In this document: positions 1 through 64,000 of the stretch, one piece after another
Numbering within the stretch: the stretch's first letter is position 1
How the letters are laid out: the number at the start of each line of letters is the position of its first letter
Virus record (IMG/VR): IMGVR_UViG_3300025707_000004
DNA from: a virus
Length of the DNA stretch: 64,000 bases
Strand: one strand, 5' to 3'
The notes under the pieces: generated by a model
The model's database searches: none
What the model was told of the DNA's origin: nothing
Seen by the model: the letters and a program-made list of their open reading frames with translations, nothing else
Translations under genes and position numbers: made by a program

Positions 1-1764
1 GCTGTGCTGCAGAGCTTCTTGGACGAGGCCAAGCCCAAGCACACCAACGTCCTCTTGCTGGGCGCGCTGGACTTCGCTGACGAAATCTCGGTGGTGGACA
101 ACCCCACGTACCACCCGACCATGCGCCTCGCAGACACGCTTCATACCGCTCCGTTCAGCTACCGAGCGGACGACGGCGCAGACCGGACCAAGCTCTGGCC
201 TGGGCTGGAGACGCTGGGTCGTGCAGACGGTACCGGCGGCGCGTGGACGGACGCTGACGTTGAGGACAAGTACGAGTCGGGCTACGCGGAGGGCGTTGTC
301 TCCAGCTACTCGGGCGACGGCTCTTGGAACGAGCACCAAGGGGTGGTGCACATGGTCAGTCAGGTCGAGCCCGACCTGGACGTGTGCATGTCCAAGCTGT
401 GGGTCCCAATCCAGCGCACGACCACAGGGGACCAAGTCTCGCTGGAGTTTCAGGTCGGTGAGGCCATCGAGCTGTGGGATGTGGGCCTGACAGCGGAACT
501 GGATACCCCGTGGGCCGAGTCTCCCCCGGTTGTGGAGTACATTGGGGCGGGGGTCCACCCCAAGCTACCTTTCGGGGTCTTCAACCCTCAAACAGAGCAC
601 CCCTTCACGTACCTCATCCTCGGCTTCGAGAACTCGAACACGGCGGACTACAGCAATTACGGTGCGGAGGAGAGGCTCTACGCGTTGTGGAACTTCCGCG
701 CCACCATCGGCAGTTTGAAGGGCGCCACGTCCGGTGCGCTCGCTGTGACCATGGCGGACCACGACCCGGCCGATGCAGCCAACGACAAGTTCTACCACCG
801 GGAGCACATCCTGAGCGTTGGGAAGCTGCAGCGGTTCGCGCCCGCGGACGTGCTGTCGCTGTCCAACATGGTGTACATCCCGCTGGGCGGCATGCTCATC
901 GAGGACCTGGAGACCGAGCCCGTCAGCCTCGAAGACCGGCCGCAGTTTGCTGCGTCTGGTGTCCTCGACAATCAGGTGCAGCAGTACCCATACGACGCGG
1001 CATTCGAGGTCACGAACCCGGATGAACAGCTCGTACCCAGCTTTGGTCCGGGCTTCTTCACGGACTGGAACGGCCTGGATAAGGGCGTCGCCAAGGTCCG
1101 CTGGGGCTACACCGACGAGGGCGTAATGCTGGGTGACCCTGTTGCTTTGGCGGACTTCACAAGAGTCGCGGGTGTAGAGCAGCTCGACTTGGAGAACGTC
1201 CACATCGGCATCTGTGTCCGCGCCATCAAGGGCTGGCACAAGACCCATGGGTTCCTGGAGTTCTGTATCCCGCCGCCAGACATCCAGTACGTCACGGTGG
1301 ACTACGGCACCAATGTGTTGCGTGTGGAGGGCTCCTTCTTCGTTGCAGACGATGACACGCGCGGGACGGTCCCTACCGCCAACCCGGATTCGTTCGACGG
1401 AATCAAGGGCGGCTGCTGGGTGTTCTTGCGGCACAGAGAGTCCCAGGTGGAGACCCCGGTGGTGGCCTACACTTTCGAGACGGGCAACAACGCGGGCAAG
1501 GTGGTGCTCGGCTACGATGGGAACGACCAGACCAGCACAGGACACATCCTTGAGTTCACCGCACCCGCCGGGTTGGCGGATGGGTACTACGACGTAATTG
1601 TCCGAAACTACCGGCCGTACCGGATGGCCCTTACAGACCCGCCCGCTCCGGTCCACATGGATGAGGCGGTCGCCGCTGCTGCCTACGTGGTCGGTCTGTC
1701 CCCGCCCGGTGAAGCCGGGTTGGGTGGTGGTATTCTTGGGGAAGATCCCTTCGGAGGCGAGTGA
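1..1764 (+). CDS. Virion structural protein (baseplate/tail region), 5'-truncated by window edge
   Basis: Open frame from base 1 with GC3-biased codons; acidic, beta-rich composition; upstream of tail-fibre genes. Function inferred from context only. Confidence 0.45.
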   Translation, partial: AVLQSFLDEAKPKHTNVLLLGALDFADEISVVDNPTYHPTMRLADTLHTAPFSYRADDGADRTKLWPGLETLGRADGTGGAWTDADVEDKYESGYAEGVVSSYSGDGSWNEHQGVVHMVSQVEPDLDVCMSKLWVPIQRTTTGDQVSLEFQVGEAIELWDVGLTAELDTPWAESPPVVEYIGAGVHPKLPFGVFNPQTEHPFTYLILGFENSNTADYSNYGAEERLYALWNFRATIGSLKGATSGALAVTMADHDPADAANDKFYHREHILSVGKLQRFAPADVLSLSNMVYIPLGGMLIEDLETEPVSLEDRPQFAASGVLDNQVQQYPYDAAFEVTNPDEQLVPSFGPGFFTDWNGLDKGVAKVRWGYTDEGVMLGDPVALADFTRVAGVEQLDLENVHIGICVRAIKGWHKTHGFLEFCIPPPDIQYVTVDYGTNVLRVEGSFFVADDDTRGTVPTANPDSFDGIKGGCWVFLRHRESQVETPVVAYTFETGNNAGKVVLGYDGNDQTSTGHILEFTAPAGLADGYYDVIVRNYRPYRMALTDPPAPVHMDEAVAAAAYVVGLSPPGEAGLGGGILGEDPFGGE

Positions 1765-2102
1765 TGGCGGAGAAGAAGAAGCGAAATTGGGTGAATGCGG
1801 GGCCTGGATTGGGCACCGCATTGGGCACCGGTCTTGGGGCTGCTTCCGGCCTGCACGGTGGGCGCAAAGCCTACAAGAGCGCCAAGGCCCTGCGAGGTCT
1901 CGGGGTCGCGGCGAAGCTGAAGAAACGCCGCGCTCTCTGGCACCTTTTGGAGCGGGCCGTTACCGGCGGAGGCGCTGGGTGGCTGGTAGGCTCGGCCCCA
2001 CAACTGGTTCGGGACACGAAGAGGGCGCTGGAGAAGAAGGGCAGCATGTCCCTCCAGCGACGCGCTACAGTCCTCCACAAGCTGGCGGCTATTAGCCGCT
2101 AA
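1764..2102 (+). CDS. Small basic Gly-zipper protein ending in RRATVLHKLAA
   Basis: TGATG overlap with the previous gene; GxxxG runs (GLGTALGTGLG); its C-terminal motif matches the N-terminal motif of the 58700-61232 family. Confidence 0.7.
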   Translation: MAEKKKRNWVNAGPGLGTALGTGLGAASGLHGGRKAYKSAKALRGLGVAAKLKKRRALWHLLERAVTGGGAGWLVGSAPQLVRDTKRALEKKGSMSLQRRATVLHKLAAISR

Positions 2103-2104
2103 TA
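2090..2104. repeat. Dispersed palindrome copy 1, TATTAGCCGCTAATA
   Basis: Overlaps the stop codon of 1764..2102. Confidence 0.95.
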
Positions 2105-2115
2105 ATTGGTGAACG

Positions 2116-4017
2116 ATGGCTACGCTTACGATGGAGGACGCGACAGGACCTCAGCAGGTCCTGCAGAACCGTCCCGCGAATGTGCAGGTAACAGTCGCGT
2201 TGTCGGTTGGGGCCGTCTGGGGTGACTACGACGCCCCCGGTGATGGGGAGGGTTTCTTCCTGTACGGGCCGGAACACCACCCGGCCGGGCTGGGGCTTTC
2301 TGGGCTGTCCTCGACGTTGGAGGACAAGACGTTCACGCCCAAGGTAGCGGGGCGGTACCTCGTCATCTGTATCGTGACGGAGACAGGCGGCGACCAAGTC
2401 ACTCTTTCCGGCCTCTTTGAGATTGCCAGCGGGTACGGGGCTGAGGCTCTTCCGGCCCCACGCGAGGGCGGCCAGTACACGGACCAGACAGGCTGGTCCC
2501 GGTCTATCGAGCAGCACCTCCGCCGCCTCCAGCAAGTCCTTGGTGGGCGCATGGCTGTCATGGCCATCAACGGTACCGGCGCGGAGCGGTCGGCGGGGGA
2601 CTTGTCGCAGGTCACGGACTACGCCCGCTTCTCTGGGGCTGGCGCAGACGGTGACGCCATGTCCGCCCACCTGACGGACATCGTTGCCCAGACGGGAACG
2701 GCGCTCGGCACACAGGCGGCCATTGGGGATGCCTCGATTGGTGCGTGGCTGGGAACGGTCGCCAACGGCGCCACAGGCATGCTGATGCTGCGGGGCTACT
2801 TCCCCTTGGACACGTCGGGGTACACGGCCGAGAACGACCCGGTCTACATCTCGAACGGGGGGCTGATGGCGAAGGACGTCGGTGACTTCACGCGGCAGGT
2901 CGGCTACTGCCTCCAGAAGGCGGCGTCTACCATGGTGACCGCTACCGCGGGCATGGTGTGGTTCGACGGCGCTCCGGACACGTACGCGGTGGAGACCCAC
3001 AACGCCACACAGCTACAAGGCTACGCAGTTCATACCGACGCGCCCACAGACGGGCAGGTCATGGCCTGGGACAACGGGAACAGCCGGTGGGACCCGACTA
3101 CCCTCGTCCACAATGCCACGCAGCTCCAGGGCAGCACCGTTCACACGGACGCACCCACGGACGGCCAAGCGTTGGTGTGGGACAACGGCAATACGCGCTG
3201 GGACCCGACGACGCTGGTCCATAACGCTACCCAGCTCCAGGGCCGTACGGTCCACACGGACGCCCCGACAGACACACAGGTGCTGGCCTGGGATAACGGC
3301 AATTCGCGCTGGGCGCCCGCTACCCCGTCTGCGGCGGGCGATGGCGTGGGCGTCGGAGACTGGGCGTACACAGGCGCCACGCCCGTGCTGGCGGAGTGGG
3401 CCGACGCCAGCGGGTATGGTGGGGATCAGGCGCTGGCTACACGGGACACCGTGGATGTGAACGGCACGATCATCCGCATGGTCCTGACGGACGCCCTGCA
3501 GGCCCAGGGGGTGGTTCACACCACTAACACCCCCGCGACGGACTTCGTGTATGCGATGCGCCTCGCTGTCTCGCTCCCGCAGGGCATTGACCTGAACAAC
3601 GCCACACGGTTTCAGACGTCTTTCGCCTTCCTCAATGGCGTCACCGACGTGGATACAGACAACTGGTTCGGTGGGGGGCTGTTTTCCGACCTCCAAGAAG
3701 CGGCCGACTACGCTTTCGGTCCGATGAGCGGCGTCACAGCCACCGACTACTGGGACAACGACACCAACCCAGGCGCCAGCATGCGCATCGAGTTCTGGCG
3801 GGGCACTACGTACGACATCTTCCTGGAGCGGACGGGCACCGACCTGGATGTCTACTATGCCCTGCCAGGGCAGCTACCGAGCTTCATGTACCGGTACACC
3901 GGGGTGGTCGCTACTGCGGGCAGGCTGGCTGTTCGGGTAAACTCGGAAACGGCGGCTGAGCTGCCACGTGTGTACATGCTCGCGTTCAAATCCCTTGCCG
4001 CCGTCCCGGGGTACTAG
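2116..4017 (+). CDS. Tail fibre-like protein with three internal 37-aa repeats
   Basis: Repeats HNATQLQG..VHTDAPTDGQ...WDNGN.RW.P, typical of fibre shafts; likely beta-sandwich C-terminus. Confidence 0.65.
   Translation: MATLTMEDATGPQQVLQNRPANVQVTVALSVGAVWGDYDAPGDGEGFFLYGPEHHPAGLGLSGLSSTLEDKTFTPKVAGRYLVICIVTETGGDQVTLSGLFEIASGYGAEALPAPREGGQYTDQTGWSRSIEQHLRRLQQVLGGRMAVMAINGTGAERSAGDLSQVTDYARFSGAGADGDAMSAHLTDIVAQTGTALGTQAAIGDASIGAWLGTVANGATGMLMLRGYFPLDTSGYTAENDPVYISNGGLMAKDVGDFTRQVGYCLQKAASTMVTATAGMVWFDGAPDTYAVETHNATQLQGYAVHTDAPTDGQVMAWDNGNSRWDPTTLVHNATQLQGSTVHTDAPTDGQALVWDNGNTRWDPTTLVHNATQLQGRTVHTDAPTDTQVLAWDNGNSRWAPATPSAAGDGVGVGDWAYTGATPVLAEWADASGYGGDQALATRDTVDVNGTIIRMVLTDALQAQGVVHTTNTPATDFVYAMRLAVSLPQGIDLNNATRFQTSFAFLNGVTDVDTDNWFGGGLFSDLQEAADYAFGPMSGVTATDYWDNDTNPGASMRIEFWRGTTYDIFLERTGTDLDVYYALPGQLPSFMYRYTGVVATAGRLAVRVNSETAAELPRVYMLAFKSLAAVPGY
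2998..3324 (+). repeat. 3 x 111-bp tandem coding repeat
   Basis: Units start at 2998, 3109 and 3220; divergence is mostly synonymous. Confidence 0.9.
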
Positions 4018-4020
4018 CGT

Positions 4021-4755
4021 ATGTTGTCTGAAATCTCGGATGTGATTGCAGAGGTAACAAGCGTGGTGAACGCGGACGCGTACAACCGGGTAGCCCTCAA
4101 GGAGCTGAGCGAGGACGCTCTGGTGTACCTCGTCGGCCTTGGCACACGGGAGTTCCAGGAGGCACACAAGCTCACAGTCGACTCGCTGTGCGGCCCCATG
4201 ACCCGCTCGGTCATTGAGTCGCTGGTAGGCGGTATCGCACCTGAAGCGGTCGTCCCGTCTGCTGTCGAGGTCCCCGAGTCGGCGTTCCCTACACTCTTGT
4301 CTAGGGACGTGGTCAAGCGGACCTACGGCGACTTCGAGTACAAGGAGAACCCCGCCCAAAAGGGCGGCATCATCATCTCGAAGAGTTGGTCGTATGCCAA
4401 TATCGTCAAGGTAGACCTCCACATCGGTCGGCATGTCTGGCTGAACAAGAAGGTTGCAGTCGGGTTCGCTGACCTGTTCAGGGCCGCTTGCGCCGCCGGG
4501 GGCTACGTCCCCGAGCGGGTTGGCTCTTGGGTCCCGCGCCACATGATGTGGAATCCGACGAAGCCGCTGTCCAGGCATTCCTGGGGCATCGCGGTCGACT
4601 TCGACGCACGGCTCAACGGGTACGGGAAGACTGACACCATGCTGCGGAAGCACATGGGCTTTGTCGAAACCTTCGAGCAAGCCGGCTGGGCGTGGGGCGG
4701 TCGGTGGAGCACGCCGGACGACATGCACATGGAGTATTCGGGGGTCTGGAAGTAA
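4021..4755 (+). CDS. M15-family zinc peptidase (putative endolysin)
   Basis: SRHSWGIAVDFD and WGGRWSTPDDMHME motifs (His/Asp/His zinc ligands of peptidase M15). Confidence 0.85.
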   Translation: MLSEISDVIAEVTSVVNADAYNRVALKELSEDALVYLVGLGTREFQEAHKLTVDSLCGPMTRSVIESLVGGIAPEAVVPSAVEVPESAFPTLLSRDVVKRTYGDFEYKENPAQKGGIIISKSWSYANIVKVDLHIGRHVWLNKKVAVGFADLFRAACAAGGYVPERVGSWVPRHMMWNPTKPLSRHSWGIAVDFDARLNGYGKTDTMLRKHMGFVETFEQAGWAWGGRWSTPDDMHMEYSGVWK

Positions 4756-5279
4756 TGGGGGCACGACCTGACGGGTGGGCAAAGCTATCTCTGGAGGCGC
4801 GCTTCCGGCATCGAGCAGCCCCCGGTAACAACCCCGGAGACTGCTGGACCTGGGAGGGTGGCCACGACACCAAGGGTTATGGCCGACTCAGCTTCAGGGG
4901 TAAGACGTACAAGGCGCACCGCTTGGCCTTCGAGTTCGGCAACGGGCGCAAGCCCGGGAAGCTCTTCGTCGGCCACGCTTGTGACAACCCCGGTTGCGTG
5001 AACCCGGACCACCTGTGGTTGGGTACTCCCGCGGACAACATGAGTGACCGTGACGCCAAGAAGCGTACGGCCTGCGGCTCTGACATCTCCAACACGGTGA
5101 AGCTCACCGAAGCTGTCGTTCTAGCGATGCGCGCTGACTGGGCTGAGCATGGGTGGGGAAAGCCCGGGAGCTGCCCTGAAGGTAAGCTGAGTTACTCAGA
5201 GCTGGGTAGGCAGTACGGTGTCACGAATGTTCAGGCCCGCAACATCATCTTGCGTAGGAGTTGGGCTCATGTTGCGTAA
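4755..5279 (+). CDS. Free-standing HNH homing endonuclease
   Basis: CWTWEG..GYG, AHRLAF, HACDNPGCVNPDHL..T..DN motifs with a C-terminal HTH-like segment; TAATG start overlap. Confidence 0.9.
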   Translation: MGARPDGWAKLSLEARFRHRAAPGNNPGDCWTWEGGHDTKGYGRLSFRGKTYKAHRLAFEFGNGRKPGKLFVGHACDNPGCVNPDHLWLGTPADNMSDRDAKKRTACGSDISNTVKLTEAVVLAMRADWAEHGWGKPGSCPEGKLSYSELGRQYGVTNVQARNIILRRSWAHVA

Positions 5280-5300
5280 TTTTGAGAGGGGCGCGTTCAA

Positions 5301-5930
5301 GTGAAGCTCACAGAGAACTTCAACATCTCTGCCAACGTCGTGGTCCGCGCTTACGAGGACGGGGTCCTGGCGCACACGCGTGAGTCCCACAACGTCTTCG
5401 TGAACACGGGCCGTGCGTGGCTGGCCAAGATGCTCGGCGCGTCGGACTACTCGGTCGACCCGCCGACGCCGCACGCAACGGAGAAGGTGGCGTATATCGG
5501 CTTGGGCTGCGGAGGCGCCCTTCAGACGGACGCCAACTTCGCCAACACTCAGCCGGAGACGGTTACGGTCACCGCGCTCGAAGACCCCATCCCTGTCAGC
5601 CAGACGGGTGGCGGGGTCAAGACGTGGTTGAAGAAGGTGCTCGACCAGTCTTACCCGAGCAACGTGTTCTTTCCCGGGGACTTCCGGACTGCCTTCATCG
5701 CCGACTTCGTCGAGTCGGAGGTGTCCTACGCCCTGAGCACTTCGTACACGTCGGGCATCCTCGTTGGAACGAACGCGCCTGTCTCTGAGGCGGGGCTCTA
5801 CCTGTCGACGGCCAACCCGGCTTTGGTGACGCCGACCGATGTGAATCGGTTGGTGGCGTACAACACTTTCTCGGCCATACCCGTGACGCCTAACACGGTG
5901 TTGCGGGTGAACTGGGAATTACGTCTATGA
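5301..5930 (+). CDS. Tail/baseplate fibre-attachment-like protein
   Basis: HNVFVNTGR..LA, YIGLG.GG, SEAGLY and terminal VNWELRL pattern typical of phage tail-collar/fibre proteins. Confidence 0.55.
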   Translation: MKLTENFNISANVVVRAYEDGVLAHTRESHNVFVNTGRAWLAKMLGASDYSVDPPTPHATEKVAYIGLGCGGALQTDANFANTQPETVTVTALEDPIPVSQTGGGVKTWLKKVLDQSYPSNVFFPGDFRTAFIADFVESEVSYALSTSYTSGILVGTNAPVSEAGLYLSTANPALVTPTDVNRLVAYNTFSAIPVTPNTVLRVNWELRL

Positions 5931-5964
5931 GTCTGGACGCGGTAGAAGGCTGTGTGGAACTGAC

Positions 5965-8900
5965 ATGAAGTACTTCGGTAAGCTCGCTGGGAACACCAAC
6001 GCGCACACGGCGCTCACGTCGATTCCTTCCGCCGCCACGGGCACGCCGTTCACCGCGCCCTCGCCGGGCGCGAAGCTGTTCACCAACGGTGAGAACTTCT
6101 CGCACGACGCGGTCAGTCGAGCGCTCTCGGCATTAGCCGCTAATAATGACTACGTCGCCAGCCTGCTCGACAGCCCGGTGCTGCGGGACGACTTCTTGGA
6201 GCCCCAGCAGACTGACGGTGGTGCGGACCAGTTCGGCTTTGAGGCTCTGGCGGGCGTCACGCAAGGTGCGACGGCCATCAACCTCGGTGACGCGTCCGGT
6301 GGGATAGACGCCGCCGCTGTGTGGCTCTACCACGGCTTGTTCGCTGAGCAGCTGTCTGAGTGCATCCGGCTTGTTCGCCAGGACGCGGACGGAGTCACGG
6401 AGATTCGTGAGCCCGTCGATGTCCGGTTCAACACGGGCGGCGGCGGAGCCAGCTCGGTCTTTCGCACGATTGCTACCACGGGTTCTCCGACGCGGCGTTA
6501 CCCGAAGGCGTGCGCGCCCATGCGGCGGGTCGGCTCGGACCTGCCCCCGTACTTGGGTAACTCGGACAACGGTATCGTCGCGGCCTCGTCGTGGGACTAC
6601 GACGGTGTGCGCCTCAAGGCGGCCACGTTCGCCAGTCGCTATGCACGCCCCGGCTGTTACGTCGAGGCGGCCAACGGCGGCAATGCAGGGCTCTACCGCA
6701 TCGCCTACGTCATGCCGTCTGAGGACACAGGCGCTGCCGGCACAGGGGACAAGGCTGTCCTGACCCGCGGTGGCTTGCACAAGGTGACTGTGGGTGACGG
6801 CACACAGTTCACTGCAGGCGACCGGGTCGAGTGGCAGACGCCCCCGAACCAAGCCGCGGCCTCCACGGCGGACGAGCGGGACAACTTCGCGTACTGCGTG
6901 TACATCGTCGGCAATGACTTGTGGCTCTTGCCCGCGTCTTCGTCTGAGGAGTTCTTGGTCGACGGCAAGGCGGTTGGCGTCAACAACGACAGCGGGGACT
7001 TCACAGGTAGCCTCCAGTCGGGGCAGGTCGGCCTGTGGGACCAAGAGTCTGGCGTCGTGGAGAACCACGGCCTGCTCAACGGCACGCGGCTCTACTCGCA
7101 GGCGACGACGAACTCCCTCATCTCCGCGGTCGAGCACGCTGGTTCGCCTGTGCGGTTCGACCCGAATCAGGCGGCCGGGAACGTCTACATCGTCAGCCCG
7201 CCTGGGTTCGCCTTGTCCCCCGAGCTGATTTACACCTACGGCGACCTCATCGGTGGCGACTACGGCGTGGACTGTCGGACGCTCTCTACCTTCCGTGAGC
7301 GCCTCCAGAGCCAGGGCATGTCGGCTGCACCGGGGCTGTCGGAAGACCCGTCTACCCGTCTTGGGCTGAGCCGCTCGGAGCAGGTGCGCCTGCGGACGTG
7401 GATGAAGGACGCGAAGGTCGGCAACCAAGCTGCGGCCACCAGCCTTGTGGGCGGCGTGAACACGTCGATGGCTCCCACGGCTCGCGTGCTTGGCGAGGAC
7501 CTCTGGAAAGTCACCGTTACCAATGACGACGGAGCGCTCCTGCTTGAGGCTGCCGGTGCGACTGCCGGTGCGAACTTGGGGCTCTACAACCGGGACGAGC
7601 CGAGCGCGCCGATTACGCGGGCGCTCATAGTCTCAGTCGCCGGGAACGTGATGGTCCTGCAGCGAGTGCGCAAGACCTTCGGCTCGGCCAGTGAGTGGGC
7701 ACCTGAGGATGACTGGTCGTCTGCGCCGATTGTTGTAGGTGGCCATGTTGGGGAGGGCTCCGGCTTCTCTGCAGGCGGGGACACCTTTCGGGTCACCTCC
7801 ATTGAGCACGCACCAATCCTAGACGACGATGTTGGCGCCGACCGGTTTCTGTCCGGCGGGCTGAACGACTCGTATTGGAACCTGCTGGACCGAGACCAAT
7901 ACTCCCGGTACCAGGGTGCCGGTCGCTTCATTGAGATGCATGCGTCTCGACCGCTCACGTTGCTCTTGCCCTCGGGTGCTGGGGTGAAGGAGGGCATCGA
8001 GCTGCGCCAGCAGGGCGGTGGTGTCGACGCCATCACCATTCGCGACCGTGATGCAGCTGCGGTTATCAACGCGCTGTTCGGTACGCACGAGACTAACGAC
8101 GAAGCCTACATCGGAGCCCTCAACCGCACGCTGGGCCTGACCAACGAGGCACGTGCGCTGCAGGCGCGACTGCACTGGACCAATACGGGTAGCTCCGCAG
8201 GATTCGGCTTCTCTGACGGGCACACCGGATTGGGGAACAAGATCCCGTTCAGCAGTGCTGACCACAACGTACTGCCATTGCAGGTTAAGTCGATACTGGC
8301 AGGCACTACGCAGGGGCTGACGGGGGCGCTCCAGGGCGCGGGCTCTAGCCAGCGCATGCTGGGCGACGGGCTCATCGGTCCCAGCGACCCGATTGGCTTC
8401 CCGATGTCCACGGCCGGGCTCTCGCTGGGTCTGGCTGTGAAGTCGGCGTTCAACTTCACCATCACCGAGGCGGACGACAAGATTAAGCGCCACGACGCCG
8501 GTGACCTTGAGAACGGTGTGCCCCTTGCGAACGGCGACGTGATTGCCGTTCAGCGTGCGTCGGGGACTTGGTACTTCTCCGCGGTGAGTTCGGTGGGCGC
8601 GGCTGATGCCGTTCTCGATGCGGGGATGGACGAGGACCTCACGGACGTCGTTGGCTACGTGGTCACCAACCCGTTCAAGGCCGCTATTGGGGCGTGCCTC
8701 GTCTACGTGCACGGCGCCGCGTATGCGGTGGCGGAAGTGGCGGTGGACATTACCCCTTCTGCTGTCGAGTACTTGGTGTGGACGGAAACTACGCGGACGG
8801 TTACGGCAGAGGCGGATGTCTCGGGGCAGGTTCTGAGTTCGGGTGGCCGGGTCATTCTGGCCAAGGTGACTACAGACGCCACCAGCATTACCCAGATTGC

Positions 8901-10659
8901 AGCGTACACGCAGCCGCTTAGCCGCCTTGACCAGCGCATCGACATCACCGTGGGCAGCTTCACGGGCGCGGGCGCCCTGGACGCGGCGTACCATAACGAG
9001 CGCGCCGCCTTTCCCACCATCGGTGAGGCCCTCCGGATGATTGAACTCATCCAGGTGGACGCTACCGGCTCGTCAGCCGTTGGCAATTTCGCGTGGCGCA
9101 TTAGGGTGGTGGGCTCAACGACGGAGGCGTCGGACGGTAACAAGGGCGTGACGGTACCCCTGGCTATTCCGGTGGACAACATCGCGATTGTTGGCGGAGG
9201 CCCTGTGGGCTCGCTCACCGCGGCCCGCCCACGAATTACTTGGTCTGCAGACGACTCGGCGCTGTTCGACTTAAACGGAAAAGGCGGGTTGGAGTTTAAG
9301 GGGCTCGACTTTATCTGGGGAGGTACCGCGGCTGCCGCAGCCACTCCAGCTGAGCCAACGGCCTCCGTCTTCGACGCCAGTAGCGGGAGCCTTTACGGCC
9401 TGTCGGTTGAGGACTGCGTGCTTACGGGCGGGAGCGCTTTTGCGACTCTTCGCAACCTTACGGTAGGCGGCCGTATTAGGTTTCGGGACTGCCAGGGTAC
9501 GGCGCTTACCGGTGCCGGCATCATCGTTGAGGGCGCGGGCGGGGTTGATATCGAGGACGTCCTGGTGGAGCGCTGCAGGTTCCTTGCGTCGGGGACGGAC
9601 AACAACACGAATAACCTGCACGGTGTGAAGATTAAGTTCGCCGAGTCCGCGGTCGTCCGCGACTGCATCCTTGAGGGATTCGCGGATGCGTCGATCTTCC
9701 TGGAAGACCTCCAGCAGCACGGGGTCGTTTCCGGCGCGACTGTGCTTGACGCTTTGGGGCACGGTATCCAGGTAGACGACGCCCTGGCTACCGCGTCCGT
9801 GCACATCTCCGATTGCCTCATTCATATCGACCGCACGACGCCTGACGCAGCCGTGATGGGCGTGAAGACTGACCCTACCGGGGTCGTCGTCGTCAGCAAC
9901 GTAGTGGTCCGCGATGCTCGGTTTGTGGGTATTTCTCTGAACGGTGCCGGGTCTCGGGCAGTGGGGTGCGTCGTCCAGGCGTCAGCCGATATGGGGTTTC
10001 AGGCTATCGGGGATAACATCCACTTCACGGGGTGCACCGTCGTCGTGGCGGACGGCACAGGCTTTTACCTTGCCAGCGCGGACACGTCGGTCAAGGACTG
10101 TGACGTTGGCGTGTGCGGCGGTTCAGGTATTGACTTGGCTGGCGCCAATGGCTCCATGGTGGTGGGTTGCCGCGTTGCGGATGAAATCCAGGTGACGTCG
10201 GGAGACAACATCTCCGTCTACAACAACATCTGCACGACAGTCGACATCAACGGGGGCATCGGTCACCGCGTTCAGGGCAACACGATGACCGGCGACATCA
10301 CGGTTGGCGGAGCCGGCGGGGCGCACTCCATCAGTGACAACCACTGCGCGAACGTCTTGTACACCGGAGGCAACTCAAGCTTCATCCGGAACAACGAGAC
10401 CTCGGGCATTGTGATTAACACCGGTGACAAGAACACCCTCATGGGTAACACCACGCTTGGTGGCCTCATCTCCATAAGCACGGACGGCAACCTCATCGTG
10501 CACAACTGCTTGGTTTACGATGGTGCCGGGCCGAGCGCCACGGCTACCGTGGACTTGAGTGGCGCTACGAATGACAACGTGGTGCAGTTCAACATCGTTG
10601 ACACCGCAGTGACTGACGCCGGGACCAACCCGGATATAGGCAACAACATCGTCGTCTAA
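5965..10659 (+). CDS. Large tail fibre/tailspike with C-terminal parallel beta-helix (possible depolymerase)
   Basis: 1564 aa; the last ~500 aa show repeated V/I-x-x-C/N-x-I/V and GI motifs of right-handed beta-helix repeats. Confidence 0.7.
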   Translation: MKYFGKLAGNTNAHTALTSIPSAATGTPFTAPSPGAKLFTNGENFSHDAVSRALSALAANNDYVASLLDSPVLRDDFLEPQQTDGGADQFGFEALAGVTQGATAINLGDASGGIDAAAVWLYHGLFAEQLSECIRLVRQDADGVTEIREPVDVRFNTGGGGASSVFRTIATTGSPTRRYPKACAPMRRVGSDLPPYLGNSDNGIVAASSWDYDGVRLKAATFASRYARPGCYVEAANGGNAGLYRIAYVMPSEDTGAAGTGDKAVLTRGGLHKVTVGDGTQFTAGDRVEWQTPPNQAAASTADERDNFAYCVYIVGNDLWLLPASSSEEFLVDGKAVGVNNDSGDFTGSLQSGQVGLWDQESGVVENHGLLNGTRLYSQATTNSLISAVEHAGSPVRFDPNQAAGNVYIVSPPGFALSPELIYTYGDLIGGDYGVDCRTLSTFRERLQSQGMSAAPGLSEDPSTRLGLSRSEQVRLRTWMKDAKVGNQAAATSLVGGVNTSMAPTARVLGEDLWKVTVTNDDGALLLEAAGATAGANLGLYNRDEPSAPITRALIVSVAGNVMVLQRVRKTFGSASEWAPEDDWSSAPIVVGGHVGEGSGFSAGGDTFRVTSIEHAPILDDDVGADRFLSGGLNDSYWNLLDRDQYSRYQGAGRFIEMHASRPLTLLLPSGAGVKEGIELRQQGGGVDAITIRDRDAAAVINALFGTHETNDEAYIGALNRTLGLTNEARALQARLHWTNTGSSAGFGFSDGHTGLGNKIPFSSADHNVLPLQVKSILAGTTQGLTGALQGAGSSQRMLGDGLIGPSDPIGFPMSTAGLSLGLAVKSAFNFTITEADDKIKRHDAGDLENGVPLANGDVIAVQRASGTWYFSAVSSVGAADAVLDAGMDEDLTDVVGYVVTNPFKAAIGACLVYVHGAAYAVAEVAVDITPSAVEYLVWTETTRTVTAEADVSGQVLSSGGRVILAKVTTDATSITQIAAYTQPLSRLDQRIDITVGSFTGAGALDAAYHNERAAFPTIGEALRMIELIQVDATGSSAVGNFAWRIRVVGSTTEASDGNKGVTVPLAIPVDNIAIVGGGPVGSLTAARPRITWSADDSALFDLNGKGGLEFKGLDFIWGGTAAAAATPAEPTASVFDASSGSLYGLSVEDCVLTGGSAFATLRNLTVGGRIRFRDCQGTALTGAGIIVEGAGGVDIEDVLVERCRFLASGTDNNTNNLHGVKIKFAESAVVRDCILEGFADASIFLEDLQQHGVVSGATVLDALGHGIQVDDALATASVHISDCLIHIDRTTPDAAVMGVKTDPTGVVVVSNVVVRDARFVGISLNGAGSRAVGCVVQASADMGFQAIGDNIHFTGCTVVVADGTGFYLASADTSVKDCDVGVCGGSGIDLAGANGSMVVGCRVADEIQVTSGDNISVYNNICTTVDINGGIGHRVQGNTMTGDITVGGAGGAHSISDNHCANVLYTGGNSSFIRNNETSGIVINTGDKNTLMGNTTLGGLISISTDGNLIVHNCLVYDGAGPSATATVDLSGATNDNVVQFNIVDTAVTDAGTNPDIGNNIVV
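6131..6145. repeat. Palindrome copy 2, CATTAGCCGCTAATA (1 mismatch)
   Basis: Intragenic; encodes ALAANN. Confidence 0.9.
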
Positions 10660-10660
10660 T

Positions 10661-10675
10661 TATTAGCGGCTAATA
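10661..10675. repeat. Palindrome copy 3, TATTAGCGGCTAATA
   Basis: Immediately after the tailspike stop codon. Confidence 0.95.
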
Positions 10676-10688
10676 GTTGGTGTAGCTA

Positions 10689-10723
10689 AAAGAAGAGGAG
10701 CGGGTGCTCGCCCTCTCTTCTTT
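10689..10723. terminator. Probable bidirectional terminator at the convergence of the + and - gene blocks
   Basis: AAAGAAGAG...CTCTTCTTT inverted repeat with a GC-rich core. Confidence 0.65.
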
Positions 10724-10846
10724 ATCCCTTTGCTACCGCAATCAGCGGGCTCCAGGCTGGGCGCCTGTTGTTAGAATTTCAAGACACTCGAACCTGAGGG
10801 ACCTACCTGCTGCCGGAGCGGCTGACAGGTCACCTCAGGGGTGCGG

Positions 10847-11377
10847 CTAGGCCGCGGCCTTCGCCGCGTCCTTGTCCGCTTTGCCCGCGGCGACGGCCTT
10901 CGCCGCCCGCCCGTGGACCTTCAGACCCCTCTTCACAGCGGCCGTCCGGCTGAACCCGTCGAAGCGGGCACCGGCGTCCGGGGCGTGCGCGAGGGCTCGG
11001 CCGATCTCGGTGTCGAGCACGTCGAGCTTCTCGTCTCGGGCGTTCGCGGCCTTCGCCACGCTCGTCGCCGAGGGGTCCTTGTCCCCCTTCGACTCCGACG
11101 CCTTCTCGCACGCCGCCACGGCCTTGACCGCGTTGTCGAACGCCTTCTCGATGAGCTTGATGCTCGCGGCGATGGTCCGCTCCTGCATCACCACCACACC
11201 GCCATGAGCGTGAGCGTAGGCGTCCGCGGTGTCGCGGTTGGCGAAGTAGTACACGCCCCCCGCCACCACGACGGTGATGACCGTGACGAGGGCCACGACG
11301 GCCAGGGCACCATTGCCCGATTGGCGCGCGGGGGTCAGGCCGAAGCGAAGATTTCCAATTACCAACTGGCGAGACAT
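10847..11377 (-). CDS. Membrane-anchored Ala-rich protein with prepilin-like leader
   Basis: GAAGGA RBS; basic leader ARQSG followed by a hydrophobic helix ALAVVALVTVITVVVAGGVYYF. Confidence 0.7.
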   Translation of the reverse strand: MSRQLVIGNLRFGLTPARQSGNGALAVVALVTVITVVVAGGVYYFANRDTADAYAHAHGGVVVMQERTIAASIKLIEKAFDNAVKAVAACEKASESKGDKDPSATSVAKAANARDEKLDVLDTEIGRALAHAPDAGARFDGFSRTAAVKRGLKVHGRAAKAVAAGKADKDAAKAAA

Positions 11378-11526
11378 ATCGAATCCTTCCGCCTCAATGA
11401 GGCGTATTCTAAAGACTCCAAAGCCTACGGACCCACAGCACCGTGGTTCCAGCCTCGAAGTGTTCATCCCACCAAAAGGCAGGATGCCTTGGGGTGGGAG
11501 GAGAGCGTAATGCTTCCTTCATACTT

Positions 11527-11556
11527 CTTATCCCTATAAAAGGTGCCATTTTTGCA
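11527..11556 (-). promoter_or_regulatory. Leftward promoter P1 (TGCAAA-N18-GATAAG)
   Basis: Same elements and spacing as P2 and P4. Confidence 0.7.
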
Positions 11557-11615
11557 GTTTGGAGGGGGGGGTACGGCCCTGTTTGAGGCTGTTTAGGGGG
11601 TATATACGTAAGAAC

Positions 11616-11631
11616 GGGGGCACATGCCCCC
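11616..11631 (-). terminator. Putative terminator hairpin
   Basis: GGGGGCACATGCCCCC inverted repeat, followed on the minus strand by GTTCTT; lies downstream of two small ORFs. Confidence 0.5.
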
Positions 11632-11650
11632 CAAGACGCTCAGCCCGCTG

Positions 11651-11764
11651 CTATAGCCCCAGGAGGGACTTCAGCAGCGAACCGAGCCAGAAGATGCCGA
11701 CTTCGGCGGCCACAAGGCCAAGACCGATGCCGGCTGCGATGAGCTTCCCTAGCAGACTCTCCAT
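11651..11764 (-). CDS. 37-aa hydrophobic peptide MESLLGKLIAAGIGLGLVAAEVGIFWLGSLLKSLLGL
   Basis: Translated by hand (below the ORF-track cutoff); GGAGG RBS; GC3 codon bias. Confidence 0.65.
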   Translation of the reverse strand: MESLLGKLIAAGIGLGLVAAEVGIFWLGSLLKSLLGL

Positions 11765-11765
11765 C

Positions 11766-11882
11766 TCAGCCTCCGCCCATGATGAGGGCCGCTGCCCTGC
11801 CCCACGCCAGGAAGGCGGGGACGACGATGAGCAGGCTGGCCCCGAGGGCCATCGGAATGCACTTCTCTACGAACTTCTTCAA
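11766..11882 (-). CDS. 38-aa hydrophobic peptide MKKFVEKCIPMALGASLLIVVPAFLAWGRAAALIMGGG
   Basis: Translated by hand; TTG start; abuts the next small ORF. Confidence 0.55.
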   Translation of the reverse strand: MKKFVEKCIPMALGASLLIVVPAFLAWGRAAALIMGGG

Positions 11883-11920
11883 CTCTCAGCCGTTCTGCCC
11901 CAGCGGGGCTTGGTGGGGGA

Positions 11921-12130
11921 CTAGCCCCGGTTGTTAATCGCTTCGATTCGAGCGGACAAGTCCGCGTTGTACGCTTCCGTCCGGACCTTGGAGCGGTCCG
12001 AGATGAGCTTGGTCAGCTCCTTCACTCGCTCCACTCCGCCCGGCCTCGGGTTCTCCAGGATGTCCCAGATTTCCTGGAACCAAGGACACTTCTTCGGGTC
12101 AATGAAATCCATGTAATCCTCCTTGTTCAT
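11921..12130 (-). CDS. Small hypothetical protein, probably leaderless
   Basis: ATG lies 4 nt downstream of the P2 GATAAG element. Confidence 0.7.
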   Translation of the reverse strand: MNKEDYMDFIDPKKCPWFQEIWDILENPRPGGVERVKELTKLISDRSKVRTEAYNADLSARIEAINNRG

Positions 12131-12134
12131 AGTT

Positions 12135-12164
12135 CTTATCCCTTAAAGGGGTACCCGTTTTGCA
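12135..12164 (-). promoter_or_regulatory. Leftward promoter P2 (TGCAAA-N18-GATAAG)
   Basis: Matches P1 and P4; a palindrome copy lies just upstream of the -35 element. Confidence 0.7.
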
Positions 12165-12167
12165 CGT

Positions 12168-12182
12168 TATTAGCGGCTAATA
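12168..12182. repeat. Palindrome copy 4, TATTAGCGGCTAATA
   Basis: Intergenic, between the ncRNA 3' end and P2. Confidence 0.95.
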
Positions 12183-12191
12183 ATAGGGGTA

Positions 12192-13042
12192 AGAAAAGGG
12201 TGAGAATTACCCCCTTTCGCGTACAGCCTTTGAGCCCCTTTTCAGGGCCCTATCCACTGGGTCTCCCCAGTAGCCATACAATGCCGGTAGAGCCGACCGA
12301 AGCCGGGTTTACTACCATTAGCGGATACGTCTACTCAGCAGTGTCCCCTCAGAATAGGTTTGCGGCCCACTCCTACGGCTCTTCAACTGACACCCTTAGC
12401 CTTGCGAGCTTTAGGTGCGTCCGTTCCCCATGGAGGGCAGACGATTAGGCATCTTTCGACAGTACCCGGGTAAGGGCTGATTGCAGCTTCGCGTGAAATG
12501 CGTAGTCCGGCTCCTAACCGGTTTTTCTCCTAGAGATGGCGCCTTACCAGCGGGCCCATGGCTTTTGACCATAGGGAACTCCCACACCATCTCGTGACAT
12601 TCTCGGGTCAGTCACCCGATTTATCGGTTCTTCAAGGGCTGCCGGTTTCCCGACTAAAGAACTCACACCCTATCGAACTTCGTACGACCTGCCTGGAGCT
12701 GCCTCCTCACAGATTGTTCACGTACGCTATCTGTTACCCGAGCACTTGTGTTGGATTTGGATGCATGGCAGCCGGGGTACCAGCCCAGCTTCCGCGACCA
12801 CGGATTTCTCCGCCCGGTCACTTTATCCCGCCGCCGCGGGGCCACCACTCCTGCACAATTCTCCACCGGCTCTTCACCAGCGACCCCTCACGAGGGCAGA
12901 CTCAGACTTGTATAGATGGGCCGACTACTCGGTGGTCCAACCCGGAGCGGGCCAAACCTTTCCCCGCGTCACCGCGAGTTATCCTGACGATTCCATACAA
13001 CCAGAAGTTCCCTGAACAGCCGAAGCTATACGTGTCCCTTCA
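12192..13042 (-). ncRNA. ~850-nt highly structured ncRNA, GOLLD-like
   Basis: No codon-biased ORF; has its own promoter (P3) and a 3' hairpin. Many minus-strand stem-loops capped by GNRA/UUCG: CGCG-GUGA-CGCG, GUCGG-GAAA-CCGGC, CUGGG-GAGA-CCCAG, CCGGC-UUCG-GUCGG. The family assignment is from recall only. Confidence 0.7.
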
Positions 13043-13047
13043 TTGTC

Positions 13048-13076
13048 TTTATACCCAGACATGCGCGGTTTTTGCA
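13048..13076 (-). promoter_or_regulatory. Leftward promoter P3 (TGCAAA-N17-TATAAA) driving the ncRNA
   Basis: Same -35 element as P1, P2 and P4; near-canonical -10. Confidence 0.7.
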
Positions 13077-13085
13077 GGGTAAGAA

Positions 13086-13110
13086 GAAGCGCCCCAGGAG
13101 GGGGCGCTTC
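13086..13110 (-). terminator. Intrinsic terminator
   Basis: Perfect 10-bp stem GAAGCGCCCC/GGGGCGCTTC followed by TTCTT on the minus strand. Confidence 0.75.
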
Positions 13111-13120
13111 GGGCCGGGGA

Positions 13121-13318
13121 CTAGCCCAGACCGGTACCGCGTTCGTGGATGGGAATGGTTGCTTCGTGTACCCAGTTCCCCTCGTCCTCGTACCCGAGCT
13201 GGAACAGCAGCTCGGAGAGGGGGTGCGCCCAAAGGTTGTGGGGGGTCCACTGAAAGCGGGTGGGGAGAGCCGTGCAGAAGTGCTGCATGGACTTGGAGAG
13301 GTGCTTGGCGTCCAACAT
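13121..13318 (-). CDS. Small His-rich hypothetical protein (HNLWAHPL motif)
   Basis: Lies between P4 and the terminator; GAAGG RBS; start adjusted to MLDAK. Confidence 0.6.
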   Translation of the reverse strand: MLDAKHLSKSMQHFCTALPTRFQWTPHNLWAHPLSELLFQLGYEDEGNWVHEATIPIHERGTGLG

Positions 13319-13358
13319 GGGAACCTTCCAGCGACGGGGTATGAACGCCGCTGGAATT

Positions 13359-13388
13359 CCTATCTCAAAAACCAATGCCCGTTTTGCA
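13359..13388 (-). promoter_or_regulatory. Leftward promoter P4 (TGCAAA-N18-GATAGG)
   Basis: Matches P1 and P2 in sequence and spacing. Confidence 0.65.
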
Positions 13389-13394
13389 ACGAGG

Positions 13395-13751
13395 TCAGTG
13401 GACCGCGTTTACCCCGAGCACGCTCTTGGCCATGCGGTTGGCCACGCGCGAACTCAGCGCAGCGCGGGCATCCCGAACAGCATTGAGCGCGGCTTGGTTT
13501 TCCGGGCACGCGTACGGACCCGACTGGAACCCGATCAACCGGTCCTCGATGATGGCGAGCAGGGCGTCGTCGAAGACGCCGGGGGTCGATCCCTCCACCC
13601 CACGCGGGCCGTGCTGGAACTGGACGTAGCAGACGTCGTCAGGCCCGCCGTACTGAATGGCGTAGCTGTGACTGGCGTTCCCCGCTTCCGGGTCACGCTC
13701 GTCGAGCGCGGCCACGTTGATGGGGGCATGGACAGCGATGCTGTGCGGCAT
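13395..13751 (-). CDS. tad1: Tad1-like anti-Thoeris signal-sponge protein
   Basis: FQHGPR..GVFDDALLAIIEDRLIGFQSGPYACPENQAAL...R..NR...VLG.N matches the Tad1 family pattern as recalled; GAGGAG RBS; 118 aa. Confidence 0.8.
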   Translation of the reverse strand: MPHSIAVHAPINVAALDERDPEAGNASHSYAIQYGGPDDVCYVQFQHGPRGVEGSTPGVFDDALLAIIEDRLIGFQSGPYACPENQAALNAVRDARAALSSRVANRMAKSVLGVNAVH

Positions 13752-13755
13752 CGGG

Positions 13756-14523
13756 CTACTCCTCGGGCGCGTCTTCGAGGAACTCCGCGATGTCGGAGAC
13801 GGACGGGAACTCGGAGATGTCCGCCGGGAAGTCCGCGGGGTCCAGCTCCAACAGGTTCCAGAGCACCGACAAGGTCGCGGTGTTCTGCGCGGTGATGTTG
13901 TCGACCTTCGCCTCCAGCGCGACGATGACCGCGGCGGTGTCTTCCTGGGCGGACTGGACCTGCTTGCTGATCTCGTCCACAGCGTCGAAGACGTTGAGGT
14001 TGGCCCCAGCGTTGTCACCGTCAGCGGGGGTGATGTCCTCGACGGGAGCGGCCTCTTCCTCGATGGGAGCTGCCTCCGTCTCCGGGGTGTCTGCGGCGGG
14101 CTTCTTGGCGGACTTGCGGCGCTTGATTCCACGCATGGTGGCGTCTTCTTTCTGCTGCTTCAGGGGTTCGTCCCCCGAATTGTGCTCAAGCTTTTGAGCA
14201 ATTTCGATGAAATCCGGCTGAGGTCCACCGACAAGAACCGCGGCCTGAAGGGCGCGCAGGTACATGTAAGCGGACTCACGGATAGCGGGTGCGGGACCGT
14301 AGACGTACACCTTGATTTCAGGGTCGTCCAAGTCGGTCTCAAGGAACTGCTTCTGAACGTCCGGGTCTCCCGCCAGCAGCTTCTGCCAGTGGGAGGGGTC
14401 CAGACGGAATGCGTCCAGCTGCTCTGCGATGCCGGCATGAATGACGGCGAAGCGCATTTCGGCTGGGTGAAGGACCCCGAGGGCCTTCTGTGTGATTCGG
14501 GCTTTCTTCGGTTTCGCGGCCAT
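13756..14523 (-). CDS. Hypothetical protein with acidic coiled-coil C-terminus
   Basis: Codon bias; operonic overlap with neighbours. Confidence 0.6.
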   Translation of the reverse strand: MAAKPKKARITQKALGVLHPAEMRFAVIHAGIAEQLDAFRLDPSHWQKLLAGDPDVQKQFLETDLDDPEIKVYVYGPAPAIRESAYMYLRALQAAVLVGGPQPDFIEIAQKLEHNSGDEPLKQQKEDATMRGIKRRKSAKKPAADTPETEAAPIEEEAAPVEDITPADGDNAGANLNVFDAVDEISKQVQSAQEDTAAVIVALEAKVDNITAQNTATLSVLWNLLELDPADFPADISEFPSVSDIAEFLEDAPEE

Positions 14524-14891
14524 TACATGGTCCCCCCGAGGATGTCCAAGTCCAGGTCGGCCACCTCGTTGTCTTTCTGGAACTCCAGGTAGCAGAGAAG
14601 CACCCGGGCGTCCGTGTGGCCGTAACAGTTGCCGTCACAGGGTAGTGACAGCTGGTCTTGGTATTCCTTGATGAAGGCCATCAACTCGTCGCGGAGCGGG
14701 TTGGTTAGGTTGGGCTTAACTTCGTCGGTAGCGATGTTGTACCACAGTAGATTCAGCGCCGCATCCCCATCTACTGAGGGGTGGACGCGTACTCCCATCT
14801 GTCTCCAAATGATGTCTGCCAGCTCTGCTCGGCGACGGTGCTGCGGTAGGGAGAGCAGCGCGTCAGGCAGCTTTGGCGGGGGTTGAGGCAC
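14523..14891 (-). CDS. Hypothetical protein
   Basis: TAATG coupling to the downstream gene; CDGNC..H motif. Confidence 0.6.
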   Translation of the reverse strand: MPQPPPKLPDALLSLPQHRRRAELADIIWRQMGVRVHPSVDGDAALNLLWYNIATDEVKPNLTNPLRDELMAFIKEYQDQLSLPCDGNCYGHTDARVLLCYLEFQKDNEVADLDLDILGGTM

Positions 14892-14895
14892 GGGC

Positions 14896-15603
14896 TTACT
14901 GCTCCCTACCCTGATAGGTCCTGAAGGCGTACACAGCTAGTAGGAGGGCGTCGGCGAGCCCGTCGTCGGATGCCTTTATGAGGCAGTCAGGAAACAACGC
15001 CTGCGCCTGGGCGACGTGGGAGTGTTTCTTGTCTCGCTGGGCCTTGGCCTTGGCAGCCTTCTCACGCTTATCGAAGGCTTTGTCCTCCTCGCCGGCTTTC
15101 TGCGTGAGCGAGACCGACGCTGCGGTTGAGCACCCCATAGCCCGCTCCCACTTGGGGCCAGAGACCTCCTCGTACGGGATGCACAGTGTGGCGCAGATGC
15201 CCTCCCACAGGCCCCAGCCTTTGCCGATTTGGACGAGGCGCTCAGGGCCTTCACCCTTCCTCCCACGCTGCTTCTCGACCATGGCCAGAACGGCGCGGTC
15301 GTCTTGCTGCATGTAGGCCGCCAGGGCGACCTCGCTCCACGTGTAGACCTGCTCGAATTCCTCCTCCGGCATGTCCGGGTTTTTGACGGCGTCCAGGAGG
15401 TCGGTGTAGGTATGGAGCAGTCGGAGAGGCGCGTCCCGCTCCCGCCACAACGCGGCGAAGGGGAGCAGTAGCGCAGCCATCTGGGCCGGTAGGTAATTCT
15501 TCCCGGCCGTGGGGACATTATTAGCGACTAATACTTGCGCGCCGTCTGCCACGACCGCGATTGCGCCGCTCTTCCCGGGGTCGATGCCTACCGTGATAAT
15601 CAC
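14896..15603 (-). CDS. RuvC-like Holliday junction resolvase
   Basis: VGIDPGKSGAIA, MVEKQ and DGLADALLLA acidic motifs. Confidence 0.8.
   Translation of the reverse strand: MIITVGIDPGKSGAIAVVADGAQVLVANNVPTAGKNYLPAQMAALLLPFAALWRERDAPLRLLHTYTDLLDAVKNPDMPEEEFEQVYTWSEVALAAYMQQDDRAVLAMVEKQRGRKGEGPERLVQIGKGWGLWEGICATLCIPYEEVSGPKWERAMGCSTAASVSLTQKAGEEDKAFDKREKAAKAKAQRDKKHSHVAQAQALFPDCLIKASDDGLADALLLAVYAFRTYQGREQ
15519..15533. repeat. Palindrome copy 5, TATTAGCGACTAATA
   Basis: Inside the RuvC gene; encodes VLVANN. Confidence 0.95.
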
Positions 15604-16211
15604 TCGTCGTCCTCCACCTCTTCTCGGGCCACCTGGACCCGCGCCTTTTGCATCATGCTCCGCGGCGCCTTCCCCGTCGCTGGGGTAGAGTCGGAGCGCG
15701 GCGGGTTCGAGTAGTTCGGCCGGTCGGACCTAGTACGCCCGGTCTGTGTGCCTGAGGAATTCCAGGAACGACCGCTGGGGCCGTTCCGCTCGTAGAGTTC
15801 TCGGTCGAGGCGCTGCATGCGCTTGCTTGTATCTTTTCTGAGTGCCTCCAGGGCTCGCTTGAGGCCGTCCGAGCGAAGCATGTCCAGTCGGGCATGGACC
15901 ACGTGTCCATCCGACCGAACCGCTGCATCGCGTAGGGCGGCGTTTGTGAGGGTCTTGTCCTTGTTGGTGCGGAGTAGCGCCCCAGCTTCTGACACCTTCA
16001 GACGCTCTTCAGAGACACCAGCAATTCCCAACGTGGCCGCAAGCTTTGTTGAGAGTTGGTCATGGTGCCGCATGAGCACGTCGTAGTACGCCTTGACCTC
16101 GACGAGGCTCAGGTCGTTGATGGCGTCGGGGAGAGCAGGGCTGGGGTACTGCGCGATTTGTTCGCTGATCCACCGAGCGGCTTCGCTGAACGGGTCTACG
16201 GGTTCACTCAT
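15600..16211 (-). CDS. Helical protein, possibly UvsY-like recombination mediator
   Basis: Coiled-coil composition within the recombination cluster; function is a weak inference. Confidence 0.35.
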   Translation of the reverse strand: MSEPVDPFSEAARWISEQIAQYPSPALPDAINDLSLVEVKAYYDVLMRHHDQLSTKLAATLGIAGVSEERLKVSEAGALLRTNKDKTLTNAALRDAAVRSDGHVVHARLDMLRSDGLKRALEALRKDTSKRMQRLDRELYERNGPSGRSWNSSGTQTGRTRSDRPNYSNPPRSDSTPATGKAPRSMMQKARVQVAREEVEDDE

Positions 16212-17391
16212 CTTTGGCTAGGTCCGGCTTACACGTGTAGAGAAATTTGCAGCGTGAACAGATGAACGAGTTCGGTTCCTGGTCAGGAATCACTCCGCGT
16301 CGCAAGTGGGCTTCGATGTTGTGAATCGTGGTGGCGATGCGCGCCAGCACGTCCGCCCTGAAGTGGACGGGAAACTCTCGGAATTCTCCGTTGTCTCGGC
16401 ACACGTACAGGATGACTCCGTATGGAATATCCAGAGCCAGCATGTAGCAGTGCAGTTGGCGAATGTGGCTAGCCATCGGGGCCTTGAGCCCCTTGAAGAT
16501 GTTCTTGCTCACACTCTTGATTTCCACCACCAGCTGCCCGAACACGCCATCGCAGTGTCCGTAGAGCCCCAGCGGGGGGTAGCTGATTTCGACCTCAGGA
16601 TGGAAACGCTGTCCATGAACTCCGGTCACCTTGGAGAGGCGGCCTTGGATGGCGTCGTGGATTGCGTCCCCGAGGTCGAAGACGTTGACTCCGAAGCCGT
16701 GCGTCCTGGGGACGGGCCTCGGGGTAACCGCAAGCCGCTCGTAAGCCAGGGCGCGGTTGCATCCCTCAAGGCTCACAGCGGAAGGGTGGTAGCACCCAAT
16801 CTTGCGGTCGTAGGTCTTGGCGTCGTCTCCCCGGGAGAACCGGATGTAGGAGACGAGAGAGTAGTCCGCGTTGGCGGCGGGCTTCCCCGTGTGGCTGAGG
16901 CAGGCCGAGGCGTAGTACCCCTCCTGGGGCAGTGTGGGCGGCTCGTAGCCCCTCGGCTCGTACAGCTCAATTTCGACGGAGGAGGTCATAAGGCTCTCCG
17001 CCAAAATGTCCCGGACCGCGAGCCACGGGAGCGTGCCCAAACCGGTGCCAAGCGCCGGGACAGCGAGCCGCTTGATGTCTCGCTCCTCCGTTAGCTGGCG
17101 CAACTCTTCCCCTAGGCTGACTACCCAGTCTAGGTTCGACGGGTTACGCCACTCGGCCTTGGTCGCGGCGTTTACAATGAGCCTGTTCGACGCGGGGTCC
17201 TCGAAGGTGAAGAGCTTACCGGGGTGGAGGTCGCCGTCCTGGCACACCTTGGCGTACGCTGTGAAGTTCTCGGGAAAGCGCTTCTTGAACTGCAGTGCCA
17301 GCCCGGCACCCATGACCCCCTCACAGTTTACTGGGTTTACCAGGGCGTCCGCGGTGCTTGCGAAGATGTCCCCGGTGCACATCTGAACCAT
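16204..17391 (-). CDS. DarG-like macrodomain fused to a Cas4-like PD-(D/E)xK exonuclease
   Basis: N-terminus GDIF..ALVNPVNCEGVMGAGLALQFK..VPALGTGLG; C-terminus GHCDG..VVEIKS..QLHCYM..CSRCKFLYTC; TGATG start overlap. Confidence 0.85.
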   Translation of the reverse strand: MVQMCTGDIFASTADALVNPVNCEGVMGAGLALQFKKRFPENFTAYAKVCQDGDLHPGKLFTFEDPASNRLIVNAATKAEWRNPSNLDWVVSLGEELRQLTEERDIKRLAVPALGTGLGTLPWLAVRDILAESLMTSSVEIELYEPRGYEPPTLPQEGYYASACLSHTGKPAANADYSLVSYIRFSRGDDAKTYDRKIGCYHPSAVSLEGCNRALAYERLAVTPRPVPRTHGFGVNVFDLGDAIHDAIQGRLSKVTGVHGQRFHPEVEISYPPLGLYGHCDGVFGQLVVEIKSVSKNIFKGLKAPMASHIRQLHCYMLALDIPYGVILYVCRDNGEFREFPVHFRADVLARIATTIHNIEAHLRRGVIPDQEPNSFICSRCKFLYTCKPDLAKDE

Positions 17392-18164
17392 CAGAAGTTG
17401 CCTTTCGCCAGTTCCAGAAAGTCCAGGTAGGGCACACCCAGCCAGACCCGCTTGGCGAGAATCAGCTTGAGCCAAGTGGTCTCGTTCAGCTTCAGGCCGG
17501 TCGCCCTGTGCAGCCGCCAAACCACCTGCGAGGAAACGTCGACCTCGTGGAAGTTCATGCCCGCCAAATCGTCGTCGAGTTCATCCGCGGGGAGGAACAC
17601 GATGCTGTCCTGACCCTCGAAGGCGAAGATGTAGGCGGGCACCTTGCCGATGCTGAGCGCCTGACGTCTATGGAACTCAAGGTCCCTCAGGTCGACATCC
17701 CGGTAGTCGGCCGACTGCGACCCCGGCTCGGAGGTCTTGTGCTCGGCCAGGATGTCCGCGGTGAGGATGTCCCGCTTATAGCCGGGGAGCGACCCGCTCG
17801 CAGGCTGGACCTTGCCACCCAGGTCCTTGGCTACATCCGCCTCACAGCGTTGGCTGAATCGATGTTTGTATGCCACGAGGAACTCCAGGCAGTCTTCCAG
17901 GGTGTTGGTGTGCTCGGCCGAGTCGAAGATGATGGAAGAGCTGGTATCCCAGCTCACCACCGCGAGCATCTCAGCTATCCGGGGTATCGCGTCATGCGGA
18001 ACTTGGTGGAGCACGGATAGCCCGCTCTCCAAGTGTGTGATGTTGTGCAGGTTGCCGTTGGTCGGCGTGTTTGAGAGGGAAGGATGGAACGCCAATCCGC
18101 GTACCAAGGGCCTGCCCGTTACCTGCTTCGTTGTACCCTTGGTGGTACGAATGAGCACCTTCAC
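17391..18164 (-). CDS. PD-(D/E)xK nuclease (Hjc-like resolvase domain)
   Basis: EADVAKDLGG..PASGS...KRDI....LAEHK motif. Confidence 0.6.
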   Translation of the reverse strand: MKVLIRTTKGTTKQVTGRPLVRGLAFHPSLSNTPTNGNLHNITHLESGLSVLHQVPHDAIPRIAEMLAVVSWDTSSSIIFDSAEHTNTLEDCLEFLVAYKHRFSQRCEADVAKDLGGKVQPASGSLPGYKRDILTADILAEHKTSEPGSQSADYRDVDLRDLEFHRRQALSIGKVPAYIFAFEGQDSIVFLPADELDDDLAGMNFHEVDVSSQVVWRLHRATGLKLNETTWLKLILAKRVWLGVPYLDFLELAKGNF

Positions 18165-18182
18165 CGCGCCCCCCTCTGTCGG

Positions 18183-19376
18183 CTACTTGTCTTCGTGGAT
18201 TGAGTCGTCGTCGTCCAGGATGAGCGAGTCCTGGGCCTCTGCGATGGTCTTCTCGTACAGCTCCTGATACAGCTCGGGCTCTTCTCGTAGTAGGTCAATC
18301 ACGCCCTCCAAGCCGCCCTCGATCTTGTCCTCGTAATCCAAGATGCGCCACCACCGTCCGGCCCGATGGATGGTGTCGAACGTCTTGGCGGCATTGGCCA
18401 GCTCGGTCACCATGTCGATGCCCTCGCCGTCCAGCCACACGTAGGTACCACTGAGCCCCTCATGGAGCCCGTGCTTCCCCTTGATGATGCGCCAGTGCAC
18501 CTGCTTGCCGACGCGGTTCTTGCCCTGCTTTACCTGGGCACCGCTCTTGAGGAGGATGTCGACAGCCTTGGCGTGCTTCAGTGCGAAGCCGGAGGTCATG
18601 TTGTCCGGGGGCACATACCCGGGCTTCACCCTGCCACCGCTACCGCCAACGCCTGCAGCGCGAGCGGGGTTGAGGACAAAGAGCGTGGTGGCGTTCGGAC
18701 TACCGTCTTCCAGCGGTATCCGGAGAATGGTGTACATCCGCTGGCAGAAGCGGGTGACGAGGCTGGCCCAAGCGGCGACCTTCACGGTCTCCTCCAGGCC
18801 CTTCACGACGACGTCCTTCGTTTCACCGGAGCCGAACTCGTCAACGACACCCAGCTGGAACATCCCCGACTCCACCAACGACGCCGCTGCGGCGAAGATT
18901 GTCTCTGCAGGAGCTTCCGCGGCGATGTTGACCAAGCCCAGGTCGAGGAAGAACACCTCCCCGATAGTCTCCCCACGGACCGCAGCAGGCACGTCCTCCA
19001 GGGTGTACCCGGCCTCAAGGACCTCCTGGTCACTGAGAGCCAGCCGCATCCCGCACATGCGCATGTAGTTCAGGTCCGGCTTGTACCCGAACGACGCAAC
19101 GAAGATGGCGGACTCCGCACCGTAGACGCGCTGGTTCTCGGCGCAATAATGGAAGCTGAGCCCGGTCTTGCTGACTCCGTCCCTGCCATGGAGCTGGACG
19201 ATGGAACCCCCAGGCATCCCGCCGTCTGTCCCGATGTCCAGGTTGAGGACACCGCTGGGCCGACGAAGGTGGAAAGGAGCAGTGACGTCCTCTACATCCT
19301 GGATGCGGACGGCCCCCTTCATGTCTTTCTCGATCTTCGCTCGGAGCTTGTCGAACTTGCTTCTACCCTTCGCCAC
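18183..19376 (-). CDS. recA: RecA/UvsX-like recombinase
   Basis: PSGVLNLDIGT.GGMPGG, Walker A GRDGVSKT, GVVDE, SGFALKH motifs. Confidence 0.8.
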   Translation of the reverse strand: MAKGRSKFDKLRAKIEKDMKGAVRIQDVEDVTAPFHLRRPSGVLNLDIGTDGGMPGGSIVQLHGRDGVSKTGLSFHYCAENQRVYGAESAIFVASFGYKPDLNYMRMCGMRLALSDQEVLEAGYTLEDVPAAVRGETIGEVFFLDLGLVNIAAEAPAETIFAAAASLVESGMFQLGVVDEFGSGETKDVVVKGLEETVKVAAWASLVTRFCQRMYTILRIPLEDGSPNATTLFVLNPARAAGVGGSGGRVKPGYVPPDNMTSGFALKHAKAVDILLKSGAQVKQGKNRVGKQVHWRIIKGKHGLHEGLSGTYVWLDGEGIDMVTELANAAKTFDTIHRAGRWWRILDYEDKIEGGLEGVIDLLREEPELYQELYEKTIAEAQDSLILDDDDSIHEDK

Positions 19377-19378
19377 AC

Positions 19379-19774
19379 TTAACCCCTTATGATTTTGGTG
19401 CGGACCCGTCGCCGCTTCCGTCGCTCACGCCGCTTCAACACCATGTCCGCCCTACGCTTGATGGCGTCATGCCCAATGAGGACCTGCCGACCGTCCGCCT
19501 GGACCTCTATGACTGCTTCGACTCCCTCCTCCTGGAGTAACCGCCCGATGAGGTAATGCCCCTGCTTGGACCGCGCCCCGTCTTCCGTGGTCGGGGTGAC
19601 CGTCACAATCGACCCGTTGAACTTCTCGCTGTACTCCATCTTGTCGAGGCGGATACCGCTCAGGTCAGGACGGTCGTTCGGCGCACCCCAACCACCCAAC
19701 CAGATGCAGTCCATCGTCTCGCAGACGGTGCAAGGGGTGCACCCACGGGTTTTCCGCTCAGCTGCCGTCTCCAT
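19379..19774 (-). CDS. Hypothetical protein with N-terminal Cys cluster
   Basis: Start adjusted to METAAE; operonic. Confidence 0.5.
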   Translation of the reverse strand: METAAERKTRGCTPCTVCETMDCIWLGGWGAPNDRPDLSGIRLDKMEYSEKFNGSIVTVTPTTEDGARSKQGHYLIGRLLQEEGVEAVIEVQADGRQVLIGHDAIKRRADMVLKRRERRKRRRVRTKIIRG

Positions 19775-20018
19775 CCTCGTCGTCCTTCTTCTTGTCATCG
19801 TCGATGAGCTTGTCGGCCTCACCGCTCGCGACCTTCTCCAGGCCCTCAGACGTGTCCTTCGCCAGCTTCCGCCGGACCAGCTCTTCCGCCTTCTCGGTGT
19901 CGACCCCGTACTTTTCCATAGTCATCGAATGCTCCTTCCCGGGTGCGCGGCCCCGTGTGGTGGTGACAGGAATGTGCCGTCCGCCAATCTCCAGAATCCG
20001 CAGGTTGTTCTCGGTCAC
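19758..20018 (-). CDS. Small hypothetical protein
   Basis: Codon bias; operonic. Confidence 0.55.
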   Translation of the reverse strand: MTENNLRILEIGGRHIPVTTTRGRAPGKEHSMTMEKYGVDTEKAEELVRRKLAKDTSEGLEKVASGEADKLIDDDKKKDDEDGDGS

Positions 20019-20019
20019 A

Positions 20020-20604
20020 CTAGATATCCTCGTGCATCGTCTCGTCCAGGGACGGCCTACGCGGAAGTAGGGCGTCAGTAAATCTCTTCACGGCGTGAGC
20101 CATACGGGGGTTGCCTGTGGACATGCGGATTGCCTCGGGGAGTCTGAGCCCGAGGAATTTGACGTCTTCGATGATGCGCATGTCGCCGTTGGTGGTCACC
20201 GTGTAGTTGAAGCTCGTCGGAAGGAGCAGCAAGCCCTCCAGCTCAGTGGGGTGCGCTGCATCCGTTGGGCCGATGCTGAAGGGCGCCCCACCAGCCCAGC
20301 CGTCCGACTCCATCTCCGCCGCTTCTGCCTTCTCTCCGATTTCGCGGAACCACTTGATGTCGGCTTTGAGCCCACGAACCCATCTCTCAGAGATCATGAG
20401 CCGCTGGATACGCAGCTCTGTGTCGGGCTTCGTGTGGGCGGGGTGTTGCATGAATCCCCCCGTACCCAGGCCCCAGATGGGGTCGGGGTAGCGCTGGTTT
20501 AGCGCAAGCTCCGCGAGCACACCCACCTTCCGCCCCTTGTAGTCGAGCAGGGTGAGTGCCGGCGGCGCGGTAAAGGGCTCCTTCGGGTAGTCAGACGTCC
20601 TCAT
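20020..20604 (-). CDS. Hypothetical protein
   Basis: GGAGG RBS before MRTSDYP. Confidence 0.55.
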   Translation of the reverse strand: MRTSDYPKEPFTAPPALTLLDYKGRKVGVLAELALNQRYPDPIWGLGTGGFMQHPAHTKPDTELRIQRLMISERWVRGLKADIKWFREIGEKAEAAEMESDGWAGGAPFSIGPTDAAHPTELEGLLLLPTSFNYTVTTNGDMRIIEDVKFLGLRLPEAIRMSTGNPRMAHAVKRFTDALLPRRPSLDETMHEDI

Positions 20605-20833
20605 GTACCCCCTCCAGGTCCACAAGCTCTTCCGGCGGGAGTTCCGTTACAGGGAAAATCTGCCGGGCGTAGCTGGGGCGGTTGAGCATGCCGGTTAGCA
20701 GGGACGCGGTCAGCTCACAGAGGCTCCGGTGAAGCTCCTCTTTTCCAGGGGTAACCTCCCGCTCGCAAAGGCTGCAGGTGGTAGGCACCACTCGACAGCC
20801 CATCGAGTATGGCGGGTCGGGCAAGTCACTCAT
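20591..20833 (-). CDS. Small Zn-finger-like protein
   Basis: CSLC...H...C motif. Confidence 0.5.
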   Translation of the reverse strand: MSDLPDPPYSMGCRVVPTTCSLCEREVTPGKEELHRSLCELTASLLTGMLNRPSYARQIFPVTELPPEELVDLEGVHEDV

Positions 20834-21131
20834 CGATGTGCTCCTCGTTGCGGACTTGGTCGACCATCATCGCGAGTTCGCGCATGAAGGCGGGGTCAGC
20901 CCTCATCATGTCGAGGACAAGCGGAAGACAGACGTGGGCGCTGCCAACCTCAGAGACGTACCCGCAAGTCGGGCAGACTGTGCCTATCCGTCCAACCCCC
21001 GGTCCTATCGTGTGGAGCGGGGATATCTGTCCCCTAGCCTCGGAGGTCCCCGTGCCATTGCACGCAGGGCAGACGGGATTTGTCGGGACGCTCCTAGCCC
21101 CATGGCAGATGTCACAAACTCGTCCCATCAT
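20826..21131 (-). CDS. Small Cys-rich (DnaJ-type Zn-ribbon-like) protein
   Basis: CDICHG, CPACNGTG and CPTCG motifs. Confidence 0.55.
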   Translation of the reverse strand: MMGRVCDICHGARSVPTNPVCPACNGTGTSEARGQISPLHTIGPGVGRIGTVCPTCGYVSEVGSAHVCLPLVLDMMRADPAFMRELAMMVDQVRNEEHIDE

Positions 21132-21141
21132 GGGCGGCTCC

Positions 21142-23940
21142 TTACTTGCACCCAGCCCAGTCGGCCGCGTCTTTTCCGGTGGTGTCTAGGGGGACCAGCA
21201 GGTCATATGGCAACGAGTGTTCCATATGGTGCTGGAGGCGTCCAACAAAACGGGGATTACGAGCCGCGGAGATTGGGGCCTCCCCGACGATTTCATCGTG
21301 GACCTGTAGGAGCATGCGGTAGCCCATCTCGTAGAGCCAGTCATCCTCGTAGGTCTTAATCATGGCCATCTTGGTGACGTCCGCCGCGGTCCCCTGGATG
21401 GGAGTGTTCTTGGCGCGGCGTTCCGCCTGGGCGATATCCCCGCGTAGGTGGGACCAGATGCCCGGGATTTGCCGCCGCCGACCGAGAATGGTGGTGACTA
21501 CCCCGGACTCTTCGGCTAAACCAATGACCCGACGAAGGTGGTCCTGCACCCCGGGCATCTGCTGGAAGTACGTGCGGATGTAGTCCTTGGCGACCTCCAC
21601 CTTGACCCGCAGCTCTCGGCTGAGCTTCTGCGGACCCATGCCGTAAATCAGGCCGAAGTTGATGGCCTTGGCCGCCTTCCGGGCCGTGAGGCACTCTATC
21701 TCTCGGGGACTCAGCGGCTCGTACGGGTGCCCGGCCTTTTTCAGTTCGTCGATCTCGTCGTCCCGTGCCCGAGCTGCCATGATTTCGTCGTAAGGCAGCT
21801 TGAACATGAGCGCGGCGCAGGAGCAGTGGACATCCTGCCCACTACGGATAGCCTGGATGAGATTGGGCTCCTGGCTGAAGTGCGCGACGATGCGCATCTC
21901 CAGTTGGCTGTTCTTTACGAAGACCCCTGCAGCCAGCGCGTAGTTTCTGTGCGGCGCTACTCCGATGCTCCACACCTGCTGGTTTACTTGCAGCTGCCGG
22001 ACAGCTACGACCTTGTGGTTTCCTCCCTGTCTTTTGTGGTCGAAGTAACAGGTACGGGAGCAGTACTTCTTCTTCGTAGAAGCGAATGTCTCTATCGGTT
22101 GGTCACAGAACAGGCAGGCGGTGTACACCCGCCCCCTACGGTCGCCATGACGGGGATTGTTTTTCCCGTTGTAGCCCCCACGGTCGGCGATGCTCTGACG
22201 GATACCCGACTGCATGGCTGCACGCGTCTCAGGGTCCCGCCATTGACGCGTACAAGACTCCTTCGCGTGCTCGGAGAGGTGCAGGCGGGCGTCCAGGTAC
22301 TCCAGGTTATCGGGGTGGTTGTTTAGGCTGTCTCCGTCCTTGTGGTGCGTGTGGTAGCCCTCAGGGCGGGCGCCCATCGCCCAGGCCGCTACCTCTGTGT
22401 GCGTCTTGGAATAAACGACCGCTTGATGGGCGTAGAGATGCTCGTAATTTCGGTTCGTCCCCCCGTACGCCCTCCGCAGAGGAAGCAGGCGCATTCCAGG
22501 GATTAGGTCCTGCGCCTCTACGCCAATGGGGTCTGCCACGTACTTCTCAGGACAAACCATGAACTTGTGCTCGCCCGTGCAGACAATCCGCTCTCCGTTG
22601 TCCAGCTCAATCTCAACGACGGGCTCAACGCCGACAGCGTGGTGCTCATCTACGGTACCTACTACAGGAACCCGCCTGTCAGGGTCGTAGGAGAAGACAG
22701 GGTCCCCCACCTGCAAAGATTCAATCGGCCGAGGGCCGAGCGGGGTGTCAACCAGGGTGCCGGTTGCGAAGCAGTAATCCCTAGCAATTAGTACTTTTTC
22801 TTCGCCCGCGATGTAGGCGAAGCGGATGTACCCAGGTTGATTTTGTAAATTCGGATCCGCGCTCGATAGGCGGCCGGTACGAGCACCAGCTTGCTTGTAC
22901 GTGGTGTGGATGCGCCCGCGGTGCTCCAACTTGAGCAGCCCACGCACGTAGGTGGCTTGCTTCTTCTTCAGGTCGCGGTAGGCGAGCAACTTGTCCGCGT
23001 AGACACAACCATCAGAAGCGATGCGCGACAACCACTTCTGCGGGAGCTGTGGGGCACCTTTCTCGGTGTACGAGGGGGGGTTGTACCCCAGGTCCCCAAA
23101 GAACAGCTCAATCATCTGCGGGTTTGAGTTGAGGTTGATGCCCACCTTCTTGGTCTTCTTCACGAACCACCGCATGAGGGCAATCATCTTGCGGTCGAGT
23201 TCAGGCGCGATTGCGATGAGCCGGTGCTTGTCCAGCCCGATGCCGTTGCTCTCGCACTCGAAGAGGACCCGGGTGAAGGGGACCTCGGTGTGCCGGAAGT
23301 AGTCCCACAGGGTGGGGTACTCCTCGACACCAGTATTAGTCGCTAATAGTTTCTTCTGGAGCGCGACTGCCAGGGCGAAGGTTGAGTAGGCGTCGAGCCC
23401 CGCGTAGTTCGCCACGACAGGCTCATTGGCGGGGTCCAGGAATATCTCGTGCAGCTTCCGGGTGCGCATCTGCGCGCCGAAGGTGGCCTTGAAGTCCACC
23501 ATAACGATGCCGAGCATCTCCTTGGCTGCGTACTTCAGTGTGTGCGGCCGGTCGTCGTAATCCAGCGCGTGCATAATCATGGCGTCGAAGACGCGGTAGG
23601 TCGTGCGGTCGCAGTTGCGGTAGATGTCGATGCCGGCGTTCCGCAGCATCCAGGTGTCGAAGTTGGCGTTCCACATGAGCAGCTGTAGCTCAGGGTCTTC
23701 TAGGTACTCCGTGAAGTAGGAGAACGCCTCGGGCCATATCGCGTAGCGGTTCGGCCCGGTAGAAAGGCTCATGATGAGCGCGTAGTCGCGTTGCCGGCTC
23801 AAGCCGGTGGTCTCAGTGTCAATCGCGACTACGCGAGAGCGCTTGCCGCCCTTCCCAATGCGCAGCTGGGCGAGGGCGACTTCGGCCTCCTGCCGCGTCT
23901 TGATGAGCATGGTAGGAGGAAGGACGGCGAACTTACCCAA
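21142..23940 (-). CDS. polA: Family A DNA polymerase with 3'-5' exonuclease, intein-containing
   Basis: IDTETTG, TGRLSS.DPNLQN, DY|SQLEMR, RKAAKAINFGLIYG, NTPIQGTAAD and VHDEI motifs. Confidence 0.95.
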   Translation of the reverse strand: MGKFAVLPPTMLIKTRQEAEVALAQLRIGKGGKRSRVVAIDTETTGLSRQRDYALIMSLSTGPNRYAIWPEAFSYFTEYLEDPELQLLMWNANFDTWMLRNAGIDIYRNCDRTTYRVFDAMIMHALDYDDRPHTLKYAAKEMLGIVMVDFKATFGAQMRTRKLHEIFLDPANEPVVANYAGLDAYSTFALAVALQKKLLATNTGVEEYPTLWDYFRHTEVPFTRVLFECESNGIGLDKHRLIAIAPELDRKMIALMRWFVKKTKKVGINLNSNPQMIELFFGDLGYNPPSYTEKGAPQLPQKWLSRIASDGCVYADKLLAYRDLKKKQATYVRGLLKLEHRGRIHTTYKQAGARTGRLSSADPNLQNQPGYIRFAYIAGEEKVLIARDYCFATGTLVDTPLGPRPIESLQVGDPVFSYDPDRRVPVVGTVDEHHAVGVEPVVEIELDNGERIVCTGEHKFMVCPEKYVADPIGVEAQDLIPGMRLLPLRRAYGGTNRNYEHLYAHQAVVYSKTHTEVAAWAMGARPEGYHTHHKDGDSLNNHPDNLEYLDARLHLSEHAKESCTRQWRDPETRAAMQSGIRQSIADRGGYNGKNNPRHGDRRGRVYTACLFCDQPIETFASTKKKYCSRTCYFDHKRQGGNHKVVAVRQLQVNQQVWSIGVAPHRNYALAAGVFVKNSQLEMRIVAHFSQEPNLIQAIRSGQDVHCSCAALMFKLPYDEIMAARARDDEIDELKKAGHPYEPLSPREIECLTARKAAKAINFGLIYGMGPQKLSRELRVKVEVAKDYIRTYFQQMPGVQDHLRRVIGLAEESGVVTTILGRRRQIPGIWSHLRGDIAQAERRAKNTPIQGTAADVTKMAMIKTYEDDWLYEMGYRMLLQVHDEIVGEAPISAARNPRFVGRLQHHMEHSLPYDLLVPLDTTGKDAADWAGCK
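21910..22773 (-). mobile_element. Intein (288 aa) with HNH endonuclease, in PolA motif A
   Basis: Begins CFATGTLV; block B CTGEHKF; HHKDGDSLNNHPDNL; ends VFVKN|S; removal restores DYSQLEMR. Confidence 0.9.
23334..23348. repeat. Palindrome copy 6, TATTAGTCGCTAATA
   Basis: Inside polA; encodes LLATN. Confidence 0.95.
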
Positions 23941-23952
23941 GGGGTACTCCGG

Positions 23953-25194
23953 TCAGTAGGGGGTCGGGTCGTCGATGTCGGGCATGTCGCCGTCTTCGAT
24001 GGGGATGGAGTCCGCGTCTTCGACGTCAGCATCGGCCGCGAAGAAGCGGTCGAGCACCTGCTGTGCGTCGTCGAGGTCGAACGGGGTGGAATCCAGGTTG
24101 AGCGCGAACTTCTGGCTCTTGAGGTCGATGCGCCCCAGAAGCTCTTCCATGTCCAGCTCCCGCAGTGCCGCGGGGATGCCAGTCAGCTCGGGCAGGTCGC
24201 CGTCCTCGATGAACTCAAACCCCTCGATGGCGTAGGAGTCCGACCGCCCTGCCTTGGTGGTCTTGATGAGGTAGGTGTAGGCCCACGGGTTCTCGTAGAT
24301 GGGCTCGTCGCAGCCAGCCACCCACTTGCGGTTCTTCCCGTACCCCTTCCGGTGGAGGCAGCGGAACAGCGGAGTCGGCCAATCCTCTTCCTTGCACTTG
24401 GGGCACTTGACCTCATTCTCCTCCCACGCCTTCGCCTCGTGCTCCGTGTACTCCGGGCCGTTCTTCTTGTGCCCGAAGACGTGGTCACACGCCTCGTTGG
24501 AGCAGACGTAGCCGTAGACGTTGATGGTGCCTTCCTGGCACCCAGCGCAGGCGTCGCCCTTGGTCTCGATCATCTCCTCGAACTGCTTCTTCGAGCGGTC
24601 GAAGAAGAGGACGAAGACCTTCCGGCCGAAGACCGTCTCGCCTTCATCGTCGCAGCGCTTGCAGAGGCTCTTGCCGTCTTCGTCTACGCCCTCGCAGCGG
24701 TGCCAGTTCTCGTAGAACCGGCCCTGCTTCTTCATGGGGACCTGCTCGACGTGGAAGTCTTCGAGAAGCTCGACCTCCAGGGCGTACATGTCGTCCGCGA
24801 AGAAGCGCTGCTTCTCCTCCTCGTCGCCCTCGCTGACGCAGGCGTACCAGAGCAGACAGGGGACGGGCTTCTGGTTGTTCCACGAGTTGGAGATGACGAA
24901 GCGGTTACGCTTGCCGTCCCACACCCACTTCCCCATCAGGTGGGTCCAGGGGCCATCCTCCTGCATGACGAAGCGCATGCGGATGGGGTCGTACTCGATG
25001 GCGGCTACATTTGGGTGCCGCTGACCAGCCCCGGGGTCAGCCTGCGGACGCCAACGCAAGTCCTGACGCAGTCGCCAGATGGGCGGGGTTCCTTGACGCT
25101 TGTTCACGGTGGCCTTAGCGGCCTGCTGTGCATCCTTGTTGGACGCGCTCCAATCGGCCCACGTACTCATGGACGGGACTCCTTCCTTACTCAT
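23953..25194 (-). CDS. Putative ssDNA-binding protein with Zn ribbons
   Basis: Between primase and polymerase; strongly acidic C-terminal tail; several CxxC pairs. Confidence 0.45.
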   Translation of the reverse strand: MSKEGVPSMSTWADWSASNKDAQQAAKATVNKRQGTPPIWRLRQDLRWRPQADPGAGQRHPNVAAIEYDPIRMRFVMQEDGPWTHLMGKWVWDGKRNRFVISNSWNNQKPVPCLLWYACVSEGDEEEKQRFFADDMYALEVELLEDFHVEQVPMKKQGRFYENWHRCEGVDEDGKSLCKRCDDEGETVFGRKVFVLFFDRSKKQFEEMIETKGDACAGCQEGTINVYGYVCSNEACDHVFGHKKNGPEYTEHEAKAWEENEVKCPKCKEEDWPTPLFRCLHRKGYGKNRKWVAGCDEPIYENPWAYTYLIKTTKAGRSDSYAIEGFEFIEDGDLPELTGIPAALRELDMEELLGRIDLKSQKFALNLDSTPFDLDDAQQVLDRFFAADADVEDADSIPIEDGDMPDIDDPTPY

Positions 25195-26206
25195 TGTATT
25201 TCTTCAGCGGAGGCCGCTCGACGTCATGGAAGTTTCTCCATTGGCGCAGAGTGAGACTCGTATCGATGGCTTGGTTCACTCGTTCGATGCTCAGGTCGTC
25301 CGGGCTGATTTCGTCCCGGGTGCCGTAGTTCCCAAACTCCAGTTCAAGCCCCTGGCGGACGAGCCGCTCGGCTTGCTTGTTGACTGCGGTGATGCCAGGG
25401 ATGTCATTGTCAAGCAGTAGTATTATCCTGCTTGATATACATTGCAAGAGGAAAAGCTGCTCTTTTGTGACCCACGTCCCCATCAACGCGACGGAGTGCG
25501 GGAACCCAGCTTGCTCGACCCACATCTTGGCTTTGAACCCCTCACATAGGATGAGGGGAGGCAGGTCTTTTCCCGCCGTGAGGCGGGTCATCCAGAACTT
25601 GTCGAGCCCCCATAACACCTTCCCTTTCGGGGGGTCGTATTTCTGCCCGATGCCAAAGTCTTTCCCTGTGTAGACCTTGTAGCGCATGGGGTCCCACTCA
25701 CGGACCGCCCGGCCCGACAGGGCAACGAACTGGCCATGGTGGTTTCGGATGGGAAACGTGATGCGCTTCTTCATCCGGTCGAACCCGAGGTCGTGGAGCT
25801 GGATGGTCTCTCGGGTGAAGCCGTCGTCGAGCAGGGCCTTGGGGATGAACTCGTACGCCCCAAGCAGCGCTTCGGGCAGGGTGTCCATCTCCAGGTCGAC
25901 TAGGTTTCCAGGGTCGCGCTTGGGTTTCGGGAGCTGCCCCAGGTGGTCACGGACCTGCTTGACGATGCTGCTCGGCGCCTCAACTGCACTGAGGAGGCCC
26001 GGGAGGGACCAGCCTTCGTTGCACTTGAAGCAGAACGCCGCCCCAGGGAACTTGGTATCAGTGGGCGGCCCCACGTAGATGTAGAGCGTTGGGCGGCTAC
26101 TCCGCTCGTGGAACGGGCAGTAGGCAGGAAGGTCGTGGGCACCTTCGCCGTAGTGCCCAAAGCGCATGTATGGCCGCAGCAGCTCAACGGTGTCGAACAG
26201 CAGCAT
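25187..26206 (-). CDS. dnaG: DnaG-type primase
   Basis: CPFH...CFKC Zn finger, RITFPI..SGR, TOPRIM LCEGF and LDND. Confidence 0.9.
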   Translation of the reverse strand: MLLFDTVELLRPYMRFGHYGEGAHDLPAYCPFHERSSRPTLYIYVGPPTDTKFPGAAFCFKCNEGWSLPGLLSAVEAPSSIVKQVRDHLGQLPKPKRDPGNLVDLEMDTLPEALLGAYEFIPKALLDDGFTRETIQLHDLGFDRMKKRITFPIRNHHGQFVALSGRAVREWDPMRYKVYTGKDFGIGQKYDPPKGKVLWGLDKFWMTRLTAGKDLPPLILCEGFKAKMWVEQAGFPHSVALMGTWVTKEQLFLLQCISSRIILLLDNDIPGITAVNKQAERLVRQGLELEFGNYGTRDEISPDDLSIERVNQAIDTSLTLRQWRNFHDVERPPLKKYNE

Positions 26207-26208
26207 GG

Positions 26209-27627
26209 CTACGCCTCGGGTTCAGGCTCGGTGGGATTCAGGTCGAAGTCCGCGTCGGGGTTCAGGTACTGGTCTGCGAAGGAGGCCCCAGGTCGAATAT
26301 CCGGCAGGTCCTCTGGCGGGTCGGGCATCCCCTCTTCCTCGGCATCGCTGACCTCCTCGATACCGTAGAGATGGTCGTGCGCGTAGTCGAAGTTCTGGCA
26401 GAGCTTGGTGTGGATGGTACAGCCCGGCCAGTTGGTCTCTCGGCAGGCGGCCATCACCAGCGATGTCTCATCGCGAGTCGGATGGTTGACTACCCGGATG
26501 CCAACGTCAGCGTCCTGAATCATGTTGGAGAACATCGAGATGGAGGCCGTGCCGCGGCCCTTGTTCCCGTACTTCAGCGCGAGGCGCTCGTTCTCCTGCA
26601 TGATGGCGAGCATGGGAATGCCCGTGGACTTGCTGATTTGCTTCAGAGCGCGGGTAATTCCCGCGATGGCCCGCCAGTCGTACGCGTCTTTGACCCCCGG
26701 TAGCTCCAGCATGTAGCTGGAGTCCAGGAAGACGAAGTGCGGCTTGTACGTCTGGATCTTGGCCCGGAGTTCTGCGGGGCCACCAGCGGACCCATCCGGC
26801 CTGTCGCAGCTCGTGAAGATGAGTTCACCGGGGTACTCAGCGCTGACCGTCTGCTCAATAGCCGCAAGCAGCCTGAAGCGCTCATCGGCACGCAGGGTGT
26901 TCTTCGTGAAGCCTGCGTATCCAATCATCGCTTTGATGCAGGCAATCCGGTCCCGAATCTTGTCCCACACCATCTCCTTGGAGTAGACGAGGACCCGGTA
27001 CCCGCACTCCATCAGGTAGTTCGCCATCACGAGACCTATCCAGGTCTTTTTCGACTTGGGCAGCGCCCACAAGAGCACAAGGTCTCCTGGCTGAAGTCCC
27101 CCGGTGTTCTCGTTCATGACCGCCCACGGGAAAGGAAGCCCCGTTAGGCCGGCGTTCTCATCTTTCGCTCCAAGGTTCTCCAGTAGGTCAGTGAACGCGC
27201 GCTCACGCCAGACGACGTCGTCCGACCTAATCTCGGTTTCGGTGAGTGTGTCGAGCTTGCTCTTGAGTTCCGTGAGCGCCTGGATGGGGTTGGCTTTGGC
27301 CTCGGCCTCCCAGTCAGCCACCAGCAAGGTGGTCTTACGGTGGATGTGGGAGGACTTGACGTAGTCTACAAGGGTCTCTAGCTCCTCTATGGGCGTAGGC
27401 AGCTCAAGGTTTTTGAACTGCTCCAAAGCCTTCTGGCGGGAAGGCACAGCCCCAAACCGTCGCCGGTTCGTATACACGCTGTGCATCCAGGCCCACACAG
27501 TGCTCGGGGCCATGGTGCCGAATAGCTCCAGCCTGATGCCATTCTCCAGCGCGTACGCCATCGCTTCCTTCCTGTCCTCGGCGGACAAGATGGCTGACAC
27601 CAGTTGAAGTTCCCAGTTTGCCGCCAC
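26209..27627 (-). CDS. dnaB: DnaB-like replicative helicase
   Basis: TGGLQPGDL, ALPKSKKT (divergent Walker A), YSKEM, FLDS, QDAD; GTG start after GGAG. Confidence 0.85.
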   Translation of the reverse strand: MAANWELQLVSAILSAEDRKEAMAYALENGIRLELFGTMAPSTVWAWMHSVYTNRRRFGAVPSRQKALEQFKNLELPTPIEELETLVDYVKSSHIHRKTTLLVADWEAEAKANPIQALTELKSKLDTLTETEIRSDDVVWRERAFTDLLENLGAKDENAGLTGLPFPWAVMNENTGGLQPGDLVLLWALPKSKKTWIGLVMANYLMECGYRVLVYSKEMVWDKIRDRIACIKAMIGYAGFTKNTLRADERFRLLAAIEQTVSAEYPGELIFTSCDRPDGSAGGPAELRAKIQTYKPHFVFLDSSYMLELPGVKDAYDWRAIAGITRALKQISKSTGIPMLAIMQENERLALKYGNKGRGTASISMFSNMIQDADVGIRVVNHPTRDETSLVMAACRETNWPGCTIHTKLCQNFDYAHDHLYGIEEVSDAEEEGMPDPPEDLPDIRPGASFADQYLNPDADFDLNPTEPEPEA

Positions 27628-27628
27628 G

Positions 27629-27913
27629 TCAGGTCTCCGGATTTCCCTTGGCGAGGATGCCCATGATGGTGGGGATGAGCTTGGAGACCAGCGCCTGGGC
27701 TTCATCCTCAACGAACTCCCCGACATCGCGAAGTTCCATCCGACCCAGCTCCCGCGGCTGCTCGCCTTCTTTGGTTTGTGTCAGGGCAACGAAGGCTGTG
27801 ATGTTGGGCTCCGCCAGCACCATGCCCCCACTTTGGAAGTCGAGGCTGACGCTGAGCAGGTGACACCCGTTGGCGATCACTTGCGGCATCTCGACAAGAG
27901 GCTCATCGGCCAT
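27629..27913 (-). CDS. Hypothetical protein
   Basis: Start adjusted to MADEPL; operonic. Confidence 0.55.
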   Translation of the reverse strand: MADEPLVEMPQVIANGCHLLSVSLDFQSGGMVLAEPNITAFVALTQTKEGEQPRELGRMELRDVGEFVEDEAQALVSKLIPTIMGILAKGNPET

Positions 27914-28358
27914 TGAATAGCTCCGGGAAAAGGGTTGTTCTGATTTGCTCGACGAGGTCCTCGTGAAACGGCTGCAGGTGTCGGAGGACTGCTCCCTTCG
28001 CGAGCTGGGCAGCGATGTCCTGCGTCTCACGGACCTCTTCGAGGGTGTACGCAGCCGGCGTGTAGAGTTCGACCTCTCCGGTTACTTCGAGGGTGTACGG
28101 GATTTTGTCCCACGCCCCCGGACCGTAGTGCGTCGCGCCGGAGGCCCTCCCCCGAGCACGCATGGTGGCCCCCACTGGATGCCAGCAGGGGGTGTTTGCG
28201 TGCTTCTCTGGCCGCGTTGGGGGGTCGGGCGCAGCTCGCTTCCTCATCTTCCTCACGGGCAGCTCCTCGGTCATGTGGTGCAGTAGGTCGGGTGGGTGGA
28301 AGACCGAGTCACCTATGTGAACCGGCCCCACCTTGAAGACAGCCTCTATGCGGAGCAC
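27903..28358 (-). CDS. Hypothetical protein
   Basis: Operonic; codon bias. Confidence 0.55.
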   Translation of the reverse strand: MLRIEAVFKVGPVHIGDSVFHPPDLLHHMTEELPVRKMRKRAAPDPPTRPEKHANTPCWHPVGATMRARGRASGATHYGPGAWDKIPYTLEVTGEVELYTPAAYTLEEVRETQDIAAQLAKGAVLRHLQPFHEDLVEQIRTTLFPELFNGR

Positions 28359-28883
28359 CTAGTCGAGGAGCTTCTTCAGGCTCTTGGACGCGGGCGTCTT
28401 GTTCGCGAAGCTGACCGAGGGGTTCTTGGGGTTCGGCTTCTTGGCGTTGGCCAGCTCCTGGGCGTAGTGCGCCAGGGTACCCGTGGCCATCTGTTCCAGC
28501 TTGACGTTGTCGATGCTCCTGATGATGCCGGGGGTGAGGAGGACCTCGTTGGGCAAGAGGGCGATGTCGAAGACCGGGGTGCTGGGCTTGGCCCCGCGAG
28601 TCGTCTCGCTGTAGTTCCAGGTCTCGCTGGTCTCGATGGCGAGGATGGCCTCCTTGGCTTCCGCCTCTGCCGTCTCGGCGCGGGCGGTCAGCTCCATGAA
28701 CTGCGTGAAGACAGGCCGGTTCTCAGCCATGAACTCCTTCATCACGGCGATGATGCGGTCTCGCGCATCAATCTTGGCCTGGGCGGCGGTCTCGGCGGCG
28801 GTGATGGCGCCTGTCTCGACGACGGGGGTGACGGTCGCAACCTCAGGCTGAGTGAGACGACGGCGGCGAAGGGTCGAACGCAT
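28359..28883 (-). CDS. Hypothetical protein
   Basis: GGAG RBS; codon bias. Confidence 0.6.
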   Translation of the reverse strand: MRSTLRRRRLTQPEVATVTPVVETGAITAAETAAQAKIDARDRIIAVMKEFMAENRPVFTQFMELTARAETAEAEAKEAILAIETSETWNYSETTRGAKPSTPVFDIALLPNEVLLTPGIIRSIDNVKLEQMATGTLAHYAQELANAKKPNPKNPSVSFANKTPASKSLKKLLD

Positions 28884-28896
28884 TTTCGGACTCCAT

Positions 28897-28911
28897 TATT
28901 AGTCGCTAATA
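28897..28911. repeat. Palindrome copy 7, TATTAGTCGCTAATA
   Basis: Overlaps the stop codon of the UDG-like gene. Confidence 0.95.
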
Positions 28912-29597
28912 TTTTCACCCCGCTGTTCGCGGAGGTGCCTAGCGATGACGGATGCTTGCTGTATGTGATTGAAGGCGGTGTTCCACAAACCGCCCTCTGA
29001 CATGTCCCAATTTCGATACAGATGACTGAGGCTGTAGGTCACCATGCAGGGTACTACCATGGGGGACAGACCACCAGAAACTTGTGGCTCTACAATCTCC
29101 CCCAGGTTGGGAACAAACTTGGGAGGGTTCTTCGGGAAAACAGCCTCAACAGCCATCTTCCCAAGACACACAATGATCTCCGGGCAGAGCAGCCGAATCT
29201 CCTCGTGTAGGCGCGGCCGACAAGCCGACACTTGCGCCCGGTTGGGGACAGGCATCAACTCAAGAGGCCGCCAGTCGTCGGGGTCAGGAACGGTTGTAGG
29301 GCACAGGGTTGCGGGCGTGAACCAGTAGTCCGCAGGGATGTGGCCGAAGCTCGACAGCAGGGTGCGTAAGACCCCCTCGTAGTTTCCAGTGGGGAACTCA
29401 CGAGTCTGTAGAACGGCGGGGTCAAAGCGGTCTGTGACGAACAGAAGCTCTGGCTTGCGCGGCCCATGCTCCGCCTTGGTGTAGGCGGGCATAGAGCGGA
29501 ACTTCGAGAGCCCGCACTTGTCGCAACTAGCCCAGCACCTCTGTACCGCCCACAGCTTGTCAGAGAGCGGGGGGTCAACCGCTGTAATCAAGGCCAT
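28899..29597 (-). CDS. Uracil-DNA glycosylase family 4-like protein, catalytic motifs degenerate
   Basis: CDKCGL..R, CRPRLHEEIRLLCPEIIVCLGKMA; lacks the GEAPG and HP motifs. Confidence 0.7.
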   Translation of the reverse strand: MALITAVDPPLSDKLWAVQRCWASCDKCGLSKFRSMPAYTKAEHGPRKPELLFVTDRFDPAVLQTREFPTGNYEGVLRTLLSSFGHIPADYWFTPATLCPTTVPDPDDWRPLELMPVPNRAQVSACRPRLHEEIRLLCPEIIVCLGKMAVEAVFPKNPPKFVPNLGEIVEPQVSGGLSPMVVPCMVTYSLSHLYRNWDMSEGGLWNTAFNHIQQASVIARHLREQRGENISD

Positions 29598-31413
29598 TGC
29601 GCTGTAGCTTCCTTTTCAGTGCCCAGGACATCCCTTTCAGGATGTCTATCTTTGTGTCAGAGACGATGAGGTAGAGCGGCTGGGGCTTGCCCTCAAAGAG
29701 CCGCTCGATGCGCCCCTTGCTCTGGACCAGCATTCGCCAGGAGGTGAAGGCGCTCGCCATCACGACCGTGTCCTTCTTCGGCGCGTCCAGCCCCTCCAGG
29801 GCAACCCCCATTGTGGCGAAGCATGCCCGGCAGCTTGCGAGGATCCGAACACGGTCAATCCCGGAGGTCTCTCCAGTGATGACTCCGACCCCTGAGGCTT
29901 TCGCCAAGGTGGGACTCACCTGTAGCAGCGCCTTCGCCAACTGCTCCGGGTGGGCCTGCGCATGGGCCAGGACCAATACATCCCGGCCCTTGTTCAGCGC
30001 GGGGATGACCATCTGCCGGATGATTTGTCGATTCCGGATGCGGTCCATAGCGAGGTACTGGTAGAGCATGCCGAGGTTGATGCGTCTCTGCCGGTCGAAC
30101 ACAGCCTTGCGGACAGCCTTGTCTTCCGTCGCCAGCCGGGTGGGCAGGTCCTTGAAGTAAAGAGCCGCTGGATATTCAGGCTCCATGTCCTCGTAGATGA
30201 CCCCACCCGTGTGTGCGTACATGAGGGCCTCAAGCCCGTCGTCGCGCTCTGGTGTAGCTGTGAGGCTGAACCGGGCACCATGGAACACATCGATAGCCCG
30301 AATGAACGTGGCAGCAGGGAGGTGGTGCCCCTCATCAAAGAAGACGGACCCGAACCGCTGTCGTATCCACTGCGGGAAATCGTCGAGCCCGCTCACCAGG
30401 GACTGGATGGTGCTGATGACCAACGGGCGGTTCCAGACAGATGTCTCCCCGTCGATGCGGTCCCGAAGGAGCCGGTGCTTGAAGAGCACCTCCCGGTAGT
30501 CCCGCAGCAGGGTGAAGGGCGCTTTACCCTCGTCTGCCCAGGCGTGCAGACACTTGGCCCGCCCGGCCTCATAGTCGAGCCGCTCTATGGGGGTGCAGAT
30601 GCGGTTTACCAGCGCCTGGACGTGCTTCCCGGAGAGGGGGTTAAACCCCGGGCCTGCAACCTTTTCCAGCTGCTGGATCAGTTGGACCATTTCCGAGTCA
30701 CAGTCCACGAGCGCTTTTGCGAGAAGTTTCGGGTTGTCCGGGATGTGGTAGGCGTCGCGGTGGGATAGCCCGGAGGTGACCATCCCGATGTCCTTGTCCT
30801 CCAGGTCCAAGAACTTCATAGCGCTGAGCTTCCACTGGTGCGCCAGCCCGCGGTTGTTTACCAGAACGATGCCAGGGAAGCCCCGCTGCGCGAGCTTCTT
30901 CAGGCTCATCACGGTCTTCCCTTTGCCGCACGATAGCTTGAGGGTGCCGTTACCGGCTTCGGAGAGGGCCTCCCATGCCGCTTTCTGGGCGACGTTCCTG
31001 GGCTCAATCCTGCTGCCGAAGTCAATCTGACTCCAGACGTCCTCAAGTTGTGGGGACTCGAAGTCCACCTTGTCGGTTTCTTCGGAGCACAGGTATCGGG
31101 GGACCACCAAGTGGCCGTCCAGCTCGCGCACTAAGGAGATTGGTACTTGCTCCGGGAGTTCCCCGAAGCGCATGGGTTTCCCGTCAGGTCCTTTGATTGT
31201 GGCCCCCGCTCGGGTCGTCATGAGCGGACGCGGGTCATATGTAAGCTTAGGTGTGACGACGCTGCGCTCCTCGATACGAGCCCAGTCCACATCATCCACG
31301 CAGGGCGGCAGCCACAGACTTGCTGAGGCTACCGCACGATCTTTGAAGCCGGCTCCGTCGTCCTGCTCAGGGCAGGGCGTCGTCGGAACCTGCTGGGGTC
31401 TCAGAATGCGCAT
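29575..31413 (-). CDS. SF2 helicase (UvsW/XPB-like)
   Basis: CGKGKT, FDEGHH, LTATPERDDG, EGLDAP and QSKGRI motifs. Confidence 0.85.
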   Translation of the reverse strand: MRILRPQQVPTTPCPEQDDGAGFKDRAVASASLWLPPCVDDVDWARIEERSVVTPKLTYDPRPLMTTRAGATIKGPDGKPMRFGELPEQVPISLVRELDGHLVVPRYLCSEETDKVDFESPQLEDVWSQIDFGSRIEPRNVAQKAAWEALSEAGNGTLKLSCGKGKTVMSLKKLAQRGFPGIVLVNNRGLAHQWKLSAMKFLDLEDKDIGMVTSGLSHRDAYHIPDNPKLLAKALVDCDSEMVQLIQQLEKVAGPGFNPLSGKHVQALVNRICTPIERLDYEAGRAKCLHAWADEGKAPFTLLRDYREVLFKHRLLRDRIDGETSVWNRPLVISTIQSLVSGLDDFPQWIRQRFGSVFFDEGHHLPAATFIRAIDVFHGARFSLTATPERDDGLEALMYAHTGGVIYEDMEPEYPAALYFKDLPTRLATEDKAVRKAVFDRQRRINLGMLYQYLAMDRIRNRQIIRQMVIPALNKGRDVLVLAHAQAHPEQLAKALLQVSPTLAKASGVGVITGETSGIDRVRILASCRACFATMGVALEGLDAPKKDTVVMASAFTSWRMLVQSKGRIERLFEGKPQPLYLIVSDTKIDILKGMSWALKRKLQRNGLDYSG

Positions 31414-31951
31414 TTTCTAATTCTGCTCCAGGAGGGGTGAGGGGCGCCAGCGTATTTACGGCTGACTTTCCCCATGTGACCGCGCCCGCTAGGGGCACGC
31501 CTCCATGAATGCGAATCGCGTCTTGAGGCTCCAACCCCGGGGGGCAGGAGAAGACGTAGTGGACACTGTGGGCACGCTCTACGTTCGCTGTGTAGAGAGT
31601 GGTGTCCTGGCGTTCTGTAGACCCGTCTTCAAAGTACTGACCGAGACCACACCCTCGCCCTGCGAGGATCTGTGTACCGTGCTCCTGTAGGAGAAGCATT
31701 AGGTAGTACGCCTCCATTTTGGCCCACTTGGGGCCGGTGGAGAACTCTCTGTCAGCTCGGTCCCAAACCCAGTTACTGGGTAGGAACTCGATGCGTAGAA
31801 ACGGATGTGAGCTGGTGCTCGGGCGGGTTATTCGCCAACCTGGACCCCAGGTGGCAAGTAGTTCCCTTAGTGCTTGTCCAACTTGGTCGACCTCAGAGAA
31901 GCTAAGGAAGACGAACTTAGCGCCGGAGGTGCGACGGATGTCCTCAGACAT
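31367..31951 (-). CDS. Hypothetical protein
   Basis: Overlaps both neighbours on the same strand. Confidence 0.5.
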   Translation of the reverse strand: MSEDIRRTSGAKFVFLSFSEVDQVGQALRELLATWGPGWRITRPSTSSHPFLRIEFLPSNWVWDRADREFSTGPKWAKMEAYYLMLLLQEHGTQILAGRGCGLGQYFEDGSTERQDTTLYTANVERAHSVHYVFSCPPGLEPQDAIRIHGGVPLAGAVTWGKSAVNTLAPLTPPGAELENAHSETPAGSDDALP

Positions 31952-32369
31952 CAGTCAGAAGTCGGGTGATTTGTTCACGGATGAAGTACTCGATTTCGGG
32001 AGTACGCTCTCGGTGTCCGTGGTCGAAGAACATTGTTACCAGGGCCTCGATACGGTGGGTTGGTAGGTCATCAGCGGGGTCAGCGGTCTTCAGCGCCGCG
32101 GTGGCTTGAACTCCGTACTTTTGGTTTGCTCCGCTCTTCTTTTGGAGCCGGGCGGTAGCCAGAGCAAGCTCCAGCTGGGTGTAAGTTGGTGCCTCGCGGA
32201 TACCGAGGACATCCCCCATCTGTTCTAGTTTGGCGTTACTCGGTATCCGGTCACCTGCGGTGTACGCACGTACGGACTCTCGGGCGATGCCTGCGTCTAT
32301 TGAGAACGTCCTGAGGGAGGAGTACCCCGCGTCGGTTATCGCGGCTTTTAGCAGAGCATCGAAGGTCAC
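31944..32369 (-). CDS. XRE/Cro-like HTH DNA-binding protein, first gene of the leftward arm
   Basis: SLRTFSIDAGIARESVRAYTAGDRIPS..KLEQM HTH pattern; GTG start inferred. Confidence 0.65.
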   Translation of the reverse strand: MTFDALLKAAITDAGYSSLRTFSIDAGIARESVRAYTAGDRIPSNAKLEQMGDVLGIREAPTYTQLELALATARLQKKSGANQKYGVQATAALKTADPADDLPTHRIEALVTMFFDHGHRERTPEIEYFIREQITRLLTDV

Positions 32370-32424
32370 CTCTGCTTTTCTCCCATTCGCACGTCGTGTA
32401 AGCTTCTCTTGTTGCTCTGAGCAG

Positions 32425-32454
32425 CTTATACCGAAAAGCGGACGCCGCTTGTGA
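32425..32454 (-). promoter_or_regulatory. Candidate leftward promoter P5 (TCACAA-N18-TATAAG)
   Basis: At the divergence point of the two arms; -10 matches the set, -35 is weaker. Confidence 0.45.
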
Positions 32455-32462
32455 GGGTGCAC

Positions 32463-33464
32463 ATGGATACGCTCGACCTCCGGATTGTTGACCAGTACGA
32501 CGACGGCGGACAGCTGCTTCGGGACCGGCTGGGGGGTAAAACCCCTGCCGTCTTCGAGACCGCTGTCAATCTGTCGGATGTGACTGTCAAGCATCCTAGC
32601 GATTACGCTGTCTTCGTCAAGACCGCGTCTGGTTTGGCCGCCAAGTTCCCGCTGATGGACGCGGGGAATACTGCGGCTTCACTCCTCTACTTCGTGTCTT
32701 GCGGGATGCATCTCCCGGAGGAGCTGCGGAAGGAAGCCTCGGCGAAGCTGGAGACTGCCCTCGATGCGTTCGGTCTTCCGGCGTACAACGAGATGGAGAA
32801 GATCGCTTCGCCTATCGACATCCTCACCAGTGCCGCCGCGGACGACCACGCGCTGGCCGCGCTGTTCGAGCTGGAGACGGACCCGTCCATCGAGCACCTC
32901 CGTGACGAGTTCGCTGGCTGCAGCCCCCGAGGCAAGCAGCGGCTGGCCTTCATGGTGAAGGAAGCCGGCGTCGACCTCGACACCGTTCCGGAGCTGAAGG
33001 ACTACGCTGGCACGGAGGTCGGCCAGAACCTCAGTATGGCTATCGACGCGCGCAAGCTCGCGACGGGTTGGTCCCCTGAGCCCTCGAAGGTGCTCGACAC
33101 GCTGAAGGAGAAGACGGCCTCGGGCGAGTTCACTGCTGAGGAGGCGGTCGCTTCCCTGGAGCTGTTCGATAGCACTCTCCAGCTCACGCAGTACTACGGC
33201 CGCAGCATCCCGGACCCGGTGTACTCCATCTACGGCGCCCCCTACGAGGGGCACACCAAGACCGCGTCGGTCAACGTGTCCATCGGTGGGCGGGACTACA
33301 GCGGCGACGACATCGTTTCTTTCGCACAGGGAGCGGGCTCTCGACTTGAGGGTGAGTTTGGTGCAGAGTTCGCCCAGCAGTTCGCAGCCGACCCTGTGAG
33401 TGTCCTGGGAAGCCTCCCGGACCCGCACAAGGCGGTGATTGCCGGGATGATGGATGCGCCCTGA
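32463..33464 (+). CDS. Virion-associated hypothetical protein rich in K-x-A-S motifs
   Basis: KTAS x3, KEAS, KIAS, KEAG; first gene of the rightward arm. Confidence 0.6.
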   Translation: MDTLDLRIVDQYDDGGQLLRDRLGGKTPAVFETAVNLSDVTVKHPSDYAVFVKTASGLAAKFPLMDAGNTAASLLYFVSCGMHLPEELRKEASAKLETALDAFGLPAYNEMEKIASPIDILTSAAADDHALAALFELETDPSIEHLRDEFAGCSPRGKQRLAFMVKEAGVDLDTVPELKDYAGTEVGQNLSMAIDARKLATGWSPEPSKVLDTLKEKTASGEFTAEEAVASLELFDSTLQLTQYYGRSIPDPVYSIYGAPYEGHTKTASVNVSIGGRDYSGDDIVSFAQGAGSRLEGEFGAEFAQQFAADPVSVLGSLPDPHKAVIAGMMDAP

Positions 33465-34128
33465 AGAAATCTCCGCTCTCGGGCCCACAGGACCGGAGGC
33501 GATACCGGAAGCGTTCACGAACAGCGAGACACATCCGCTCGTTCTTGGACTAATCCTCCTCAAGACCTTCAAGACGGAGTACCTCGGCTGGGAGCCTGAG
33601 ACCGTCTGGGCGGAGATTTACCTGTCCTTCGGGCGCACACCTTCTGCGGCTTCCCGCAACAAGATTCAGGCTATCCGGTCGAGCATGGTGGCTTCTGCGC
33701 CGTACGAGGCGTGGGACATCTTCGAGAATGTAGCCCTGGGTCTTCGCGGCCTACCCCCACGCTTTGACATGGTGCAGCAGGCCAACCCGCTGCAGTGTGC
33801 CTTCGCCCTCGACGTGCTCTCCTCGCTGCGCCAAGACGTCAAGGTGTCGAAAGAGGTCTACAAGTACGTCGCCGCCGGGATGTTCTCGGCGGGGTATGTC
33901 TACGGCCCCGGGCCGCTTGAGCCGTGTAACGACTACGTGCAGAAGCTGGGCGAGGGCAGTACCTCGTCCATGCAGGATGCGGTGCGGCTATTAGTCGCTA
34001 ATAACTCGCCGGGCGTAGACGCTCGCTCGGCCATCGGCCTGCAAGCCGCTAAGTCCCAGGCTATAGTAGCCTTTGTGCGGAAGCAGAATGCCCTGTTCAT
34101 CGAGCAGTCCAGCAGGTTGTTGAGTTAA
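33454..34128 (+). CDS. Hypothetical protein
   Basis: Operonic; immediately upstream of the portal-like gene. Confidence 0.6.
   Translation: MRPEEISALGPTGPEAIPEAFTNSETHPLVLGLILLKTFKTEYLGWEPETVWAEIYLSFGRTPSAASRNKIQAIRSSMVASAPYEAWDIFENVALGLRGLPPRFDMVQQANPLQCAFALDVLSSLRQDVKVSKEVYKYVAAGMFSAGYVYGPGPLEPCNDYVQKLGEGSTSSMQDAVRLLVANNSPGVDARSAIGLQAAKSQAIVAFVRKQNALFIEQSSRLLS
33989..34003. repeat. Palindrome copy 8, TATTAGTCGCTAATA
   Basis: Encodes LLVANN. Confidence 0.95.
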
Positions 34129-34130
34129 GC

Positions 34131-36026
34131 ATGTCCGTCATTACAGCCCCTTCGGCCGGTAGGCAGGCCCGCGCCTCGTCAGTGGGGCGGCCTGAGGCGT
34201 TCTACCCGTCACCGTTCTTCGACATCGCTGAGAACTACCTCCCGTCGACTATCCGGGAGACGTTCGAGTGGTGTGCCTACTACCAGCGTACCAACCCCAT
34301 CATCTCGACGGTGACGAGTCGCCTCGCGGCGTACCCCATCACGGACATCATGTTCGACGAGGGGAACGAGGGGCTGGTCGAAGAGTGGCGGGACCTGTTC
34401 GAGACCAAGCTGCGCATCCGCCAGTTCCTGGTCGAGCAGAACCTGGACAGGTACACGTTCGGCAACTCGTTCTGTACGGTCTCATTCCCGTTCGTGAAGA
34501 AGCTGACGTGTCGTCAGTGCCAGCACGCGGTCGAGGCGTCCAAAGCTAAGTACCAGTGGCGCGACACGAAGTTCATGCTGCACTGCCAGGAGTGCGATAC
34601 CCAGCACGAGGCGAAGGTACACGACGAGTACCAGAAGAACCTCGAAGCGGTGCGGCTGGTCCGGTGGAACCCGCGGGTAATCGAGATCGAGTACAACGAG
34701 ATAACTGGGCGTTCCCGGTACTTCTACCGGATGCCCCAGTATCTGCGGAACCAGATTACTCTTGGCATTCCTGACGTGGTGCAGAACGTCCCCCAGACGT
34801 TCATCGACGCGATACGTAAAAAGAAGGCCATCCTCATCGAGTCGGACAAAATCTTCCACTCGCGGAGGGCGTCCATCAGCACGAACCCGGGGGACCAGGG
34901 CTGGGGCGCCCCGCTTGTCCTGCCGGTCCTGAAGGACATCTTCTTCACGCAGGTCCTGCGGAAGAGCCAGGAAGCGGTGTGCATGGAGCACATCGTCCCC
35001 ATGCGTGTGCTCTACCCGCAGGTCACCGGAGACGGCAACAACTTCTACTCCCAGGTCAACCTGAAGAGCTGGCAGAAGGAGGTCGAGCTTCAGGTCACCA
35101 AGTGGCGCCAGGACCCCAACCACATCCCGGTCCTCGGGTTCCCGCTCGGCTACCAGCTCATCGGTGGGCAGGGCCGGGCCATGCTGCTCCACCAGGAGCT
35201 GCGGGTCTACTTCGACCAAATCGTAGCGGGCATGGGTGTGCCCACCTCGTTCTTCTACGGGGAGGCCCAGTACAGCGGCGCGAGCGTGAACCTCAAGGCG
35301 CTTGAGAACGAGTTCCTTGGCAACCGTCAAGACATGCTGCGGTTGGTTCACTTCATCCGGGATGCCATTGCCGGTGGGTGTGACAAAACGCCTATTGGGA
35401 TGAGGTTCCGCCCGTTCAAGATGGCGGACGACATCCAGCGCGCGTCGTACGACCTGCAGCTGTCGCAGGGTGGGCTCATCTCGCAGCGGTCGTTGCTACA
35501 GTCTCGGGACTTCGACTACGACCGGGAGCAGACGCTGCTCAAGACCGAGCGGTCGGTCCAGGCGCGTGTATCGCGCCAGCAGATTGTCGACCAAGCGGCG
35601 GCGCAAGGCGAGGCGCAGATTATCCAGGCCAAGTACGGCGCACAGGCGCAGGTGCAGCAGCAGGAGATTCTGAACCAGAACGGCATGGCGACGCCGGAGC
35701 AGCAACAGCAGCAAGGGCAGGAGCAGCAGGGTGCTGCGGGGCAGCAGGCTCAACAGGGCCAGCCGCAGCAGCCTGGGCAAGAGCAGCAGGCTCAGCCGGG
35801 GCAAGAGCAGCAGCCGGTGGAGAGCGCGGGAGGCCAGAACCTCGCCGTAGCGGCGCGGACCGTCGCCCAGCAGTTGAGCGCTATGTCAGAGGTCGACCAG
35901 TATCACCGGCTGGAGCAGCTGCGGGCCAACAACCCGAATCTGTACGAGCTGGTTTTCAGGGACCTAAAAAGTCAGGGCGTACGGCTACGCCCCAACCCTG
36001 AGCAGTTACCCTCGCGCGGACCCTAG
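34131..36026 (+). CDS. Portal-like protein with Zn ribbon and Gln-rich tail
   Basis: Portal-like pattern (D.YTFGNSF, WGAPLVLPVLK, I.AGMGVP..F); CRQC/CQEC; poly-Q C-terminus. Confidence 0.55.
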   Translation: MSVITAPSAGRQARASSVGRPEAFYPSPFFDIAENYLPSTIRETFEWCAYYQRTNPIISTVTSRLAAYPITDIMFDEGNEGLVEEWRDLFETKLRIRQFLVEQNLDRYTFGNSFCTVSFPFVKKLTCRQCQHAVEASKAKYQWRDTKFMLHCQECDTQHEAKVHDEYQKNLEAVRLVRWNPRVIEIEYNEITGRSRYFYRMPQYLRNQITLGIPDVVQNVPQTFIDAIRKKKAILIESDKIFHSRRASISTNPGDQGWGAPLVLPVLKDIFFTQVLRKSQEAVCMEHIVPMRVLYPQVTGDGNNFYSQVNLKSWQKEVELQVTKWRQDPNHIPVLGFPLGYQLIGGQGRAMLLHQELRVYFDQIVAGMGVPTSFFYGEAQYSGASVNLKALENEFLGNRQDMLRLVHFIRDAIAGGCDKTPIGMRFRPFKMADDIQRASYDLQLSQGGLISQRSLLQSRDFDYDREQTLLKTERSVQARVSRQQIVDQAAAQGEAQIIQAKYGAQAQVQQQEILNQNGMATPEQQQQQGQEQQGAAGQQAQQGQPQQPGQEQQAQPGQEQQPVESAGGQNLAVAARTVAQQLSAMSEVDQYHRLEQLRANNPNLYELVFRDLKSQGVRLRPNPEQLPSRGP

Positions 36027-36280
36027 TCACGCGCGGAGGCAAGCACCACTGCGCAGAGCACGGGGCTGAACCCCCCGCACTCCTCACAGTTCCCGCTTGA
36101 GAAGTACACCTCAGCGGTGTCCTCCTCGACGACCAGACACGTACCGCACAGCCACTCGGCCGTCCAGGCGCGTCGCTTCTCGAAGAAGCGGCAGTCAGCA
36201 CACTCCCGGGGGGTGTAGCAAGGCATCGGGGCAAGCGGACAGCTTACCCCCGGCCTCAGCGGGATGAATTTTGGGTTCAC
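36023..36280 (-). CDS. Small Cys-rich Zn-finger protein, antisense island
   Basis: CADC, CGTC and CEEC pairs; downstream of candidate promoter P6. Confidence 0.55.
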   Translation of the reverse strand: MNPKFIPLRPGVSCPLAPMPCYTPRECADCRFFEKRRAWTAEWLCGTCLVVEEDTAEVYFSSGNCEECGGFSPVLCAVVLASARD

Positions 36281-36429
36281 CCTACTTCTGAACGGGGGTG
36301 AGCGCGTCTTCGGTCCCGCGTTCCAGGTCCTTCGTTGTGGACGTGTTTGTGATTGCTTTCATAAAAAACTGGGCTCCTCTCACACAGTGACTGCGAACGT
36401 CGGAAGAGTATTCTTCCTTGTTCGTAATT

Positions 36430-36459
36430 CTTATACCAAGAAGGAGAACCTGTTTAGCG
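36430..36459 (-). promoter_or_regulatory. Candidate leftward promoter P6 (CGCTAA-N18-TATAAG), divergent from the RNAP gene
   Basis: GGTATAAGAA matches the -10 context of the promoter set. Confidence 0.45.
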
Positions 36460-36517
36460 CAGGCCGTGCGCTGCTAGTATGGGCGAAGGTACGCCCCAAA
36501 ACAGAGGCTTTTCCCCG

Positions 36518-39500
36518 ATGGCGGATATCCATACCCTGGACCCAGAGAGGGCGATGCAAGCCCTCAAAGACGGCACAATCCAGGTTCTCAAAGACACCCT
36601 CCCGATTGAGGGGCGGACGCGCATCTTGCGCGCTACAAACGTCTATGCTGGGCCCAACGTCCACATCGACGACATACACGCTCAAAAGCGGGCCAGGGTC
36701 CGCAATCGGACATGGGCGGTCCCCATCCTCGCGGACATGGAGCTGGTGGACAAAGCCTCCGGCAAAGTGGTGTCGAAAACCAAGGGCGTGCGGCTGCTGA
36801 ATCTGCCGCACTACACCCGCCGGTACTCGTTCATCGTGGACGGGACGGAGTACCAAGCAGACAACCAGTGGCGCCTCAAGGCCGGCGCGTACACACGTAT
36901 GAAGGCTAACGGCGGACTGGAGACCCAGTTCAACCTGAGCAAGGGCCGCGGGTTCCGTGTGAGCTTCGACCCCAAGAAGCGCCAGTTCCTGGCCACCCAC
37001 GGGACGACCAACACGCCCCTCGTGCCCCTTCTTCAGACACTGGGTATCAGCGCCGAGGAGATGGAGACGGCCTGGGGGCCGGAGGTCTACCAGACCGCCG
37101 CACGCCTTCAGCGCAAAGGGCAGATGGCGAAGCTCGCCAAGACCCTGAACCCCCGGTCCGAAGCGACCACTCCCGAGGAGGTCGAGGATGTTGTACGTGA
37201 GTCGTTCGCGGCGACCGAGCTTCGCCCGGACACCACCAGCGTCACCTTGGGCAAGGGCTTCACGACCGTCACCGGCGAGGCGCTGCTATTAGCGGCTAAT
37301 AAGCTGCTCGGCGTTTCTCGTGGGACGGCCGAGGTGGACAACCGTGACTCCCTCCGGTTCAAGGAGCTGTGGACGGTGGCCGACCACCTCCCGGAGCGCA
37401 TCAAGAACTCGCGTCGTCGGGTGGAGCGGAAGATCCGCAACAACCTGGACCGCCGTGACGACATCCGCAAGATTGTGACCCCTGACGTTTTCAACGTCCC
37501 GGTCAAGTCGTTCTTCACCTCGACCTCCCTGTCTCAGCGCCCCTCACAGCTGAACCCGGTCGACATGATTGGCGGGCACCTCAAAGCCACCCTGATGGGC
37601 ACCGGCGGTATCAGCACGGAGAACGCGGTCAGTCATTCTGCCAAGATGCTGGACTCTAGCCAGATGGGCTTCACTGACCCGTTTCACAGCCCGGAGGGGA
37701 CCCGAAGTGGTATCACCACGCACCTGACGCTGGGTGTCTCCAAGCGAGGCAACGAGCCGGTCATCAAGGTGTGGGACGTGAAGAACAGCAAGTGGGCGGA
37801 TGTCTCCCCCACGGAGCTGCACGGGAAGACGCTGGCCTTTCCCGACCAGTACGACACGGGAGACGGAAAGACCTTCAAGCCTCGGAAAGACCTCATCACG
37901 GTCATCCGCGGGGGTGAGGGTGACCCCACCAATGTGAAAGCCAACGAGGTGGACTATGTTCTGCGATCTCCCAAGGCGATGTTCTCATTCACTGCGAACC
38001 TCATACCGTTCTTGCCCTCTGACCAAGCGAACCGTGCGGGAATGGCTGCGCGTCACATGGAGCAGACGGTTCCGCTGAAGAACCCCGAGGAGCCCCTTCT
38101 TCAGGTGGCTTCTGGCTCGGACCAGCCGGCATGGGACACCTGGGAGAAGATTCTCGGCCAAATGCAGTCACACGCCAGCCCGGTGTCCGGGACGGTGAAG
38201 TCGGTCGAAGCCGAGCGCATTGTGGTGGCAGGGGACGACGGCAAGAAGCACGTTGTCCAGCTCTACGATAACTACCCCCTCAACGACTCCAAGGCGTTCG
38301 TTACCAGCAAGCCCCTGGTGCAGAAGGGCGACGAGGTCAAGAAGGACGACGTCATCGCTGACACTAGCTTCACCAAGGGCGGCGTCCTCTCGATGGGCAC
38401 CAATCTGCGCGTGGGCTATCTGGCGTACAAGGGGCTCAACTACGAGGACGGCATCACCATTAGTGAGACGGCCGCCAAGAAGCTCACCAGTGAGCACCTG
38501 CACAAGCCGCGTGTGTACCTGGACACCGGGATGATGATGGGGCTGAAGAAGTTCCGTGCGAACTTCCCCGGGGTTGTCTCTGACGCGAACGCCGCCAAGC
38601 TCGACGAGGATGGGGTCATCAAGCGTGGCGAAATCGTCCGCCCTGGTGACGTGATTGCCACAGTGCTCAAGGAGGCGGACCCTTCGGCAGAGCAAATCAT
38701 GCTCAAGGGCATCCACAAGAGCTTGGCCAAGCCCTACAGGGACCGCTCGCTCACGTGGAACAAGCCGTACACGGGTGTGGTCACGGAGGTCGTGCGTAAC
38801 GGCAAAGAGGTCGTCGCTTACGTCAAGACGGCAGAAGAGGCCGACATCGGCGACAAGCTGACCTCACGCCATGGGAACAAAGGCGTCGTGGTTGCCATCC
38901 TCCCGGACGAGGAGATGCCCCGGGATGGCGATGGTGCCCCGCTGGAGATTGTGCTGAACCCCTCGGGTGTTCCTGGGCGCATCAATCCTGGGCAGGTCCT
39001 GGAGAACGCCATCACGCTCGCAGCGGTCGAGGACGGGAAGCCCTACGCGGTCTCGAACTTCGATGGCGACGAGGGGCACCGCATCAGCGTGGGCGACGTG
39101 TCCACCAAGATCGTCCAGGTCAAGGGGCACTACCGGACAATCAAGTCCGGGAAGGGCTCGAAGCGCATCTGGATTGAACCCTACGAGTACGAGACCGGTT
39201 ACAAGGGGCTCATTGACCAAATCCTGGAGAAGAAGGGCCTGTCGGAGACGACGGAGCTGTTCGACCCGGAGACGGGGAAGAGCCTGGGCCCAGTCATGAC
39301 GGGGCACCAGTACATCCTCAAGCAGGAACACCAAGTCGACAAGAAGCTGTCTGCCCGCGCGCACGGCTACGGGCATGCTTACAACGCCAACATGGTGCCG
39401 CGAGGTACCTACGGTGGTAACGACGGCGCTCAGCGGTACGGCGAGCTGGGCCTCTACGCGATGATTGCCCACGGCGCGGTCAACAACATCCGCGACGCTC

Positions 39501-42500
39501 TGTCGTGGAAGTGCTTCCCGTATCACGAGAAGGTGCTGACCGACCAAGGCGAAATCGAGATTGGAAAGATTGTCACCAATCGCCTCCCGGTCAAGGTGCT
39601 GACGTGGTCGGACGAAGAAGGGCTGTGCTACCGGCCCATCAAGAATTACTGGAGGCGTAACGGGGAGCAGGACCGGCTTGTGCGTGTTACGGCGCACCGC
39701 AGGCGGAGCGGCGAGTTTGCCTTCGTGAAAGGGACGGTTCTCTGTACCGAGGAGCACCAGTTCTACGTTCGGCGCGAGGGGCAGCTGGAGAAGGTGTGGG
39801 CGAAAGACCTCCGCCCTGGGGTGGATGCCATACTCACCTGGGGAAACGAGCTTTCGGAGGGCCAGCATGACCTTCTGCTGGGCTCACTCCTGGGGGATGG
39901 TTACATGGCGCAGAAGGAGACTTCGCGGTTTCCTTACTTCCAGGAACGCCATTCGGTGAAGCAGCGGGAGTATCTCCAGTTCAAGGCGGATGCACTGAGT
40001 TCGTTCACGCACCGAGAGCTGCGGGAATACACCGCGGGGTACCAAGGCTTCAGCTGTGGGCAGCAGATGGTGGAGTGGTCCAGCTTCGCTACGCCTGAGT
40101 TCCTGAAATTGCATCGTCAGTTTTATGCCTCTGGGGAGAGGCGCTTCCCACAGGAGGTGTGGGACCTGCTGACGTTGAGGTCATTGGCAATTTGGTTCCA
40201 GGACGATGGCTGTGGGTATCGTTCGCTGAGTAATGGCGGCGGTGTGCAGGCGGGTCTTGCGGTCTACTCGATGAACTCGGATGAGCGGAAGTCTGCCATC
40301 GCGGCTATCGAGCGGCTGACGGAGGTGCACTTCAACGACAACGTCGACCACCTCAAGAAGCACGGAGTGGCCGCAGAGCACTTCTTGAGCAAGCTGGGTC
40401 CGTACCTTCACCCTAGTTTGTCTTACAAGACCTGCGATGTGGTGGCCCCTATTGGGCAGAAGCTGGTTGAGTTTTCTGCTCCTGGTGCCCCGGGATTGGT
40501 GGAGACCCCGGTTGACGCAGTTGAGCCTGCTGGGTGCTTGGGAGACCTGCCGGAATGGCGGGGGAAGTACTTGTTCAATTTGGAGGTGGAGGATACGCAC
40601 AGGTACTTCGTTCGCGGCTTCCTGGTTGGGAACTCAGACCGGTCCCAGGACGAAATCTGGACGGCCATTCAGACAGGGCAGATGCTTCCCGCGCCCCGCC
40701 CGTCGTTTGCGTACGAGAAGTTTCTCGGGTACCTCAACGGGCTCGGAGTCAACGTCGAGAAGCACGGCAACGAGCTTGTCGTGCTCCCCATGACCGACAA
40801 GCAGATTACTGAGATGTCGTCCGGTGCGTTGGAGGACGGCGGCAAGGTGGTCCGTGGTAAGGACCTGCGCCCGGAGAAGGGCGGCCTCTTCGATGAGGAA
40901 ATCACAGGCGGCGTTGGCGGGAAGAACTGGAGCCACTTGGTCCTGGCTGAGTCCATGCCCAACCCCCTCTTTGAGAAGGGTATTCGGTCGCTGCTCGGGC
41001 TCACTGGTAAGCAGTACGACGGCATCCTCGCGGGGAAGGTCTCGCTGGACAAGGATGGCAAGGTCACAGAGGAGGGCGGGGCTACCGGGCCCGCTGCCCT
41101 TGCAGCGGCACTGTCCGGCATCGAAGTCGACAAGGAGCTGACCGCGGCCAAGGAAGAAATCAAGACCGCTCGCCGCAGCAGCCTCGACAAGGTCAACAAG
41201 AGAATCAAGTACCTCCTGATGCTCAACAAGACGGGGCTGTCAGCTAGAGAGGCGTACGTCCTGGAGAACCTTCCGGTCGTTCCGCCGCAGTTCCGCCCCA
41301 TTTCTGTGATGGAGGCGGGTGACCTCAACGTGGACGGACTCAACCTGCTCTACCGGGATGTCTCGTTGCTGAGTGACCAGCTGAAGGCAGCCAAAGGGGT
41401 TCTGCCGGACGCGGAGCTGTTCAAGCTCCGCACTGAACTGTACAGCGCCGTCGAAGCACTCATGGGTACCGCCACGGCCTCTGACCAGGGTTTGACGACT
41501 GATGGGCAGCCCAGGCCCCCTGGCATCCTCAACATCCTCTCAGGGCGCACCTCGCCCAAGGAGAGCTACTTCCACAAGGCCATCCTCGACCGCAAGCAGG
41601 ACCTGACCATGCGGTCGGTCATCGTCCCGGATATGAGCCTGCACCTGGACGAGATGGGCCTCCCGAAGAAGGGGGCGATGAAAATCTTCCGGCCCTTCGT
41701 CGTCAAGGAGATGGTGGCCATGGGCTACACACCTCTCCAGGCGCGGGAAGAAATCGAGAAGGACACGTCGCTGGCGAACAAGGCGCTCGCGGTCGTGGCC
41801 TCCAAGCGCCCGGTCCTCTTCAAGCGAGACCCGGTGCTGCACAAGTTCGGCATCATGGCGTTCAAGGCGCGCATCATCGACGACGAGAAGGCCATCCATA
41901 TCCACCCGTTGGTGGTGGGGGGCTTCAACGCTGACTTCGACGGGGACGCGATGGGGGTGTTCGTGCCTATCTCGCAGGGCGCGGTCGACGAGGCGTACAA
42001 GATGATGCCCAGCAAGAACCTCTTCAACCCCTCGACCGGGAAGGTCATGTACCAACCCTCGCTGGAGGGGCAGCTGGGGCTGTTCATGCTCACGCAGTTC
42101 GGGAAGCGCTCCCGGGAGAAGTTCGCGAGCAACAAGGACGCCATCGACGCGGCCAACAAGGGCGACATCGCCATGACCGATGTGGTCACAGTGGACGGGA
42201 AGAAGACCACCGCCGGGCGATTGAAGATTGCGGGTGCCCTTCCTGCGAGTCTGCGAACCGCGGAACTGCTGGAGGATGCGGACTTCACCCTGAATAATAA
42301 GAGCCTCCAAGGTGTGCTGCGGGACCTAGCCACCGACCATCCTGCGCAGTTCGCTAACTCTGTAGACAAGCTGAAGGACCTCGGCTTCGGGTTCGCCTAC
42401 AGCAGCGGGTTCAGTTTTGATTCTGACGACTTCAATACCCTGAGCACGATTCGGGATAAGCACCTGAAGGTCGCGCAGGCACGCGAGAAGGTGGTCCGCG

Positions 42501-43954
42501 GGGCGGGCGGCACACGGAAAGAGCAGGACGGCAAGGTTGTCGCGCTGTACCAAAAGGCGACGGCTGACATCAAAAACGACGCGGAGAAGTACCTGCAGGC
42601 TACTGGGAACCGGCTGTACACCATGTACAAGGCGGGCGTGAAGCCGGGCTGGTCCCAGCTCCAGCAGCTCATCATCGCGCCCCTCCTGATGGAGAACGCG
42701 GACGGACGTATCATCCCTGTTCCTGTGACTAAGTCCTACGCAGAAGGGCTCTCCACCGCGGGCTACTGGACGGCGTCGTCCGGTGCGCGGAAGGGGCTTA
42801 TCGAGAAGGTGCAGTCCGTGAGTGAGCCGGGAGCGCTCTCCAAGCAGATTGTGAACACGGCCATCCCACAGGTCATCACCGTCGAGGACTGCGGAACGAC
42901 CACGGGCATCCACATGAAGATTGGGGACAGCGACCTTGTAGACCGCGTTCTCGTCAAGGGAGTCAAGGCGAAGGGGCAGTCGTTCCGGGCAGGAAGTCTC
43001 ATCACGCCGCAGATGGTTACAAGTCTCAAGGCCGCGCGTGTGGACGGTCTGGTTGTCCGGTCGCCGACGAAGTGTGAGTCCCACCAGGGGATGTGCGCGA
43101 AGTGCTACGGCGCTATGGACGGGGGTGGCCCCGTTGCGCTCGGGACAAACATCGGGGTCATCGCTGGTCAGGCTATCGGTGAGGTCGGTACGCAGCTGAG
43201 TATGCGGGTGTTCCACACAGGCGGCGCTTCCGGTGCGGGCGGTAGCTCTGTGGTGGGTGGCATCGAACGCGTGAAGCAGCTCTTGAAGATTCCTCAGACC
43301 CTGCCGGGGAAGGCCACGTTGGCTCAGGTCCCCGGGCGCGTGGGCAAGATAGCGAAGAGCGCGGTGGGCGGTTACGACATCACTGTCGGCGGCGAGGAGC
43401 ACTACATACCGCACGGTCGGACACTCCAGTTCAAGGTGGGCGCTACGGTCAAGAAGGGTGATGCCCTCAGCTCGGGGCCGGTTGACCCCCGAGAGCTATT
43501 GACGCTGACCAACCTGGACCGGGTGCAGCGTTACCTGACCGACGAGGTCCACGGGGTGTATGCGGAGGCGGGGGTCAAGAAGCGAAACGTCGAGGTCGTC
43601 GTCCGCGCGCTTACGAACTTGGGTGTTGTAGAAGACCCCGGTGAAGTGGGCGACGAGGAGGGCATCATCCGTAATGACTACGTGAGTTTGACGAAGGTGA
43701 ACGCCCTCAACCGAGCCAACAAGGGGAAGGAGACCGTCAAGGTCGTCCCCGTTCTCCGCGGCGTCGAGACCCTGGCCCTGGACCAGACCACGGACTGGAT
43801 TGCTCGACTGCAGTACCGGAAGCTCAAGGAGACCTTCACCCGCGCGGCGAACGAGGGTTGGAAGTCGGACATCCATGGGGTCCACCCGGCTCCCGGCATT
43901 GCGTACACAGCTGAGTTCGGTAAGCCCGACTCAGGCTCCAAGAGCCCGTACTAA
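36518..43954 (+). CDS. rpoBC: Single-chain fused beta-beta' DNA-directed RNA polymerase, intein-containing
   Basis: Beta motifs SPEG, DQANRA.M, GDKLTSRHGNKGVV, GAQRYGE; beta' motifs LPVVPPQFRP, KRDPVLH, NADFDGD (41927-41947), GARKGL, GEVGTQLSMRVFHTGG. Confidence 0.95.
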   Translation: MADIHTLDPERAMQALKDGTIQVLKDTLPIEGRTRILRATNVYAGPNVHIDDIHAQKRARVRNRTWAVPILADMELVDKASGKVVSKTKGVRLLNLPHYTRRYSFIVDGTEYQADNQWRLKAGAYTRMKANGGLETQFNLSKGRGFRVSFDPKKRQFLATHGTTNTPLVPLLQTLGISAEEMETAWGPEVYQTAARLQRKGQMAKLAKTLNPRSEATTPEEVEDVVRESFAATELRPDTTSVTLGKGFTTVTGEALLLAANKLLGVSRGTAEVDNRDSLRFKELWTVADHLPERIKNSRRRVERKIRNNLDRRDDIRKIVTPDVFNVPVKSFFTSTSLSQRPSQLNPVDMIGGHLKATLMGTGGISTENAVSHSAKMLDSSQMGFTDPFHSPEGTRSGITTHLTLGVSKRGNEPVIKVWDVKNSKWADVSPTELHGKTLAFPDQYDTGDGKTFKPRKDLITVIRGGEGDPTNVKANEVDYVLRSPKAMFSFTANLIPFLPSDQANRAGMAARHMEQTVPLKNPEEPLLQVASGSDQPAWDTWEKILGQMQSHASPVSGTVKSVEAERIVVAGDDGKKHVVQLYDNYPLNDSKAFVTSKPLVQKGDEVKKDDVIADTSFTKGGVLSMGTNLRVGYLAYKGLNYEDGITISETAAKKLTSEHLHKPRVYLDTGMMMGLKKFRANFPGVVSDANAAKLDEDGVIKRGEIVRPGDVIATVLKEADPSAEQIMLKGIHKSLAKPYRDRSLTWNKPYTGVVTEVVRNGKEVVAYVKTAEEADIGDKLTSRHGNKGVVVAILPDEEMPRDGDGAPLEIVLNPSGVPGRINPGQVLENAITLAAVEDGKPYAVSNFDGDEGHRISVGDVSTKIVQVKGHYRTIKSGKGSKRIWIEPYEYETGYKGLIDQILEKKGLSETTELFDPETGKSLGPVMTGHQYILKQEHQVDKKLSARAHGYGHAYNANMVPRGTYGGNDGAQRYGELGLYAMIAHGAVNNIRDALSWKCFPYHEKVLTDQGEIEIGKIVTNRLPVKVLTWSDEEGLCYRPIKNYWRRNGEQDRLVRVTAHRRRSGEFAFVKGTVLCTEEHQFYVRREGQLEKVWAKDLRPGVDAILTWGNELSEGQHDLLLGSLLGDGYMAQKETSRFPYFQERHSVKQREYLQFKADALSSFTHRELREYTAGYQGFSCGQQMVEWSSFATPEFLKLHRQFYASGERRFPQEVWDLLTLRSLAIWFQDDGCGYRSLSNGGGVQAGLAVYSMNSDERKSAIAAIERLTEVHFNDNVDHLKKHGVAAEHFLSKLGPYLHPSLSYKTCDVVAPIGQKLVEFSAPGAPGLVETPVDAVEPAGCLGDLPEWRGKYLFNLEVEDTHRYFVRGFLVGNSDRSQDEIWTAIQTGQMLPAPRPSFAYEKFLGYLNGLGVNVEKHGNELVVLPMTDKQITEMSSGALEDGGKVVRGKDLRPEKGGLFDEEITGGVGGKNWSHLVLAESMPNPLFEKGIRSLLGLTGKQYDGILAGKVSLDKDGKVTEEGGATGPAALAAALSGIEVDKELTAAKEEIKTARRSSLDKVNKRIKYLLMLNKTGLSAREAYVLENLPVVPPQFRPISVMEAGDLNVDGLNLLYRDVSLLSDQLKAAKGVLPDAELFKLRTELYSAVEALMGTATASDQGLTTDGQPRPPGILNILSGRTSPKESYFHKAILDRKQDLTMRSVIVPDMSLHLDEMGLPKKGAMKIFRPFVVKEMVAMGYTPLQAREEIEKDTSLANKALAVVASKRPVLFKRDPVLHKFGIMAFKARIIDDEKAIHIHPLVVGGFNADFDGDAMGVFVPISQGAVDEAYKMMPSKNLFNPSTGKVMYQPSLEGQLGLFMLTQFGKRSREKFASNKDAIDAANKGDIAMTDVVTVDGKKTTAGRLKIAGALPASLRTAELLEDADFTLNNKSLQGVLRDLATDHPAQFANSVDKLKDLGFGFAYSSGFSFDSDDFNTLSTIRDKHLKVAQAREKVVRGAGGTRKEQDGKVVALYQKATADIKNDAEKYLQATGNRLYTMYKAGVKPGWSQLQQLIIAPLLMENADGRIIPVPVTKSYAEGLSTAGYWTASSGARKGLIEKVQSVSEPGALSKQIVNTAIPQVITVEDCGTTTGIHMKIGDSDLVDRVLVKGVKAKGQSFRAGSLITPQMVTSLKAARVDGLVVRSPTKCESHQGMCAKCYGAMDGGGPVALGTNIGVIAGQAIGEVGTQLSMRVFHTGGASGAGGSSVVGGIERVKQLLKIPQTLPGKATLAQVPGRVGKIAKSAVGGYDITVGGEEHYIPHGRTLQFKVGATVKKGDALSSGPVDPRELLTLTNLDRVQRYLTDEVHGVYAEAGVKKRNVEVVVRALTNLGVVEDPGEVGDEEGIIRNDYVSLTKVNALNRANKGKETVKVVPVLRGVETLALDQTTDWIARLQYRKLKETFTRAANEGWKSDIHGVHPAPGIAYTAEFGKPDSGSKSPY
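37287..37301. repeat. Palindrome copy 9, TATTAGCGGCTAATA
   Basis: Inside the RNAP gene; encodes LLAAN. Confidence 0.95.
39512..40633 (+). mobile_element. Intein (374 aa) with LAGLIDADG endonuclease, in the RNAP beta C-terminal region
   Basis: Begins CFPYHEKV; CTEEHQF; LLGSLLGDG and LAIWFQDDG; ends FLVGN|S; removal restores LSWKSD (cf. bacterial LTVKSD). Confidence 0.9.
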
Positions 43955-45252
43955 TGAGTGGGCTCTCTAAATCCCCTGAGCAGGCGTCGCGCCCAGGGCG
44001 GCTGGAGCTGTGCGAAGTTACCGATGTGAACACCACCGAGTTCACGGTGAGCCTCATGGGGGTGTTCACGCACAAGCCTCATGCGGAGATGCCCTTTGCC
44101 TCGCTGTACTGCCACCCCGACCACGGCGGTGGTGTGTACGTGATGCCCGAGGTGGGTGCCTACGCCTACGTGTTCACGTCAGCAGACGGCACGTCCATGC
44201 TGATGGGGTTCGTTACCAACCCACAGTCCGTCGAGGGGGAGGTCTTCGATAAGAACGGCACCCCTACGCTCATCGAGTCCTCGAAGGGGCCGGACTTCTC
44301 GGGCTTCCGCTTGGACATGGAGCCCGGCGACATCGCGATGGCGACCAAGGATGGCAACCGTGTTGTCCTTCGTCGCGGGGGCATCGTCCAGATTGCGGCA
44401 ACGGGTATCGCCCAGCGGCTGTACATCCCCGTTGGCAATGTCATCCGGGACTACTTCGAGCGCTATCAGGCCCGGTCGCCGCAGGGGCGCATCGAGTGGG
44501 GGCACGCGACTATCCTGGAGGAAGACGACGACACCGTTGCTGTGCTGATTGAGTACGACTTCAAAGAGTCCATCGAGGACACCGCAGCGGCGGTGGAGGT
44601 TCGTTTCGGGCAGCTGACGTTCGATGTGCTGGACCCGGAGAAGGCTGGCAAGCACCACACATTTGCCAGGAACAAGCAGGACGACTACGAACTATTAGCG
44701 ACTAATATTGGGGTGCTCAGCTGCACCGTGATGTCGCGCGACGAGGTGCCCGCGGTTACGTACGCCGTACAGGTCTCCCGAGAGGGTGACTGCTTCATGA
44801 TGTCGAAGGGCCATATCCAGGTAGAAACCGAGTCGCTGTACCTCAAGCTAGGGCAAAAGGGTAAAGTTGTCTTCGGAGCTAGCTTCATCGAGGCTATAGC
44901 GGAGTCCAACAGGCTGAAGGCGGTGGTCAGGGAACTGCTCTTGGAAAGCACCGAACTGATACACATGAGGGCAGCTGAAGCCACAATGAATCTAGGGGCT
45001 GTACGAATGCAGTTCGAGGGCGGAGCCCTGACCATTACCCCGCCGGGGGGTGGTCGTGTGGATTTCGGTGGCCCTGGCGGACACGACGTCGTGATTAACA
45101 GCCACGACCTGCTTCGTGCGATTCGTGACCACGAGCACTACATTGAGGGGGCGGTCCCCTCAACGAACGCCGGAATCGTGAGGGCTAAGAAGTCCCCTAC
45201 GCTCGGCGGGATTACCAGAGCAACCTCGACACTTCTAAAGACGACTAGGTAG
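43954..45252 (+). CDS. Baseplate spike/GpV-like protein
   Basis: N-terminal OB-like V.DV...GGVYVMPEVG followed by beta-strand repeats and a C-terminal HEH. Confidence 0.45.
   Translation: MSGLSKSPEQASRPGRLELCEVTDVNTTEFTVSLMGVFTHKPHAEMPFASLYCHPDHGGGVYVMPEVGAYAYVFTSADGTSMLMGFVTNPQSVEGEVFDKNGTPTLIESSKGPDFSGFRLDMEPGDIAMATKDGNRVVLRRGGIVQIAATGIAQRLYIPVGNVIRDYFERYQARSPQGRIEWGHATILEEDDDTVAVLIEYDFKESIEDTAAAVEVRFGQLTFDVLDPEKAGKHHTFARNKQDDYELLATNIGVLSCTVMSRDEVPAVTYAVQVSREGDCFMMSKGHIQVETESLYLKLGQKGKVVFGASFIEAIAESNRLKAVVRELLLESTELIHMRAAEATMNLGAVRMQFEGGALTITPPGGGRVDFGGPGGHDVVINSHDLLRAIRDHEHYIEGAVPSTNAGIVRAKKSPTLGGITRATSTLLKTTR
44693..44707. repeat. Palindrome copy 10, TATTAGCGACTAATA
   Basis: Encodes LLATN. 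Confidence 0.95.
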
Positions 45253-45256
45253 CCGG

Positions 45257-47203
45257 ATGGAACTCTTTCAGATTGAGCGTGACACCAGGGTTGTTTTCGA
45301 GAAGGTCGCTGCTCAGTTCAAGCTGAGCGACAACCCGGCTACCCTCGAATCCGAGTTGCAAGCGCAGCTCTACAAGCAGCACCCGTACCTGGGGACCTAC
45401 AGCATCCAGCTGCAGATTGAGAACCAGGAGCAAAACCTGGGCTATCTGTACGGCATGTTCATGGTCAAGGCGGCAACGGACATCCCCGCCCCGAATACCG
45501 CGGCACAGGCGTCGTCCATCCACCCACAGTCGGAGCAGCCTGAGCCCGAGGACCCCTCGAAGGCGGTGCGGATTCCGGTCATCGTCCAAGAGAACAAGGC
45601 TCACGGGTTCGATGTGTTCATCGACCCCAACGGGCAGTTCTGGCCCTTGTCGGAGCAGCGGCTGGCTGCGCAGATGTTCGACGCCTCTCCGTTCGCGGTT
45701 GCCCCAGCGTCTGCGCTGAAGACCAACCAGATGCAGACAACTCAGGGCTTCACGGGCGGCAAGCCCGAGGGGGCCATGGGTGGCGGGTCGCGACTGGGGC
45801 AGGTCAAGCAGTCCAGCCCGAGCAGCCTGCTGGACCGGGTGACCATCAGCTCGGCGGCGGGCACGGACGTGCTCCTCAAGATGGCAGGGACCGAGGGGTT
45901 CCGGTCGGAGCTGACGCGGTCCCCCGCGCTGTCGCTGGCGGTTGGTCGCATCATCGAGAACATGCAGCCCGCCGAGATGGCCATGGAAGTGGCTCTCGAC
46001 GACGGTCCTGTCCTGCTGGAGAAGACCGATGGCGGTTACCGCGCTAAGACCGCCTCGGTCTCGCGCGATTTGACCAACGCTGAGGGTTCGCGGCTCTCGC
46101 CTGCCCTGCGCCAGCAGGTGATGTCTCAGGGGTTCACGGTTGTCGGCGGAGCCTCGGAGCCCCTCCCGGTTGTGGGGCATGTGGGCAAGACCAAGCTCGC
46201 CTTCGTCAATGGGACGTACAGCGCGATGCGTGAGGGCATCCCGGAGCTGGAGACCGTGCAGGTCTTCCGCAACGTGTTGCGCCTGGACGGCAACCCGTCC
46301 AGCAACGTCCTCGTCGTGGGTGGTGACACGGCCTCGATGCAGGAGAAGGTCGCGGGTGTCCTAGAGGGCCCGGTTACGCTGGAGGACATGAACTTCATCC
46401 CCGCCCAAGAAGCCAAGGGCGCGGGCGTGTTCTTCTTCCAGAAGCTGGCGGCCATCAGTGAGCCGGTCTCGGTCAGCTCCTACACGGTCGAAGGTCGTCC
46501 GCGGTACACGGTGGAGCACCCGTTCCACGGTGCGGTCGAGGCGGTGTTCACCAAGGTGGCCTCGCCTATCCTGCGTGATGGCGCCCTGTTCCTTCCCGAG
46601 GACACGTACTTCTGCAACAAGCGGCCCGCGCACGACGCCTTCGTAAGCGACGAGCGGGTGACCGACGCACACCAGAGTGCCGGTCGGATGGACAAACTGG
46701 CTTCAATCGAGGTCGACGGCTCGGATTACATCCTTCGTGGTGCTGTCGAGGGCCGGTCCAACCTCCAGGGTACGGTCTGGGCACTTGTGCGGGAGGGCGA
46801 CTCTCTCGCAGGAGCGTTGGAGAAGTGTGCTGCGAGCCACGCCGACCCCGTGCAGTTCTACCTGCCTACCCAGCTCACGGGCGCGGAGACAGCTCAGCCC
46901 GAGGCACTTGAGCACCGAGGCGTGTACCTCCTGAAGGAGGCCGCGGCGCTGGCGCAGGAGGCGGACCAGGACACCGTAGACTCTGTCTTGTCGCTCAGTT
47001 TCTTGACTCCGGAGAACACGCAGAGTTTTCTCGAAGCTCTCCCGGACCTTGAAACTTGTGTGACAAAGCTGGCAGAGTTGCTTATTGCGGTCAGGCTGGG
47101 ACTCAAGGACGTTCCTGAAGCGGCAGTCAGTTCTGCCCTTCGCGGCCTCGACCGGACGATTGACGGGCTGAAAGCGATGCAGTCCAGGTCGACGATGCGG
47201 TGA
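45257..47203 (+). CDS. Virion-associated hypothetical protein with many K-x-A motifs
   Basis: KVAA, KMAG, KTAS, KLAA, KVAS, KLAS, KCAA, KEAA. Confidence 0.6.
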   Translation: MELFQIERDTRVVFEKVAAQFKLSDNPATLESELQAQLYKQHPYLGTYSIQLQIENQEQNLGYLYGMFMVKAATDIPAPNTAAQASSIHPQSEQPEPEDPSKAVRIPVIVQENKAHGFDVFIDPNGQFWPLSEQRLAAQMFDASPFAVAPASALKTNQMQTTQGFTGGKPEGAMGGGSRLGQVKQSSPSSLLDRVTISSAAGTDVLLKMAGTEGFRSELTRSPALSLAVGRIIENMQPAEMAMEVALDDGPVLLEKTDGGYRAKTASVSRDLTNAEGSRLSPALRQQVMSQGFTVVGGASEPLPVVGHVGKTKLAFVNGTYSAMREGIPELETVQVFRNVLRLDGNPSSNVLVVGGDTASMQEKVAGVLEGPVTLEDMNFIPAQEAKGAGVFFFQKLAAISEPVSVSSYTVEGRPRYTVEHPFHGAVEAVFTKVASPILRDGALFLPEDTYFCNKRPAHDAFVSDERVTDAHQSAGRMDKLASIEVDGSDYILRGAVEGRSNLQGTVWALVREGDSLAGALEKCAASHADPVQFYLPTQLTGAETAQPEALEHRGVYLLKEAAALAQEADQDTVDSVLSLSFLTPENTQSFLEALPDLETCVTKLAELLIAVRLGLKDVPEAAVSSALRGLDRTIDGLKAMQSRSTMR

Positions 47204-47209
47204 GTCTGA

Positions 47210-48073
47210 ATGCGGGTTCCATACGAGCGGTGGCTGAAATGCCTTGTACAGTTCCAGGGCATGACCATTCAGGAAGCGATTCTCGTCGCTGACTCGTACG
47301 GTTTCATTCCACCGACCAACGAGACCCTCACCTTCGTCCGCTTGGAGCTTGCTCGCGGACGCCCAAAGCCCTTCAAGCCCGAGTCGACTGAGGCCATCCG
47401 CTGGATTCGCGATGCGGGCTTGTGGTCGATGCACGTCGAGACGGAGCACGTCACCGCAGCGCGCGGCATTCTGAGCCAGCTTCAGCTGCGCCGTGTCGTG
47501 GAGTTTCTATTAGTCGCTAATACTCCGCACAACGTGGTGTCGGAATATGCCCGTGACGTGTTGGGTGTCGCCATCGACGCTGCGGCCATCGCGGCTTACG
47601 AGCACTACTTCTGGGACGCCAACTCTCTGACCCAGCGGCAGTGGGTGGCGTACTTCAAGGGGGAGTTCCACCAGGAGCGTAAGGATCAGGCCGCCAACGG
47701 TGTCCGGGCGAAGGACATGACCGTCCCCATCATGTCGCTGCAGTCGAAGAAGCTGCTCGACACGATGCGTATGCGGAGCCCCGAGTACGCACTCTGGCAG
47801 CTGGGCCACCGCGTTGAGCTGGGACGGGACCAAGTCCTTGGCTCGATGTTCCATGAGGCAGCCATGAGGTTCACCGAGACCAGCTTGATGAGCAACTGCC
47901 TGCACACCGCGCAGACGGCCAAGCTCTGGACGGAAATCCTGATGAGTTCAGACGACCGTCTGGCGGGCACGGGGAACCAGACTCAGCAGCTACTGGAGGA
48001 GCTGCGAAGTATCCGTATTCGGACGCAGGAAGTTAAGGTATCTTCCATCGAAGAGTTGCGAGGAGACACCTGA
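47210..48073 (+). CDS. Hypothetical protein
   Basis: Operonic; codon bias. Confidence 0.6.
   Translation: MRVPYERWLKCLVQFQGMTIQEAILVADSYGFIPPTNETLTFVRLELARGRPKPFKPESTEAIRWIRDAGLWSMHVETEHVTAARGILSQLQLRRVVEFLLVANTPHNVVSEYARDVLGVAIDAAAIAAYEHYFWDANSLTQRQWVAYFKGEFHQERKDQAANGVRAKDMTVPIMSLQSKKLLDTMRMRSPEYALWQLGHRVELGRDQVLGSMFHEAAMRFTETSLMSNCLHTAQTAKLWTEILMSSDDRLAGTGNQTQQLLEELRSIRIRTQEVKVSSIEELRGDT
47508..47522. repeat. Palindrome copy 11, TATTAGTCGCTAATA
   Basis: Encodes LLVAN. Confidence 0.95.
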
Positions 48074-48462
48074 TGAGCGAAGAGCATAAAGAGATGGCAG
48101 AGGCGTTCGTGCAGGGCGTCGCAGTGTTCCAGCAGGCCACGTTCGAGGCTGTGCCGCAGTTCGTGCAGGCTGAGACCAAGCTCAACGGCCTGGACGCCGA
48201 GTACTGTGTCGGCAAGACGCGCCTGGAGTTTCACTTCTGGCCTACCGACGACGGAGTCAATCTCCCCGTTGGCGCCGCCGCTGTTGTCGCTGAGTTCGCC
48301 AGGAACCTGCCCCGCCCGGTGGTCGACCTCGCCAGTGGGGTGTGCAAGTCCCCGACCGACACGCTCGCCCGTGAGAGTATCTACATGGCGTTCGAGCCTG
48401 CACTCCCTCCCACTCCCCCCGCCGTAGAGCGTATCCTGAGCAAGCTAGCCGCTAAGCTCTAG
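48073..48462 (+). CDS. Hypothetical protein
   Basis: TGATG coupling; AGGAG RBS. Confidence 0.6.
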   Translation: MSEEHKEMAEAFVQGVAVFQQATFEAVPQFVQAETKLNGLDAEYCVGKTRLEFHFWPTDDGVNLPVGAAAVVAEFARNLPRPVVDLASGVCKSPTDTLARESIYMAFEPALPPTPPAVERILSKLAAKL

Positions 48463-48475
48463 GAGCCCCCGCTCG

Positions 48476-51400
48476 ATGCCCACCAGCAACGACAGCTACA
48501 GCAAGCAGTTGCTGGCGGTGGCCCCCATGTTCGCGGTCAAGACGCTGGCGGACATCCCCAAGGCCGCAGTTGAGTCTGCAGTCGAGGGCAAGCTCAGAGA
48601 CCGCTCGAAGAAGTTCAGCAAGCTACTCACGCACGGCTTCAAGGGCCGCGGCATAGGCCGGGCTCTTGGTGGGACGGCGGCCATTGCGTCCGCCCCGCTC
48701 TTCGTACGGGGGGTGCACCGGGCGTCGTCGAAGGAGAAGCATCGGAGGAACAAGGGGCTCCGAGACATTCTGGCGGCGAGCACGTTCACCGGAATCGCGA
48801 CAGGGGGTGTGGAAGGTTTTCGAGAGGCAAGACTGCACGGCCTTTCTCGTAAGGCTGCGGCGAAGGAGGGGCTAGGCTTCGGTGCGTCGAGGGCACTGGT
48901 CAAGTCTCCGAAAGCAATAGCCCTTGCCCTGGGCGTCGCCGCTGGAAGAAAGAAGAAGCGGAGCAGGGACAAGTACCTCGTGCCCGCCACAGTTGGTGCC
49001 GCCCTCGGTGGGGCATCTCGCTACGCGGAGCAAGTGCTACGGCACGCCCCCAAGGGGGTCAACCGGAAGCTGTTCAAGGCAGCGCTGCCCCGTGGCGCGG
49101 GCGGCGTTGTCGGAGGGGCCTTGGGCGGCCTGGGCTTGGCTGCTGTGACTGACCGCGCGCTCAAGGCGCTCGATAAGGGCAAGCAGAAGCGCGCCGCGGC
49201 TGGCGTCCTCAGCAAAGTCGCCTCCGCTGCGGCCGAAAAGCTTGGCCCAAAGCGTACCGCGGTGTTTATCCAGGGGAACCCTCGCTGGCGCACTGGGCAT
49301 GAGGCGCGCACGGCGACGTTCTACAAGAAGGTCGTCGGGCTGTTGGAGGGGGAAGGCTTCGAGGTGACAACGGACCCGGGGCTACCGTACACCTCCCCCA
49401 AAAAGGCCGACGTGTGGGTGGGGTACAGCCGGGGGGTTGACCGGCTTCGGTTCGCGCCGAAGGGCACTACGACCATTGCCTTGGGCAGCAATGTTGCAGG
49501 CGCTGTACGGCACCCCAAGGACAACACAGCCAACATGGTGGGCACTGCGAAGGGCGTGGCGCCCAACAAGTACCACTACGTGCTGACCCCTAGGATGGTG
49601 GGGCAGCTCAAGCGAAAGCTGACAGGGGTTGCAGGCCGGTCCGGTGGATGGGTTCAGGGGTACCGCAGAAAAGACGGCACTCGTGTGAAGGCACATCGAC
49701 GAAGGGTGGCCGTAAAGGGTATGGCGAAGGTAGCCGCGGCTGCGGCCGAGAACCTGGGCACACAGCACGGCACCGGCATCCCTGCGATGAAGTCGTGGTT
49801 CAAGCCGTACCCCCATCAAGCCTCGGCCGTACGGAAGATGTACGACAACCACGGCAAGATGATTTTGGCGCATGGGACCGGGACAGGAAAAACTGCCAGT
49901 GCCATCTACGGGTTCGAGAAGCTCCGCCACGACAAGAAGGCAAAGAAGGCCCTGGTCGTCGTTCCTTCGGGTCTTCGCATGAACTTCGCCGAGAACGGCA
50001 TCCAGAACTTCACGACGTCGTCCGTGCAGATTGTTGGCTCTGCGTCGGAGAAGAAGTACAGCTCGCTCGTCGTCCGTCCGAACGAGGTGGACGCCACCAA
50101 GGACTACACCATAGTCAGTTACGCGACCTTCCGCCGGGACCCTGAGAGGTACATGCAGGCGACGGGGTCGGACACACTCATCCTGGATGAGTTCCACAAG
50201 GCGCGGAATGAGAAGGCACTGACCTTCCAGGCGCTCATGAAGGCTCGGGCGTTCGCGGTCAACGTGATGGGGCTGACTGCGTCGCCCATCAACAACAACC
50301 CGCAAGAGCTGGCGACCCTGCTGACTATCACGGAGGGGAAGCGCCTCGTCAGCCCTGCCCAGTTCAAGGCGGCCTTCACGAAGACCATCGGCCACTCGAA
50401 GGGTTTCCAGGGCGGCACGAAGAAAGTCACCGACCTCGACAACATCCCGGAGATGCTGCGGCTCACCTATCCGCGGATGGACCTGATTACGTCGGAAGAC
50501 CTGAAGGGCAAGACCATGCCCAGGCAGGAACTCCAGACGGTCCAGGTACCCATGAGTGAGGACCAGTATGATCTGTACGAGCTGGCGCTCGACAAGCTCG
50601 GCCCGCTCAAGAAGTACCTGATGACGCGGGACAAGGAGGTCACCGTCCGCGAGGCGCAGCAGCTCTTCGGCAAGCTCATCCAGGCGCGGCAGATTGCCAA
50701 CTCGGTTCACACGGCTAAGTCCAACGTCAGCCCCAAGAAGTCGGCGGAGATTACGCCGAAGGTCAAGAAGCTCATCGAGGATGCGGAGAGCCACCTCCAG
50801 GCGGACTCCACGCACAAGGTTGTTCTGTACTCGAACTTGGTAAAGGGCGGAGTAGACGTGATGTCGGCTGGGCTAAAGGCCCGGGGCATCGACCACGCTC
50901 TGTTCGTTGGCAAGGGCCGGGACGTCGGCAACGTGAAGGTCACGGGTCCTGTGCGGCAACAGGGGGTCAAGGACTACAAGGCGGGGAAGAAGCGGGTCAT
51001 CATTCTGAGTGGTGCTGGTGCCGAGGGCCTCGACCTCAAGAACAGCACGGCGTTCTACTCGCTCGACGCTCACTTCAACCCGGAGGTTACTGCGCAGGCG
51101 GAGGCCCGTGCTCGCCGTCTCGGTGGGCAGGACTTCCGTAAGCCCGAGAACCGGGTAGTGGACGTGCGGCGTTACCAGTCGGTCGTGCCGGACAACAAGA
51201 AGCCTGGGTTCTTCGGCAAGCTGATTGGGCGTCAGGCCCCGCAGACCACTGACGAGTGGGTCAGCAGCGTGGCGGACAACAAGCTGCGGAAGACCAAGAC
51301 GTTCAAGAGGGTCATGCGTGAGCCGCACAAGTACATCAAGAAGTACCGTGCCGCGAACGGCAAGATGCGCTACGTCTACCCGAAGGGGGGCAAGGCCGCC

Positions 51401-51679
51401 CCGGCGAAGAAGCGGGCATGGTACGAGTTCTACAAGTCCGCGCCTGAGTACTCCCCTTCGCCGCGAGCCGAGAAGTTGCCTGCACTGCCCCAAGGGCCGA
51501 GCCAGCGCGCGATGGGCCTAAGCAAGCCGCGAAAGAAGAAGAAGTGGTACCAGTTCTGGAAGAAGCCGGAGTCTGTAGGGGGCGGGACTAAGCGTCCCCC
51601 GAAGCCGTCTGTGATACCGGGTGAGGCCGCCTCGGGGAACTTCCCCTCTGTCCAGCCCATCCCTTCCCCGCCGGCTTGA
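48476..51679 (+). CDS. Modular protein: basic Gly-zipper N-terminus, small alpha/beta domain, SNF2-like helicase
   Basis: HGTGTGKT, LDEFH, LTASPINN, AGAEGLDL and QAEARARR helicase motifs; middle domain FIQGN..GYSRG. Confidence 0.8.
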   Translation: MPTSNDSYSKQLLAVAPMFAVKTLADIPKAAVESAVEGKLRDRSKKFSKLLTHGFKGRGIGRALGGTAAIASAPLFVRGVHRASSKEKHRRNKGLRDILAASTFTGIATGGVEGFREARLHGLSRKAAAKEGLGFGASRALVKSPKAIALALGVAAGRKKKRSRDKYLVPATVGAALGGASRYAEQVLRHAPKGVNRKLFKAALPRGAGGVVGGALGGLGLAAVTDRALKALDKGKQKRAAAGVLSKVASAAAEKLGPKRTAVFIQGNPRWRTGHEARTATFYKKVVGLLEGEGFEVTTDPGLPYTSPKKADVWVGYSRGVDRLRFAPKGTTTIALGSNVAGAVRHPKDNTANMVGTAKGVAPNKYHYVLTPRMVGQLKRKLTGVAGRSGGWVQGYRRKDGTRVKAHRRRVAVKGMAKVAAAAAENLGTQHGTGIPAMKSWFKPYPHQASAVRKMYDNHGKMILAHGTGTGKTASAIYGFEKLRHDKKAKKALVVVPSGLRMNFAENGIQNFTTSSVQIVGSASEKKYSSLVVRPNEVDATKDYTIVSYATFRRDPERYMQATGSDTLILDEFHKARNEKALTFQALMKARAFAVNVMGLTASPINNNPQELATLLTITEGKRLVSPAQFKAAFTKTIGHSKGFQGGTKKVTDLDNIPEMLRLTYPRMDLITSEDLKGKTMPRQELQTVQVPMSEDQYDLYELALDKLGPLKKYLMTRDKEVTVREAQQLFGKLIQARQIANSVHTAKSNVSPKKSAEITPKVKKLIEDAESHLQADSTHKVVLYSNLVKGGVDVMSAGLKARGIDHALFVGKGRDVGNVKVTGPVRQQGVKDYKAGKKRVIILSGAGAEGLDLKNSTAFYSLDAHFNPEVTAQAEARARRLGGQDFRKPENRVVDVRRYQSVVPDNKKPGFFGKLIGRQAPQTTDEWVSSVADNKLRKTKTFKRVMREPHKYIKKYRAANGKMRYVYPKGGKAAPAKKRAWYEFYKSAPEYSPSPRAEKLPALPQGPSQRAMGLSKPRKKKKWYQFWKKPESVGGGTKRPPKPSVIPGEAASGNFPSVQPIPSPPA

Positions 51680-51694
51680 GGTAGAATCAGACGC

Positions 51695-53689
51695 ATGAAC
51701 ATCCGTGATGGCCAAGGAGTTTACCGCGCCTACAGCCTTTACAGGGCGTTTAAGGCTGCAGGTATCAAGGGGTTGGCTCAAACTCACTTCAAGCAGCGCC
51801 GTGTGGCCAAGCTGCGGAAGAAGAAGCGTCGTATGAAGACCAAGACAGGCGGAGCCAAGAAGTACCTGAAGGCGCAGCTCAAGGAGCTGGCTGGGTTCAA
51901 GAACATCCCCCGACGCGAAGAGGCAATCAAGGCATACCGCCGTTCAGCAGTTCGCCACGCGAACGTGGGGGTTGGCGGAACAAGTGCACTGAATGGCGCA
52001 TTGCTTGCCGCCGGTGCGCCGCACCTCGCCCCGTTCGCCGCAGCTCCCGTGCTCATGGGCGTCGGGGCAGCGCTGAAGCGCGGCAAGAAGATGCAGGCCG
52101 CGAAGAAAGAGTTGCTGGCCGCCAAGGCATACAACGCGAAGCACACAAAGAAGCTGAAGCGCCGCGCCGTCGTCGCTGGGGCGGGTCTGACAGGAGTTAC
52201 TGGTTTGAGCGCATATGCATACGCGAGGAGACGTCGGGGCAAGAAGAAGGAGGCCAACGCGGCCTTCAAAGCCCTCTCCTGGGCGTCCCGCATGACAGGC
52301 CGCGGTGCCAAGGCCGCCAAGAAGGCCAAGGGTGGGAAGGCCGCTGACGACATCATGGCCACCCGTGCTGAGATGAAGTCGAGTCGGGTCGCGCACAACA
52401 GCAAGCGGGACACGGTGCACGACTTCCCGGCTGTTCGAGGGAAGAAGGGTATCGACGAGGCTGTCCAGCGTGCTCAGCAGACCCCGTACAAGCTCCCGAA
52501 GGGTCGTGCCAACACGCCTGCTGGCGCGCTGAAGAACGAGCGCAACGAGATGGCCGCGCGAAGCGCCCGCTTCAAGTCGACTGGAGCCCGGGAGGCAGAG
52601 GCTGGTCGTGGCGCGGTGCGGGTCCCGCCGCCCGCAAGAGCGCCGAAGAAGGCACCGGAGCAGGTGGCGGCCCCCAAGCGTGGGGGTGACCCAACCCAGC
52701 GCACGATGAACATGAAGGCCGTTCGCATCCCGACTGACCCGACCAAGCAGACGATGAACATGCCCGCGTTGGGACGTCAGGCCCTCGACAGAGCCCGTGC
52801 TCAAGCGGCAGCCTCGGCACCCACTCGGACCAGCTCCCGGGCCAGCACCTCGGCCAGCCCCTCGGCGCGTCGTGGTAGCAACTGGACGGACGATGCGCCC
52901 ACTCCTACGCGGCCCACTGCTCGCGTTGTGCGGCGGCACCACAGCAGTGCTGCGGGTCGGCGGCGAGCGAAGATGCAGGTTGACGTGCACGGCCGTGTGA
53001 GCGCCGTGCCGCGGAAGAAGAAGATGCCCAGCGGTACGCGCTCGACGAGCAAGGAAACCCACATGGGCGGTGACTGGCGTGCGCCCGCGGCCCTCGGTGC
53101 GGCTGGCGTTGGCGCTCTCGGTGGCGGTGCTCTCATTGCTCGGCAGATTCTGAAGGCTCGTCGTCAGGCGAGGAACTACAAGAACCTCGCAATGGCTGGC
53201 GGTGGTGCTGGCGTTGCTGGGCTGCTGGCTGGCGCCGCGATGAACAAGACGGGCTCCGACCTTTCCAAGGAAGCCGCCCATGTCGTGAGCAAGGTCGTAA
53301 AGCGGATGAATGAGTCTGCCAGGGCGCGGGAAGTCCTGCGGATGGCGAACCGTTCCGAGAAGAGGGACCGCCTCCTTCACATCGGCCGGTACAAGGGACA
53401 GGCCCGGAGCCTGACGGAAGACTCGGTCAAGGACCGGAGCCGTGGGAAGAAGCTGCTGGCCCTCAGCGCGGCAGGCACGCTGGGTCTGGCGACCGGTGGT
53501 GCGGCCTTGGCTCCTGCCGCAGCGATAGCTGCGCTTGGCGGTGGTGGTGCGGCGCTGAAGCGGTATGCAGAAAGCGCGGGGAAGATGCGTAAGGCGAAGT
53601 CGTATGAGCGTGCACTGCGTCGAGGGAAGTTGAACTTCAAGAAGCCCTCTACGAAGGATATGCTGGTCGCCTATGCTCAGGCCGCCTAA
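51695..53689 (+). CDS. Very basic K/R/A-rich protein with several Gly-zipper hydrophobic segments
   Basis: Composition; internal repeat DPTQRTMNM/DPTKQTMNM; KEAN and KEAA linkers. Confidence 0.7.
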   Translation: MNIRDGQGVYRAYSLYRAFKAAGIKGLAQTHFKQRRVAKLRKKKRRMKTKTGGAKKYLKAQLKELAGFKNIPRREEAIKAYRRSAVRHANVGVGGTSALNGALLAAGAPHLAPFAAAPVLMGVGAALKRGKKMQAAKKELLAAKAYNAKHTKKLKRRAVVAGAGLTGVTGLSAYAYARRRRGKKKEANAAFKALSWASRMTGRGAKAAKKAKGGKAADDIMATRAEMKSSRVAHNSKRDTVHDFPAVRGKKGIDEAVQRAQQTPYKLPKGRANTPAGALKNERNEMAARSARFKSTGAREAEAGRGAVRVPPPARAPKKAPEQVAAPKRGGDPTQRTMNMKAVRIPTDPTKQTMNMPALGRQALDRARAQAAASAPTRTSSRASTSASPSARRGSNWTDDAPTPTRPTARVVRRHHSSAAGRRRAKMQVDVHGRVSAVPRKKKMPSGTRSTSKETHMGGDWRAPAALGAAGVGALGGGALIARQILKARRQARNYKNLAMAGGGAGVAGLLAGAAMNKTGSDLSKEAAHVVSKVVKRMNESARAREVLRMANRSEKRDRLLHIGRYKGQARSLTEDSVKDRSRGKKLLALSAAGTLGLATGGAALAPAAAIAALGGGGAALKRYAESAGKMRKAKSYERALRRGKLNFKKPSTKDMLVAYAQAA

Positions 53690-54011
53690 CCTACGCGTCT
53701 CCAATGAAGCCCGCCGTTGCGCGGACTGCCCTCAGTTCATCTTCAGAGCAGGCCGGTCGCATCGAGGCGATGGGGCCTGCTCAGGCTTCCCTCAGTGGTT
53801 CGTGCACGAGTCGTTCTTGTGTGATGACTTCTTCGAGATGGAGGGGACCGAGGACGCGGTCAATCAGGCGCAAAAAAGTCCACAGCGTCAGCGGCGCCGT
53901 CGTCCCCCTGCTCCTGCACCTCTACCGCCTGGGTCTCAAACGCCTCACCAACCTGCTCCAGCTTCAGTCGTGAGCCTGCGCGATTCCGCCGCGTATTTTG
54001 CTTCCTCTTGA
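53673..54011 (+). CDS. Small Cys-motif protein (CADC..C..CD); the 3' half overlaps an antisense ORF
   Basis: Four-Cys N-terminal domain; the tail is low-complexity. Confidence 0.4.
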   Translation: MLRPPNLRVSNEARRCADCPQFIFRAGRSHRGDGACSGFPQWFVHESFLCDDFFEMEGTEDAVNQAQKSPQRQRRRRPPAPAPLPPGSQTPHQPAPASVVSLRDSAAYFASS

Positions 54012-54219
54012 TGAGGCGCACTACCCCGTTCTTCTTCGCATAGACCGTGTAGTTCGGTAGGACTTCGCGAAGCGCGGCCTTGAAGCCCGCATTATTAGCG
54101 ACTAATAAAAGGGGGTCGACCTGTAGGACGAAGCCACCTTCGGTAGTCTCAATCTTGTGGACCAGCCCACTGAGGGCGCGATCCACGTGGGCAAGGTCAT
54201 CTGGTATTGTCGAGGACAT
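53860..54219 (-). CDS. Hypothetical protein, antisense island
   Basis: Palindrome copy 12 reads LLVANN in this frame, as it does in bona fide genes. Confidence 0.55.
   Translation of the reverse strand: MSSTIPDDLAHVDRALSGLVHKIETTEGGFVLQVDPLLLVANNAGFKAALREVLPNYTVYAKKNGVVRLIKRKQNTRRNRAGSRLKLEQVGEAFETQAVEVQEQGDDGAADAVDFFAPD
54093..54107. repeat. Palindrome copy 12, TATTAGCGACTAATA
   Basis: ~110 bp upstream of the terminase start. Confidence 0.95.
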
Positions 54220-57088
54220 GTTTCAAGTTCACCCTACCCCGGCCGACAGAGTGCTCCGGGAAGAAATTGCTGCCGCCCGCACCGAGATTATCGGGCTCCT
54301 TCCCTCGGAGTTCACGCACCACTTCATGCGTATGCCCGTCCACGTCTCTGACGTAGACGACGTCGACCCCATCGACGTAGACCACGTCGTCAAGGACGAG
54401 AGCCAGCTTGTGGGTGTTGACCCGGACGAGATAGGGCTGGAGAAGTTCTCGTTTGATAAGCGCCCGTATCTGCCCGCCGTCTACGACACCAAGGCGCGCA
54501 AGACGCTCCTCATGTGCGGGCGGCAGACGGAGAAGACCACCAGTCTGGGCAACCAAATTCTTACGTACAGCTGCATGCGTAACCACTTCAAGTCGCTCTA
54601 TGTGTCTCCGACTGAGACGCAGACGACCACGTTCTCGCGGGACCGTATCGCCGCGCCCATCAAACTGAGCAAGCGGCTGAAGTTGTTCAAGGGTAGTAAC
54701 CCGACCTTCGCGGACAACGTGATGTTCAAGGAGTTCATCACTCACGCAAACATCACCCTCCGGTACGCGTACCTCCATGCCGACCGAGTTCGCGGTGTCT
54801 TCGCCGACCTGCTGTGCTTTGCCGAGGGGACTCGGGTGCTCACGAAGTCTGGTTGGGTGGCGGTCGAGGCACTCACCACAGACCATCTGGTCGCGGATGT
54901 CGGAGATGACGGAGTCGTTTCTTGGCAGCACCCGGCAAATATTTTCGGGCGGCGGCATACAGGGGAGATGGTGCAATTTGGGCACCGGGCGTTCGAGCTT
55001 AGGGTTACTGGCAATCACCAGATGTGGGCTAACCGGAAGGTCAAAGCTACGCAGAGAGTGGAGGACAAGTACGAGTTCGTAGAGGCTGCCGAGTTGGCCC
55101 GCCTGGAGACCATGGGGTTCAAGCTGACCTGTGGGGCGGCTTGGGCAGATGGCGAGGCCAGCCACATGGTCATCCCGCCTGTAGAGGGGGGCTATGGGGA
55201 AAACGCGGAACCGTTGGAGCTGGAGCTTCATGGTTTCGCTGAGCTGACCGGCTGGTACTTGGCGGAAGGGCATATCCAGTGGGGCCGACATAACGGCGAG
55301 CCGAAGTATGCCTACCCGGTCATTACGCAGGCAGAGGGCCGCTATCTAGACGAAATGCTAGAGGTGGTGCGTGGCCTTGGGCTCGATTTCAAACTGTACT
55401 CAGACCCGCGGGCGCCTCATGTAAAGCGCATGGTTATTCGGTCTAGGCGGCTGGGGGATTACTACGCTCAGCTCGGGGGCTCGTACGACAAGTACATTCC
55501 GCGCGAGTTCTTTGCGCAGCCTGAAGCGCTGGAGGGATTGCTCTACGGGCTGTACCTAGGGGACGCGTGCTATCACGCCGAAGATGAGTGGGACGAGGGG
55601 GTGCTGAGAACTCGGTCTGTTCAGTTGGCAGAAGACGCGCAGGAGGCGTGGCTACGCTTAGGCAGGCCAGCGGCGGTGCACGAACGACAGTCCGTTCCCG
55701 TGCACCAGGACACTGACTTGGGTGCAGAGGTTCGTGACCCTGTGCCGATGTACGAGGTTCACGCGCACAAGCGGGATTACTACATCTTCTGGCGGGCGGA
55801 TTTTCAGCGGAAGCGCCGTGTTATGGCCGAGGTTGTTACGGACGAGCAGGTGTACTGCTTCACCGTCCCCAGCCACCGCCCCATCGTGAAGGGTTCTTTG
55901 GGCAGCAAGCCCGTCATCGTGGGCCAGTGCATCGACGAGCTGCAGGACATCATCCCGGACATCATTCCGGTCATCGAGCAGTCCCTCTCTCACTCCCCGT
56001 ACCGCATCCTTCGATACGCTGGTACGCCGAAGTCGCTGGACAACACGATTGCTTGGTACTGGGAGAACCACTCGACTATGAACGAGTGGGTTATCCCGTG
56101 TGATGCCTGCAACCACTGGAACATCCCAGGCGAGAAGCACATCGGCCTGGAGCACCTCATCTGCGACAAGTGCGGGAAGCAAATCTACCCGAACCACGAC
56201 CGGGCACAGTGGGCTTCGATGCGGTCGCCGAAGTGGCTCAAGGACCCGCCCATCAAGCGTCCGTTCGAGGGGTATCGCATCCCGCAGATAATCACGCCGT
56301 GGGTGGACTGGCACGACATCAACGACAACCGGCGCCTGTACACCCGGGCCAAGTTCATCAACGAGGTTCTCGGGCAGGCGTACGACCACGCGGACAAGCT
56401 GCTTACGAAGAGCAAGCTACTCCCGAACTGCACCAGCAGCCCGATGACGCTGGAGCACGCACTCAAGTTCAAGAGCAACGCGAAGATTTATTTCGGCATC
56501 GACTGGGGTGGTGGTAGCGAGGCGGAGGAGAAGAAGAGCTTCACGGTCCTGACCGTGGGTGCCTACCTCGGGGGCAAGTTCACCTTCATCTACTTCAAGC
56601 GGTACGAGGGGGCAGCAGCCGAGGACGACGTCATGATGGCGGACATCATCCGGTTGGCGAACCTTTTCGGGGTGAGTATCCTGGGGACGGACTACGGCGG
56701 TGGGCACGTCTACAACGGCGAACTCATCCGTACGTTCGGTCTGAAGCGGTTGGCCCGGTACCAGTACGTCGGGACCAAGCAAATCTACTTCGACAAGCAC
56801 CTCGCGCGCTTCATGGTGAATCGCACGGAAGCCCTGATGGCGCTTGTCAATGCGCTGACGAGGCACGACATGATTCGGCTTCCTCAGTGGGACGATATCG
56901 AGACGCCGTTCATGTCTGACCTGCTGGCAGTCTTCGCAGAGACGGCCGAGCACGGACGGAAGACAACGGTTACCCGGTCCCCTGGGGCGTCCGATGACAC
57001 CATCCACGCGATGCTTTACTGCCTCTTGGCGTCTATGATTCACTACCCCCGGCCTGATATTATCGCTCCGGTAGGGCCTGCGTCCTAA
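54218..57088 (+). CDS. terL: Terminase large subunit (lambda GpA-like), intein-containing
   Basis: CGRQTEKTT Walker A, ADLL|CIDELQD Walker B, AGTP, CDAC/CDKC, GIDWG and DD..HA nuclease motifs; start uncertain. Confidence 0.85.
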   Translation: MFQVHPTPADRVLREEIAAARTEIIGLLPSEFTHHFMRMPVHVSDVDDVDPIDVDHVVKDESQLVGVDPDEIGLEKFSFDKRPYLPAVYDTKARKTLLMCGRQTEKTTSLGNQILTYSCMRNHFKSLYVSPTETQTTTFSRDRIAAPIKLSKRLKLFKGSNPTFADNVMFKEFITHANITLRYAYLHADRVRGVFADLLCFAEGTRVLTKSGWVAVEALTTDHLVADVGDDGVVSWQHPANIFGRRHTGEMVQFGHRAFELRVTGNHQMWANRKVKATQRVEDKYEFVEAAELARLETMGFKLTCGAAWADGEASHMVIPPVEGGYGENAEPLELELHGFAELTGWYLAEGHIQWGRHNGEPKYAYPVITQAEGRYLDEMLEVVRGLGLDFKLYSDPRAPHVKRMVIRSRRLGDYYAQLGGSYDKYIPREFFAQPEALEGLLYGLYLGDACYHAEDEWDEGVLRTRSVQLAEDAQEAWLRLGRPAAVHERQSVPVHQDTDLGAEVRDPVPMYEVHAHKRDYYIFWRADFQRKRRVMAEVVTDEQVYCFTVPSHRPIVKGSLGSKPVIVGQCIDELQDIIPDIIPVIEQSLSHSPYRILRYAGTPKSLDNTIAWYWENHSTMNEWVIPCDACNHWNIPGEKHIGLEHLICDKCGKQIYPNHDRAQWASMRSPKWLKDPPIKRPFEGYRIPQIITPWVDWHDINDNRRLYTRAKFINEVLGQAYDHADKLLTKSKLLPNCTSSPMTLEHALKFKSNAKIYFGIDWGGGSEAEEKKSFTVLTVGAYLGGKFTFIYFKRYEGAAAEDDVMMADIIRLANLFGVSILGTDYGGGHVYNGELIRTFGLKRLARYQYVGTKQIYFDKHLARFMVNRTEALMALVNALTRHDMIRLPQWDDIETPFMSDLLAVFAETAEHGRKTTVTRSPGASDDTIHAMLYCLLASMIHYPRPDIIAPVGPAS
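54815..55927 (+). mobile_element. Intein (371 aa), LAGLIDADG-type, Gln-terminated, in the terminase Walker B
   Basis: Begins CFAEGTRVLTKSGW; VTGNHQM; GWYLAEG and GLYLGDA; VYCFTVP; ends VIVGQ|C. Confidence 0.88.
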
Positions 57089-57099
57089 GGAGCCTCTCA

Positions 57100-58098
57100 A
57101 TGCACGACTTTGAAGCCTACCTCTCCGCCAGCTCGGACACCCTCCTCTCCGCGGAGCGTCTGCGGTCCATGGGGAAGCAGGCCGCAGCGCGGTTTGTGCA
57201 GGATGGCGTGTCCCTCAACAGCACCATCGCTGGGATGGTGAAAGAGGCGGGGCTCACCGGCGAGCAGACCAAGCGCGTGGTGGAAACGGCCAACAACACG
57301 GCGTTCGTCGAGCTGAAGCGTGCGGGGCACAAGGGCAACGTGTCCTTCCCCCTGGCTGACTTCAACGAGATTGCTGGCGGGGAGAAGACCAAGGTGGCCT
57401 CGCCCATCTCGGTCGCGCTGTCCGCGCGTGAGGTCTACATCCCCGGTGGGGAGGGCCTTCGCTTGGAGGACCTCTTCGACCAGCACGCGGACGAGCCCGA
57501 GCGATACGGCGAACTGGTGAAGGAGGCGCAGGTCTTCTATACGCAGGAAGCCCCGCTGCCTTCTCATATCCCCAAGCAGATGGCGCTCAAGAAGGAAGCC
57601 GAAGCGGACTTCAAGATGGCGCTCATCAACATGGAAGAGCACCTCTGGACGCTGGGCGGCCTGCTGAAGACCGCGGCGGCTGAGGGACATCAGCCCCATG
57701 AGACCGGCGCTGCCCTGGAGATGCTGGGGATGTCCGCGGGTGTGCAGAAGGTCGTGGCGGCCGAGTACCCCGAGCTGGTCGAGTTCGGCCACATGCTGAA
57801 GTTCGCCAACGCGGGCATGGGTCCCGTACAAGCCGGTCCACTCCCGGGGGTTATCCAGTCCCTGGAGATGACCTCACAGCAGCTCATGACCACCAGTCAG
57901 CTGGTCCAGCAGGCGCAGATGTCCATGGACTCGCTGCTACAGCACCTCCGAGGGATGCCGCCCCCGATGGAGCCGGGCGTTCCCGGTAGTGACGTCATCC
58001 CGCAGTCGGCTGGTCCGCAGGGTCCGGTCCCGGCTCCTGGTCCTGGTCCTGGTCCCGCCCCTGGTGGCCCCATGCCGCCACAGGGTCCGGTCGCGTAA
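57100..58098 (+). CDS. Virion-associated hypothetical protein with Pro/Gly tail
   Basis: KQAA, KEAG, KVAS and KTAA motifs; AGGAG RBS. Confidence 0.6.
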   Translation: MHDFEAYLSASSDTLLSAERLRSMGKQAAARFVQDGVSLNSTIAGMVKEAGLTGEQTKRVVETANNTAFVELKRAGHKGNVSFPLADFNEIAGGEKTKVASPISVALSAREVYIPGGEGLRLEDLFDQHADEPERYGELVKEAQVFYTQEAPLPSHIPKQMALKKEAEADFKMALINMEEHLWTLGGLLKTAAAEGHQPHETGAALEMLGMSAGVQKVVAAEYPELVEFGHMLKFANAGMGPVQAGPLPGVIQSLEMTSQQLMTTSQLVQQAQMSMDSLLQHLRGMPPPMEPGVPGSDVIPQSAGPQGPVPAPGPGPGPAPGGPMPPQGPVA

Positions 58099-58100
58099 AG

Positions 58101-58703
58101 ATGCCCAAGCCGAAGCCCACAGAAGTGCAGATTGGCGAGGCCCTACACAACATGGGCGCTCGTGCCCAGGACCGCGTTGCCCGCAGCCGCCTGACCGCAC
58201 CCTACCGCTACGCCAAGGGCGCAGTAAGCCGAGGGGTCTCACGGGCAGCTGGTGCCCCGGTACGGGCAGCCCAGCGGTCGCTGGCATCTATGGCGCTCGG
58301 CAAGAAGTCGAGGCGGGGTCCTTTCCGTGGCAAGCGAATGCACGCTGTCGAGGGTGGCCCGGGTCGCGGTATGCGCGAAATCTCCATGGCGGACTACGAC
58401 GACATCAAAGAGGGGCGCACCAAGGGCAAGGCGTACAAGGCCCGTATCGACGGCAAGACGTATCGCTACGCACGGAAGTTCCGTCCTGGCGGCGCGGTTG
58501 GCATGGCGATGAAGCACCCGTTGCTTGCTGGCGGTGGCGCGTTGGCGGCGTACTGGCTCGCCAAGAAACCGGAGAACCGGCAGGCGGCTAGTGCAATGGG
58601 CGGCGCTATGATGCCCCGACAGCAAATCAACGCATCTCTCGCAGCTCGCCTGCGGCAGCAGCATTCGGTAGAGAACCCCTTGGCGCGTGAGGTCTGGCAG
58701 TGA
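58101..58703 (+). CDS. Basic protein with a hydrophobic segment
   Basis: R/K-rich; PLLAGGGALAAYWL. Confidence 0.6.
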   Translation: MPKPKPTEVQIGEALHNMGARAQDRVARSRLTAPYRYAKGAVSRGVSRAAGAPVRAAQRSLASMALGKKSRRGPFRGKRMHAVEGGPGRGMREISMADYDDIKEGRTKGKAYKARIDGKTYRYARKFRPGGAVGMAMKHPLLAGGGALAAYWLAKKPENRQAASAMGGAMMPRQQINASLAARLRQQHSVENPLAREVWQ

Positions 58704-59320
58704 TTACTGACGAGCGACGAACAGCACTCCTCGAAAAGCTCGGCGCCAGCCTCGGCGAAACGGTGTTCGGGGACAGCCCTGGTAAGGCGCTTGCCGGGTA
58801 TGGGCGCAGCCTCGTTGGCGACACGACCAAGGGTGTCCTCAAGGACGTCATCTCCGAGCAGCTGAAGGAGCGGCTCAAGCCGAAGCCCACAGTAAGCAAA
58901 ATGATCTTCGGTCGCGGCGGTGCGCTCAAGAAGGCGCTCGCATTCGGTGCGGTCGCGGCGGGCATCGGCGGTGGCGTCGGCTTGGCGGACATGGCCATTG
59001 GCAAGGTCCACGGCTCGGTCACCAAGAAGAAGGGCTTCCAGGACATGATGGATGCCAACCCGCAGTTCAAGAAGGAGCCAAAGAAGGACGTGCAGGGCAT
59101 CTTCAATACCCTCTACAACTTCGCGCCGACCATGGCGAAAGACCCGTTGGTCGCCGGCTCCTTCATGAAGAAGCAGCTGCAGTTCAAGACCGAGGGCATT
59201 CAGGCCCCTGACGTGAAGACCCTCAGTGAAGTTACCCGCAACCTGGGCGGGGCGCGCAAGGAGTCCATCCTGGCTCGCGCCTTCGGTGCCGTTGCCGCTG
59301 CCCCCGGAATGGACATCTAA
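58700..59320 (+). CDS. LEKL-family Gly-zipper protein
   Basis: N-terminus RRTALLEKLGA. Confidence 0.7.
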   Translation: MITDERRTALLEKLGASLGETVFGDSPGKALAGYGRSLVGDTTKGVLKDVISEQLKERLKPKPTVSKMIFGRGGALKKALAFGAVAAGIGGGVGLADMAIGKVHGSVTKKKGFQDMMDANPQFKKEPKKDVQGIFNTLYNFAPTMAKDPLVAGSFMKKQLQFKTEGIQAPDVKTLSEVTRNLGGARKESILARAFGAVAAAPGMDI

Positions 59321-59782
59321 ATGAACATCGCACGCAAAGCCGCCGTTCTTGAGAAGCTGGCGGGGGCGAAGACGTTCCCAGTTTCTCGCTTCCTGACGAG
59401 CCGCAAAACCGTCGCTGGTGTCGGTGCGGCTTATGGCGGTACTCTCGGCGGAGCCGTAGGCGGCCCTCCCGGCGCAGCTATAGGAGCGGGCATCGGCGGA
59501 CTGTACGGCCTGGGCGCGGCTTCCATCGCTCGTAAGGCGCAGGGCCGTGCCCTCTTGGGTCGAGCACGAAAGCTGGAGTCGACGGGGGCAATGTCGGGGC
59601 TCACCAAGGAAGAGGCCCAACTGTCCTTGCGCTTCCAGGGGGCCTCCAAGGGGAGCCTCCCCTTCATGGGCGGCAAGATGCATCTCAGCGGTAAGGGCAT
59701 GAAGGCCGCTAAGGGCACAGCCCTTGTTGCTACCGGTGCTGCCGGCATCGGCCTGGGGCGCCTGTCCAAAGCGGAGAAGTAG
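59321..59782 (+). CDS. LEKL-family Gly-zipper protein
   Basis: RKAAVLEKLAGAKTFPVSRFL. Confidence 0.75.
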   Translation: MNIARKAAVLEKLAGAKTFPVSRFLTSRKTVAGVGAAYGGTLGGAVGGPPGAAIGAGIGGLYGLGAASIARKAQGRALLGRARKLESTGAMSGLTKEEAQLSLRFQGASKGSLPFMGGKMHLSGKGMKAAKGTALVATGAAGIGLGRLSKAEK

Positions 59783-59785
59783 CCG

Positions 59786-60436
59786 ATGCTTGCCACCCGT
59801 AAGATAGAGGTGCTGGAGAAGCTTGGGGCAGGGCCAAAGACCTACCCGATTTCCAGGTTCCTGAAGAACCCCTGGGCCGAGTGGGTTATGGGTGGAAATC
59901 CCGGGATGGAGTATATCAAGAACATGACCTACGCCCAGCGCCTTCAAGGGAAGGCGCGGATGGGCACGGGGCTCAAGAACAAGCTCACGGACATGACCAC
60001 GGCGGAAGAGAAGAAGATCATTCGGGCCTTGAGGGCGGACAGCCCTAAGAACCGCGCGCGAGGGGCCGCGAAGCAGACCGCGGGTGTCGCCGCCGCCGGT
60101 CTTGGTGGCGTCGCGGCCGGTAGTGCGCTCAAGGAGAAGAAAGCGGGCGCGAGCACCTACCCGATCCAAAGGTTCATCCATAACCCCTTGGCGGGGATAC
60201 CCCCGCTCAAGTTCCTGCAGAACAAGATTGGTGCTCGGGCTCTTCTAGGCACGTCCCGCGTGCCGCCTTCAGAGCTGAGGGCACTGTCAGGCCACGAGGA
60301 ACGAATTGTGGACGCCCTGCGGGCCACGTCCCGCGGGGGTAGAAAGCGCACGGCCGCGGCTACGGCTGCGGCGGGAACCTTGGCTGCCGCCCTCGGCGTT
60401 GCGGCTGCACCCGGCCGTCGCAAGAAGAAGGACTGA
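59786..60436 (+). CDS. LEKL-family protein with internal duplication
   Basis: RKIEVLEKLGAGPKTYPISRFL, then KKAGASTYPIQRFI. Confidence 0.75.
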   Translation: MLATRKIEVLEKLGAGPKTYPISRFLKNPWAEWVMGGNPGMEYIKNMTYAQRLQGKARMGTGLKNKLTDMTTAEEKKIIRALRADSPKNRARGAAKQTAGVAAAGLGGVAAGSALKEKKAGASTYPIQRFIHNPLAGIPPLKFLQNKIGARALLGTSRVPPSELRALSGHEERIVDALRATSRGGRKRTAAATAAAGTLAAALGVAAAPGRRKKKD

Positions 60437-60438
60437 GC

Positions 60439-60888
60439 ATGCGCAGCGCCCGAAAAGCCCATGTCCTGGAGAAGCTCGCCAAGCTGCGGGTCATCGGTGA
60501 CGTGAGCCCCGAGAATGTGGCCGCGCTTGAGCAGTTGCAGAGCAAGCCAAAGAAGAAGAAGACCTATCCGATTTCTCGGTTCATGACGTCTCCCCTCGCT
60601 TCGGGTTCCGTTGCCGCTGTTGGTGGTGGTGTAGTGGGGCTCTTGGGGGCTAAGCGCCGTATTCAGGCAGCTGCCCGTATGGGCTACCCCATGCCGCGGT
60701 CAGCGAAAGCCACGCTCCTTCTTGGTACGCTTCTCGGTGTTGGGGCAGGCGCCGGCATTGACAGCGGGATGTCGTTCTTGCGGAACAAGGTGCGGGCTCG
60801 TGCGTTGAAGGGGAAGGCCAACCTCAATGACAAGGGTTGGTCTTCTCGTGAAGAGAAGCAGATCATCAAGAGCCTGCAGAAGAAGTAG
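60439..60888 (+). CDS. LEKL-family Gly-zipper protein
   Basis: RKAHVLEKLA...KTYPISRFM. Confidence 0.75.
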   Translation: MRSARKAHVLEKLAKLRVIGDVSPENVAALEQLQSKPKKKKTYPISRFMTSPLASGSVAAVGGGVVGLLGAKRRIQAAARMGYPMPRSAKATLLLGTLLGVGAGAGIDSGMSFLRNKVRARALKGKANLNDKGWSSREEKQIIKSLQKK

Positions 60889-60890
60889 GG

Positions 60891-61232
60891 ATGACCCGCG
60901 CACGCAAACAGCAGGTCCTGGAGAAGCTCGCGGGCTGGCTCACCCCTAACGGGTGGGACAAGAAGCGTAAGTGGGTGCACGACCACCAGAGCACCACTGC
61001 TTCTATTGTTCGGGCGCTTGTTCCTGCCGCGCGGAATACCCGGGGTAGCAAGAGTCTGCCTCCCCCAACGTTGGGGCAGTACCGCGCTGAGCGTGCTGCA
61101 GGGGTGTCCCGTAAGCTGACCAAGGGCAAGAACTGGCACGTCACCCCTGACGCGAAGCCGCTGGTCAGTAAGGTGCCGAAGCGGCATGTAGTAACTTACA
61201 AGAAGCAGCCCCAACCTGTAGCGAGCCTGTAG
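60891..61232 (+). CDS. LEKL-family small basic protein
   Basis: RKQQVLEKLAG. Confidence 0.7.
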   Translation: MTRARKQQVLEKLAGWLTPNGWDKKRKWVHDHQSTTASIVRALVPAARNTRGSKSLPPPTLGQYRAERAAGVSRKLTKGKNWHVTPDAKPLVSKVPKRHVVTYKKQPQPVASL

Positions 61233-62890
61233 TGGACAAGCTCATCACTTTCTCTGGCGTCTCCTCTACGGGGGAGCCCCTCGTCCAGGCGTTGTTCCCT
61301 GACGTCGACGACGGGAAGGTGAAGGTTGCATCCTTCAGCCGTCTCCACCCGGAGATGCAGAAGTACGTCGACAGTTACAAGCCGCGCCCCGGCAAGCTGT
61401 GCGTCCTGGTCAACGCCCTCGGTGCGGGTGAGTACTACGGCTCCAACGTCAACGCGGATTACTTCGAGGAGTCGGAACTCGACCCGCAGGAGTTCAAGGG
61501 GCTCCCGGTCGACGTCAACCACCCGAGCCTGTACGGGCACCAGACGTTTCTCCGCGCGAACGTCTTCAGGCACCACAAGAACAAAGACCCCGGCATCACC
61601 TACGGGCAGATCGTAAAGGTCGTCTACAACGAGGTTATGCACCGCGTCGAACTCATCATTGAGATTGACCGACGCCGTGCTGAGGAGCTGGGGTACCAGG
61701 ACCTCTTGTCGGAGCTGGATGCGGGCGGCCACCCAGCCGTAAGCATGGGTGCGCGGGTCAAGTACGACGTCTGCAGCATCTGCGGCAACAAGTCGTTCAC
61801 GCGCGCTGACTACTGCAACGACATGAAGATGATGCGCAATCAGGTCCTCCCTGATGGCCGCAAGGTGTTCGTGTACAACCCGAAGCCGAAGTTCTTCGAC
61901 CTGAGCTTCGTCATCATCGGTGCAGACAAGACCAGCTACGCCATGCTCAAGGTGGCCTACGCCCAGGAGGCGTTGCAGCACGGCCTGTCGGCTGACGCTG
62001 CGGCTGTAGCCGGAACGGGCCGAGACTTCGACCGCCGCATCCTCTTGCAGAAGATGGCGGAGGTCCAGAAGAAGGCCACCATCACCAAGCGCATCCCTTC
62101 GCTGGCCCATGGCCTCAGTCCGCACCTTGCTTCCCGTGAGCCCGACATGGACATGGGGCAGATGCAGGAGCTGGCGAGGCAGCCAATCGAGCGGACCCTC
62201 ACCAGTACCGGCGCTGCTGGGATGGTGTTGAAGCCCTCGGAGTTCCAGACCATCGTGCTCATCAAGATGCGCCAGCCCCGTTTGGCGCGCGAGATGTGGG
62301 ACGGCGGTCAGTGCTTCGCCCCTGAGTCCGGTGCGGATATGGGGATGCGTTGGGGGAGCCCCCGCGATTATCAGCCGCTAATAACGCGCGCCCTGAGTCG
62401 CATCCTCGGACGTCGTAGTGCGCTGGGTGAAGACCCCGGTGTAGGCCGCCCTCGCTGCATCGTTCGCGTTGTCCGGCCGGTCGAAAGTAACACCCCTCTT
62501 CTCACGAAGGTGGCCGAGGGTTACAACGGATACAGAATTCAGCTTCTGGAGAAGGCACCTTCTCTAGTAAGCTCAGTGACAAGTAGAGACGGAGACCTGC
62601 TATCAACCGTCTTCGGCGAAGTGCTTGAAGGTTCGTTGCTGGGTTTGGAAAAGAGCGCTGGGATCCCCCCCGAGCTACTGACCGACACCAGCCTTGCTTA
62701 CCTTTATGGGGCTCACCACCAAGGTTTCGGTGGGCTTACGAAGAGCGCTTCCGCTGTTGATGAGTTCGTTGAGCGGCATCCCGTGCTGGCGGCATCGCTT
62801 CTGCTCGGTTTGGTTCGACTTGGGAACCAACTGCACAGGACTGGAAAGCTCGGTCAGCTTTTGCATGCAGGTCTAGCTAAGCTGACCTGA
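61232..62890 (+). CDS. Putative prohead (capsid maturation) protease
   Basis: NVNADYF, VFRHH, G.IV, VSMG (candidate catalytic Ser), CSICGN and FFDLSFV..GAD pattern of HK97/herpes-fold phage proteases. Confidence 0.6.
   Translation: MDKLITFSGVSSTGEPLVQALFPDVDDGKVKVASFSRLHPEMQKYVDSYKPRPGKLCVLVNALGAGEYYGSNVNADYFEESELDPQEFKGLPVDVNHPSLYGHQTFLRANVFRHHKNKDPGITYGQIVKVVYNEVMHRVELIIEIDRRRAEELGYQDLLSELDAGGHPAVSMGARVKYDVCSICGNKSFTRADYCNDMKMMRNQVLPDGRKVFVYNPKPKFFDLSFVIIGADKTSYAMLKVAYAQEALQHGLSADAAAVAGTGRDFDRRILLQKMAEVQKKATITKRIPSLAHGLSPHLASREPDMDMGQMQELARQPIERTLTSTGAAGMVLKPSEFQTIVLIKMRQPRLAREMWDGGQCFAPESGADMGMRWGSPRDYQPLITRALSRILGRRSALGEDPGVGRPRCIVRVVRPVESNTPLLTKVAEGYNGYRIQLLEKAPSLVSSVTSRDGDLLSTVFGEVLEGSLLGLEKSAGIPPELLTDTSLAYLYGAHHQGFGGLTKSASAVDEFVERHPVLAASLLLGLVRLGNQLHRTGKLGQLLHAGLAKLT
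62369..62383. repeat. Palindrome copy 13, TATCAGCCGCTAATA (1 mismatch)
   Basis: Inside the protease gene, in a different reading frame (YQPLI). Confidence 0.85.
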
Positions 62891-62964
62891 TTGAGCGCAC
62901 CTAGACTCGGAGAACCGGGTCGACGATGATGCCCTCGCTCTGACATTCAAAAAGGGATTCAAAA

Positions 62965-63603
62965 ATGAGCAACAGTTTTGTTGACCAGCTCCTGTCCGGT
63001 GGTACCGACCACGGCGAGCTGGAGAAGATCGCGGGCCCTGAGGCCCTCAACGTGCTCGAAGAGCTGGAGAAGACCGCGGCTGCTGAGGGCATCGACCTCG
63101 GCCAGTTCACGGACGACCAGATCGTCGAGATGATTCGTCAGACCATGGGCGAAGAGGTCGGCGAGCAGGTCGCTGCCGCTCCTGGTGGCGAAGAGGGCGT
63201 GGAGAAGGTGGCTTCGGCTCCCGGCAACGACCTCCCCGCTGGCGTCGACATGGAGAAGGTCGCTGCGGCGGACTACCTCGGTCGCGTTCAGGCGCACGCC
63301 ATGGCTGAAGAGCTGGCGGGCATCTGGGGCCAGGGTGACGACGGCATGGACAAGGTCGCGAGTGTCGAGGACATCACCGAGGACGAGTTCAACCAACTCG
63401 CCGCGATGAACGCCAACGACATCTTGGAGCAGCTCGGCGCGCTGGAGGGTGACACCCTGGAGCAGACCGAGGGCCGCGAGAAGGTCGCTTCGCTCTCGTT
63501 CGACGAGGAGCTGACCGACCTGCTTGGCAACCGCACCGCGGAGCTGCTTGACGCGGCCGGCTGGGATGTGGACGCCATCGCTGCGGCGTTCGACGAGGAG
63601 TAA
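62965..63603 (+). CDS. Acidic scaffold-like protein with six [ED]K-x-A motifs
   Basis: EKIAG, EKTAA, EKVAS, EKVAA, DKVAS, EKVAS; directly after the protease. Confidence 0.6.
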   Translation: MSNSFVDQLLSGGTDHGELEKIAGPEALNVLEELEKTAAAEGIDLGQFTDDQIVEMIRQTMGEEVGEQVAAAPGGEEGVEKVASAPGNDLPAGVDMEKVAAADYLGRVQAHAMAEELAGIWGQGDDGMDKVASVEDITEDEFNQLAAMNANDILEQLGALEGDTLEQTEGREKVASLSFDEELTDLLGNRTAELLDAAGWDVDAIAAAFDEE

Positions 63604-63621
63604 TCCTCATCGGGTCCGCTT

Positions 63622-63659
63622 GAAGAAGGGCGGGGGAAGCAATTCTCCCGTCCTTTTTT
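63622..63659 (+). terminator. Intrinsic terminator
   Basis: AAGGGCGGGGGAA-GCAA-TTCTCCCGTCCTT stem-loop followed by a T-run. Confidence 0.8.
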
Positions 63660-63680
63660 CTGACTACCGCTTCGACAAAT

Positions 63681-63695
63681 TATTAGCCGGTAATA
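63681..63695. repeat. Palindrome copy 14, TATTAGCCGGTAATA (1 mismatch)
   Basis: Intergenic; nested within an outer CTTCGACA/TGTCGAAG inverted repeat. Confidence 0.85.
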
Positions 63696-63739
63696 CTCTA
63701 AGAACTGTCGAAGTAGCGCCTACCTGAAAGAGAGTGGTG

Positions 63740-64000
63740 ATGAACCAGTCGGTCAGAGACATGATTGAACGCCTCGGTGGCGCTCCCGAGTCTGCAAGCG
63801 TTCCTACGGATTCTGTCGTTGAGACGGATTACGTGGAGAAGCTGGCGTCGGCTTGCGAAGAGGTCCTGAGCACGGGCTTCGCCTTCACCGCTGATGCCCC
63901 GGCTGCTCCCACCTTCGACCCGCAGCTGGTCGTTGGGGGCGTTATCGCTCGCATGAAGGAGAAGCAGGCGTCGGTGGCCGATGACCGCCGGTCGCACATC
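63740..64000 (+). CDS. 3'-truncated protein (MNQSVRDMIERL...) with EKLAS and EKQAS motifs
   Basis: Translated by hand; open to the window end. Confidence 0.65.
   Translation, partial: MNQSVRDMIERLGGAPESASVPTDSVVETDYVEKLASACEEVLSTGFAFTADAPAAPTFDPQLVVGGVIARMKEKQASVADDRRSHI

Follow-up and report, generated by a model that had tools for sequence, protein, structure and literature searches.

The genome of a large phage carries, at even intervals, copies of a 15-bp palindrome (TATTAG-YCG-CTAATA) which are probably the specific binding or loading sites of P0121, a ParB-family protein encoded by the phage itself. The original prediction of a dimeric, parS/Noc-like binding protein as the apparent user of these sites agrees with the match of the motif core to the KorB operator OB, the presence of the gene for a ParB-family protein, the predicted dimer of this protein and the even spacing of the sites.

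The analysed record comprises 142,974 bp and represents a 79%-complete phage genome; ~45 kb are missing and may encode further candidate binders. The window, that is, the whole stretch of 64,000 nucleotides in which the palindromes were first noticed, corresponds to G000:C1:76325-140324 (minus strand) of this record. The full genome size is apparently ~188 kb and the lifestyle apparently of the virulent type. Neither the record (79% complete) nor complete relatives, among them three with direct terminal repeats, yielded an integrase. The lineage is that of large, uncultured phages with a single-chain (fused beta-beta′) RNAP, which is encoded by the phage. To our knowledge, gene regulation and DNA organisation have hardly been described in this lineage.

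Number and spacing of the palindromes

In the window, TATTAG-NNN-CTAATA occurs in 11 perfect and three one-mismatch copies, all at the positions originally given (table 1). The gaps between them (1.3-8.3 kb) and the tally of their centres on the plus strand (eight YCG and six CGR) were also reproduced. Dinucleotide-shuffled controls gave 0.00 perfect copies and 0.15 copies at ≤2 mismatches. The whole record contains 28 perfect copies, and 33 at ≤1 mismatch, with a mean density of one copy per ~4.3 kb. Among the checks proposed with the original prediction, the codon-preserving shuffle, based on the gene calls of this analysis, gave a mean of 0.035 perfect copies (maximum of one among 200 shuffles) against the 28 observed. 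Regularity of the spacing was evident from a gap CV of 0.49 against 0.97 for random placement; none of 20,000 simulations gave so low a value. The widest gap between copies is 8.4 kb, whereas 17.5 kb would be expected (P = 1.5e-4).

The symmetry of the motif continues on both sides, as AT-TATTAG-YCG-CTAATA-AT, with the outer bases ~50% conserved, and the central CG step is invariant in 33 of the 34 copies. The YCG centre is found 15 times in one orientation and 19 in the other, with no relation to the gene strand. Motif and flanks are symmetric, and no asymmetric element was found downstream of the motif.

Table 1. Copies of the palindrome in the window (window positions) and their location
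Position	Copy	Location
2090..2104	perfect, TATTAGCCGCTAATA	overlaps stop of 112-aa ORF; ends 11 nt 5′ of next start codon
6131..6145	one mismatch, CATTAGCCGCTAATA	within 1564-aa gene, open frame (A-L-A-A-N)
10661..10675	perfect	convergent intergenic region, 1 nt 3′ of 1564-aa gene stop
12168..12182	perfect	intergenic; 3 nt 5′ of promoter-like TGCAAAAC-N14-GGGATAAGAACTATG leading minus-strand gene
15519..15533	perfect	within 235-aa minus-strand gene (V-L-V-A-N)
23334..23348	perfect	within PolA-type DNA polymerase gene (L-L-A-T-N)
28897..28911	perfect	overlaps UDG-like gene stop; 13 nt 5′ of next minus-strand start; position kept in L103
33989..34003	perfect	within 224-aa gene; offset +535, same in L103
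37287..37301	perfect	fused beta-beta′ RNAP gene, +769; position kept in L103 (91% identity) and L104 (59%)
44693..44707	perfect	within gene after RNAP; offset about +740, kept in L103 and L104
47508..47522	perfect	within 270/287-aa gene; offset +298, kept in L103 and L104
54093..54107	perfect	~145 nt 5′ of preferred terminase large-subunit start (54251)
62369..62383	one mismatch, TATCAGCCGCTAATA	within 552-aa gene, frame 1; mismatch removes TAG stop (TAT CAG)
63681..63695	one mismatch, TATTAGCCGGTAATA	intergenic; 44 nt 5′ of next plus-strand start

The gene names PolA and RNAP, as first proposed from the sequence, are correct. A UDG-like gene and a terminase large-subunit gene are also located in the window. 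The copy at 54093..54107 falls additionally within a weak 108-aa minus-strand ORF of uncertain coding status.

P0121 and the motif in related phages

P0121 is an orphan ParB-family protein of 433 aa, encoded on the plus strand of the record (55,657-56,958), ~19 kb beyond the end of the window. Profiles, Pfam and Foldseek show an N-terminal ParB domain of the CTPase fold followed by a ParB-type HTH. The profile of 30 P0121 homologues matches Spo0J 1vz0 (E 8e-27), as well as Noc, ParB-CDP/CTP structures and KorB 8qa8 (E 7e-7). Among these homologues, PF17762 (HTH_ParB) was found in 18 of the 30 and PF02195 in 11 of the 30; for the P0121 gene itself, PF17762 gave E 2.3e-4, below the cut-off. The best Foldseek matches of the AF2 model (pLDDT 79.7) are ParB, Noc and KorB. 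The hhalign comparison with R751 KorB gave 95.8% probability. The KorB-specific domain PF08535 was not found in the phage protein even at E ≤ 1, and the sequence of P0121 resembles chromosomal ParB and Noc more closely than KorB.

P0121 has Box III (ENLAR) as well as the invariant residues N48/R50 and G110/R113. Its Box II is GFQRVAG (GFQR vs GERR), where relatives and KorB read G-x-R-R; judged from such motifs, CTP binding by P0121 is uncertain. The homodimer model, with residues 301-361 at the interface, reached an ipSAE of 0.51 compared with 0.00 for the best control, a mark attained by 20 of 30 proteins solved as pairs and one of 23 solved as single chains; since ParB dimers have already been solved, the score may partly reflect likeness to solved structures. 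At least 58% of the contacts agreed between runs, with a partner pLDDT of at least 76, and a C-terminal helical dimerisation domain is predicted. The tail of the protein is lysine-rich and histone H1-like. Residues 1-30, acidic and Ala/Pro-rich, are predicted as disordered by AF2 (pLDDT <50, no helix), and an N-terminal amphipathic membrane-targeting helix, as in Noc, was not seen in this model. In the search for ParA, PF13614 and PF01656 were absent from the record (79% complete) and PF13614 from four relatives that are ≥99% complete.

A second, weak HTH protein is encoded in the window at 31944-32369. It is XRE-like, with a length of 141 aa.

In the phage, a copy of the motif is located ~105 nt 5′ of parB (102-147 nt with relatives included). 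This upstream copy is shared by contigs whose ParB is 86%, 43% and 38% identical, and these contigs carry further copies. L103, L104 and G001 carry the motif, with 11 sites per 30 kb in G001, and it is sparse in G004, G005 and G007. In 21 of the 30 scanned records, namely those with an RNAP ≤45% identical, copies at ≤1 mismatch were absent, except for G013 (two single-mismatch copies; control 1). Three intragenic sites are conserved in position down to 59% protein identity.

The motif tracks the clade of the long-form ParB. ParB homologues are found as well in the motif-less relatives G011 and G022, and as a short form in G005-G007, so that the presence of ParB does not predict the motif. The recognition helix is SQxTVSQY in motif phages and SQPQVSVM or SxxW[VI]SxR in motif-poor phages, a difference that phylogeny alone could have produced.

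With its odd S centre, the inner 11-bp stretch of the motif (TTAGCSGCTAA) matches the KorB operator OB at every base. In the OB form TTTAGCSGCTAAA, 11 of the 13 bases are identical to the phage motif, and the two outermost differ symmetrically (TATTAGC in the phage, TTTTAGC in OB). The OB oligonucleotide is ..TTTTAGCGGCTAAAA.., and KorB acts on such sites as a CTP-dependent sliding clamp silencing promoters at a distance (PMC11790492). In plasmid R751, TTAGCSGCTAA occurs 10 times within 50 kb. The motif had been regarded as undescribed, and no report of it in a phage was found; its core, however, is the long-known OB site of IncP-1.

Gene context and alternative roles of the sites

The emphasis originally placed on copies within genes holds in the window, which over-represents them because it is rich in long genes, but not in the record as a whole. 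There, 20 of the 33 copies are not fully intragenic, compared with 12.7% of non-coding DNA (binomial P = 1.3e-10). All but one of these 20 are located within ~250 nt (~480 nt in one case) 5′ of a gene start. Six copies end 11-13 nt 5′ of a start codon and adjoin the Shine-Dalgarno, and three are directly followed on their 3′ side by a conserved promoter-like element. The 13 others are deep within long genes.

The constant reading x-L-[AV]-[AT]-N, formerly taken as evidence of selection on the DNA, is forced and carries no evidential weight. On either strand, a stop falls in frame 1 (TAT TAG) and in frame 2 (..C TAA), which leaves a single frame open. Three intragenic copies are nevertheless in frame 1, namely, 62369 and, beyond the end of the window on the window scale, 69445 and 94413. 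Each has its single mismatch within the would-be TAG, giving TAT CAG in two cases and TAT TAC in one. These mismatches, the even spacing, the enrichment in non-coding DNA and the RNAP site, where relatives without the motif carry another peptide, taken together show selection on the DNA.

The previous dismissal of ordinary operators was premature, given that most copies are intergenic and 5′ of starts and that three adjoin the promoter-like element. Global operators of another, non-ParB dimeric regulator (the XRE-like protein, or one of the host or a plasmid), acting at many promoters as a conventional repressor or activator, would account for these positions. The 6-N3-6 palindrome is typical of HTH dimers, and the XRE-like gene has a weak HTH_3 match at 32196-32294. 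Such a regulator seems rather unlikely, however. The 13 deep sites, with three of them conserved in position, speak against it, the even spacing is not expected from promoter-bound operators, L114 has the XRE-like gene but no motif, and the resemblance to a site of the ParB family would have to be a coincidence.

It is more doubtful that the single-chain RNAP uses the motif as a promoter or start signal, spaced because the transcription units are short. The phage does encode this enzyme, the motif is AT-rich in GC-rich DNA, and six copies are beside a Shine-Dalgarno. Against this, the symmetry of motif and flanks and the indifference of the YCG centre to gene direction are not those of a promoter, and a start 11 nt 5′ of the ATG would leave almost no leader. 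This distance is explained by the fit of a 15-bp site, supplying its own stop codon, into a gene junction of ~28 bp. Moreover, 78 of the 80 loci of relatives with the same RNAP contain ≤2 copies in the ~10-30 kb examined.

An RNA hairpin at gene junctions (processing site, translational operator or stabiliser) is very improbable. Several copies separate a stop codon from the Shine-Dalgarno that follows, and a palindrome gives the identical hairpin in both transcript directions; yet at -0.8 kcal/mol (15-mer) and -2.8 kcal/mol (19-mer) the stem is very weak, and the sequence is conserved rather than the pairing, with no compensatory changes and with degenerate copies of relatives breaking one side of the stem only. 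In addition, one copy is in a convergent region of the terminator type and 13 are within essential genes. Equally slight is the chance of targets for DNA transactions (T5-like site-specific nicks, a modification mark or recombination sites), as the regular dispersal of specific sites, shared by the localised nicks of some phages, and the nearly invariant CG step are set against the lack of any nickase, recombinase or methylase linked to the motif and the breakage that nicking a palindrome on both strands would cause.

Proposed action of P0121 and comparison with known systems

As the probable ligand of the sites, a P0121 dimer joined by its C-terminal helical domain would read the two TATTAGC half-sites with the ParB-type HTH. 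Like ParB, Noc and KorB, it may then close as a nucleotide-gated clamp and slide or spread onto the flanking DNA. The density of the sites, with none >8.4 kb apart, would bring the whole genome within its reach, and where no intergenic DNA is at hand the site would have been placed inside a gene, in the one frame that is open.

As for the purpose, KorB-like global silencing or timing of transcription and Noc- or condensin-like organisation and compaction of the DNA appear about equally plausible; compaction might be helped by the H1-like tail. Classical ParABS partition is the least likely, and packaging or staged ejection, also proposed originally, finds no support. A bolder and only tentative proposal is that an orphan ParB clamp with an H1-like tail, loading at ~40 evenly spaced OB-like sites, coats or condenses the entire genome of a virulent-type phage that has its own RNA polymerase. 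If so, the phage DNA would be a self-marked domain (either condensed by ParB or silenced globally), separated in this way from host DNA or timed in its expression. We know of no description of such a genome-wide use of the ParB switch in lytic phages. Phages widely encode ParB-CTPase proteins, many of them orphans without a known role (PMC12704722). The defined 15-bp site and the 433-aa protein form a concrete, easily testable pair. If the pairing is true, it suggests that the spacing of loading sites is adjusted to how far the clamp slides or spreads, thereby covering a whole replicon, and that the KorB-type recognition code is not confined to IncP-1 plasmids.

Stoperators of the cluster A mycobacteriophages L5 and Bxb1 are two to three dozen copies of a repressor site throughout the genome which act on transcription away from promoters. 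They share with the phage sites the use of one short sequence in dozens of copies. However, stoperators are asymmetric 13-mers, oriented with transcription, largely intergenic and bound by the immunity repressor of a temperate phage, whereas the phage sites are orientation-free, partly intragenic and palindromic up to their flanks. The identity of the sites as stoperators was rejected on this symmetry and on the 15 vs 19 orientation of the centre, independent of gene strand.

In the case of Noc of Bacillus, the likeness is to an orphan ParB paralogue without a ParA partner, whose binding sites (NBS) are dozens of palindromes across the whole replicon. NBS is ATTTCCCGGGAAAT, with a half-site that begins with TATT as in the phage motif, and fold and profile searches ranked Noc structures among their best matches. 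On the other hand, NBS are even in length (14-16 bp) with another core, while the phage motif is odd, and the membrane-targeting helix of Noc contrasts with the predicted disorder at the N-terminus of P0121. The nucleoid occlusion of division by Noc has no obvious meaning for a phage.

P1 ParB-parS and N15 SopB are, like P0121 and its putative sites, phage-encoded proteins of the ParB type with cognate inverted repeats. In N15, the four dispersed centromere sites IR1-4 are separate from one another (PMC7205306, citing Ravin and Lane 1999). These partition systems have a ParA/SopA partner and belong to low-copy plasmid prophages with 1-4 sites; here, neither ParA nor an integrase was found, and the sites number at least 33.

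KorB is a member of the ParB family and at once an operator-binding repressor. KorB-OB of the IncP-1 plasmids (RK2 and R751) resembles the phage in its palindrome of 13-15 bp, centred on an odd C/G, and in its about a dozen sites, ~1 per 5 kb, which are scattered across the replicon; in R751 some adjoin promoters, some are far from any and some are intragenic. Apart from the outer bases and the absence of PF08535, the differences are that the IncC/ParA partner was not found in the phage, that the R751 sites are clustered (gaps of 0.5-17 kb) while those of the phage are evenly spaced and ~3 times as many, and that the replicon is a plasmid in IncP-1 and a large, apparently virulent phage here. 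The phage goes beyond the known systems in its dozens of sites, in their even ~4-kb spacing and in sites within essential genes conserved at 59% protein identity.

A regularly spaced palindrome in the phage genome

The 11 perfect and three one-mismatch copies of the palindrome TATTAG-NNN-CTAATA that the original prediction had located in the window are all present exactly as described, and no perfect copy is expected there by chance. The window corresponds to the reverse strand of positions 76,325-140,324 of the record (142,974 bp, 62% G+C, 79% complete according to CheckV). In the record as a whole, the perfect copies number 28, and the total rises to 33 when one mismatch is allowed. The dispersal withstands a codon-preserving null: a shuffle keeping the proteins and the per-gene codon usage gave 0.035 perfect copies, against the 28 observed. 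The spacing is regular as well, with a gap CV of 0.49 versus 0.97 for random placement and none of 20,000 simulations being as regular. No gap exceeds 8.4 kb, where a maximum of 17.5 kb is expected (P = 1.5e-4).

Alignment of the copies showed that the symmetry reaches two bases further on each side, giving AT-TATTAG-YCG-CTAATA-AT (19-mer form ATTATTAGCCGCTAATAAT), and that neither flank has any feature outside it. The centre is CCG (n = 21) or TCG (n = 13). The site amounts to a palindrome with 7-bp arms, TATTAGC-S-GCTAATA, in which one innermost C can be replaced by T. A scan of IMG/VR for the exact motif gave nothing beyond isolated chance hits in unrelated contigs.

The same phage is also found on metagenome contigs, which reach a length of 188 kb (scaffold_20 of ENA ERZ23491365). 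It encodes a fused beta-beta' RNA polymerase (RNAP) with a LAGLIDADG intein, a PolA-type polymerase, DnaB and SNF2 helicases, and a large terminase with an intein. It is a member of a large family of phages with single-chain RNAPs, most of them uncultured. This family is probably the lineage of PMC7481178, where neither ParB nor palindromes are mentioned. Among GenBank phages no close relative was found (the terminase reached only about 30% identity), and the related-locus search with the portal-like protein returned no loci. Mobile insertions are located in three essential genes, namely those of the RNAP, the large terminase, and the PolA-type polymerase.

Coordinates of features in and around the window (L107 is the parB-containing locus G000:C1:49975-61975 of the phage record G000)
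Feature	Coordinates	Strand	Remarks
parB / P0121	L107:5683-6984		433 aa; ~19 kb past the window's end
Second-palindrome arrays	L107:4074-4240 and L107:5346-5520		outside the window, beside parB
Promoter-like element	window 12127-12164 and 13351-13388	minus
Promoter-like element, six further copies	G000 reverse-strand 112679, 119636, 128553, 129234, 142072, 142888	minus	outside the window
Fused beta-beta' RNAP	window 36518-43954		intein is LAGLIDADG_2; missing in P0003, a 94% identical protein
Large terminase	window 54251-57088		Hint/LAGLIDADG_3 signals
PolA-type polymerase	window 21142-23940		HNH-like insertion

A ParB-family protein and its proposed link to the site

The candidate binder of the palindrome is P0121, an orphan ParB-family protein. 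Pfam did not recognize ParB in its single sequence, and a profile of homologues was therefore required. An exhaustive HMMER search provided 46 relatives, 30 of which were used for the profile. The latter matched Spo0J (E 8e-27), Noc, several ParB-CDP/CTP structures, and KorB (E 7e-7), the ParB-family global regulator of IncP-1 plasmids. The domain PF17762 (HTH_ParB) was found in 18 of the 30 homologues, and hhalign against KorB of plasmid R751 gave a probability of 95.8%. The related-locus search with ParB alignments returned no loci.

The AlphaFold model of P0121 (pLDDT 79.7) has ParB, Noc, and KorB chains as its top Foldseek matches. As a homodimer, the protein was modeled with an ipSAE of 0.51 versus 0.00 for the best control, the controls being passed; among solved structures, 20 of 30 pairs and one of 23 single chains attain this mark. 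The runs agreed to 58% or more, pLDDT was 76 or higher, and the predicted interface is formed by helices 301-361. Since ParB dimers have already been solved, this result may in part reflect those known structures. The last ~70 residues (about 363-433) constitute a disordered, Lys/Ala/Pro-rich tail similar to histone H1/HC2, and one homologue matches PF07382 (HC2). In the short-form ParBs of sister phages, the tail is reduced to a short KKKRKK stretch. The nucleotide-binding motifs are partly canonical, that is, ENLAR and R113 are present and GFQR is found in place of GERR.

A site is located 105 nt upstream of parB in this phage. Respective sites are found 102, 147, and 114 nt upstream of the gene in three short contigs whose ParBs are 86%, 43%, and 38% identical; each contig has 4-6 copies, with degeneracy growing with distance. 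Gene order is kept down to 43% ParB identity and consists of a 373-aa gene, ParB, an AAA+ ATPase, a RecA/KaiC-like protein, DUF2997, and a radical-SAM protein. Upstream lies a ThiF/E1 and JAB-like set.

Searches with the 373-aa gene, directly upstream of parB, gave no family. On each side of it there are three copies, ~70 bp apart, of a second palindrome, GGTGACCACAA-N2-4-TTGTGGTCACC, and the whole cassette is flanked by two TATTAG..CTAATA sites. By analogy, this cassette resembles an iteron- or origin-like or a centromere-like element.

Among 80 RNAP-family loci fetched from IMG/VR, the motif is dense in the nearest clade only. When 30 whole records were scanned with one mismatch allowed, one relative (G001) had 11 sites in 30 kb, and the sister genomes were sparse (5 in 63 kb, 8 in 181 kb, and 4 in 178 kb). 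No sites with up to one mismatch occurred in the 21 records with an RNAP of at most 45% identity, except for two single-mismatch matches in G013, for which the control also gave one. ParB homologues have a wider distribution than the motif, and those of motif-poor genomes are shorter (about 300-350 aa). Their recognition helix reads SQPQVSVM or SxxW[VI]SxR, that of motif phages SQxTVSQY, and that of KorB SPAFVTQH. This pattern would fit a co-variation of protein and site, which is inseparable here from shared ancestry.

A de novo palindrome search in two complete relatives (G005 and G011) showed no equivalent genome-wide motif. In G005, a single TATTAG-N4-CTAATA precedes parB by 116 nt, and G006 and G007 have TTGTCA-type palindromes at that position instead. 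On these grounds, the sister clade neither confirms nor refutes the pairing of ParB and site.

Sites within genes, at gene junctions, and near promoters

The constant reading L-[AV]-[AT]-N of intragenic copies had been taken as a sign of selection on the DNA. This reading is unavoidable, because frame 1 contains TAT TAG and frame 2 ..C TAA on either strand, so that a single frame is passable. Real signs of selection at the DNA level are found elsewhere. In detail, the three intragenic copies in frame 1 carry exactly one mismatch each, which abolishes the TAG (TAT CAG twice, TAT TAC once). The RNAP site encodes L-L-A-A/G-N through TTA and AAT codons in motif-bearing phages, and the same alignment columns read A-T-A-K and A-S-A-A in two motif-less relatives. 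Finally, three intragenic sites are kept at exactly the same gene offset in phages whose RNAPs are just 59% identical.

In the record, 20 of the 33 copies are not wholly intragenic, versus 12.7% non-coding DNA (P = 1.3e-10). Several provide the stop codon of the upstream gene and end 11-13 nt ahead of the next start, adjoining the Shine-Dalgarno sequence, a layout which we read as the tightest fit of a 15-bp site in a ~28-bp gene junction. The ATG beside several sites was rejected as a start codon, being A-T followed by the Shine-Dalgarno GGAG. Individual gene boundaries are approximate, because they come from a codon-usage caller made for this analysis.

A conserved element of ~38 nt, TGCAAAAC-N14-GGGATAAGAACTATG, occurs in eight copies, all of them intergenic and on the minus strand. 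The copy at window 12127-12164 was checked, and there a small gene starts at the ATG of the element, which resembles a phage early promoter whose leader would be very short or lacking. A stretch of ~940 nt lying between the two copies in the window (12183-13120) contains no ORF passing the caller, and ARAGORN found no tRNA in the whole window, this region included. The palindrome lies 1-6 nt upstream of three of the eight elements, a proximity similar to that of the class I operators (OB) of KorB. The original prediction was thus too quick in setting operators aside.

Binding of the sites by a dimeric regulator other than ParB is less likely: a weak XRE-like HTH is encoded at window 31944-32369, but a relative that lacks the motif has a homologue of it as well. 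It is distinctly less probable still that the palindrome itself is a promoter for the phage RNAP, as site and flanks are symmetric, orientation is random relative to the genes, and the motif is scarce among fetched relatives with the same RNAP. An RNA hairpin is very improbable, since it would be too weak (-0.8 to -2.8 kcal/mol) and degenerate copies have no compensatory changes; we give just as little credence to nick or modification targets.

Presumed function and relation to the KorB operator

Neither ParA nor an integrase was found in the record (79% complete) or in the four relatives tested (99-100% complete, three of them with direct terminal repeats). This makes it unlikely that the phage uses classical partition in the manner of a plasmid prophage. 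Two known behaviours of orphan-type members of the family would fit by analogy, namely KorB-like transcription control, in keeping with the three sites close to promoter-like elements, and Noc-like genome-wide occupancy. Coverage of the whole molecule is preferred over control of particular promoters, because the spacing is even and sites are written into essential genes. We favour a reading in which a ParB that slides or spreads would be loaded at the evenly spaced sites, either silencing or compaction being the possible outcome.

The OB of KorB is given as ..TTTTAGCGGCTAAAA.. (PMC11790492). Its inner 11 bp, TTAGCSGCTAA, are common to the phage site, as is the unusual odd centre of C or G; the two differ only at symmetric outer positions (TATTAGC in the phage, TTTTAGC in OB). 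The first 50 kb of R751 (IncP-1beta) contain 10 copies of this core, which are clustered with gaps of 0.5-17 kb, in contrast to the evenly spaced phage sites. Equivalents of the KorB contact residues Thr211 and Arg240 were also sought. T254 of the phage protein aligns with T203 of R751 KorB in a weak local alignment only and the Arg equivalent could not be placed, so this was not used as evidence.

Apart from its reading-frame argument, the original proposal of a parS/Noc-like site for a dimeric protein was largely right in kind, as indicated by the OB core, the ParB fold, and the predicted dimer. We consider the system best classed as a putative ParB-site pairing, a variant of the ParB-parS / KorB-OB kind. 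Its evenly spaced sites number about 33 in the 143 kb of the record, and a complete genome would be expected to have about 40. The novelty of the system lies in the combination of an orphan, H1-tailed ParB, a large, apparently virulent phage, and a site core identical to that of the IncP-1 KorB operator.

Follow-up and report, generated by a model that had tools for sequence, protein, structure and literature searches.

A divergent GOLLD-family RNA in a tRNA-free marine phage record, missed at the Rfam gathering score

We analyzed a window of 64,000 nucleotides, which corresponds to the reverse strand of bases 76325-140324 of an IMG/VR virus record of 142,974 bp with an estimated completeness of 79%. 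All runs containing the stretch of interest carry marine or seawater metagenome labels. The record has a G+C content of ~62%; the value is 55.6% in the kilobase that holds the stretch and 56% in the RNA itself. Phage genes in the record include a terminase, a family A DNA polymerase, a DnaB-like helicase, a RecA-like protein, an SNF2 helicase and a fused RpoB-RpoC-like polymerase, and the DnaB-like helicase shares just 23-25% identity with actinobacteriophage helicases in tblastn comparisons. The RpoB-like and RpoC-like domains are joined in a single ORF of 2491 amino acids (36479-43954, plus strand) together with a LAGLIDADG insert, the family A DNA polymerase (21142-23940, minus strand) contains an intein with an HNH domain, and a LAGLIDADG domain is also present in a terminase-like ORF (54080-57088, plus strand). 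There are no tRNA genes in the window, as judged by ARAGORN, nor in the entire 143-kb record, in line with the initial annotation of this DNA, which had reported no adjacent tRNAs. That annotation had also placed the stretch near anti-defense genes, and we indeed find a Tad1-like gene next to it (13395-13751, minus strand; E = 1.4e-13 to PDB 8kbh). Two further genes lie 2-4 kb upstream of the RNA and on the same strand, one encoding a Holliday-junction-resolvase-like protein (14896-15603, minus strand) and the other a phosphatase/macro-like domain fused to a Cas4-like exonuclease (16204-17520, minus strand). The features of the locus are listed below, together with their conservation in L015, a metagenome contig carrying the same RNA; R1 denotes a covariance model described further on.

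13086-13110, minus strand: predicted terminator hairpin of the preceding gene (ORF ending at 13121), 10 bp and G+C-rich, -21 kcal/mol, z -4.5, U-rich tail; conserved in L015
13048-13076, minus strand: predicted promoter of the RNA, TGCAAA (13071-13076), 17-nt spacer, TATAAA (13048-13053); 96% identical in L015
12192-13040, minus strand: very probable GOLLD-family non-coding RNA, ~849 nt, based on the Rfam match, the R1 match, RNA contigs and a fold z of -4.5
12595-13040, minus strand: variable 5' domain, R1 match at 12861-13013; 86% identical in L015
12532-12594, minus strand: first helix of the 3' domain with a UCAAAAG loop, model positions 1-64; 100% identical in L015
12470-12531, minus strand: short, tRNA-free linker, aligning to an unpaired low-confidence part of the model; negative in ARAGORN
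12197-12469, minus strand: conserved core of the 3' domain with CGAAAG..CUAAU, CUCGCAAGG, GAGUAG, GUGGAUA and the final loop GUAAUUCUCA; 94.6% identical in L015
12193-12218, minus strand: last GOLLD helix and U-rich run, -10.9 kcal/mol, z -2.4, model positions 400-416
12135-12164, minus strand: next copy of the promoter motif, predicted to serve the downstream 69-aa ORF (11921-12130)
13360-13388, 12135-12164 and 11533-11556, minus strand: copies of the promoter motif in the window, from a pattern search
Record positions 80, 896, 8835, 13734, 14415, 23332, 29890 and 30289: copies of the motif outside the window, from the same type of search

The stretch had been called GOLLD-like from its length and its 3' segment. 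A scan of the window with Rfam at the default gathering score lists no family. With reporting by E-value, however, the entire GOLLD model (RF02032, positions 1-416) aligns to 12197-12594 on the minus strand with 137.3 bits and E = 8e-38, which bears out the initial assignment from one end of the model to the other. A search of the whole record returns this segment as the sole GOLLD match. The default scan is silent because 137.3 bits lie under the RF02032 gathering score of 150 bits, a shortfall of 12.7 bits. The gathering score is an annotation threshold rather than a biological boundary, and at the level of sequence and structure comparison an E-value of 8e-38 still shows homology. No other Rfam family rises above noise; ROOL, introns, RNase P and tmRNA, which had been named as families to check, are absent even at E-values up to 10. 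The GOLLD family was reportedly described by Weinberg and colleagues in 2009.

We compared the match to 11 IMG/VR loci (L002-L012) fetched by motif pattern. Ten of these score 157-214 bits; in the remaining locus, L007, the motif lies at the locus end and no GOLLD match is found. The motifs CGAAAG, CUAAU, CUCGCAAGG, GAGUAG, GUGGAU and UCUCA are invariant and occur in this order in 10/10 aligned GOLLDs including the window RNA, three of them being motifs that had served to fetch the comparison set. An independent RNAalifold run on a plain MAFFT alignment recovered several family helices, and 31 of its 38 pairs show pair-preserving double changes between the window clade and the classical GOLLDs. 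The stretch itself has no blastn match among 50,697 phage records.

The helices of the 3'-domain model are formed in the window RNA with a handful of non-canonical pairs, one sub-hairpin being deleted and one helix extended. The first helix of the domain corresponds to P14 of the published numbering according to our own mapping, and the sub-hairpin that is absent relative to the model is P21b by our reading of the published structure (PMC12990946). The helix at 12285-12318 is extended by 21 nt. Together with the short linker, the deletion and the extension are the visible contributors to the score deficit. The linker region is longer in other GOLLDs and can hold a tRNA: in L002 (1856-1926) and L003 (1187-1258), both of which lie in long tRNA arrays, a tRNA gene is nested in the linker and within the Rfam match. 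The L010 linker contains a T-arm-like GGUUCGACUCC segment at ~4340-4400 (minus strand), for which neither ARAGORN nor Rfam calls a tRNA. A tRNA neighborhood, typical of GOLLD RNAs without being obligatory, is not found around the window RNA, and 6/10 classical GOLLD loci likewise have no tRNA in their fetched flanks. That our record and linker lack tRNAs, as do the flanks of these loci, speaks against a strict link between GOLLD and tRNAs.

We analyzed how such an RNA might be transcribed. The hairpin of the preceding gene, already noted in the initial annotation, forms a convincing intrinsic terminator as judged from its stem, folding energy and tail, and would insulate the RNA gene from upstream transcription. 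A promoter had been proposed as well. A simple scan with the sigma-70 consensus detects none, because the real motif departs from TTGACA; the promoter instead takes the form of a phage-specific element, and it is in this form that the proposal stands. The phage motif spans ~45 nt, consisting of TGCAAAAC, ~15 nt and GGGATAAGAACTATGAA, and occurs at at least 10 sites, all on one strand of the 143-kb record and before small genes. The promoter of the RNA at 13048-13076 is a variant of this recurrent motif. Either the sigma factor of the host or the polymerase encoded by the phage may recognize the motif. The motif often precedes a conserved GGCAATTACGCC-like leader. At the other end, the 3' hairpin described in the initial annotation is the family's last helix, and with the U-run that follows it this helix probably ends the transcript, acting as a weak terminator. 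Transcription would be expected to start ~7 nt past the -10 element, near 13040, and we thus place the 5' end of the RNA at ~13040-13030 and its 3' end at ~12192-12197. Of the bounds given initially, 12192-13076, the lower one agrees with this estimate, whereas the upper one takes in the promoter, the RNA proper covering ~12192-13040. A small A+U-rich hairpin (UUAUUAG / CUAAUAA) at 12167-12183 on the minus strand, between the 3' end of the RNA and the next promoter, has a folding energy no better than that of shuffled sequences; a string nearly identical to it, GCCGCTAATAA, lies ahead of the promoter copy at record position 23332.

A motif scan of metagenome contigs yielded L015 as the single relative of the locus, while the same kind of scan of genome contigs returned two unrelated Bacteroidota MAG loci. 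A search for relatives through the upstream 84-aa ORF retrieved only the window's own record, and a search for protein homologs of the downstream 69-aa ORF retrieved only that ORF; the neighbors are therefore of no use for fetching more relatives. L015 is 8.1 kb long, is syntenic with the window, contains no tRNA and carries the same RNA at 141.8 bits. The segment 13373-13753, which holds the Tad1-like gene, aligns to nothing in L015 (~5227-5244), although synteny is kept elsewhere on the contig; judged from this alignment, the gene resembles a cassette that was swapped or lost. The 3' domain of the window RNA is 94.6% identical to that of L015, compared with 86% for the 5' domain and 96% for the promoter. 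For the downstream ORF, identity amounts to 72% at the nucleotide and 59% at the amino-acid level, and the RNA is thus better conserved than this gene. Using the window's own minimum-free-energy (MFE) fold as reference and L015 as the one relative, we count 7 pair-preserving double changes, 5/7 of them in the 5' domain and all in local hairpins. Slid controls, in which pairing partners are moved by 1-3 positions, give 0-2. With a single relative, this covariation provides a modest but consistent indication of selection on structure. The long-range pairs of the MFE fold mostly fail in L015, which disrupts 9 of them and preserves 2, and a global MFE fold of the 5' domain was discarded on this ground.

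We also found related contigs in environmental transcript data. Ten seawater metatranscriptome runs contain part of the stretch, and we examined three of them along with one DNA run. In each of the three RNA runs there is a single L015-type contig, 798-833 nt long and 93-94% identical to our sequence, that covers 12235-13021/13030. An additional 14-25 bases of these contigs match the diverged 3' end of L015, so that they reach ~12210, a position inside the last helix. One RNA contig runs directly into Illumina adapter after 13030, which suggests that many fragments end there. Standard cDNA libraries usually lose ~10 nt at the 5' end. The DNA contig, by comparison, is 6.7 kb long, covers 12072-13110 and continues on both sides. 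The RNA contigs stem from a relative rather than from this exact phage, carry neither strand nor exact ends and may include DNA carried over into RNA libraries; they hint at, but do not prove, a discrete and abundant RNA of at least 810 nt in sea water whose ends lie within ~10-15 nt of those predicted.

We considered whether the locus might hold a decaying, functionless GOLLD remnant. Decay would explain why the score falls below the gathering cut-off and why one conserved sub-hairpin, P21b, is gone, and the RNA has no tRNA partners. On the other hand, the RNA is far better conserved than the flanking genes and its substitutions are compensatory, its promoter is intact and conserved, and its abundance sufficed for assembly from three metatranscriptomes. 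Loss of P21b is moreover shared with L010, which scores 180 bits, and with the cage-forming Streptococcus agalactiae GOLLD (PMC12990946). We thus regard a remnant as very improbable.

Also very improbable is that the RNA acts in cis on the downstream 69-aa gene, as a regulatory element or a long structured leader, a role that its position ~60 nt upstream and on the same strand might suggest. This gene has a full promoter copy of its own at 12135-12164, and the RNA is therefore not its leader. The RNA contigs stop at ~12210 where the DNA continues, and the RNA ends with the terminal helix of the family and a U-run. Its initial description as a stand-alone gene fits with its own promoter, the upstream terminator, the separate promoter of the next gene and RNA contigs that stop at the predicted ends.

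The possibility that the stretch codes for protein is close to refuted. There are ORFs of 59-174 amino acids within it, the largest on the plus strand (12558-13082, 174 aa), and small ones on the minus strand. In the internal ORFs, G+C stays flat from one codon position to the next (0.51-0.60), whereas GC3 reaches 0.75-0.84 in the genuine genes on either side, and none of the ORFs tested, the largest included, belongs to a Pfam or PHROG family. Indels whose lengths are not divisible by three disrupt these ORFs in L015, where the 174-aa one is spread over three frames and a 59-aa one is shifted after residue 22. The initial remark that the stretch lacks a codon-biased ORF is consistent with these findings. 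The minus-strand RNA as a whole folds with a z-score of -4.5; its 5' half taken by itself gives -1.6, against +0.5 for the plus strand of the same segment. Most hairpins that had been proposed from the minus-strand sequence are present as described: CGCG-GUGA-CGCG (12965-12976), GUCGG-GAAA-CCGGC (12641-12654), AGCU-CGCAA-GGCU (12398-12410), CCGGC-UUCG-GUCGG (12293-12306) and CUGGG-GAGA-CCCAG (12257-12270). Several contain U-G pairs that become A-C mismatches on the other strand, as had been pointed out, and in the hairpin at 12641-12654 a U-G wobble pairs on the minus strand only. The supposed GAAA hairpin at 12451-12460 has to be dropped, as it corresponds to a conserved, unpaired GAAAG junction in the family model.

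We investigated whether the variable 5' domain can be tied to GOLLD RNAs as well. By blastn, the 5' half of the window RNA has no similarity to the 5' halves of classical GOLLDs. A local-pair MAFFT alignment reveals junction motifs and GNRA-capped hairpins common to the 5' halves of the window RNA and of L002, L003, L009 and L012. To avoid circularity, we built covariance models R1, R2 and R3 solely from the 5' domains of these four classical loci, and ran them against both strands of the entire window and of nine other loci. A model from all ten classical 5' domains had been tried and given up, the MAFFT alignment being too noisy. The top match to R1 is the window RNA, at 12861-13013 on the minus strand, over the full length of the model and at the expected place and strand (36.2 bits, E = 3e-7); L015 comes next. 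R2, representing the middle third of the classical 5' domains, has no significant match, and R3, representing the last third, has its best match at the expected place yet with 8.4 bits and E = 0.47, in both cases with filters on or off. By these model searches, the GOLLD character of the 5' domain is demonstrable in its first third; the remaining ~290 nt have diverged, which is to be expected where a domain is variable. A new RNA class that merely resembles GOLLD, an alternative raised in the initial annotation and as improbable as a coding function, could be read from a score under the Rfam gathering score and from the ~two thirds of the 5' domain without a detectable match, but it is not supported given E = 8e-38 over the full model with all invariant motifs in order, the independent link of the 5' domain to classical GOLLDs through R1, and the variable 5' domain, which is itself a trait of the family (PMC12286853).

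These findings together indicate that 12192-13040 on the minus strand is, with high probability, a separately transcribed non-coding RNA gene of ~850 nt that belongs to the GOLLD family. The window RNA shares with other members the full 3'-domain match, the invariant motifs, the length and the orientation of its neighbors. It has the two-domain build, with a variable 5' domain of ~445 nt, a short linker and a conserved 3' domain of ~400 nt, and it is located in a phage, as seen from the IMG/VR virus record and its gene content. It differs in the missing P21b, the 21-nt helix extension, the short tRNA-free linker, the record without tRNAs and the score of 137 bits. The RNA is a divergent new copy of a known family that was missed by threshold-based annotation. 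The Rfam gathering score thus misses real full-length GOLLDs in G+C-rich marine phages, and surveys of the family are therefore incomplete. The overall picture of the family is unchanged, with a well-documented outlier added to it.

Few natural RNAs are known to form a closed cage in the absence of protein, and GOLLD is one of them. In the two solved GOLLD cages, 3' domains form rings, 5' domains form caps and the variable linker points inward, giving a hollow RNA-only shell (PMC12286853, PMC12990946). We compared our RNA to both. The env-38 GOLLD comes from a marine metagenome, is 833 nt long and assembles into a 14-mer (PDB 9MEE; PMC12286853). Its origin, its length and its domain split (~420 + 413 nt, versus ~445 + 400 nt here) resemble those of the window RNA, which retains the conserved 3'-domain loops. 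In contrast to our RNA, and compared by description, env-38 is found downstream of a Met-tRNA, and both its P21a and its P21b form kissing loops where the window RNA has one sub-hairpin. The S. agalactiae GOLLD of 700 nt (PDB 9L0R) lacks P21b, like the window RNA, yet forms a closed cage, in this case a 12-mer (PMC12990946); it is shorter, also lacks P9 and P11a-c, and has a low-G+C host. Among the classical GOLLDs L002-L012, all of which have the same 3' domain, L002, L003, L009 and L012 share ~150 nt of recognizable 5' structure with the window RNA and are nearest to it in the 5' domain. This group sits in tRNA arrays, whereas our RNA does not. L010, with 56% G+C and 180 bits, resembles the window RNA in lacking P21b. 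ROOL RNA, which forms octameric cages, is likewise a large, ornate, phage-associated and cage-forming RNA but is unrelated in sequence and fold, with no Rfam match here at E-values up to 10.

A similar cage is expected for the window RNA because the loops and junctions of its 3' domain are conserved and its 5' domain is of full size, and by analogy we consider cage assembly probable, though well short of certain. The RNA would be transcribed from a strong variant of the promoter that numerous small genes of this strand share, and would end at its own last helix and the U-run that follows. Many copies might then assemble into a closed, hollow, RNA-only shell, with 3' domains as rings, 5' domains as caps and the linker pointing inward. 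Since P21b is missing as in the 12-mer of S. agalactiae, the copy number is uncertain and may be 12 rather than 14. Without P21b and with a differently built 5' domain, the window RNA represents a natural test case for how secondary structure sets the copy number of the cage. Published ideas on the role of GOLLD include the holding of tRNAs or ribosomes.

It is conceivable, though we think it doubtful, that the window RNA and its L015 counterpart form a distinct GOLLD subtype. Such a subtype would be marked by the absence of P21b, the extended helix at 12285-12318 and a short tRNA-free linker, and would occur in tRNA-less phages that encode a fused beta-beta' RNA polymerase, being fired from the promoter class of a series of small genes, among them a Tad1-type counter-defense gene. 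If so, the GOLLD cage would act independently of phage tRNAs, and its place would be in a host-takeover or counter-defense program and not in tRNA handling; it might, for instance, be a shell sequestering a host factor. Irrespective of a subtype, the shared promoter class suggests, as a lead only, that the window RNA is co-expressed with genes such as the Tad1-like one. The promoter and the adjacency to this gene offer a testable hint to the timing of RNA synthesis.

What the first reader, a model, noticed from the sequence alone, without database searches (positions are those of the whole stretch)
36518..43954. Phage-encoded, streamlined, single-chain bacterial-type beta-beta' RNA polymerase inside the virion gene block
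Seen: beta runs directly into beta' in one frame (GVNVE-KHGNELVVLPMT, ~40745-40795). The protein is ~2104 aa after intein removal, versus ~2750 aa for E. coli beta plus beta'. Motifs align closely with bacterial RpoB/RpoC, unlike the highly diverged, split phiKZ-type enzymes. The beta' N-terminal Zn-binding domain is deleted (GLFDEEITGGVGGKNWSHL), while the clamp coiled-coil and the second Zn site remain. No alpha, omega or sigma gene is recognisable in this window. Its position between portal and baseplate genes suggests late expression or packaging. Inference: either an alpha-independent minimal RNAP, or one that borrows host subunits.
Basis: partly seen in the sequence, partly recalled or inferred. 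Interest (0 to 1): 0.8.

Follow-up and report, generated by a model that had tools for sequence, protein, structure and literature searches.

The report
Single-chain phage RNA polymerase with intein
An uncultured phage of about 188 kb encodes both large subunits of a bacterial-type RNA polymerase as one protein, interrupted by a self-splicing intein and placed beside its portal gene; a sigma factor encoded elsewhere in the genome probably lets the phage bring its own transcription enzyme into the host, a design shared by many phages that I found described in no paper.

Summary
One ORF (36518-43954, 2478 aa) carries beta, a 374-aa homing-endonuclease intein (39512-40633), then beta' in the same frame with no linker. 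A natural intein-less allele is exactly 2104 aa. The beta' N-terminal zinc ribbon is missing, and the catalytic motifs, clamp helices and second Zn site are kept. The ORF is identical in independent assemblies, and at least 82 relatives have the same junction.

The gene follows the portal gene and overlaps a probable baseplate-hub gene. No alpha or omega is found in five complete relatives. The enzyme is not factor-less, though. The record is only 79% complete, and the 188-kb scaffold carrying the identical polymerase also encodes a 292-aa sigma70-family protein. That sigma is homologous to gp10 of Salmonella phage Arash, which was detected in virions together with Arash's polymerase.

Best reading: a sigma-dependent, alpha/omega-independent, probably virion-packaged polymerase. 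Activity, packaging and alpha-independence are inferred, not shown.

It forms a clade with Arash and Vibrio phage D69, far from the sampled bacteria and unlike the split phiKZ-type enzymes. This scan has already reported the same family on other genomes. The features specific to this window are the intein and the sigma gene lying off-record.

The parts
36518..43954 (+). Fused beta-intein-beta' RNA polymerase gene (2478 aa precursor, stop included). The mature chain is 2104 aa, 228.5 kDa, pI 9.1.
36518..39511 (+). Beta part, N-extein (lobes, fork, Rif-pocket region, catalytic lysine motif at 38849-38884, flap).
   Evidence: Pfam Rpb2_3 and Rpb2_6; blastp segments to E. coli beta 83-220, 396-940 and 1048 onward; motif alignment
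39512..40633 (+). Class-1 intein of 374 aa with a two-motif homing endonuclease. It starts with Cys, has a block-B TxxH at 39746-39757 and endonuclease motifs at 39875-39907 and 40184-40216, and ends in Asn followed by Ser. It is inserted in the conserved beta motif that corresponds to about residue 1242 of E. coli beta.
   Evidence: Pfam PF03161, 1.4e-20; exact excision seen in the natural intein-less allele P0004
40634..40774 (+). Beta C-terminal extein, ending where E. coli beta ends. The fusion point with beta' has no linker; the boundary is good to about 2 residues.
   Evidence: 85-row alignment
40775..43951 (+). Beta' part, about 1060 aa: clamp helices at 41333-41461, NADFDGD at 41927-41947, bridge helix at 42782-42862, second Zn site at 42884-42907 and 43070-43111, trigger-loop arm at 43190-43225.
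   Evidence: Pfam Rpb1_1, Rpb1_2 and Rpb1_5; PDB hits; motif alignment and coordinates
40883..40939 (+). Short Gly-rich, Cys-free loop in place of the beta' N-terminal zinc ribbon (E. coli beta' 68-99).
   Evidence: 0 Cys in all 84 phage rows
34131..36026 (+). Portal protein gene, immediately upstream.
   Evidence: blastp 1.5e-81 to Arash gp204 (portal) and 2.6e-77 to Vibrio D69_0259
43954..45252 (+). 432-aa gene whose ATG overlaps the polymerase stop (TAATG). Probable baseplate hub or spike (gpV-like), tentative.
   Evidence: overlap; Atlas features score 0.95 to Phage_base_V clusters; 1 of 11 homologues hits PF04717 at 0.0011; AF2 model too poor to use
48476..51679 (+). SNF2-family helicase of 1067 aa, a conserved companion of the polymerase. 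It is the homologue of Arash gp217, which was detected in virions.
   Evidence: Pfam SNF2-rel_dom 9.2e-26; PHROG 62; blastp 3e-35 to Arash gp217; Arash proteome

Best explanation
The gene encodes the whole catalytic core of a bacterial-type RNA polymerase as one chain.

Proposed mechanism:
1. After translation the intein splices itself out of the beta part. This leaves a 2104-aa, roughly 229-kDa beta-beta' fusion in which the covalent link, rather than an alpha dimer, holds the two halves together.
2. The core binds a phage-encoded sigma70-family factor (292 aa). Its gene lies about 60 kb upstream of the polymerase gene (counted around the genome ends), on the same strand, inside a structural-gene block. 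Binding is through the retained beta' clamp helices.
3. The holoenzyme starts transcription at phage promoters independently of the host polymerase.
4. The gene sits between portal and baseplate-hub genes. In Salmonella phage Arash the homologous polymerase, sigma and SNF2 helicase are among the proteins found in virions. The enzyme is therefore probably made late, packed into the particle and delivered with the DNA to switch on early genes.

Status of each step:
- Shown here: gene structure, intein boundaries, conservation of catalytic and sigma-binding elements, presence of sigma on the same genome, and absence of detectable alpha or omega.
- Inferred: catalytic activity, sigma dependence, packaging, alpha-independence and rifampicin insensitivity.
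For: Architecture and motifs.

Exact intein excision in a natural allele.

A selected, conserved design:
- 82 intein-free relatives have the same junction.
- 37 of the 121 sequences examined (the window's own ORF plus the 120 best cluster hits) carry 1-4 large inserts at 6 or more recurring sites. This is typical of inteins targeting an essential enzyme.

Sigma:
- It lies on the same ENA scaffold as the identical polymerase.
- Pfam Sigma70_r3 scores 32.7 bits against a cut-off of 25.3.
- A profile search of PDB hits RpoS and SigA at 6e-9 across regions 2-4.
- It is conserved in all relatives searched, with 260 homologues.
- hhalign to Arash gp10 gives 99.6% probability, E 6e-25.
- The gene neighbourhood resembles that of Arash gp10.

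Virion precedent:
- In Arash, gp206 (beta plus the N-half of beta') had the most spectra, and gp216, sigma gp10 and helicase gp217 were also detected (PMC10585845).
- In YerA41 the polymerase subunits and a sigma were particle-associated (PMC7354516).

Synteny: portal, polymerase, then further downstream the SNF2 helicase.

Alpha and omega: none found in G000 (alpha-domain model PF01000 only) or in five complete relatives (all three models). The same searches were positive in 14 of 14 control genomes. There is one polymerase locus per genome.

Complex model of the beta' N-part with sigma:
- Score 0.71 against a best control of 0.01.
- That mark was reached by 58 of 80 solved complexes and by 2 of 110 mismatched pairs.
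- The runs share at least 36% of contacts, and the partner's pLDDT is at least 67.
- The interface is the clamp helices against sigma region 2.
- Such complexes are solved for bacteria, so the pass may reflect likeness rather than this pair's own binding.

Rif-pocket residues differ from E. coli: H526 is Gly in 70 of 82 relatives and S531 is Thr in 82 of 82.
Against: - There is no experimental datum for this phage or any single-chain member. Packaging is extrapolated from Arash, whose polymerase is only 27-31% identical and is split within beta'.
- The Arash authors themselves note that abundant infection proteins can contaminate virion preparations.
- Failure of Pfam models to find alpha or omega does not exclude a diverged substitute or use of host alpha.
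- To my knowledge (not checked here), an artificial E. coli beta-beta' fusion still needed alpha.
- The sigma gene lies outside the record examined, so its link to this window rests on a 100%-identical 27.4-kb overlap with the longer scaffold.
- No promoter has been tied to the enzyme.
Confidence: 0.6

Rival explanations
1. The enzyme is not packaged. The fused polymerase is an intracellular middle/late enzyme, made during infection and directed by the phage sigma. Early genes would then be read by the host polymerase, and the gene's place next to the portal gene would reflect only late co-expression.
For: - The gene lies in a late-looking structural operon, so it cannot be made before host-driven or packaged-enzyme transcription.
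- Virion detection in Arash could be carry-over of abundant proteins, as its authors say.
- There is a single polymerase locus per genome. phiKZ, by contrast, keeps separate virion and non-virion sets (PMC7598289).
Against: - In Arash the polymerase chain gave the highest spectral count of all proteins, above the major capsid protein. Sigma gp10 and helicase gp217 showed 100% coverage.
- YerA41 shows particle association of its polymerase subunits and a sigma independently.
- The sigma gene itself sits among structural genes both here and in Arash.
- A late-only enzyme would still need something to read late promoters before it exists.
Confidence: 0.25
2. The enzyme is a hybrid. The fused chain assembles on the host's alpha dimer (and perhaps omega) and may also accept host sigma factors, so the phage supplies only the catalytic subunits.
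For: - No phage alpha or omega was found.
- The chain keeps the full conserved bacterial core with no phage-specific insert of 15 aa or more that could replace alpha.
- Cellular enzymes need alpha for assembly (PMC7598289).
Against: - Identity to any bacterial beta or beta' is only 27-32%. The clade sits on a long stem outside the sampled bacteria, so host alpha interfaces need not be conserved.
- The family spans phages of evidently very different hosts (GC content and habitats differ), which fits a self-sufficient enzyme better.
- phiKZ and AR9 enzymes work without alpha (PMC7598289).
- A packaged enzyme would have to carry host alpha in the capsid.
Confidence: 0.25
3. Artefact or passenger: a chimeric contig, host rpoBC contamination, or a decaying captured host gene.
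For: Some 'phage' records do contain bacterial rpoBC. For example, the 'Acinetobacter phage MD-2021a' hit lies in an rplL-rpoB-rpoC operon.
Against: - The region is identical in independent assemblies.
- The flanking genes are phage genes.
- GC3 is a uniform 0.81.
- The junction is conserved in 82 or more relatives, and all catalytic motifs are intact.
- No bacterial homologue exceeds 32% identity.
Confidence: 0.02

Closest known systems
RNA polymerase of Salmonella phage Arash (gp206 + gp216, sigma gp10, SNF2 helicase gp217) and of Vibrio phages D69/D148/D181
   Same: - Beta is fused without a linker to beta'.
- The same Cys-free loop replaces the beta' zinc ribbon.
- The gene follows the portal gene.
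- There is a homologous sigma (hhalign 99.6%) in a structural block, and a homologous SNF2 helicase.
- The two form sister clades in the beta' tree (100* support).

   Different: - Arash and D69 are split again inside beta', at the position of P0004 residue 1519/1520, with other genes in between. Here the whole enzyme is one chain.
- Identity is only 27-31%.
- Arash has NADFDGD changed at two positions.
- Arash is known only from annotation and virion proteomics. No paper I found discusses the fusion.
phiKZ / AR9-type jumbo-phage multisubunit RNA polymerases
   Same: Both are phage-encoded two-barrel enzymes related to cellular beta and beta', without alpha and omega. In the phiKZ group one set is packaged in the virion (PMC7598289).
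   Different: - Those enzymes are split into 4-5 polypeptides, are highly diverged, come as two sets per genome and have no sigma homologue (AR9 uses gp226).
- Here there is one chain and one locus per genome. Pfam and PDB similarity to bacterial subunits is strong, and there is a sigma70-family partner.
Natural rpoB-rpoC fusions of Helicobacter and Wolbachia, and the engineered E. coli fusion (from my own knowledge, not checked here)
   Same: The C-terminus of beta is joined in frame to the N-terminus of beta'.
   Different: Those are cellular enzymes of about 2900 aa with alpha, omega and, to my knowledge, the zinc ribbon. Here the setting is a phage, the chain is 2104 aa, there is no zinc ribbon and no alpha or omega gene was found.
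Single-chain two-barrel phage polymerases (crAss-like gp66, YonO, P23-45 tape-measure-fused enzyme)
   Same: One polypeptide carries both catalytic barrels. Some are virion-delivered (PMC7481178; bioRxiv 2022.12.01.518664, listed).
   Different: Those share only the barrel motifs with cellular enzymes and have no sigma. This protein aligns with bacterial beta and beta' along its whole length.
mReC, the multimeric RNAP-encoding Caudovirales of Weinheimer and Aylward 2020 (PMC7481178)
   Same: Metagenomic tailed phages encoding recognisable beta and beta', branching outside cellular clades.
   Different: That paper does not mention fused subunits or sigma in its clade. In the first of 40 parts of its contig table that I read, and in a search of the stored (truncated) supplements, none of the six sample identifiers of my relatives that I searched for appeared among the mReC contigs; two occur only in its 'no RNAP detected' reference set. 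Membership is therefore undecided.

Membership tests
Bacterial-type RNAP beta (RpoB) | Rpb2 domain 6 with the catalytic lysine motif; colinear lobes, fork and flap | tested here: met
   Pfam Rpb2_6 at 1.5e-52 and Rpb2_3; colinear blastp to E. coli beta; motif conserved. SI1 and SI2 are absent.
Bacterial-type RNAP beta' (RpoC) | NADFDGD, bridge helix, trigger loop, clamp helices, second Zn site | tested here: met
Bacterial-type RNAP beta' (RpoC) | N-terminal four-Cys zinc ribbon | tested here: not met
   E. coli beta' 68-99 has no counterpart, and there are 0 Cys in 84 of 84 phage rows
Bacterial RNAP core (alpha2-beta-beta'-omega) | Separate beta and beta' chains assembled on an alpha dimer, with omega | tested here: not met
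   One fused ORF. PF01000, PF01193 and PF01192 are absent from five complete relatives while the controls were positive in 14 of 14 genomes. Use of host alpha was not testable.
phiKZ/AR9-type phage multisubunit RNAP | Beta and beta' each split into two or more polypeptides; two sets per genome; no sigma homologue | tested here: not met
   Single chain, one locus per genome, sigma present
Arash/D69-type phage RNAP | Linker-less beta-beta' junction, zinc ribbon replaced by a Gly-rich loop, gene next to the portal, gp10-like sigma, SNF2 helicase | tested here: met
   It differs in not being split within beta'.
Virion-packaged RNAP | Protein present in purified particles | not testable with these tools
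   Only by analogy to the Arash and YerA41 proteomes
Class-1 intein with homing endonuclease | N-terminal Cys, block-B TxxH, two endonuclease motifs, C-terminal Asn followed by Ser/Thr/Cys; precise excision restores the host protein | tested here: met
   Sequence features at the listed coordinates; Pfam PF03161; the natural intein-less allele is colinear. The penultimate residue is Gly rather than the usual His. Splicing itself was not tested.
Sigma70 family (for the partner, L042:18825-19703) | Regions 2, 3 and 4 | tested here: met
   - Region 3 is above the Pfam cut-off.
- A profile search hits RpoS and SigA across regions 2.x to 4.2 at 6e-9.
- Regions 2 and 4 alone stay below the Pfam cut-offs in this copy.
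Sigma70 family (for the partner) | Binds the beta' clamp helices of its core | tested here: inconclusive
   The complex model passes (0.71 against 0.01), but like complexes are solved, so the pass shows likeness, not binding.

The most novel reading that the evidence does not exclude
A natural, self-sufficient bacterial-type transcription machine made of only two polypeptides. One is a 229-kDa beta-beta' chain that folds and works with no alpha, omega or zinc ribbon. The other is a 292-aa sigma. Both would be packed in the capsid and injected, so that the phage transcribes its genome from the first minute without the host polymerase and insensitive to rifampicin. This would be the simplest known sigma-dependent RNA polymerase, and a widespread one (hundreds of phage lineages).
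Probability: 0.4. Interest if true: 0.8.

Novelty: new variant of a known kind. Interest (0 to 1): 0.62.

Why it matters
Cellular multisubunit polymerases are thought to need alpha (or its Rpb3/11 equivalents) as an assembly platform. The known alpha-less phage enzymes (phiKZ, AR9) are so diverged and fragmented that they say little about the bacterial enzyme.

This family keeps the bacterial core and a recognisable sigma, but links beta to beta' covalently and drops alpha, omega and the zinc ribbon. If it is active as such, three things follow:
- It is a compact, genetically simple model for sigma-dependent initiation and for polymerase assembly.
- It is a possible orthogonal two-gene transcription system for synthetic biology.
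- It is another route by which phages escape host transcription control.

Repeated intein invasion of the gene, at six or more sites across the family, marks it as essential to these phages.

It also matters for annotation. These genes are labelled 'hypothetical' or 'beta subunit' in GenBank records such as D69 and Arash.

Tried and rejected
- **Sigma in the window and the 143-kb record.** Pfam Sigma70_r2 and r4, tblastn and phmmer with relatives' sigmas and a family HMM on all six frames found nothing credible. A weak r4 hit in a 456-aa ORF turned out to be ParB-HTH-like. The gene was reached only by walking on the longer scaffold.
- **Arash gp196 and D69_0246 sigmas as queries.** No match.
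- **Structure of the 432-aa downstream protein.** The AF2 model had pLDDT 45, so I did not run a fold search on it.
- **Read-level check of the junction and of intein-plus versus intein-minus alleles.** Independent assemblies served instead.
- **Membership in mReC.** In the supplementary tables, none of the six sample identifiers of my relatives that I searched for appeared among the mReC contigs. I read only the first part of the contig table and the stored file is truncated, so this is not decisive.
- **The 15-bp palindrome as a family-wide promoter.** It is abundant here but absent from relatives at 60% identity, so it cannot be the conserved promoter of the family in that exact form.
- **Carin-5 beta' in the tree.** Its branch length was about 10, making its placement meaningless.
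- **Chimeric contig, frameshift or host contamination.** Rejected.
Full report
**What is there.** The window is the reverse strand of positions 76325-140324 of a single 142,974-bp IMG/VR virus record, which CheckV rates 79% complete. The flagged ORF runs 36479-43954. Gene callers and all relatives start at the Met encoded at 36518, giving 2478 aa.

Pfam places the domains in this order: Rpb2 domains 3 and 6 (beta), a homing-endonuclease domain (PF03161), then Rpb1 domains 1, 2 and 5 (beta'). The best solved relatives are bacterial beta' chains, at 1e-109 for Thermus and 6e-91 for E. coli.

**Intein.** A 2104-aa protein from another metagenome (P0004) is 94-96% identical. It is colinear except that residues 1012-1385 of the window's reading are missing.
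- The insert (nt 39512-40633, 374 aa) begins with Cys.
- It has a block-B TxxH and two endonuclease motifs.
- It ends in Asn followed by Ser.
- It sits in the conserved beta motif that corresponds to about residue 1242 of E. coli beta.

Among the 121 sequences examined (this ORF plus the 120 best cluster hits), 37 carry one to four large inserts at six or more recurring positions. Thirteen or so share this site. In this window the PolA and terminase genes also carry inteins.

**Fusion and losses.** I aligned 82 intein-free relatives with Arash, Vibrio D69 and E. coli beta plus beta'.
- The last residue of E. coli beta aligns to P0004 residue 1044 and the first beta' residue to 1045. There is no linker.
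- E. coli beta' 68-99, the four-Cys zinc ribbon, is replaced by a short Gly-rich loop with no Cys in all 84 phage rows.
- The mature chain has only four Cys, those of the retained second Zn site.
- The other E. coli segments without a counterpart are beta 2-35, SI1 (221-354), SI2 (939-1047), beta' 127-151, SI3 (about 944-1100) and the C-terminal tail.
- There is no phage-specific insert of 15 aa or more.
- The catalytic lysine motif, NADFDGD, bridge helix, trigger-loop arm, lid and clamp helices are conserved.

'Streamlined' therefore means the conserved bacterial core without lineage-specific inserts and without the zinc ribbon. Identity to E. coli is 27% in beta and 29.5% in beta'.

**Is it real?** The 27.4 kb around the gene is 100% identical in two independent ENA assemblies, a 188,287-bp scaffold and a 140,465-bp contig. 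The protein is indexed in 44 blocks of the assembly collection that the look-up of encoding contigs reads. GC3 is 0.81, as in the neighbouring genes. A read-level check could not be run.

**Surroundings.**
- Upstream on the opposite strand lies a replication module: PolA, primase, DnaB-like helicase, other helicases, UDG, a recombinase and a Cas4-like nuclease.
- The + strand block begins near 32.4 kb. The gene at 34131-36026 is a portal, with blastp 1.5e-81 to Arash gp204.
- The polymerase stop overlaps the ATG of a 432-aa gene (TAATG). ESM Atlas protein-language-model features place this gene with baseplate hub or spike (Phage_base_V) clusters at score 0.95. Only one of its 11 homologues reaches a weak Pfam hit, and my AF2 model was unusable. 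I treat the assignment as tentative.
- Further downstream come an SNF2 helicase homologous to Arash gp217, the terminase, and a prohead-protease-like gene.

**Sigma.** No sigma is detectable in the window or in the 143-kb record. Complete relatives do encode a conserved protein of about 290 aa with sigma features, and it has 260 homologues in the protein collection.

One of these homologues (292 aa) lies on the very scaffold that carries the identical polymerase: ERZ23491365 scaffold_20. The sigma gene is near 15 kb and the polymerase at 137-145 kb, on the same strand. That stretch has no overlap with G000, and none of the genes flanking sigma in a sister assembly of the same region has a homologue in G000. 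This fits its lying in the missing 21% of the record.

Evidence that it is a sigma and the partner of this enzyme:
- It passes Pfam Sigma70_r3 at 32.7 bits against a cut-off of 25.3.
- Its family profile hits RpoS and SigA from region 2 to region 4.2 at 6e-9.
- It is homologous to Arash gp10 (hhalign 99.6%, E 6e-25).
- It shares gp10's neighbourhood: a large protein, a small protein, sigma, then structural genes.

A complex model of the beta' N-terminal 419 residues with the sigma scored 0.71 against 0.01 for the best control. That mark was reached by 58 of 80 solved complexes and by 2 of 110 mismatched pairs. The runs share at least 36% of contacts, and the partner's pLDDT is at least 67. The interface is the clamp helices against sigma region 2. 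Bacterial holoenzymes are solved, so this shows likeness, not proof of binding.

**Alpha, omega and a second polymerase.** PF01000, PF01193 and PF01192 find nothing in five relatives that are 99-100% complete, while all 14 control genomes score. Each relative has a single beta' locus. Diverged substitutes or use of host alpha cannot be excluded.

**Relatives and phylogeny.** All 120 listed best hits are fused proteins except one 1469-aa form (P0078), at 38-100% identity and mostly 2000-2125 aa. They sit on contigs of up to 199 kb from marine and other metagenomes.

In GenBank phages the nearest relatives are Vibrio phages D69, D148 and D181 and Salmonella phage Arash. In these, beta plus the N-half of beta' is one gene (about 1525 aa) placed after the portal gene, and the C-half of beta' is a separate gene.

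The best bacterial beta' matches are only 27-32% identical. A beta' tree (IQ-TREE, quick search, 44 rows) shows the following:
- The single-chain family is monophyletic (SH-aLRT 97).
- It is sister to Arash plus D69 (100).
- Rhizobium phage TM30 comes next (98).
- The whole group sits on a long stem outside the sampled bacteria.

Long-branch warnings apply. However, the shared junction, the shared zinc-ribbon loss, the synteny and the sigma support the grouping independently.

**Literature.**
- Arash virion proteomics found the beta-containing chain to be the most abundant by spectra. It also detected the beta' C-half, sigma gp10 and helicase gp217 (PMC10585845).
- YerA41 shows particle-associated polymerase subunits and a sigma (PMC7354516).
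- Reviews describe phiKZ and AR9 enzymes as split, lacking alpha and omega, and without sigma homologues (PMC7598289; PMC7824862).
- The mReC paper mentions fusion only for crAss-like phages (PMC7481178). The part of its contig table that I read, and a search of its stored supplements, did not show the six sample identifiers of my relatives that I searched for among the mReC contigs.
- I found no paper describing this single-chain, sigma-paired family.

Earlier follow-ups of this scan reached the same reading on other genomes. I re-derived each point here.

**Mechanism and verdict.** The most likely reading (0.6) has four parts. The precursor splices. The 229-kDa chain is the whole core, with the covalent link substituting for alpha-mediated assembly. 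The phage sigma binds the clamp helices and directs initiation. The enzyme, the sigma and probably the SNF2 helicase are packed into the virion for early transcription.

Rif-pocket residues differ from E. coli (H526 is Gly in 70 of 82 relatives, S531 is Thr in 82 of 82). From the established E. coli resistance positions I infer rifampicin insensitivity, which offers a simple test.

The rival readings are a non-packaged late enzyme (0.25), a hybrid with host alpha (0.25, compatible with packaging) and an artefact (0.02).

Noticed in passing
window, 11 copies (2090, 10661, 12168, 15519, 23334, 28897, 33989, 37287, 44693, 47508, 54093); 28 copies in G000: The AT-rich 15-bp palindrome TATTAG-NNN-CTAATA occurs 11 times in the window against 0 expected. 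In the whole record, 17 of 28 copies fall outside my rough gene calls, and about ten of these lie 1-40 nt upstream of a start codon. By eye, the YCG centre mostly reads in the gene's direction. A few copies are followed by a second short motif. The palindrome also flanks the sigma gene on the longer scaffold, but it is nearly absent from relatives at 60% identity. It is a candidate phage promoter or operator; other readers proposed a parS-like site.
   Followed up: partly
window 21142-23940 (-) and 54080-57088 (+): Two more intein-bearing essential genes. DNA polymerase A carries a Hint + HNH insert (residues about 390-677). The large terminase is 1002 aa, with a PF14528 endonuclease domain at residues 387-458 between its ATPase and nuclease parts.
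   Followed up: partly
family of P0002-P0121: The polymerase gene is an intein hot spot across the family. There are 1-4 large inserts per gene at six or more recurring sites (P0004 positions about 392, 782, 999, 1440, 1822 and 1868), and precursors reach 3966 aa.
   Followed up: partly
L042:18825-18950 (sigma N-terminus) and alignment A3 columns 20-70: The phage sigma has a conserved N-terminal extension of about 40 aa that has no counterpart in the RpoS and SigA matches. It could be a packaging signal or a region-1.1-like element.
   Followed up: no
L026:1426-2016 (relative G002): One relative (45% identical polymerase, 182.7 kb) additionally encodes a 196-aa ECF-like sigma that passes the Pfam region 2 and region 4 cut-offs. 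Arash also has a second sigma, gp196. Sigma switching on the phage's own core is possible.
   Followed up: no
window 28899-29597 (-): A UDG-superfamily gene lies beside the replication helicases. The more distant polymerase-encoding phages YerA41 and Carin-5 have hypermodified thymidine and UDG-linked PolA (PMC12686479 and PMC13697223, listed). Whether this phage modifies its DNA was not examined.
   Followed up: no
window 36023-36280 (-): A small 85-aa ORF sits on the opposite strand between the portal and polymerase genes. It is called in the independent assemblies and has no Pfam match. The 240-nt AT-richer gap before the polymerase start may hold a promoter.
   Followed up: no
phage collection hits H4/H5 (CAKLQH020000005.1): The record named 'Acinetobacter phage MD-2021a' matches because it contains a bacterial rplA-rplJ-rplL-rpoB-rpoC operon. 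It is therefore bacterial sequence filed as phage.
   Followed up: yes
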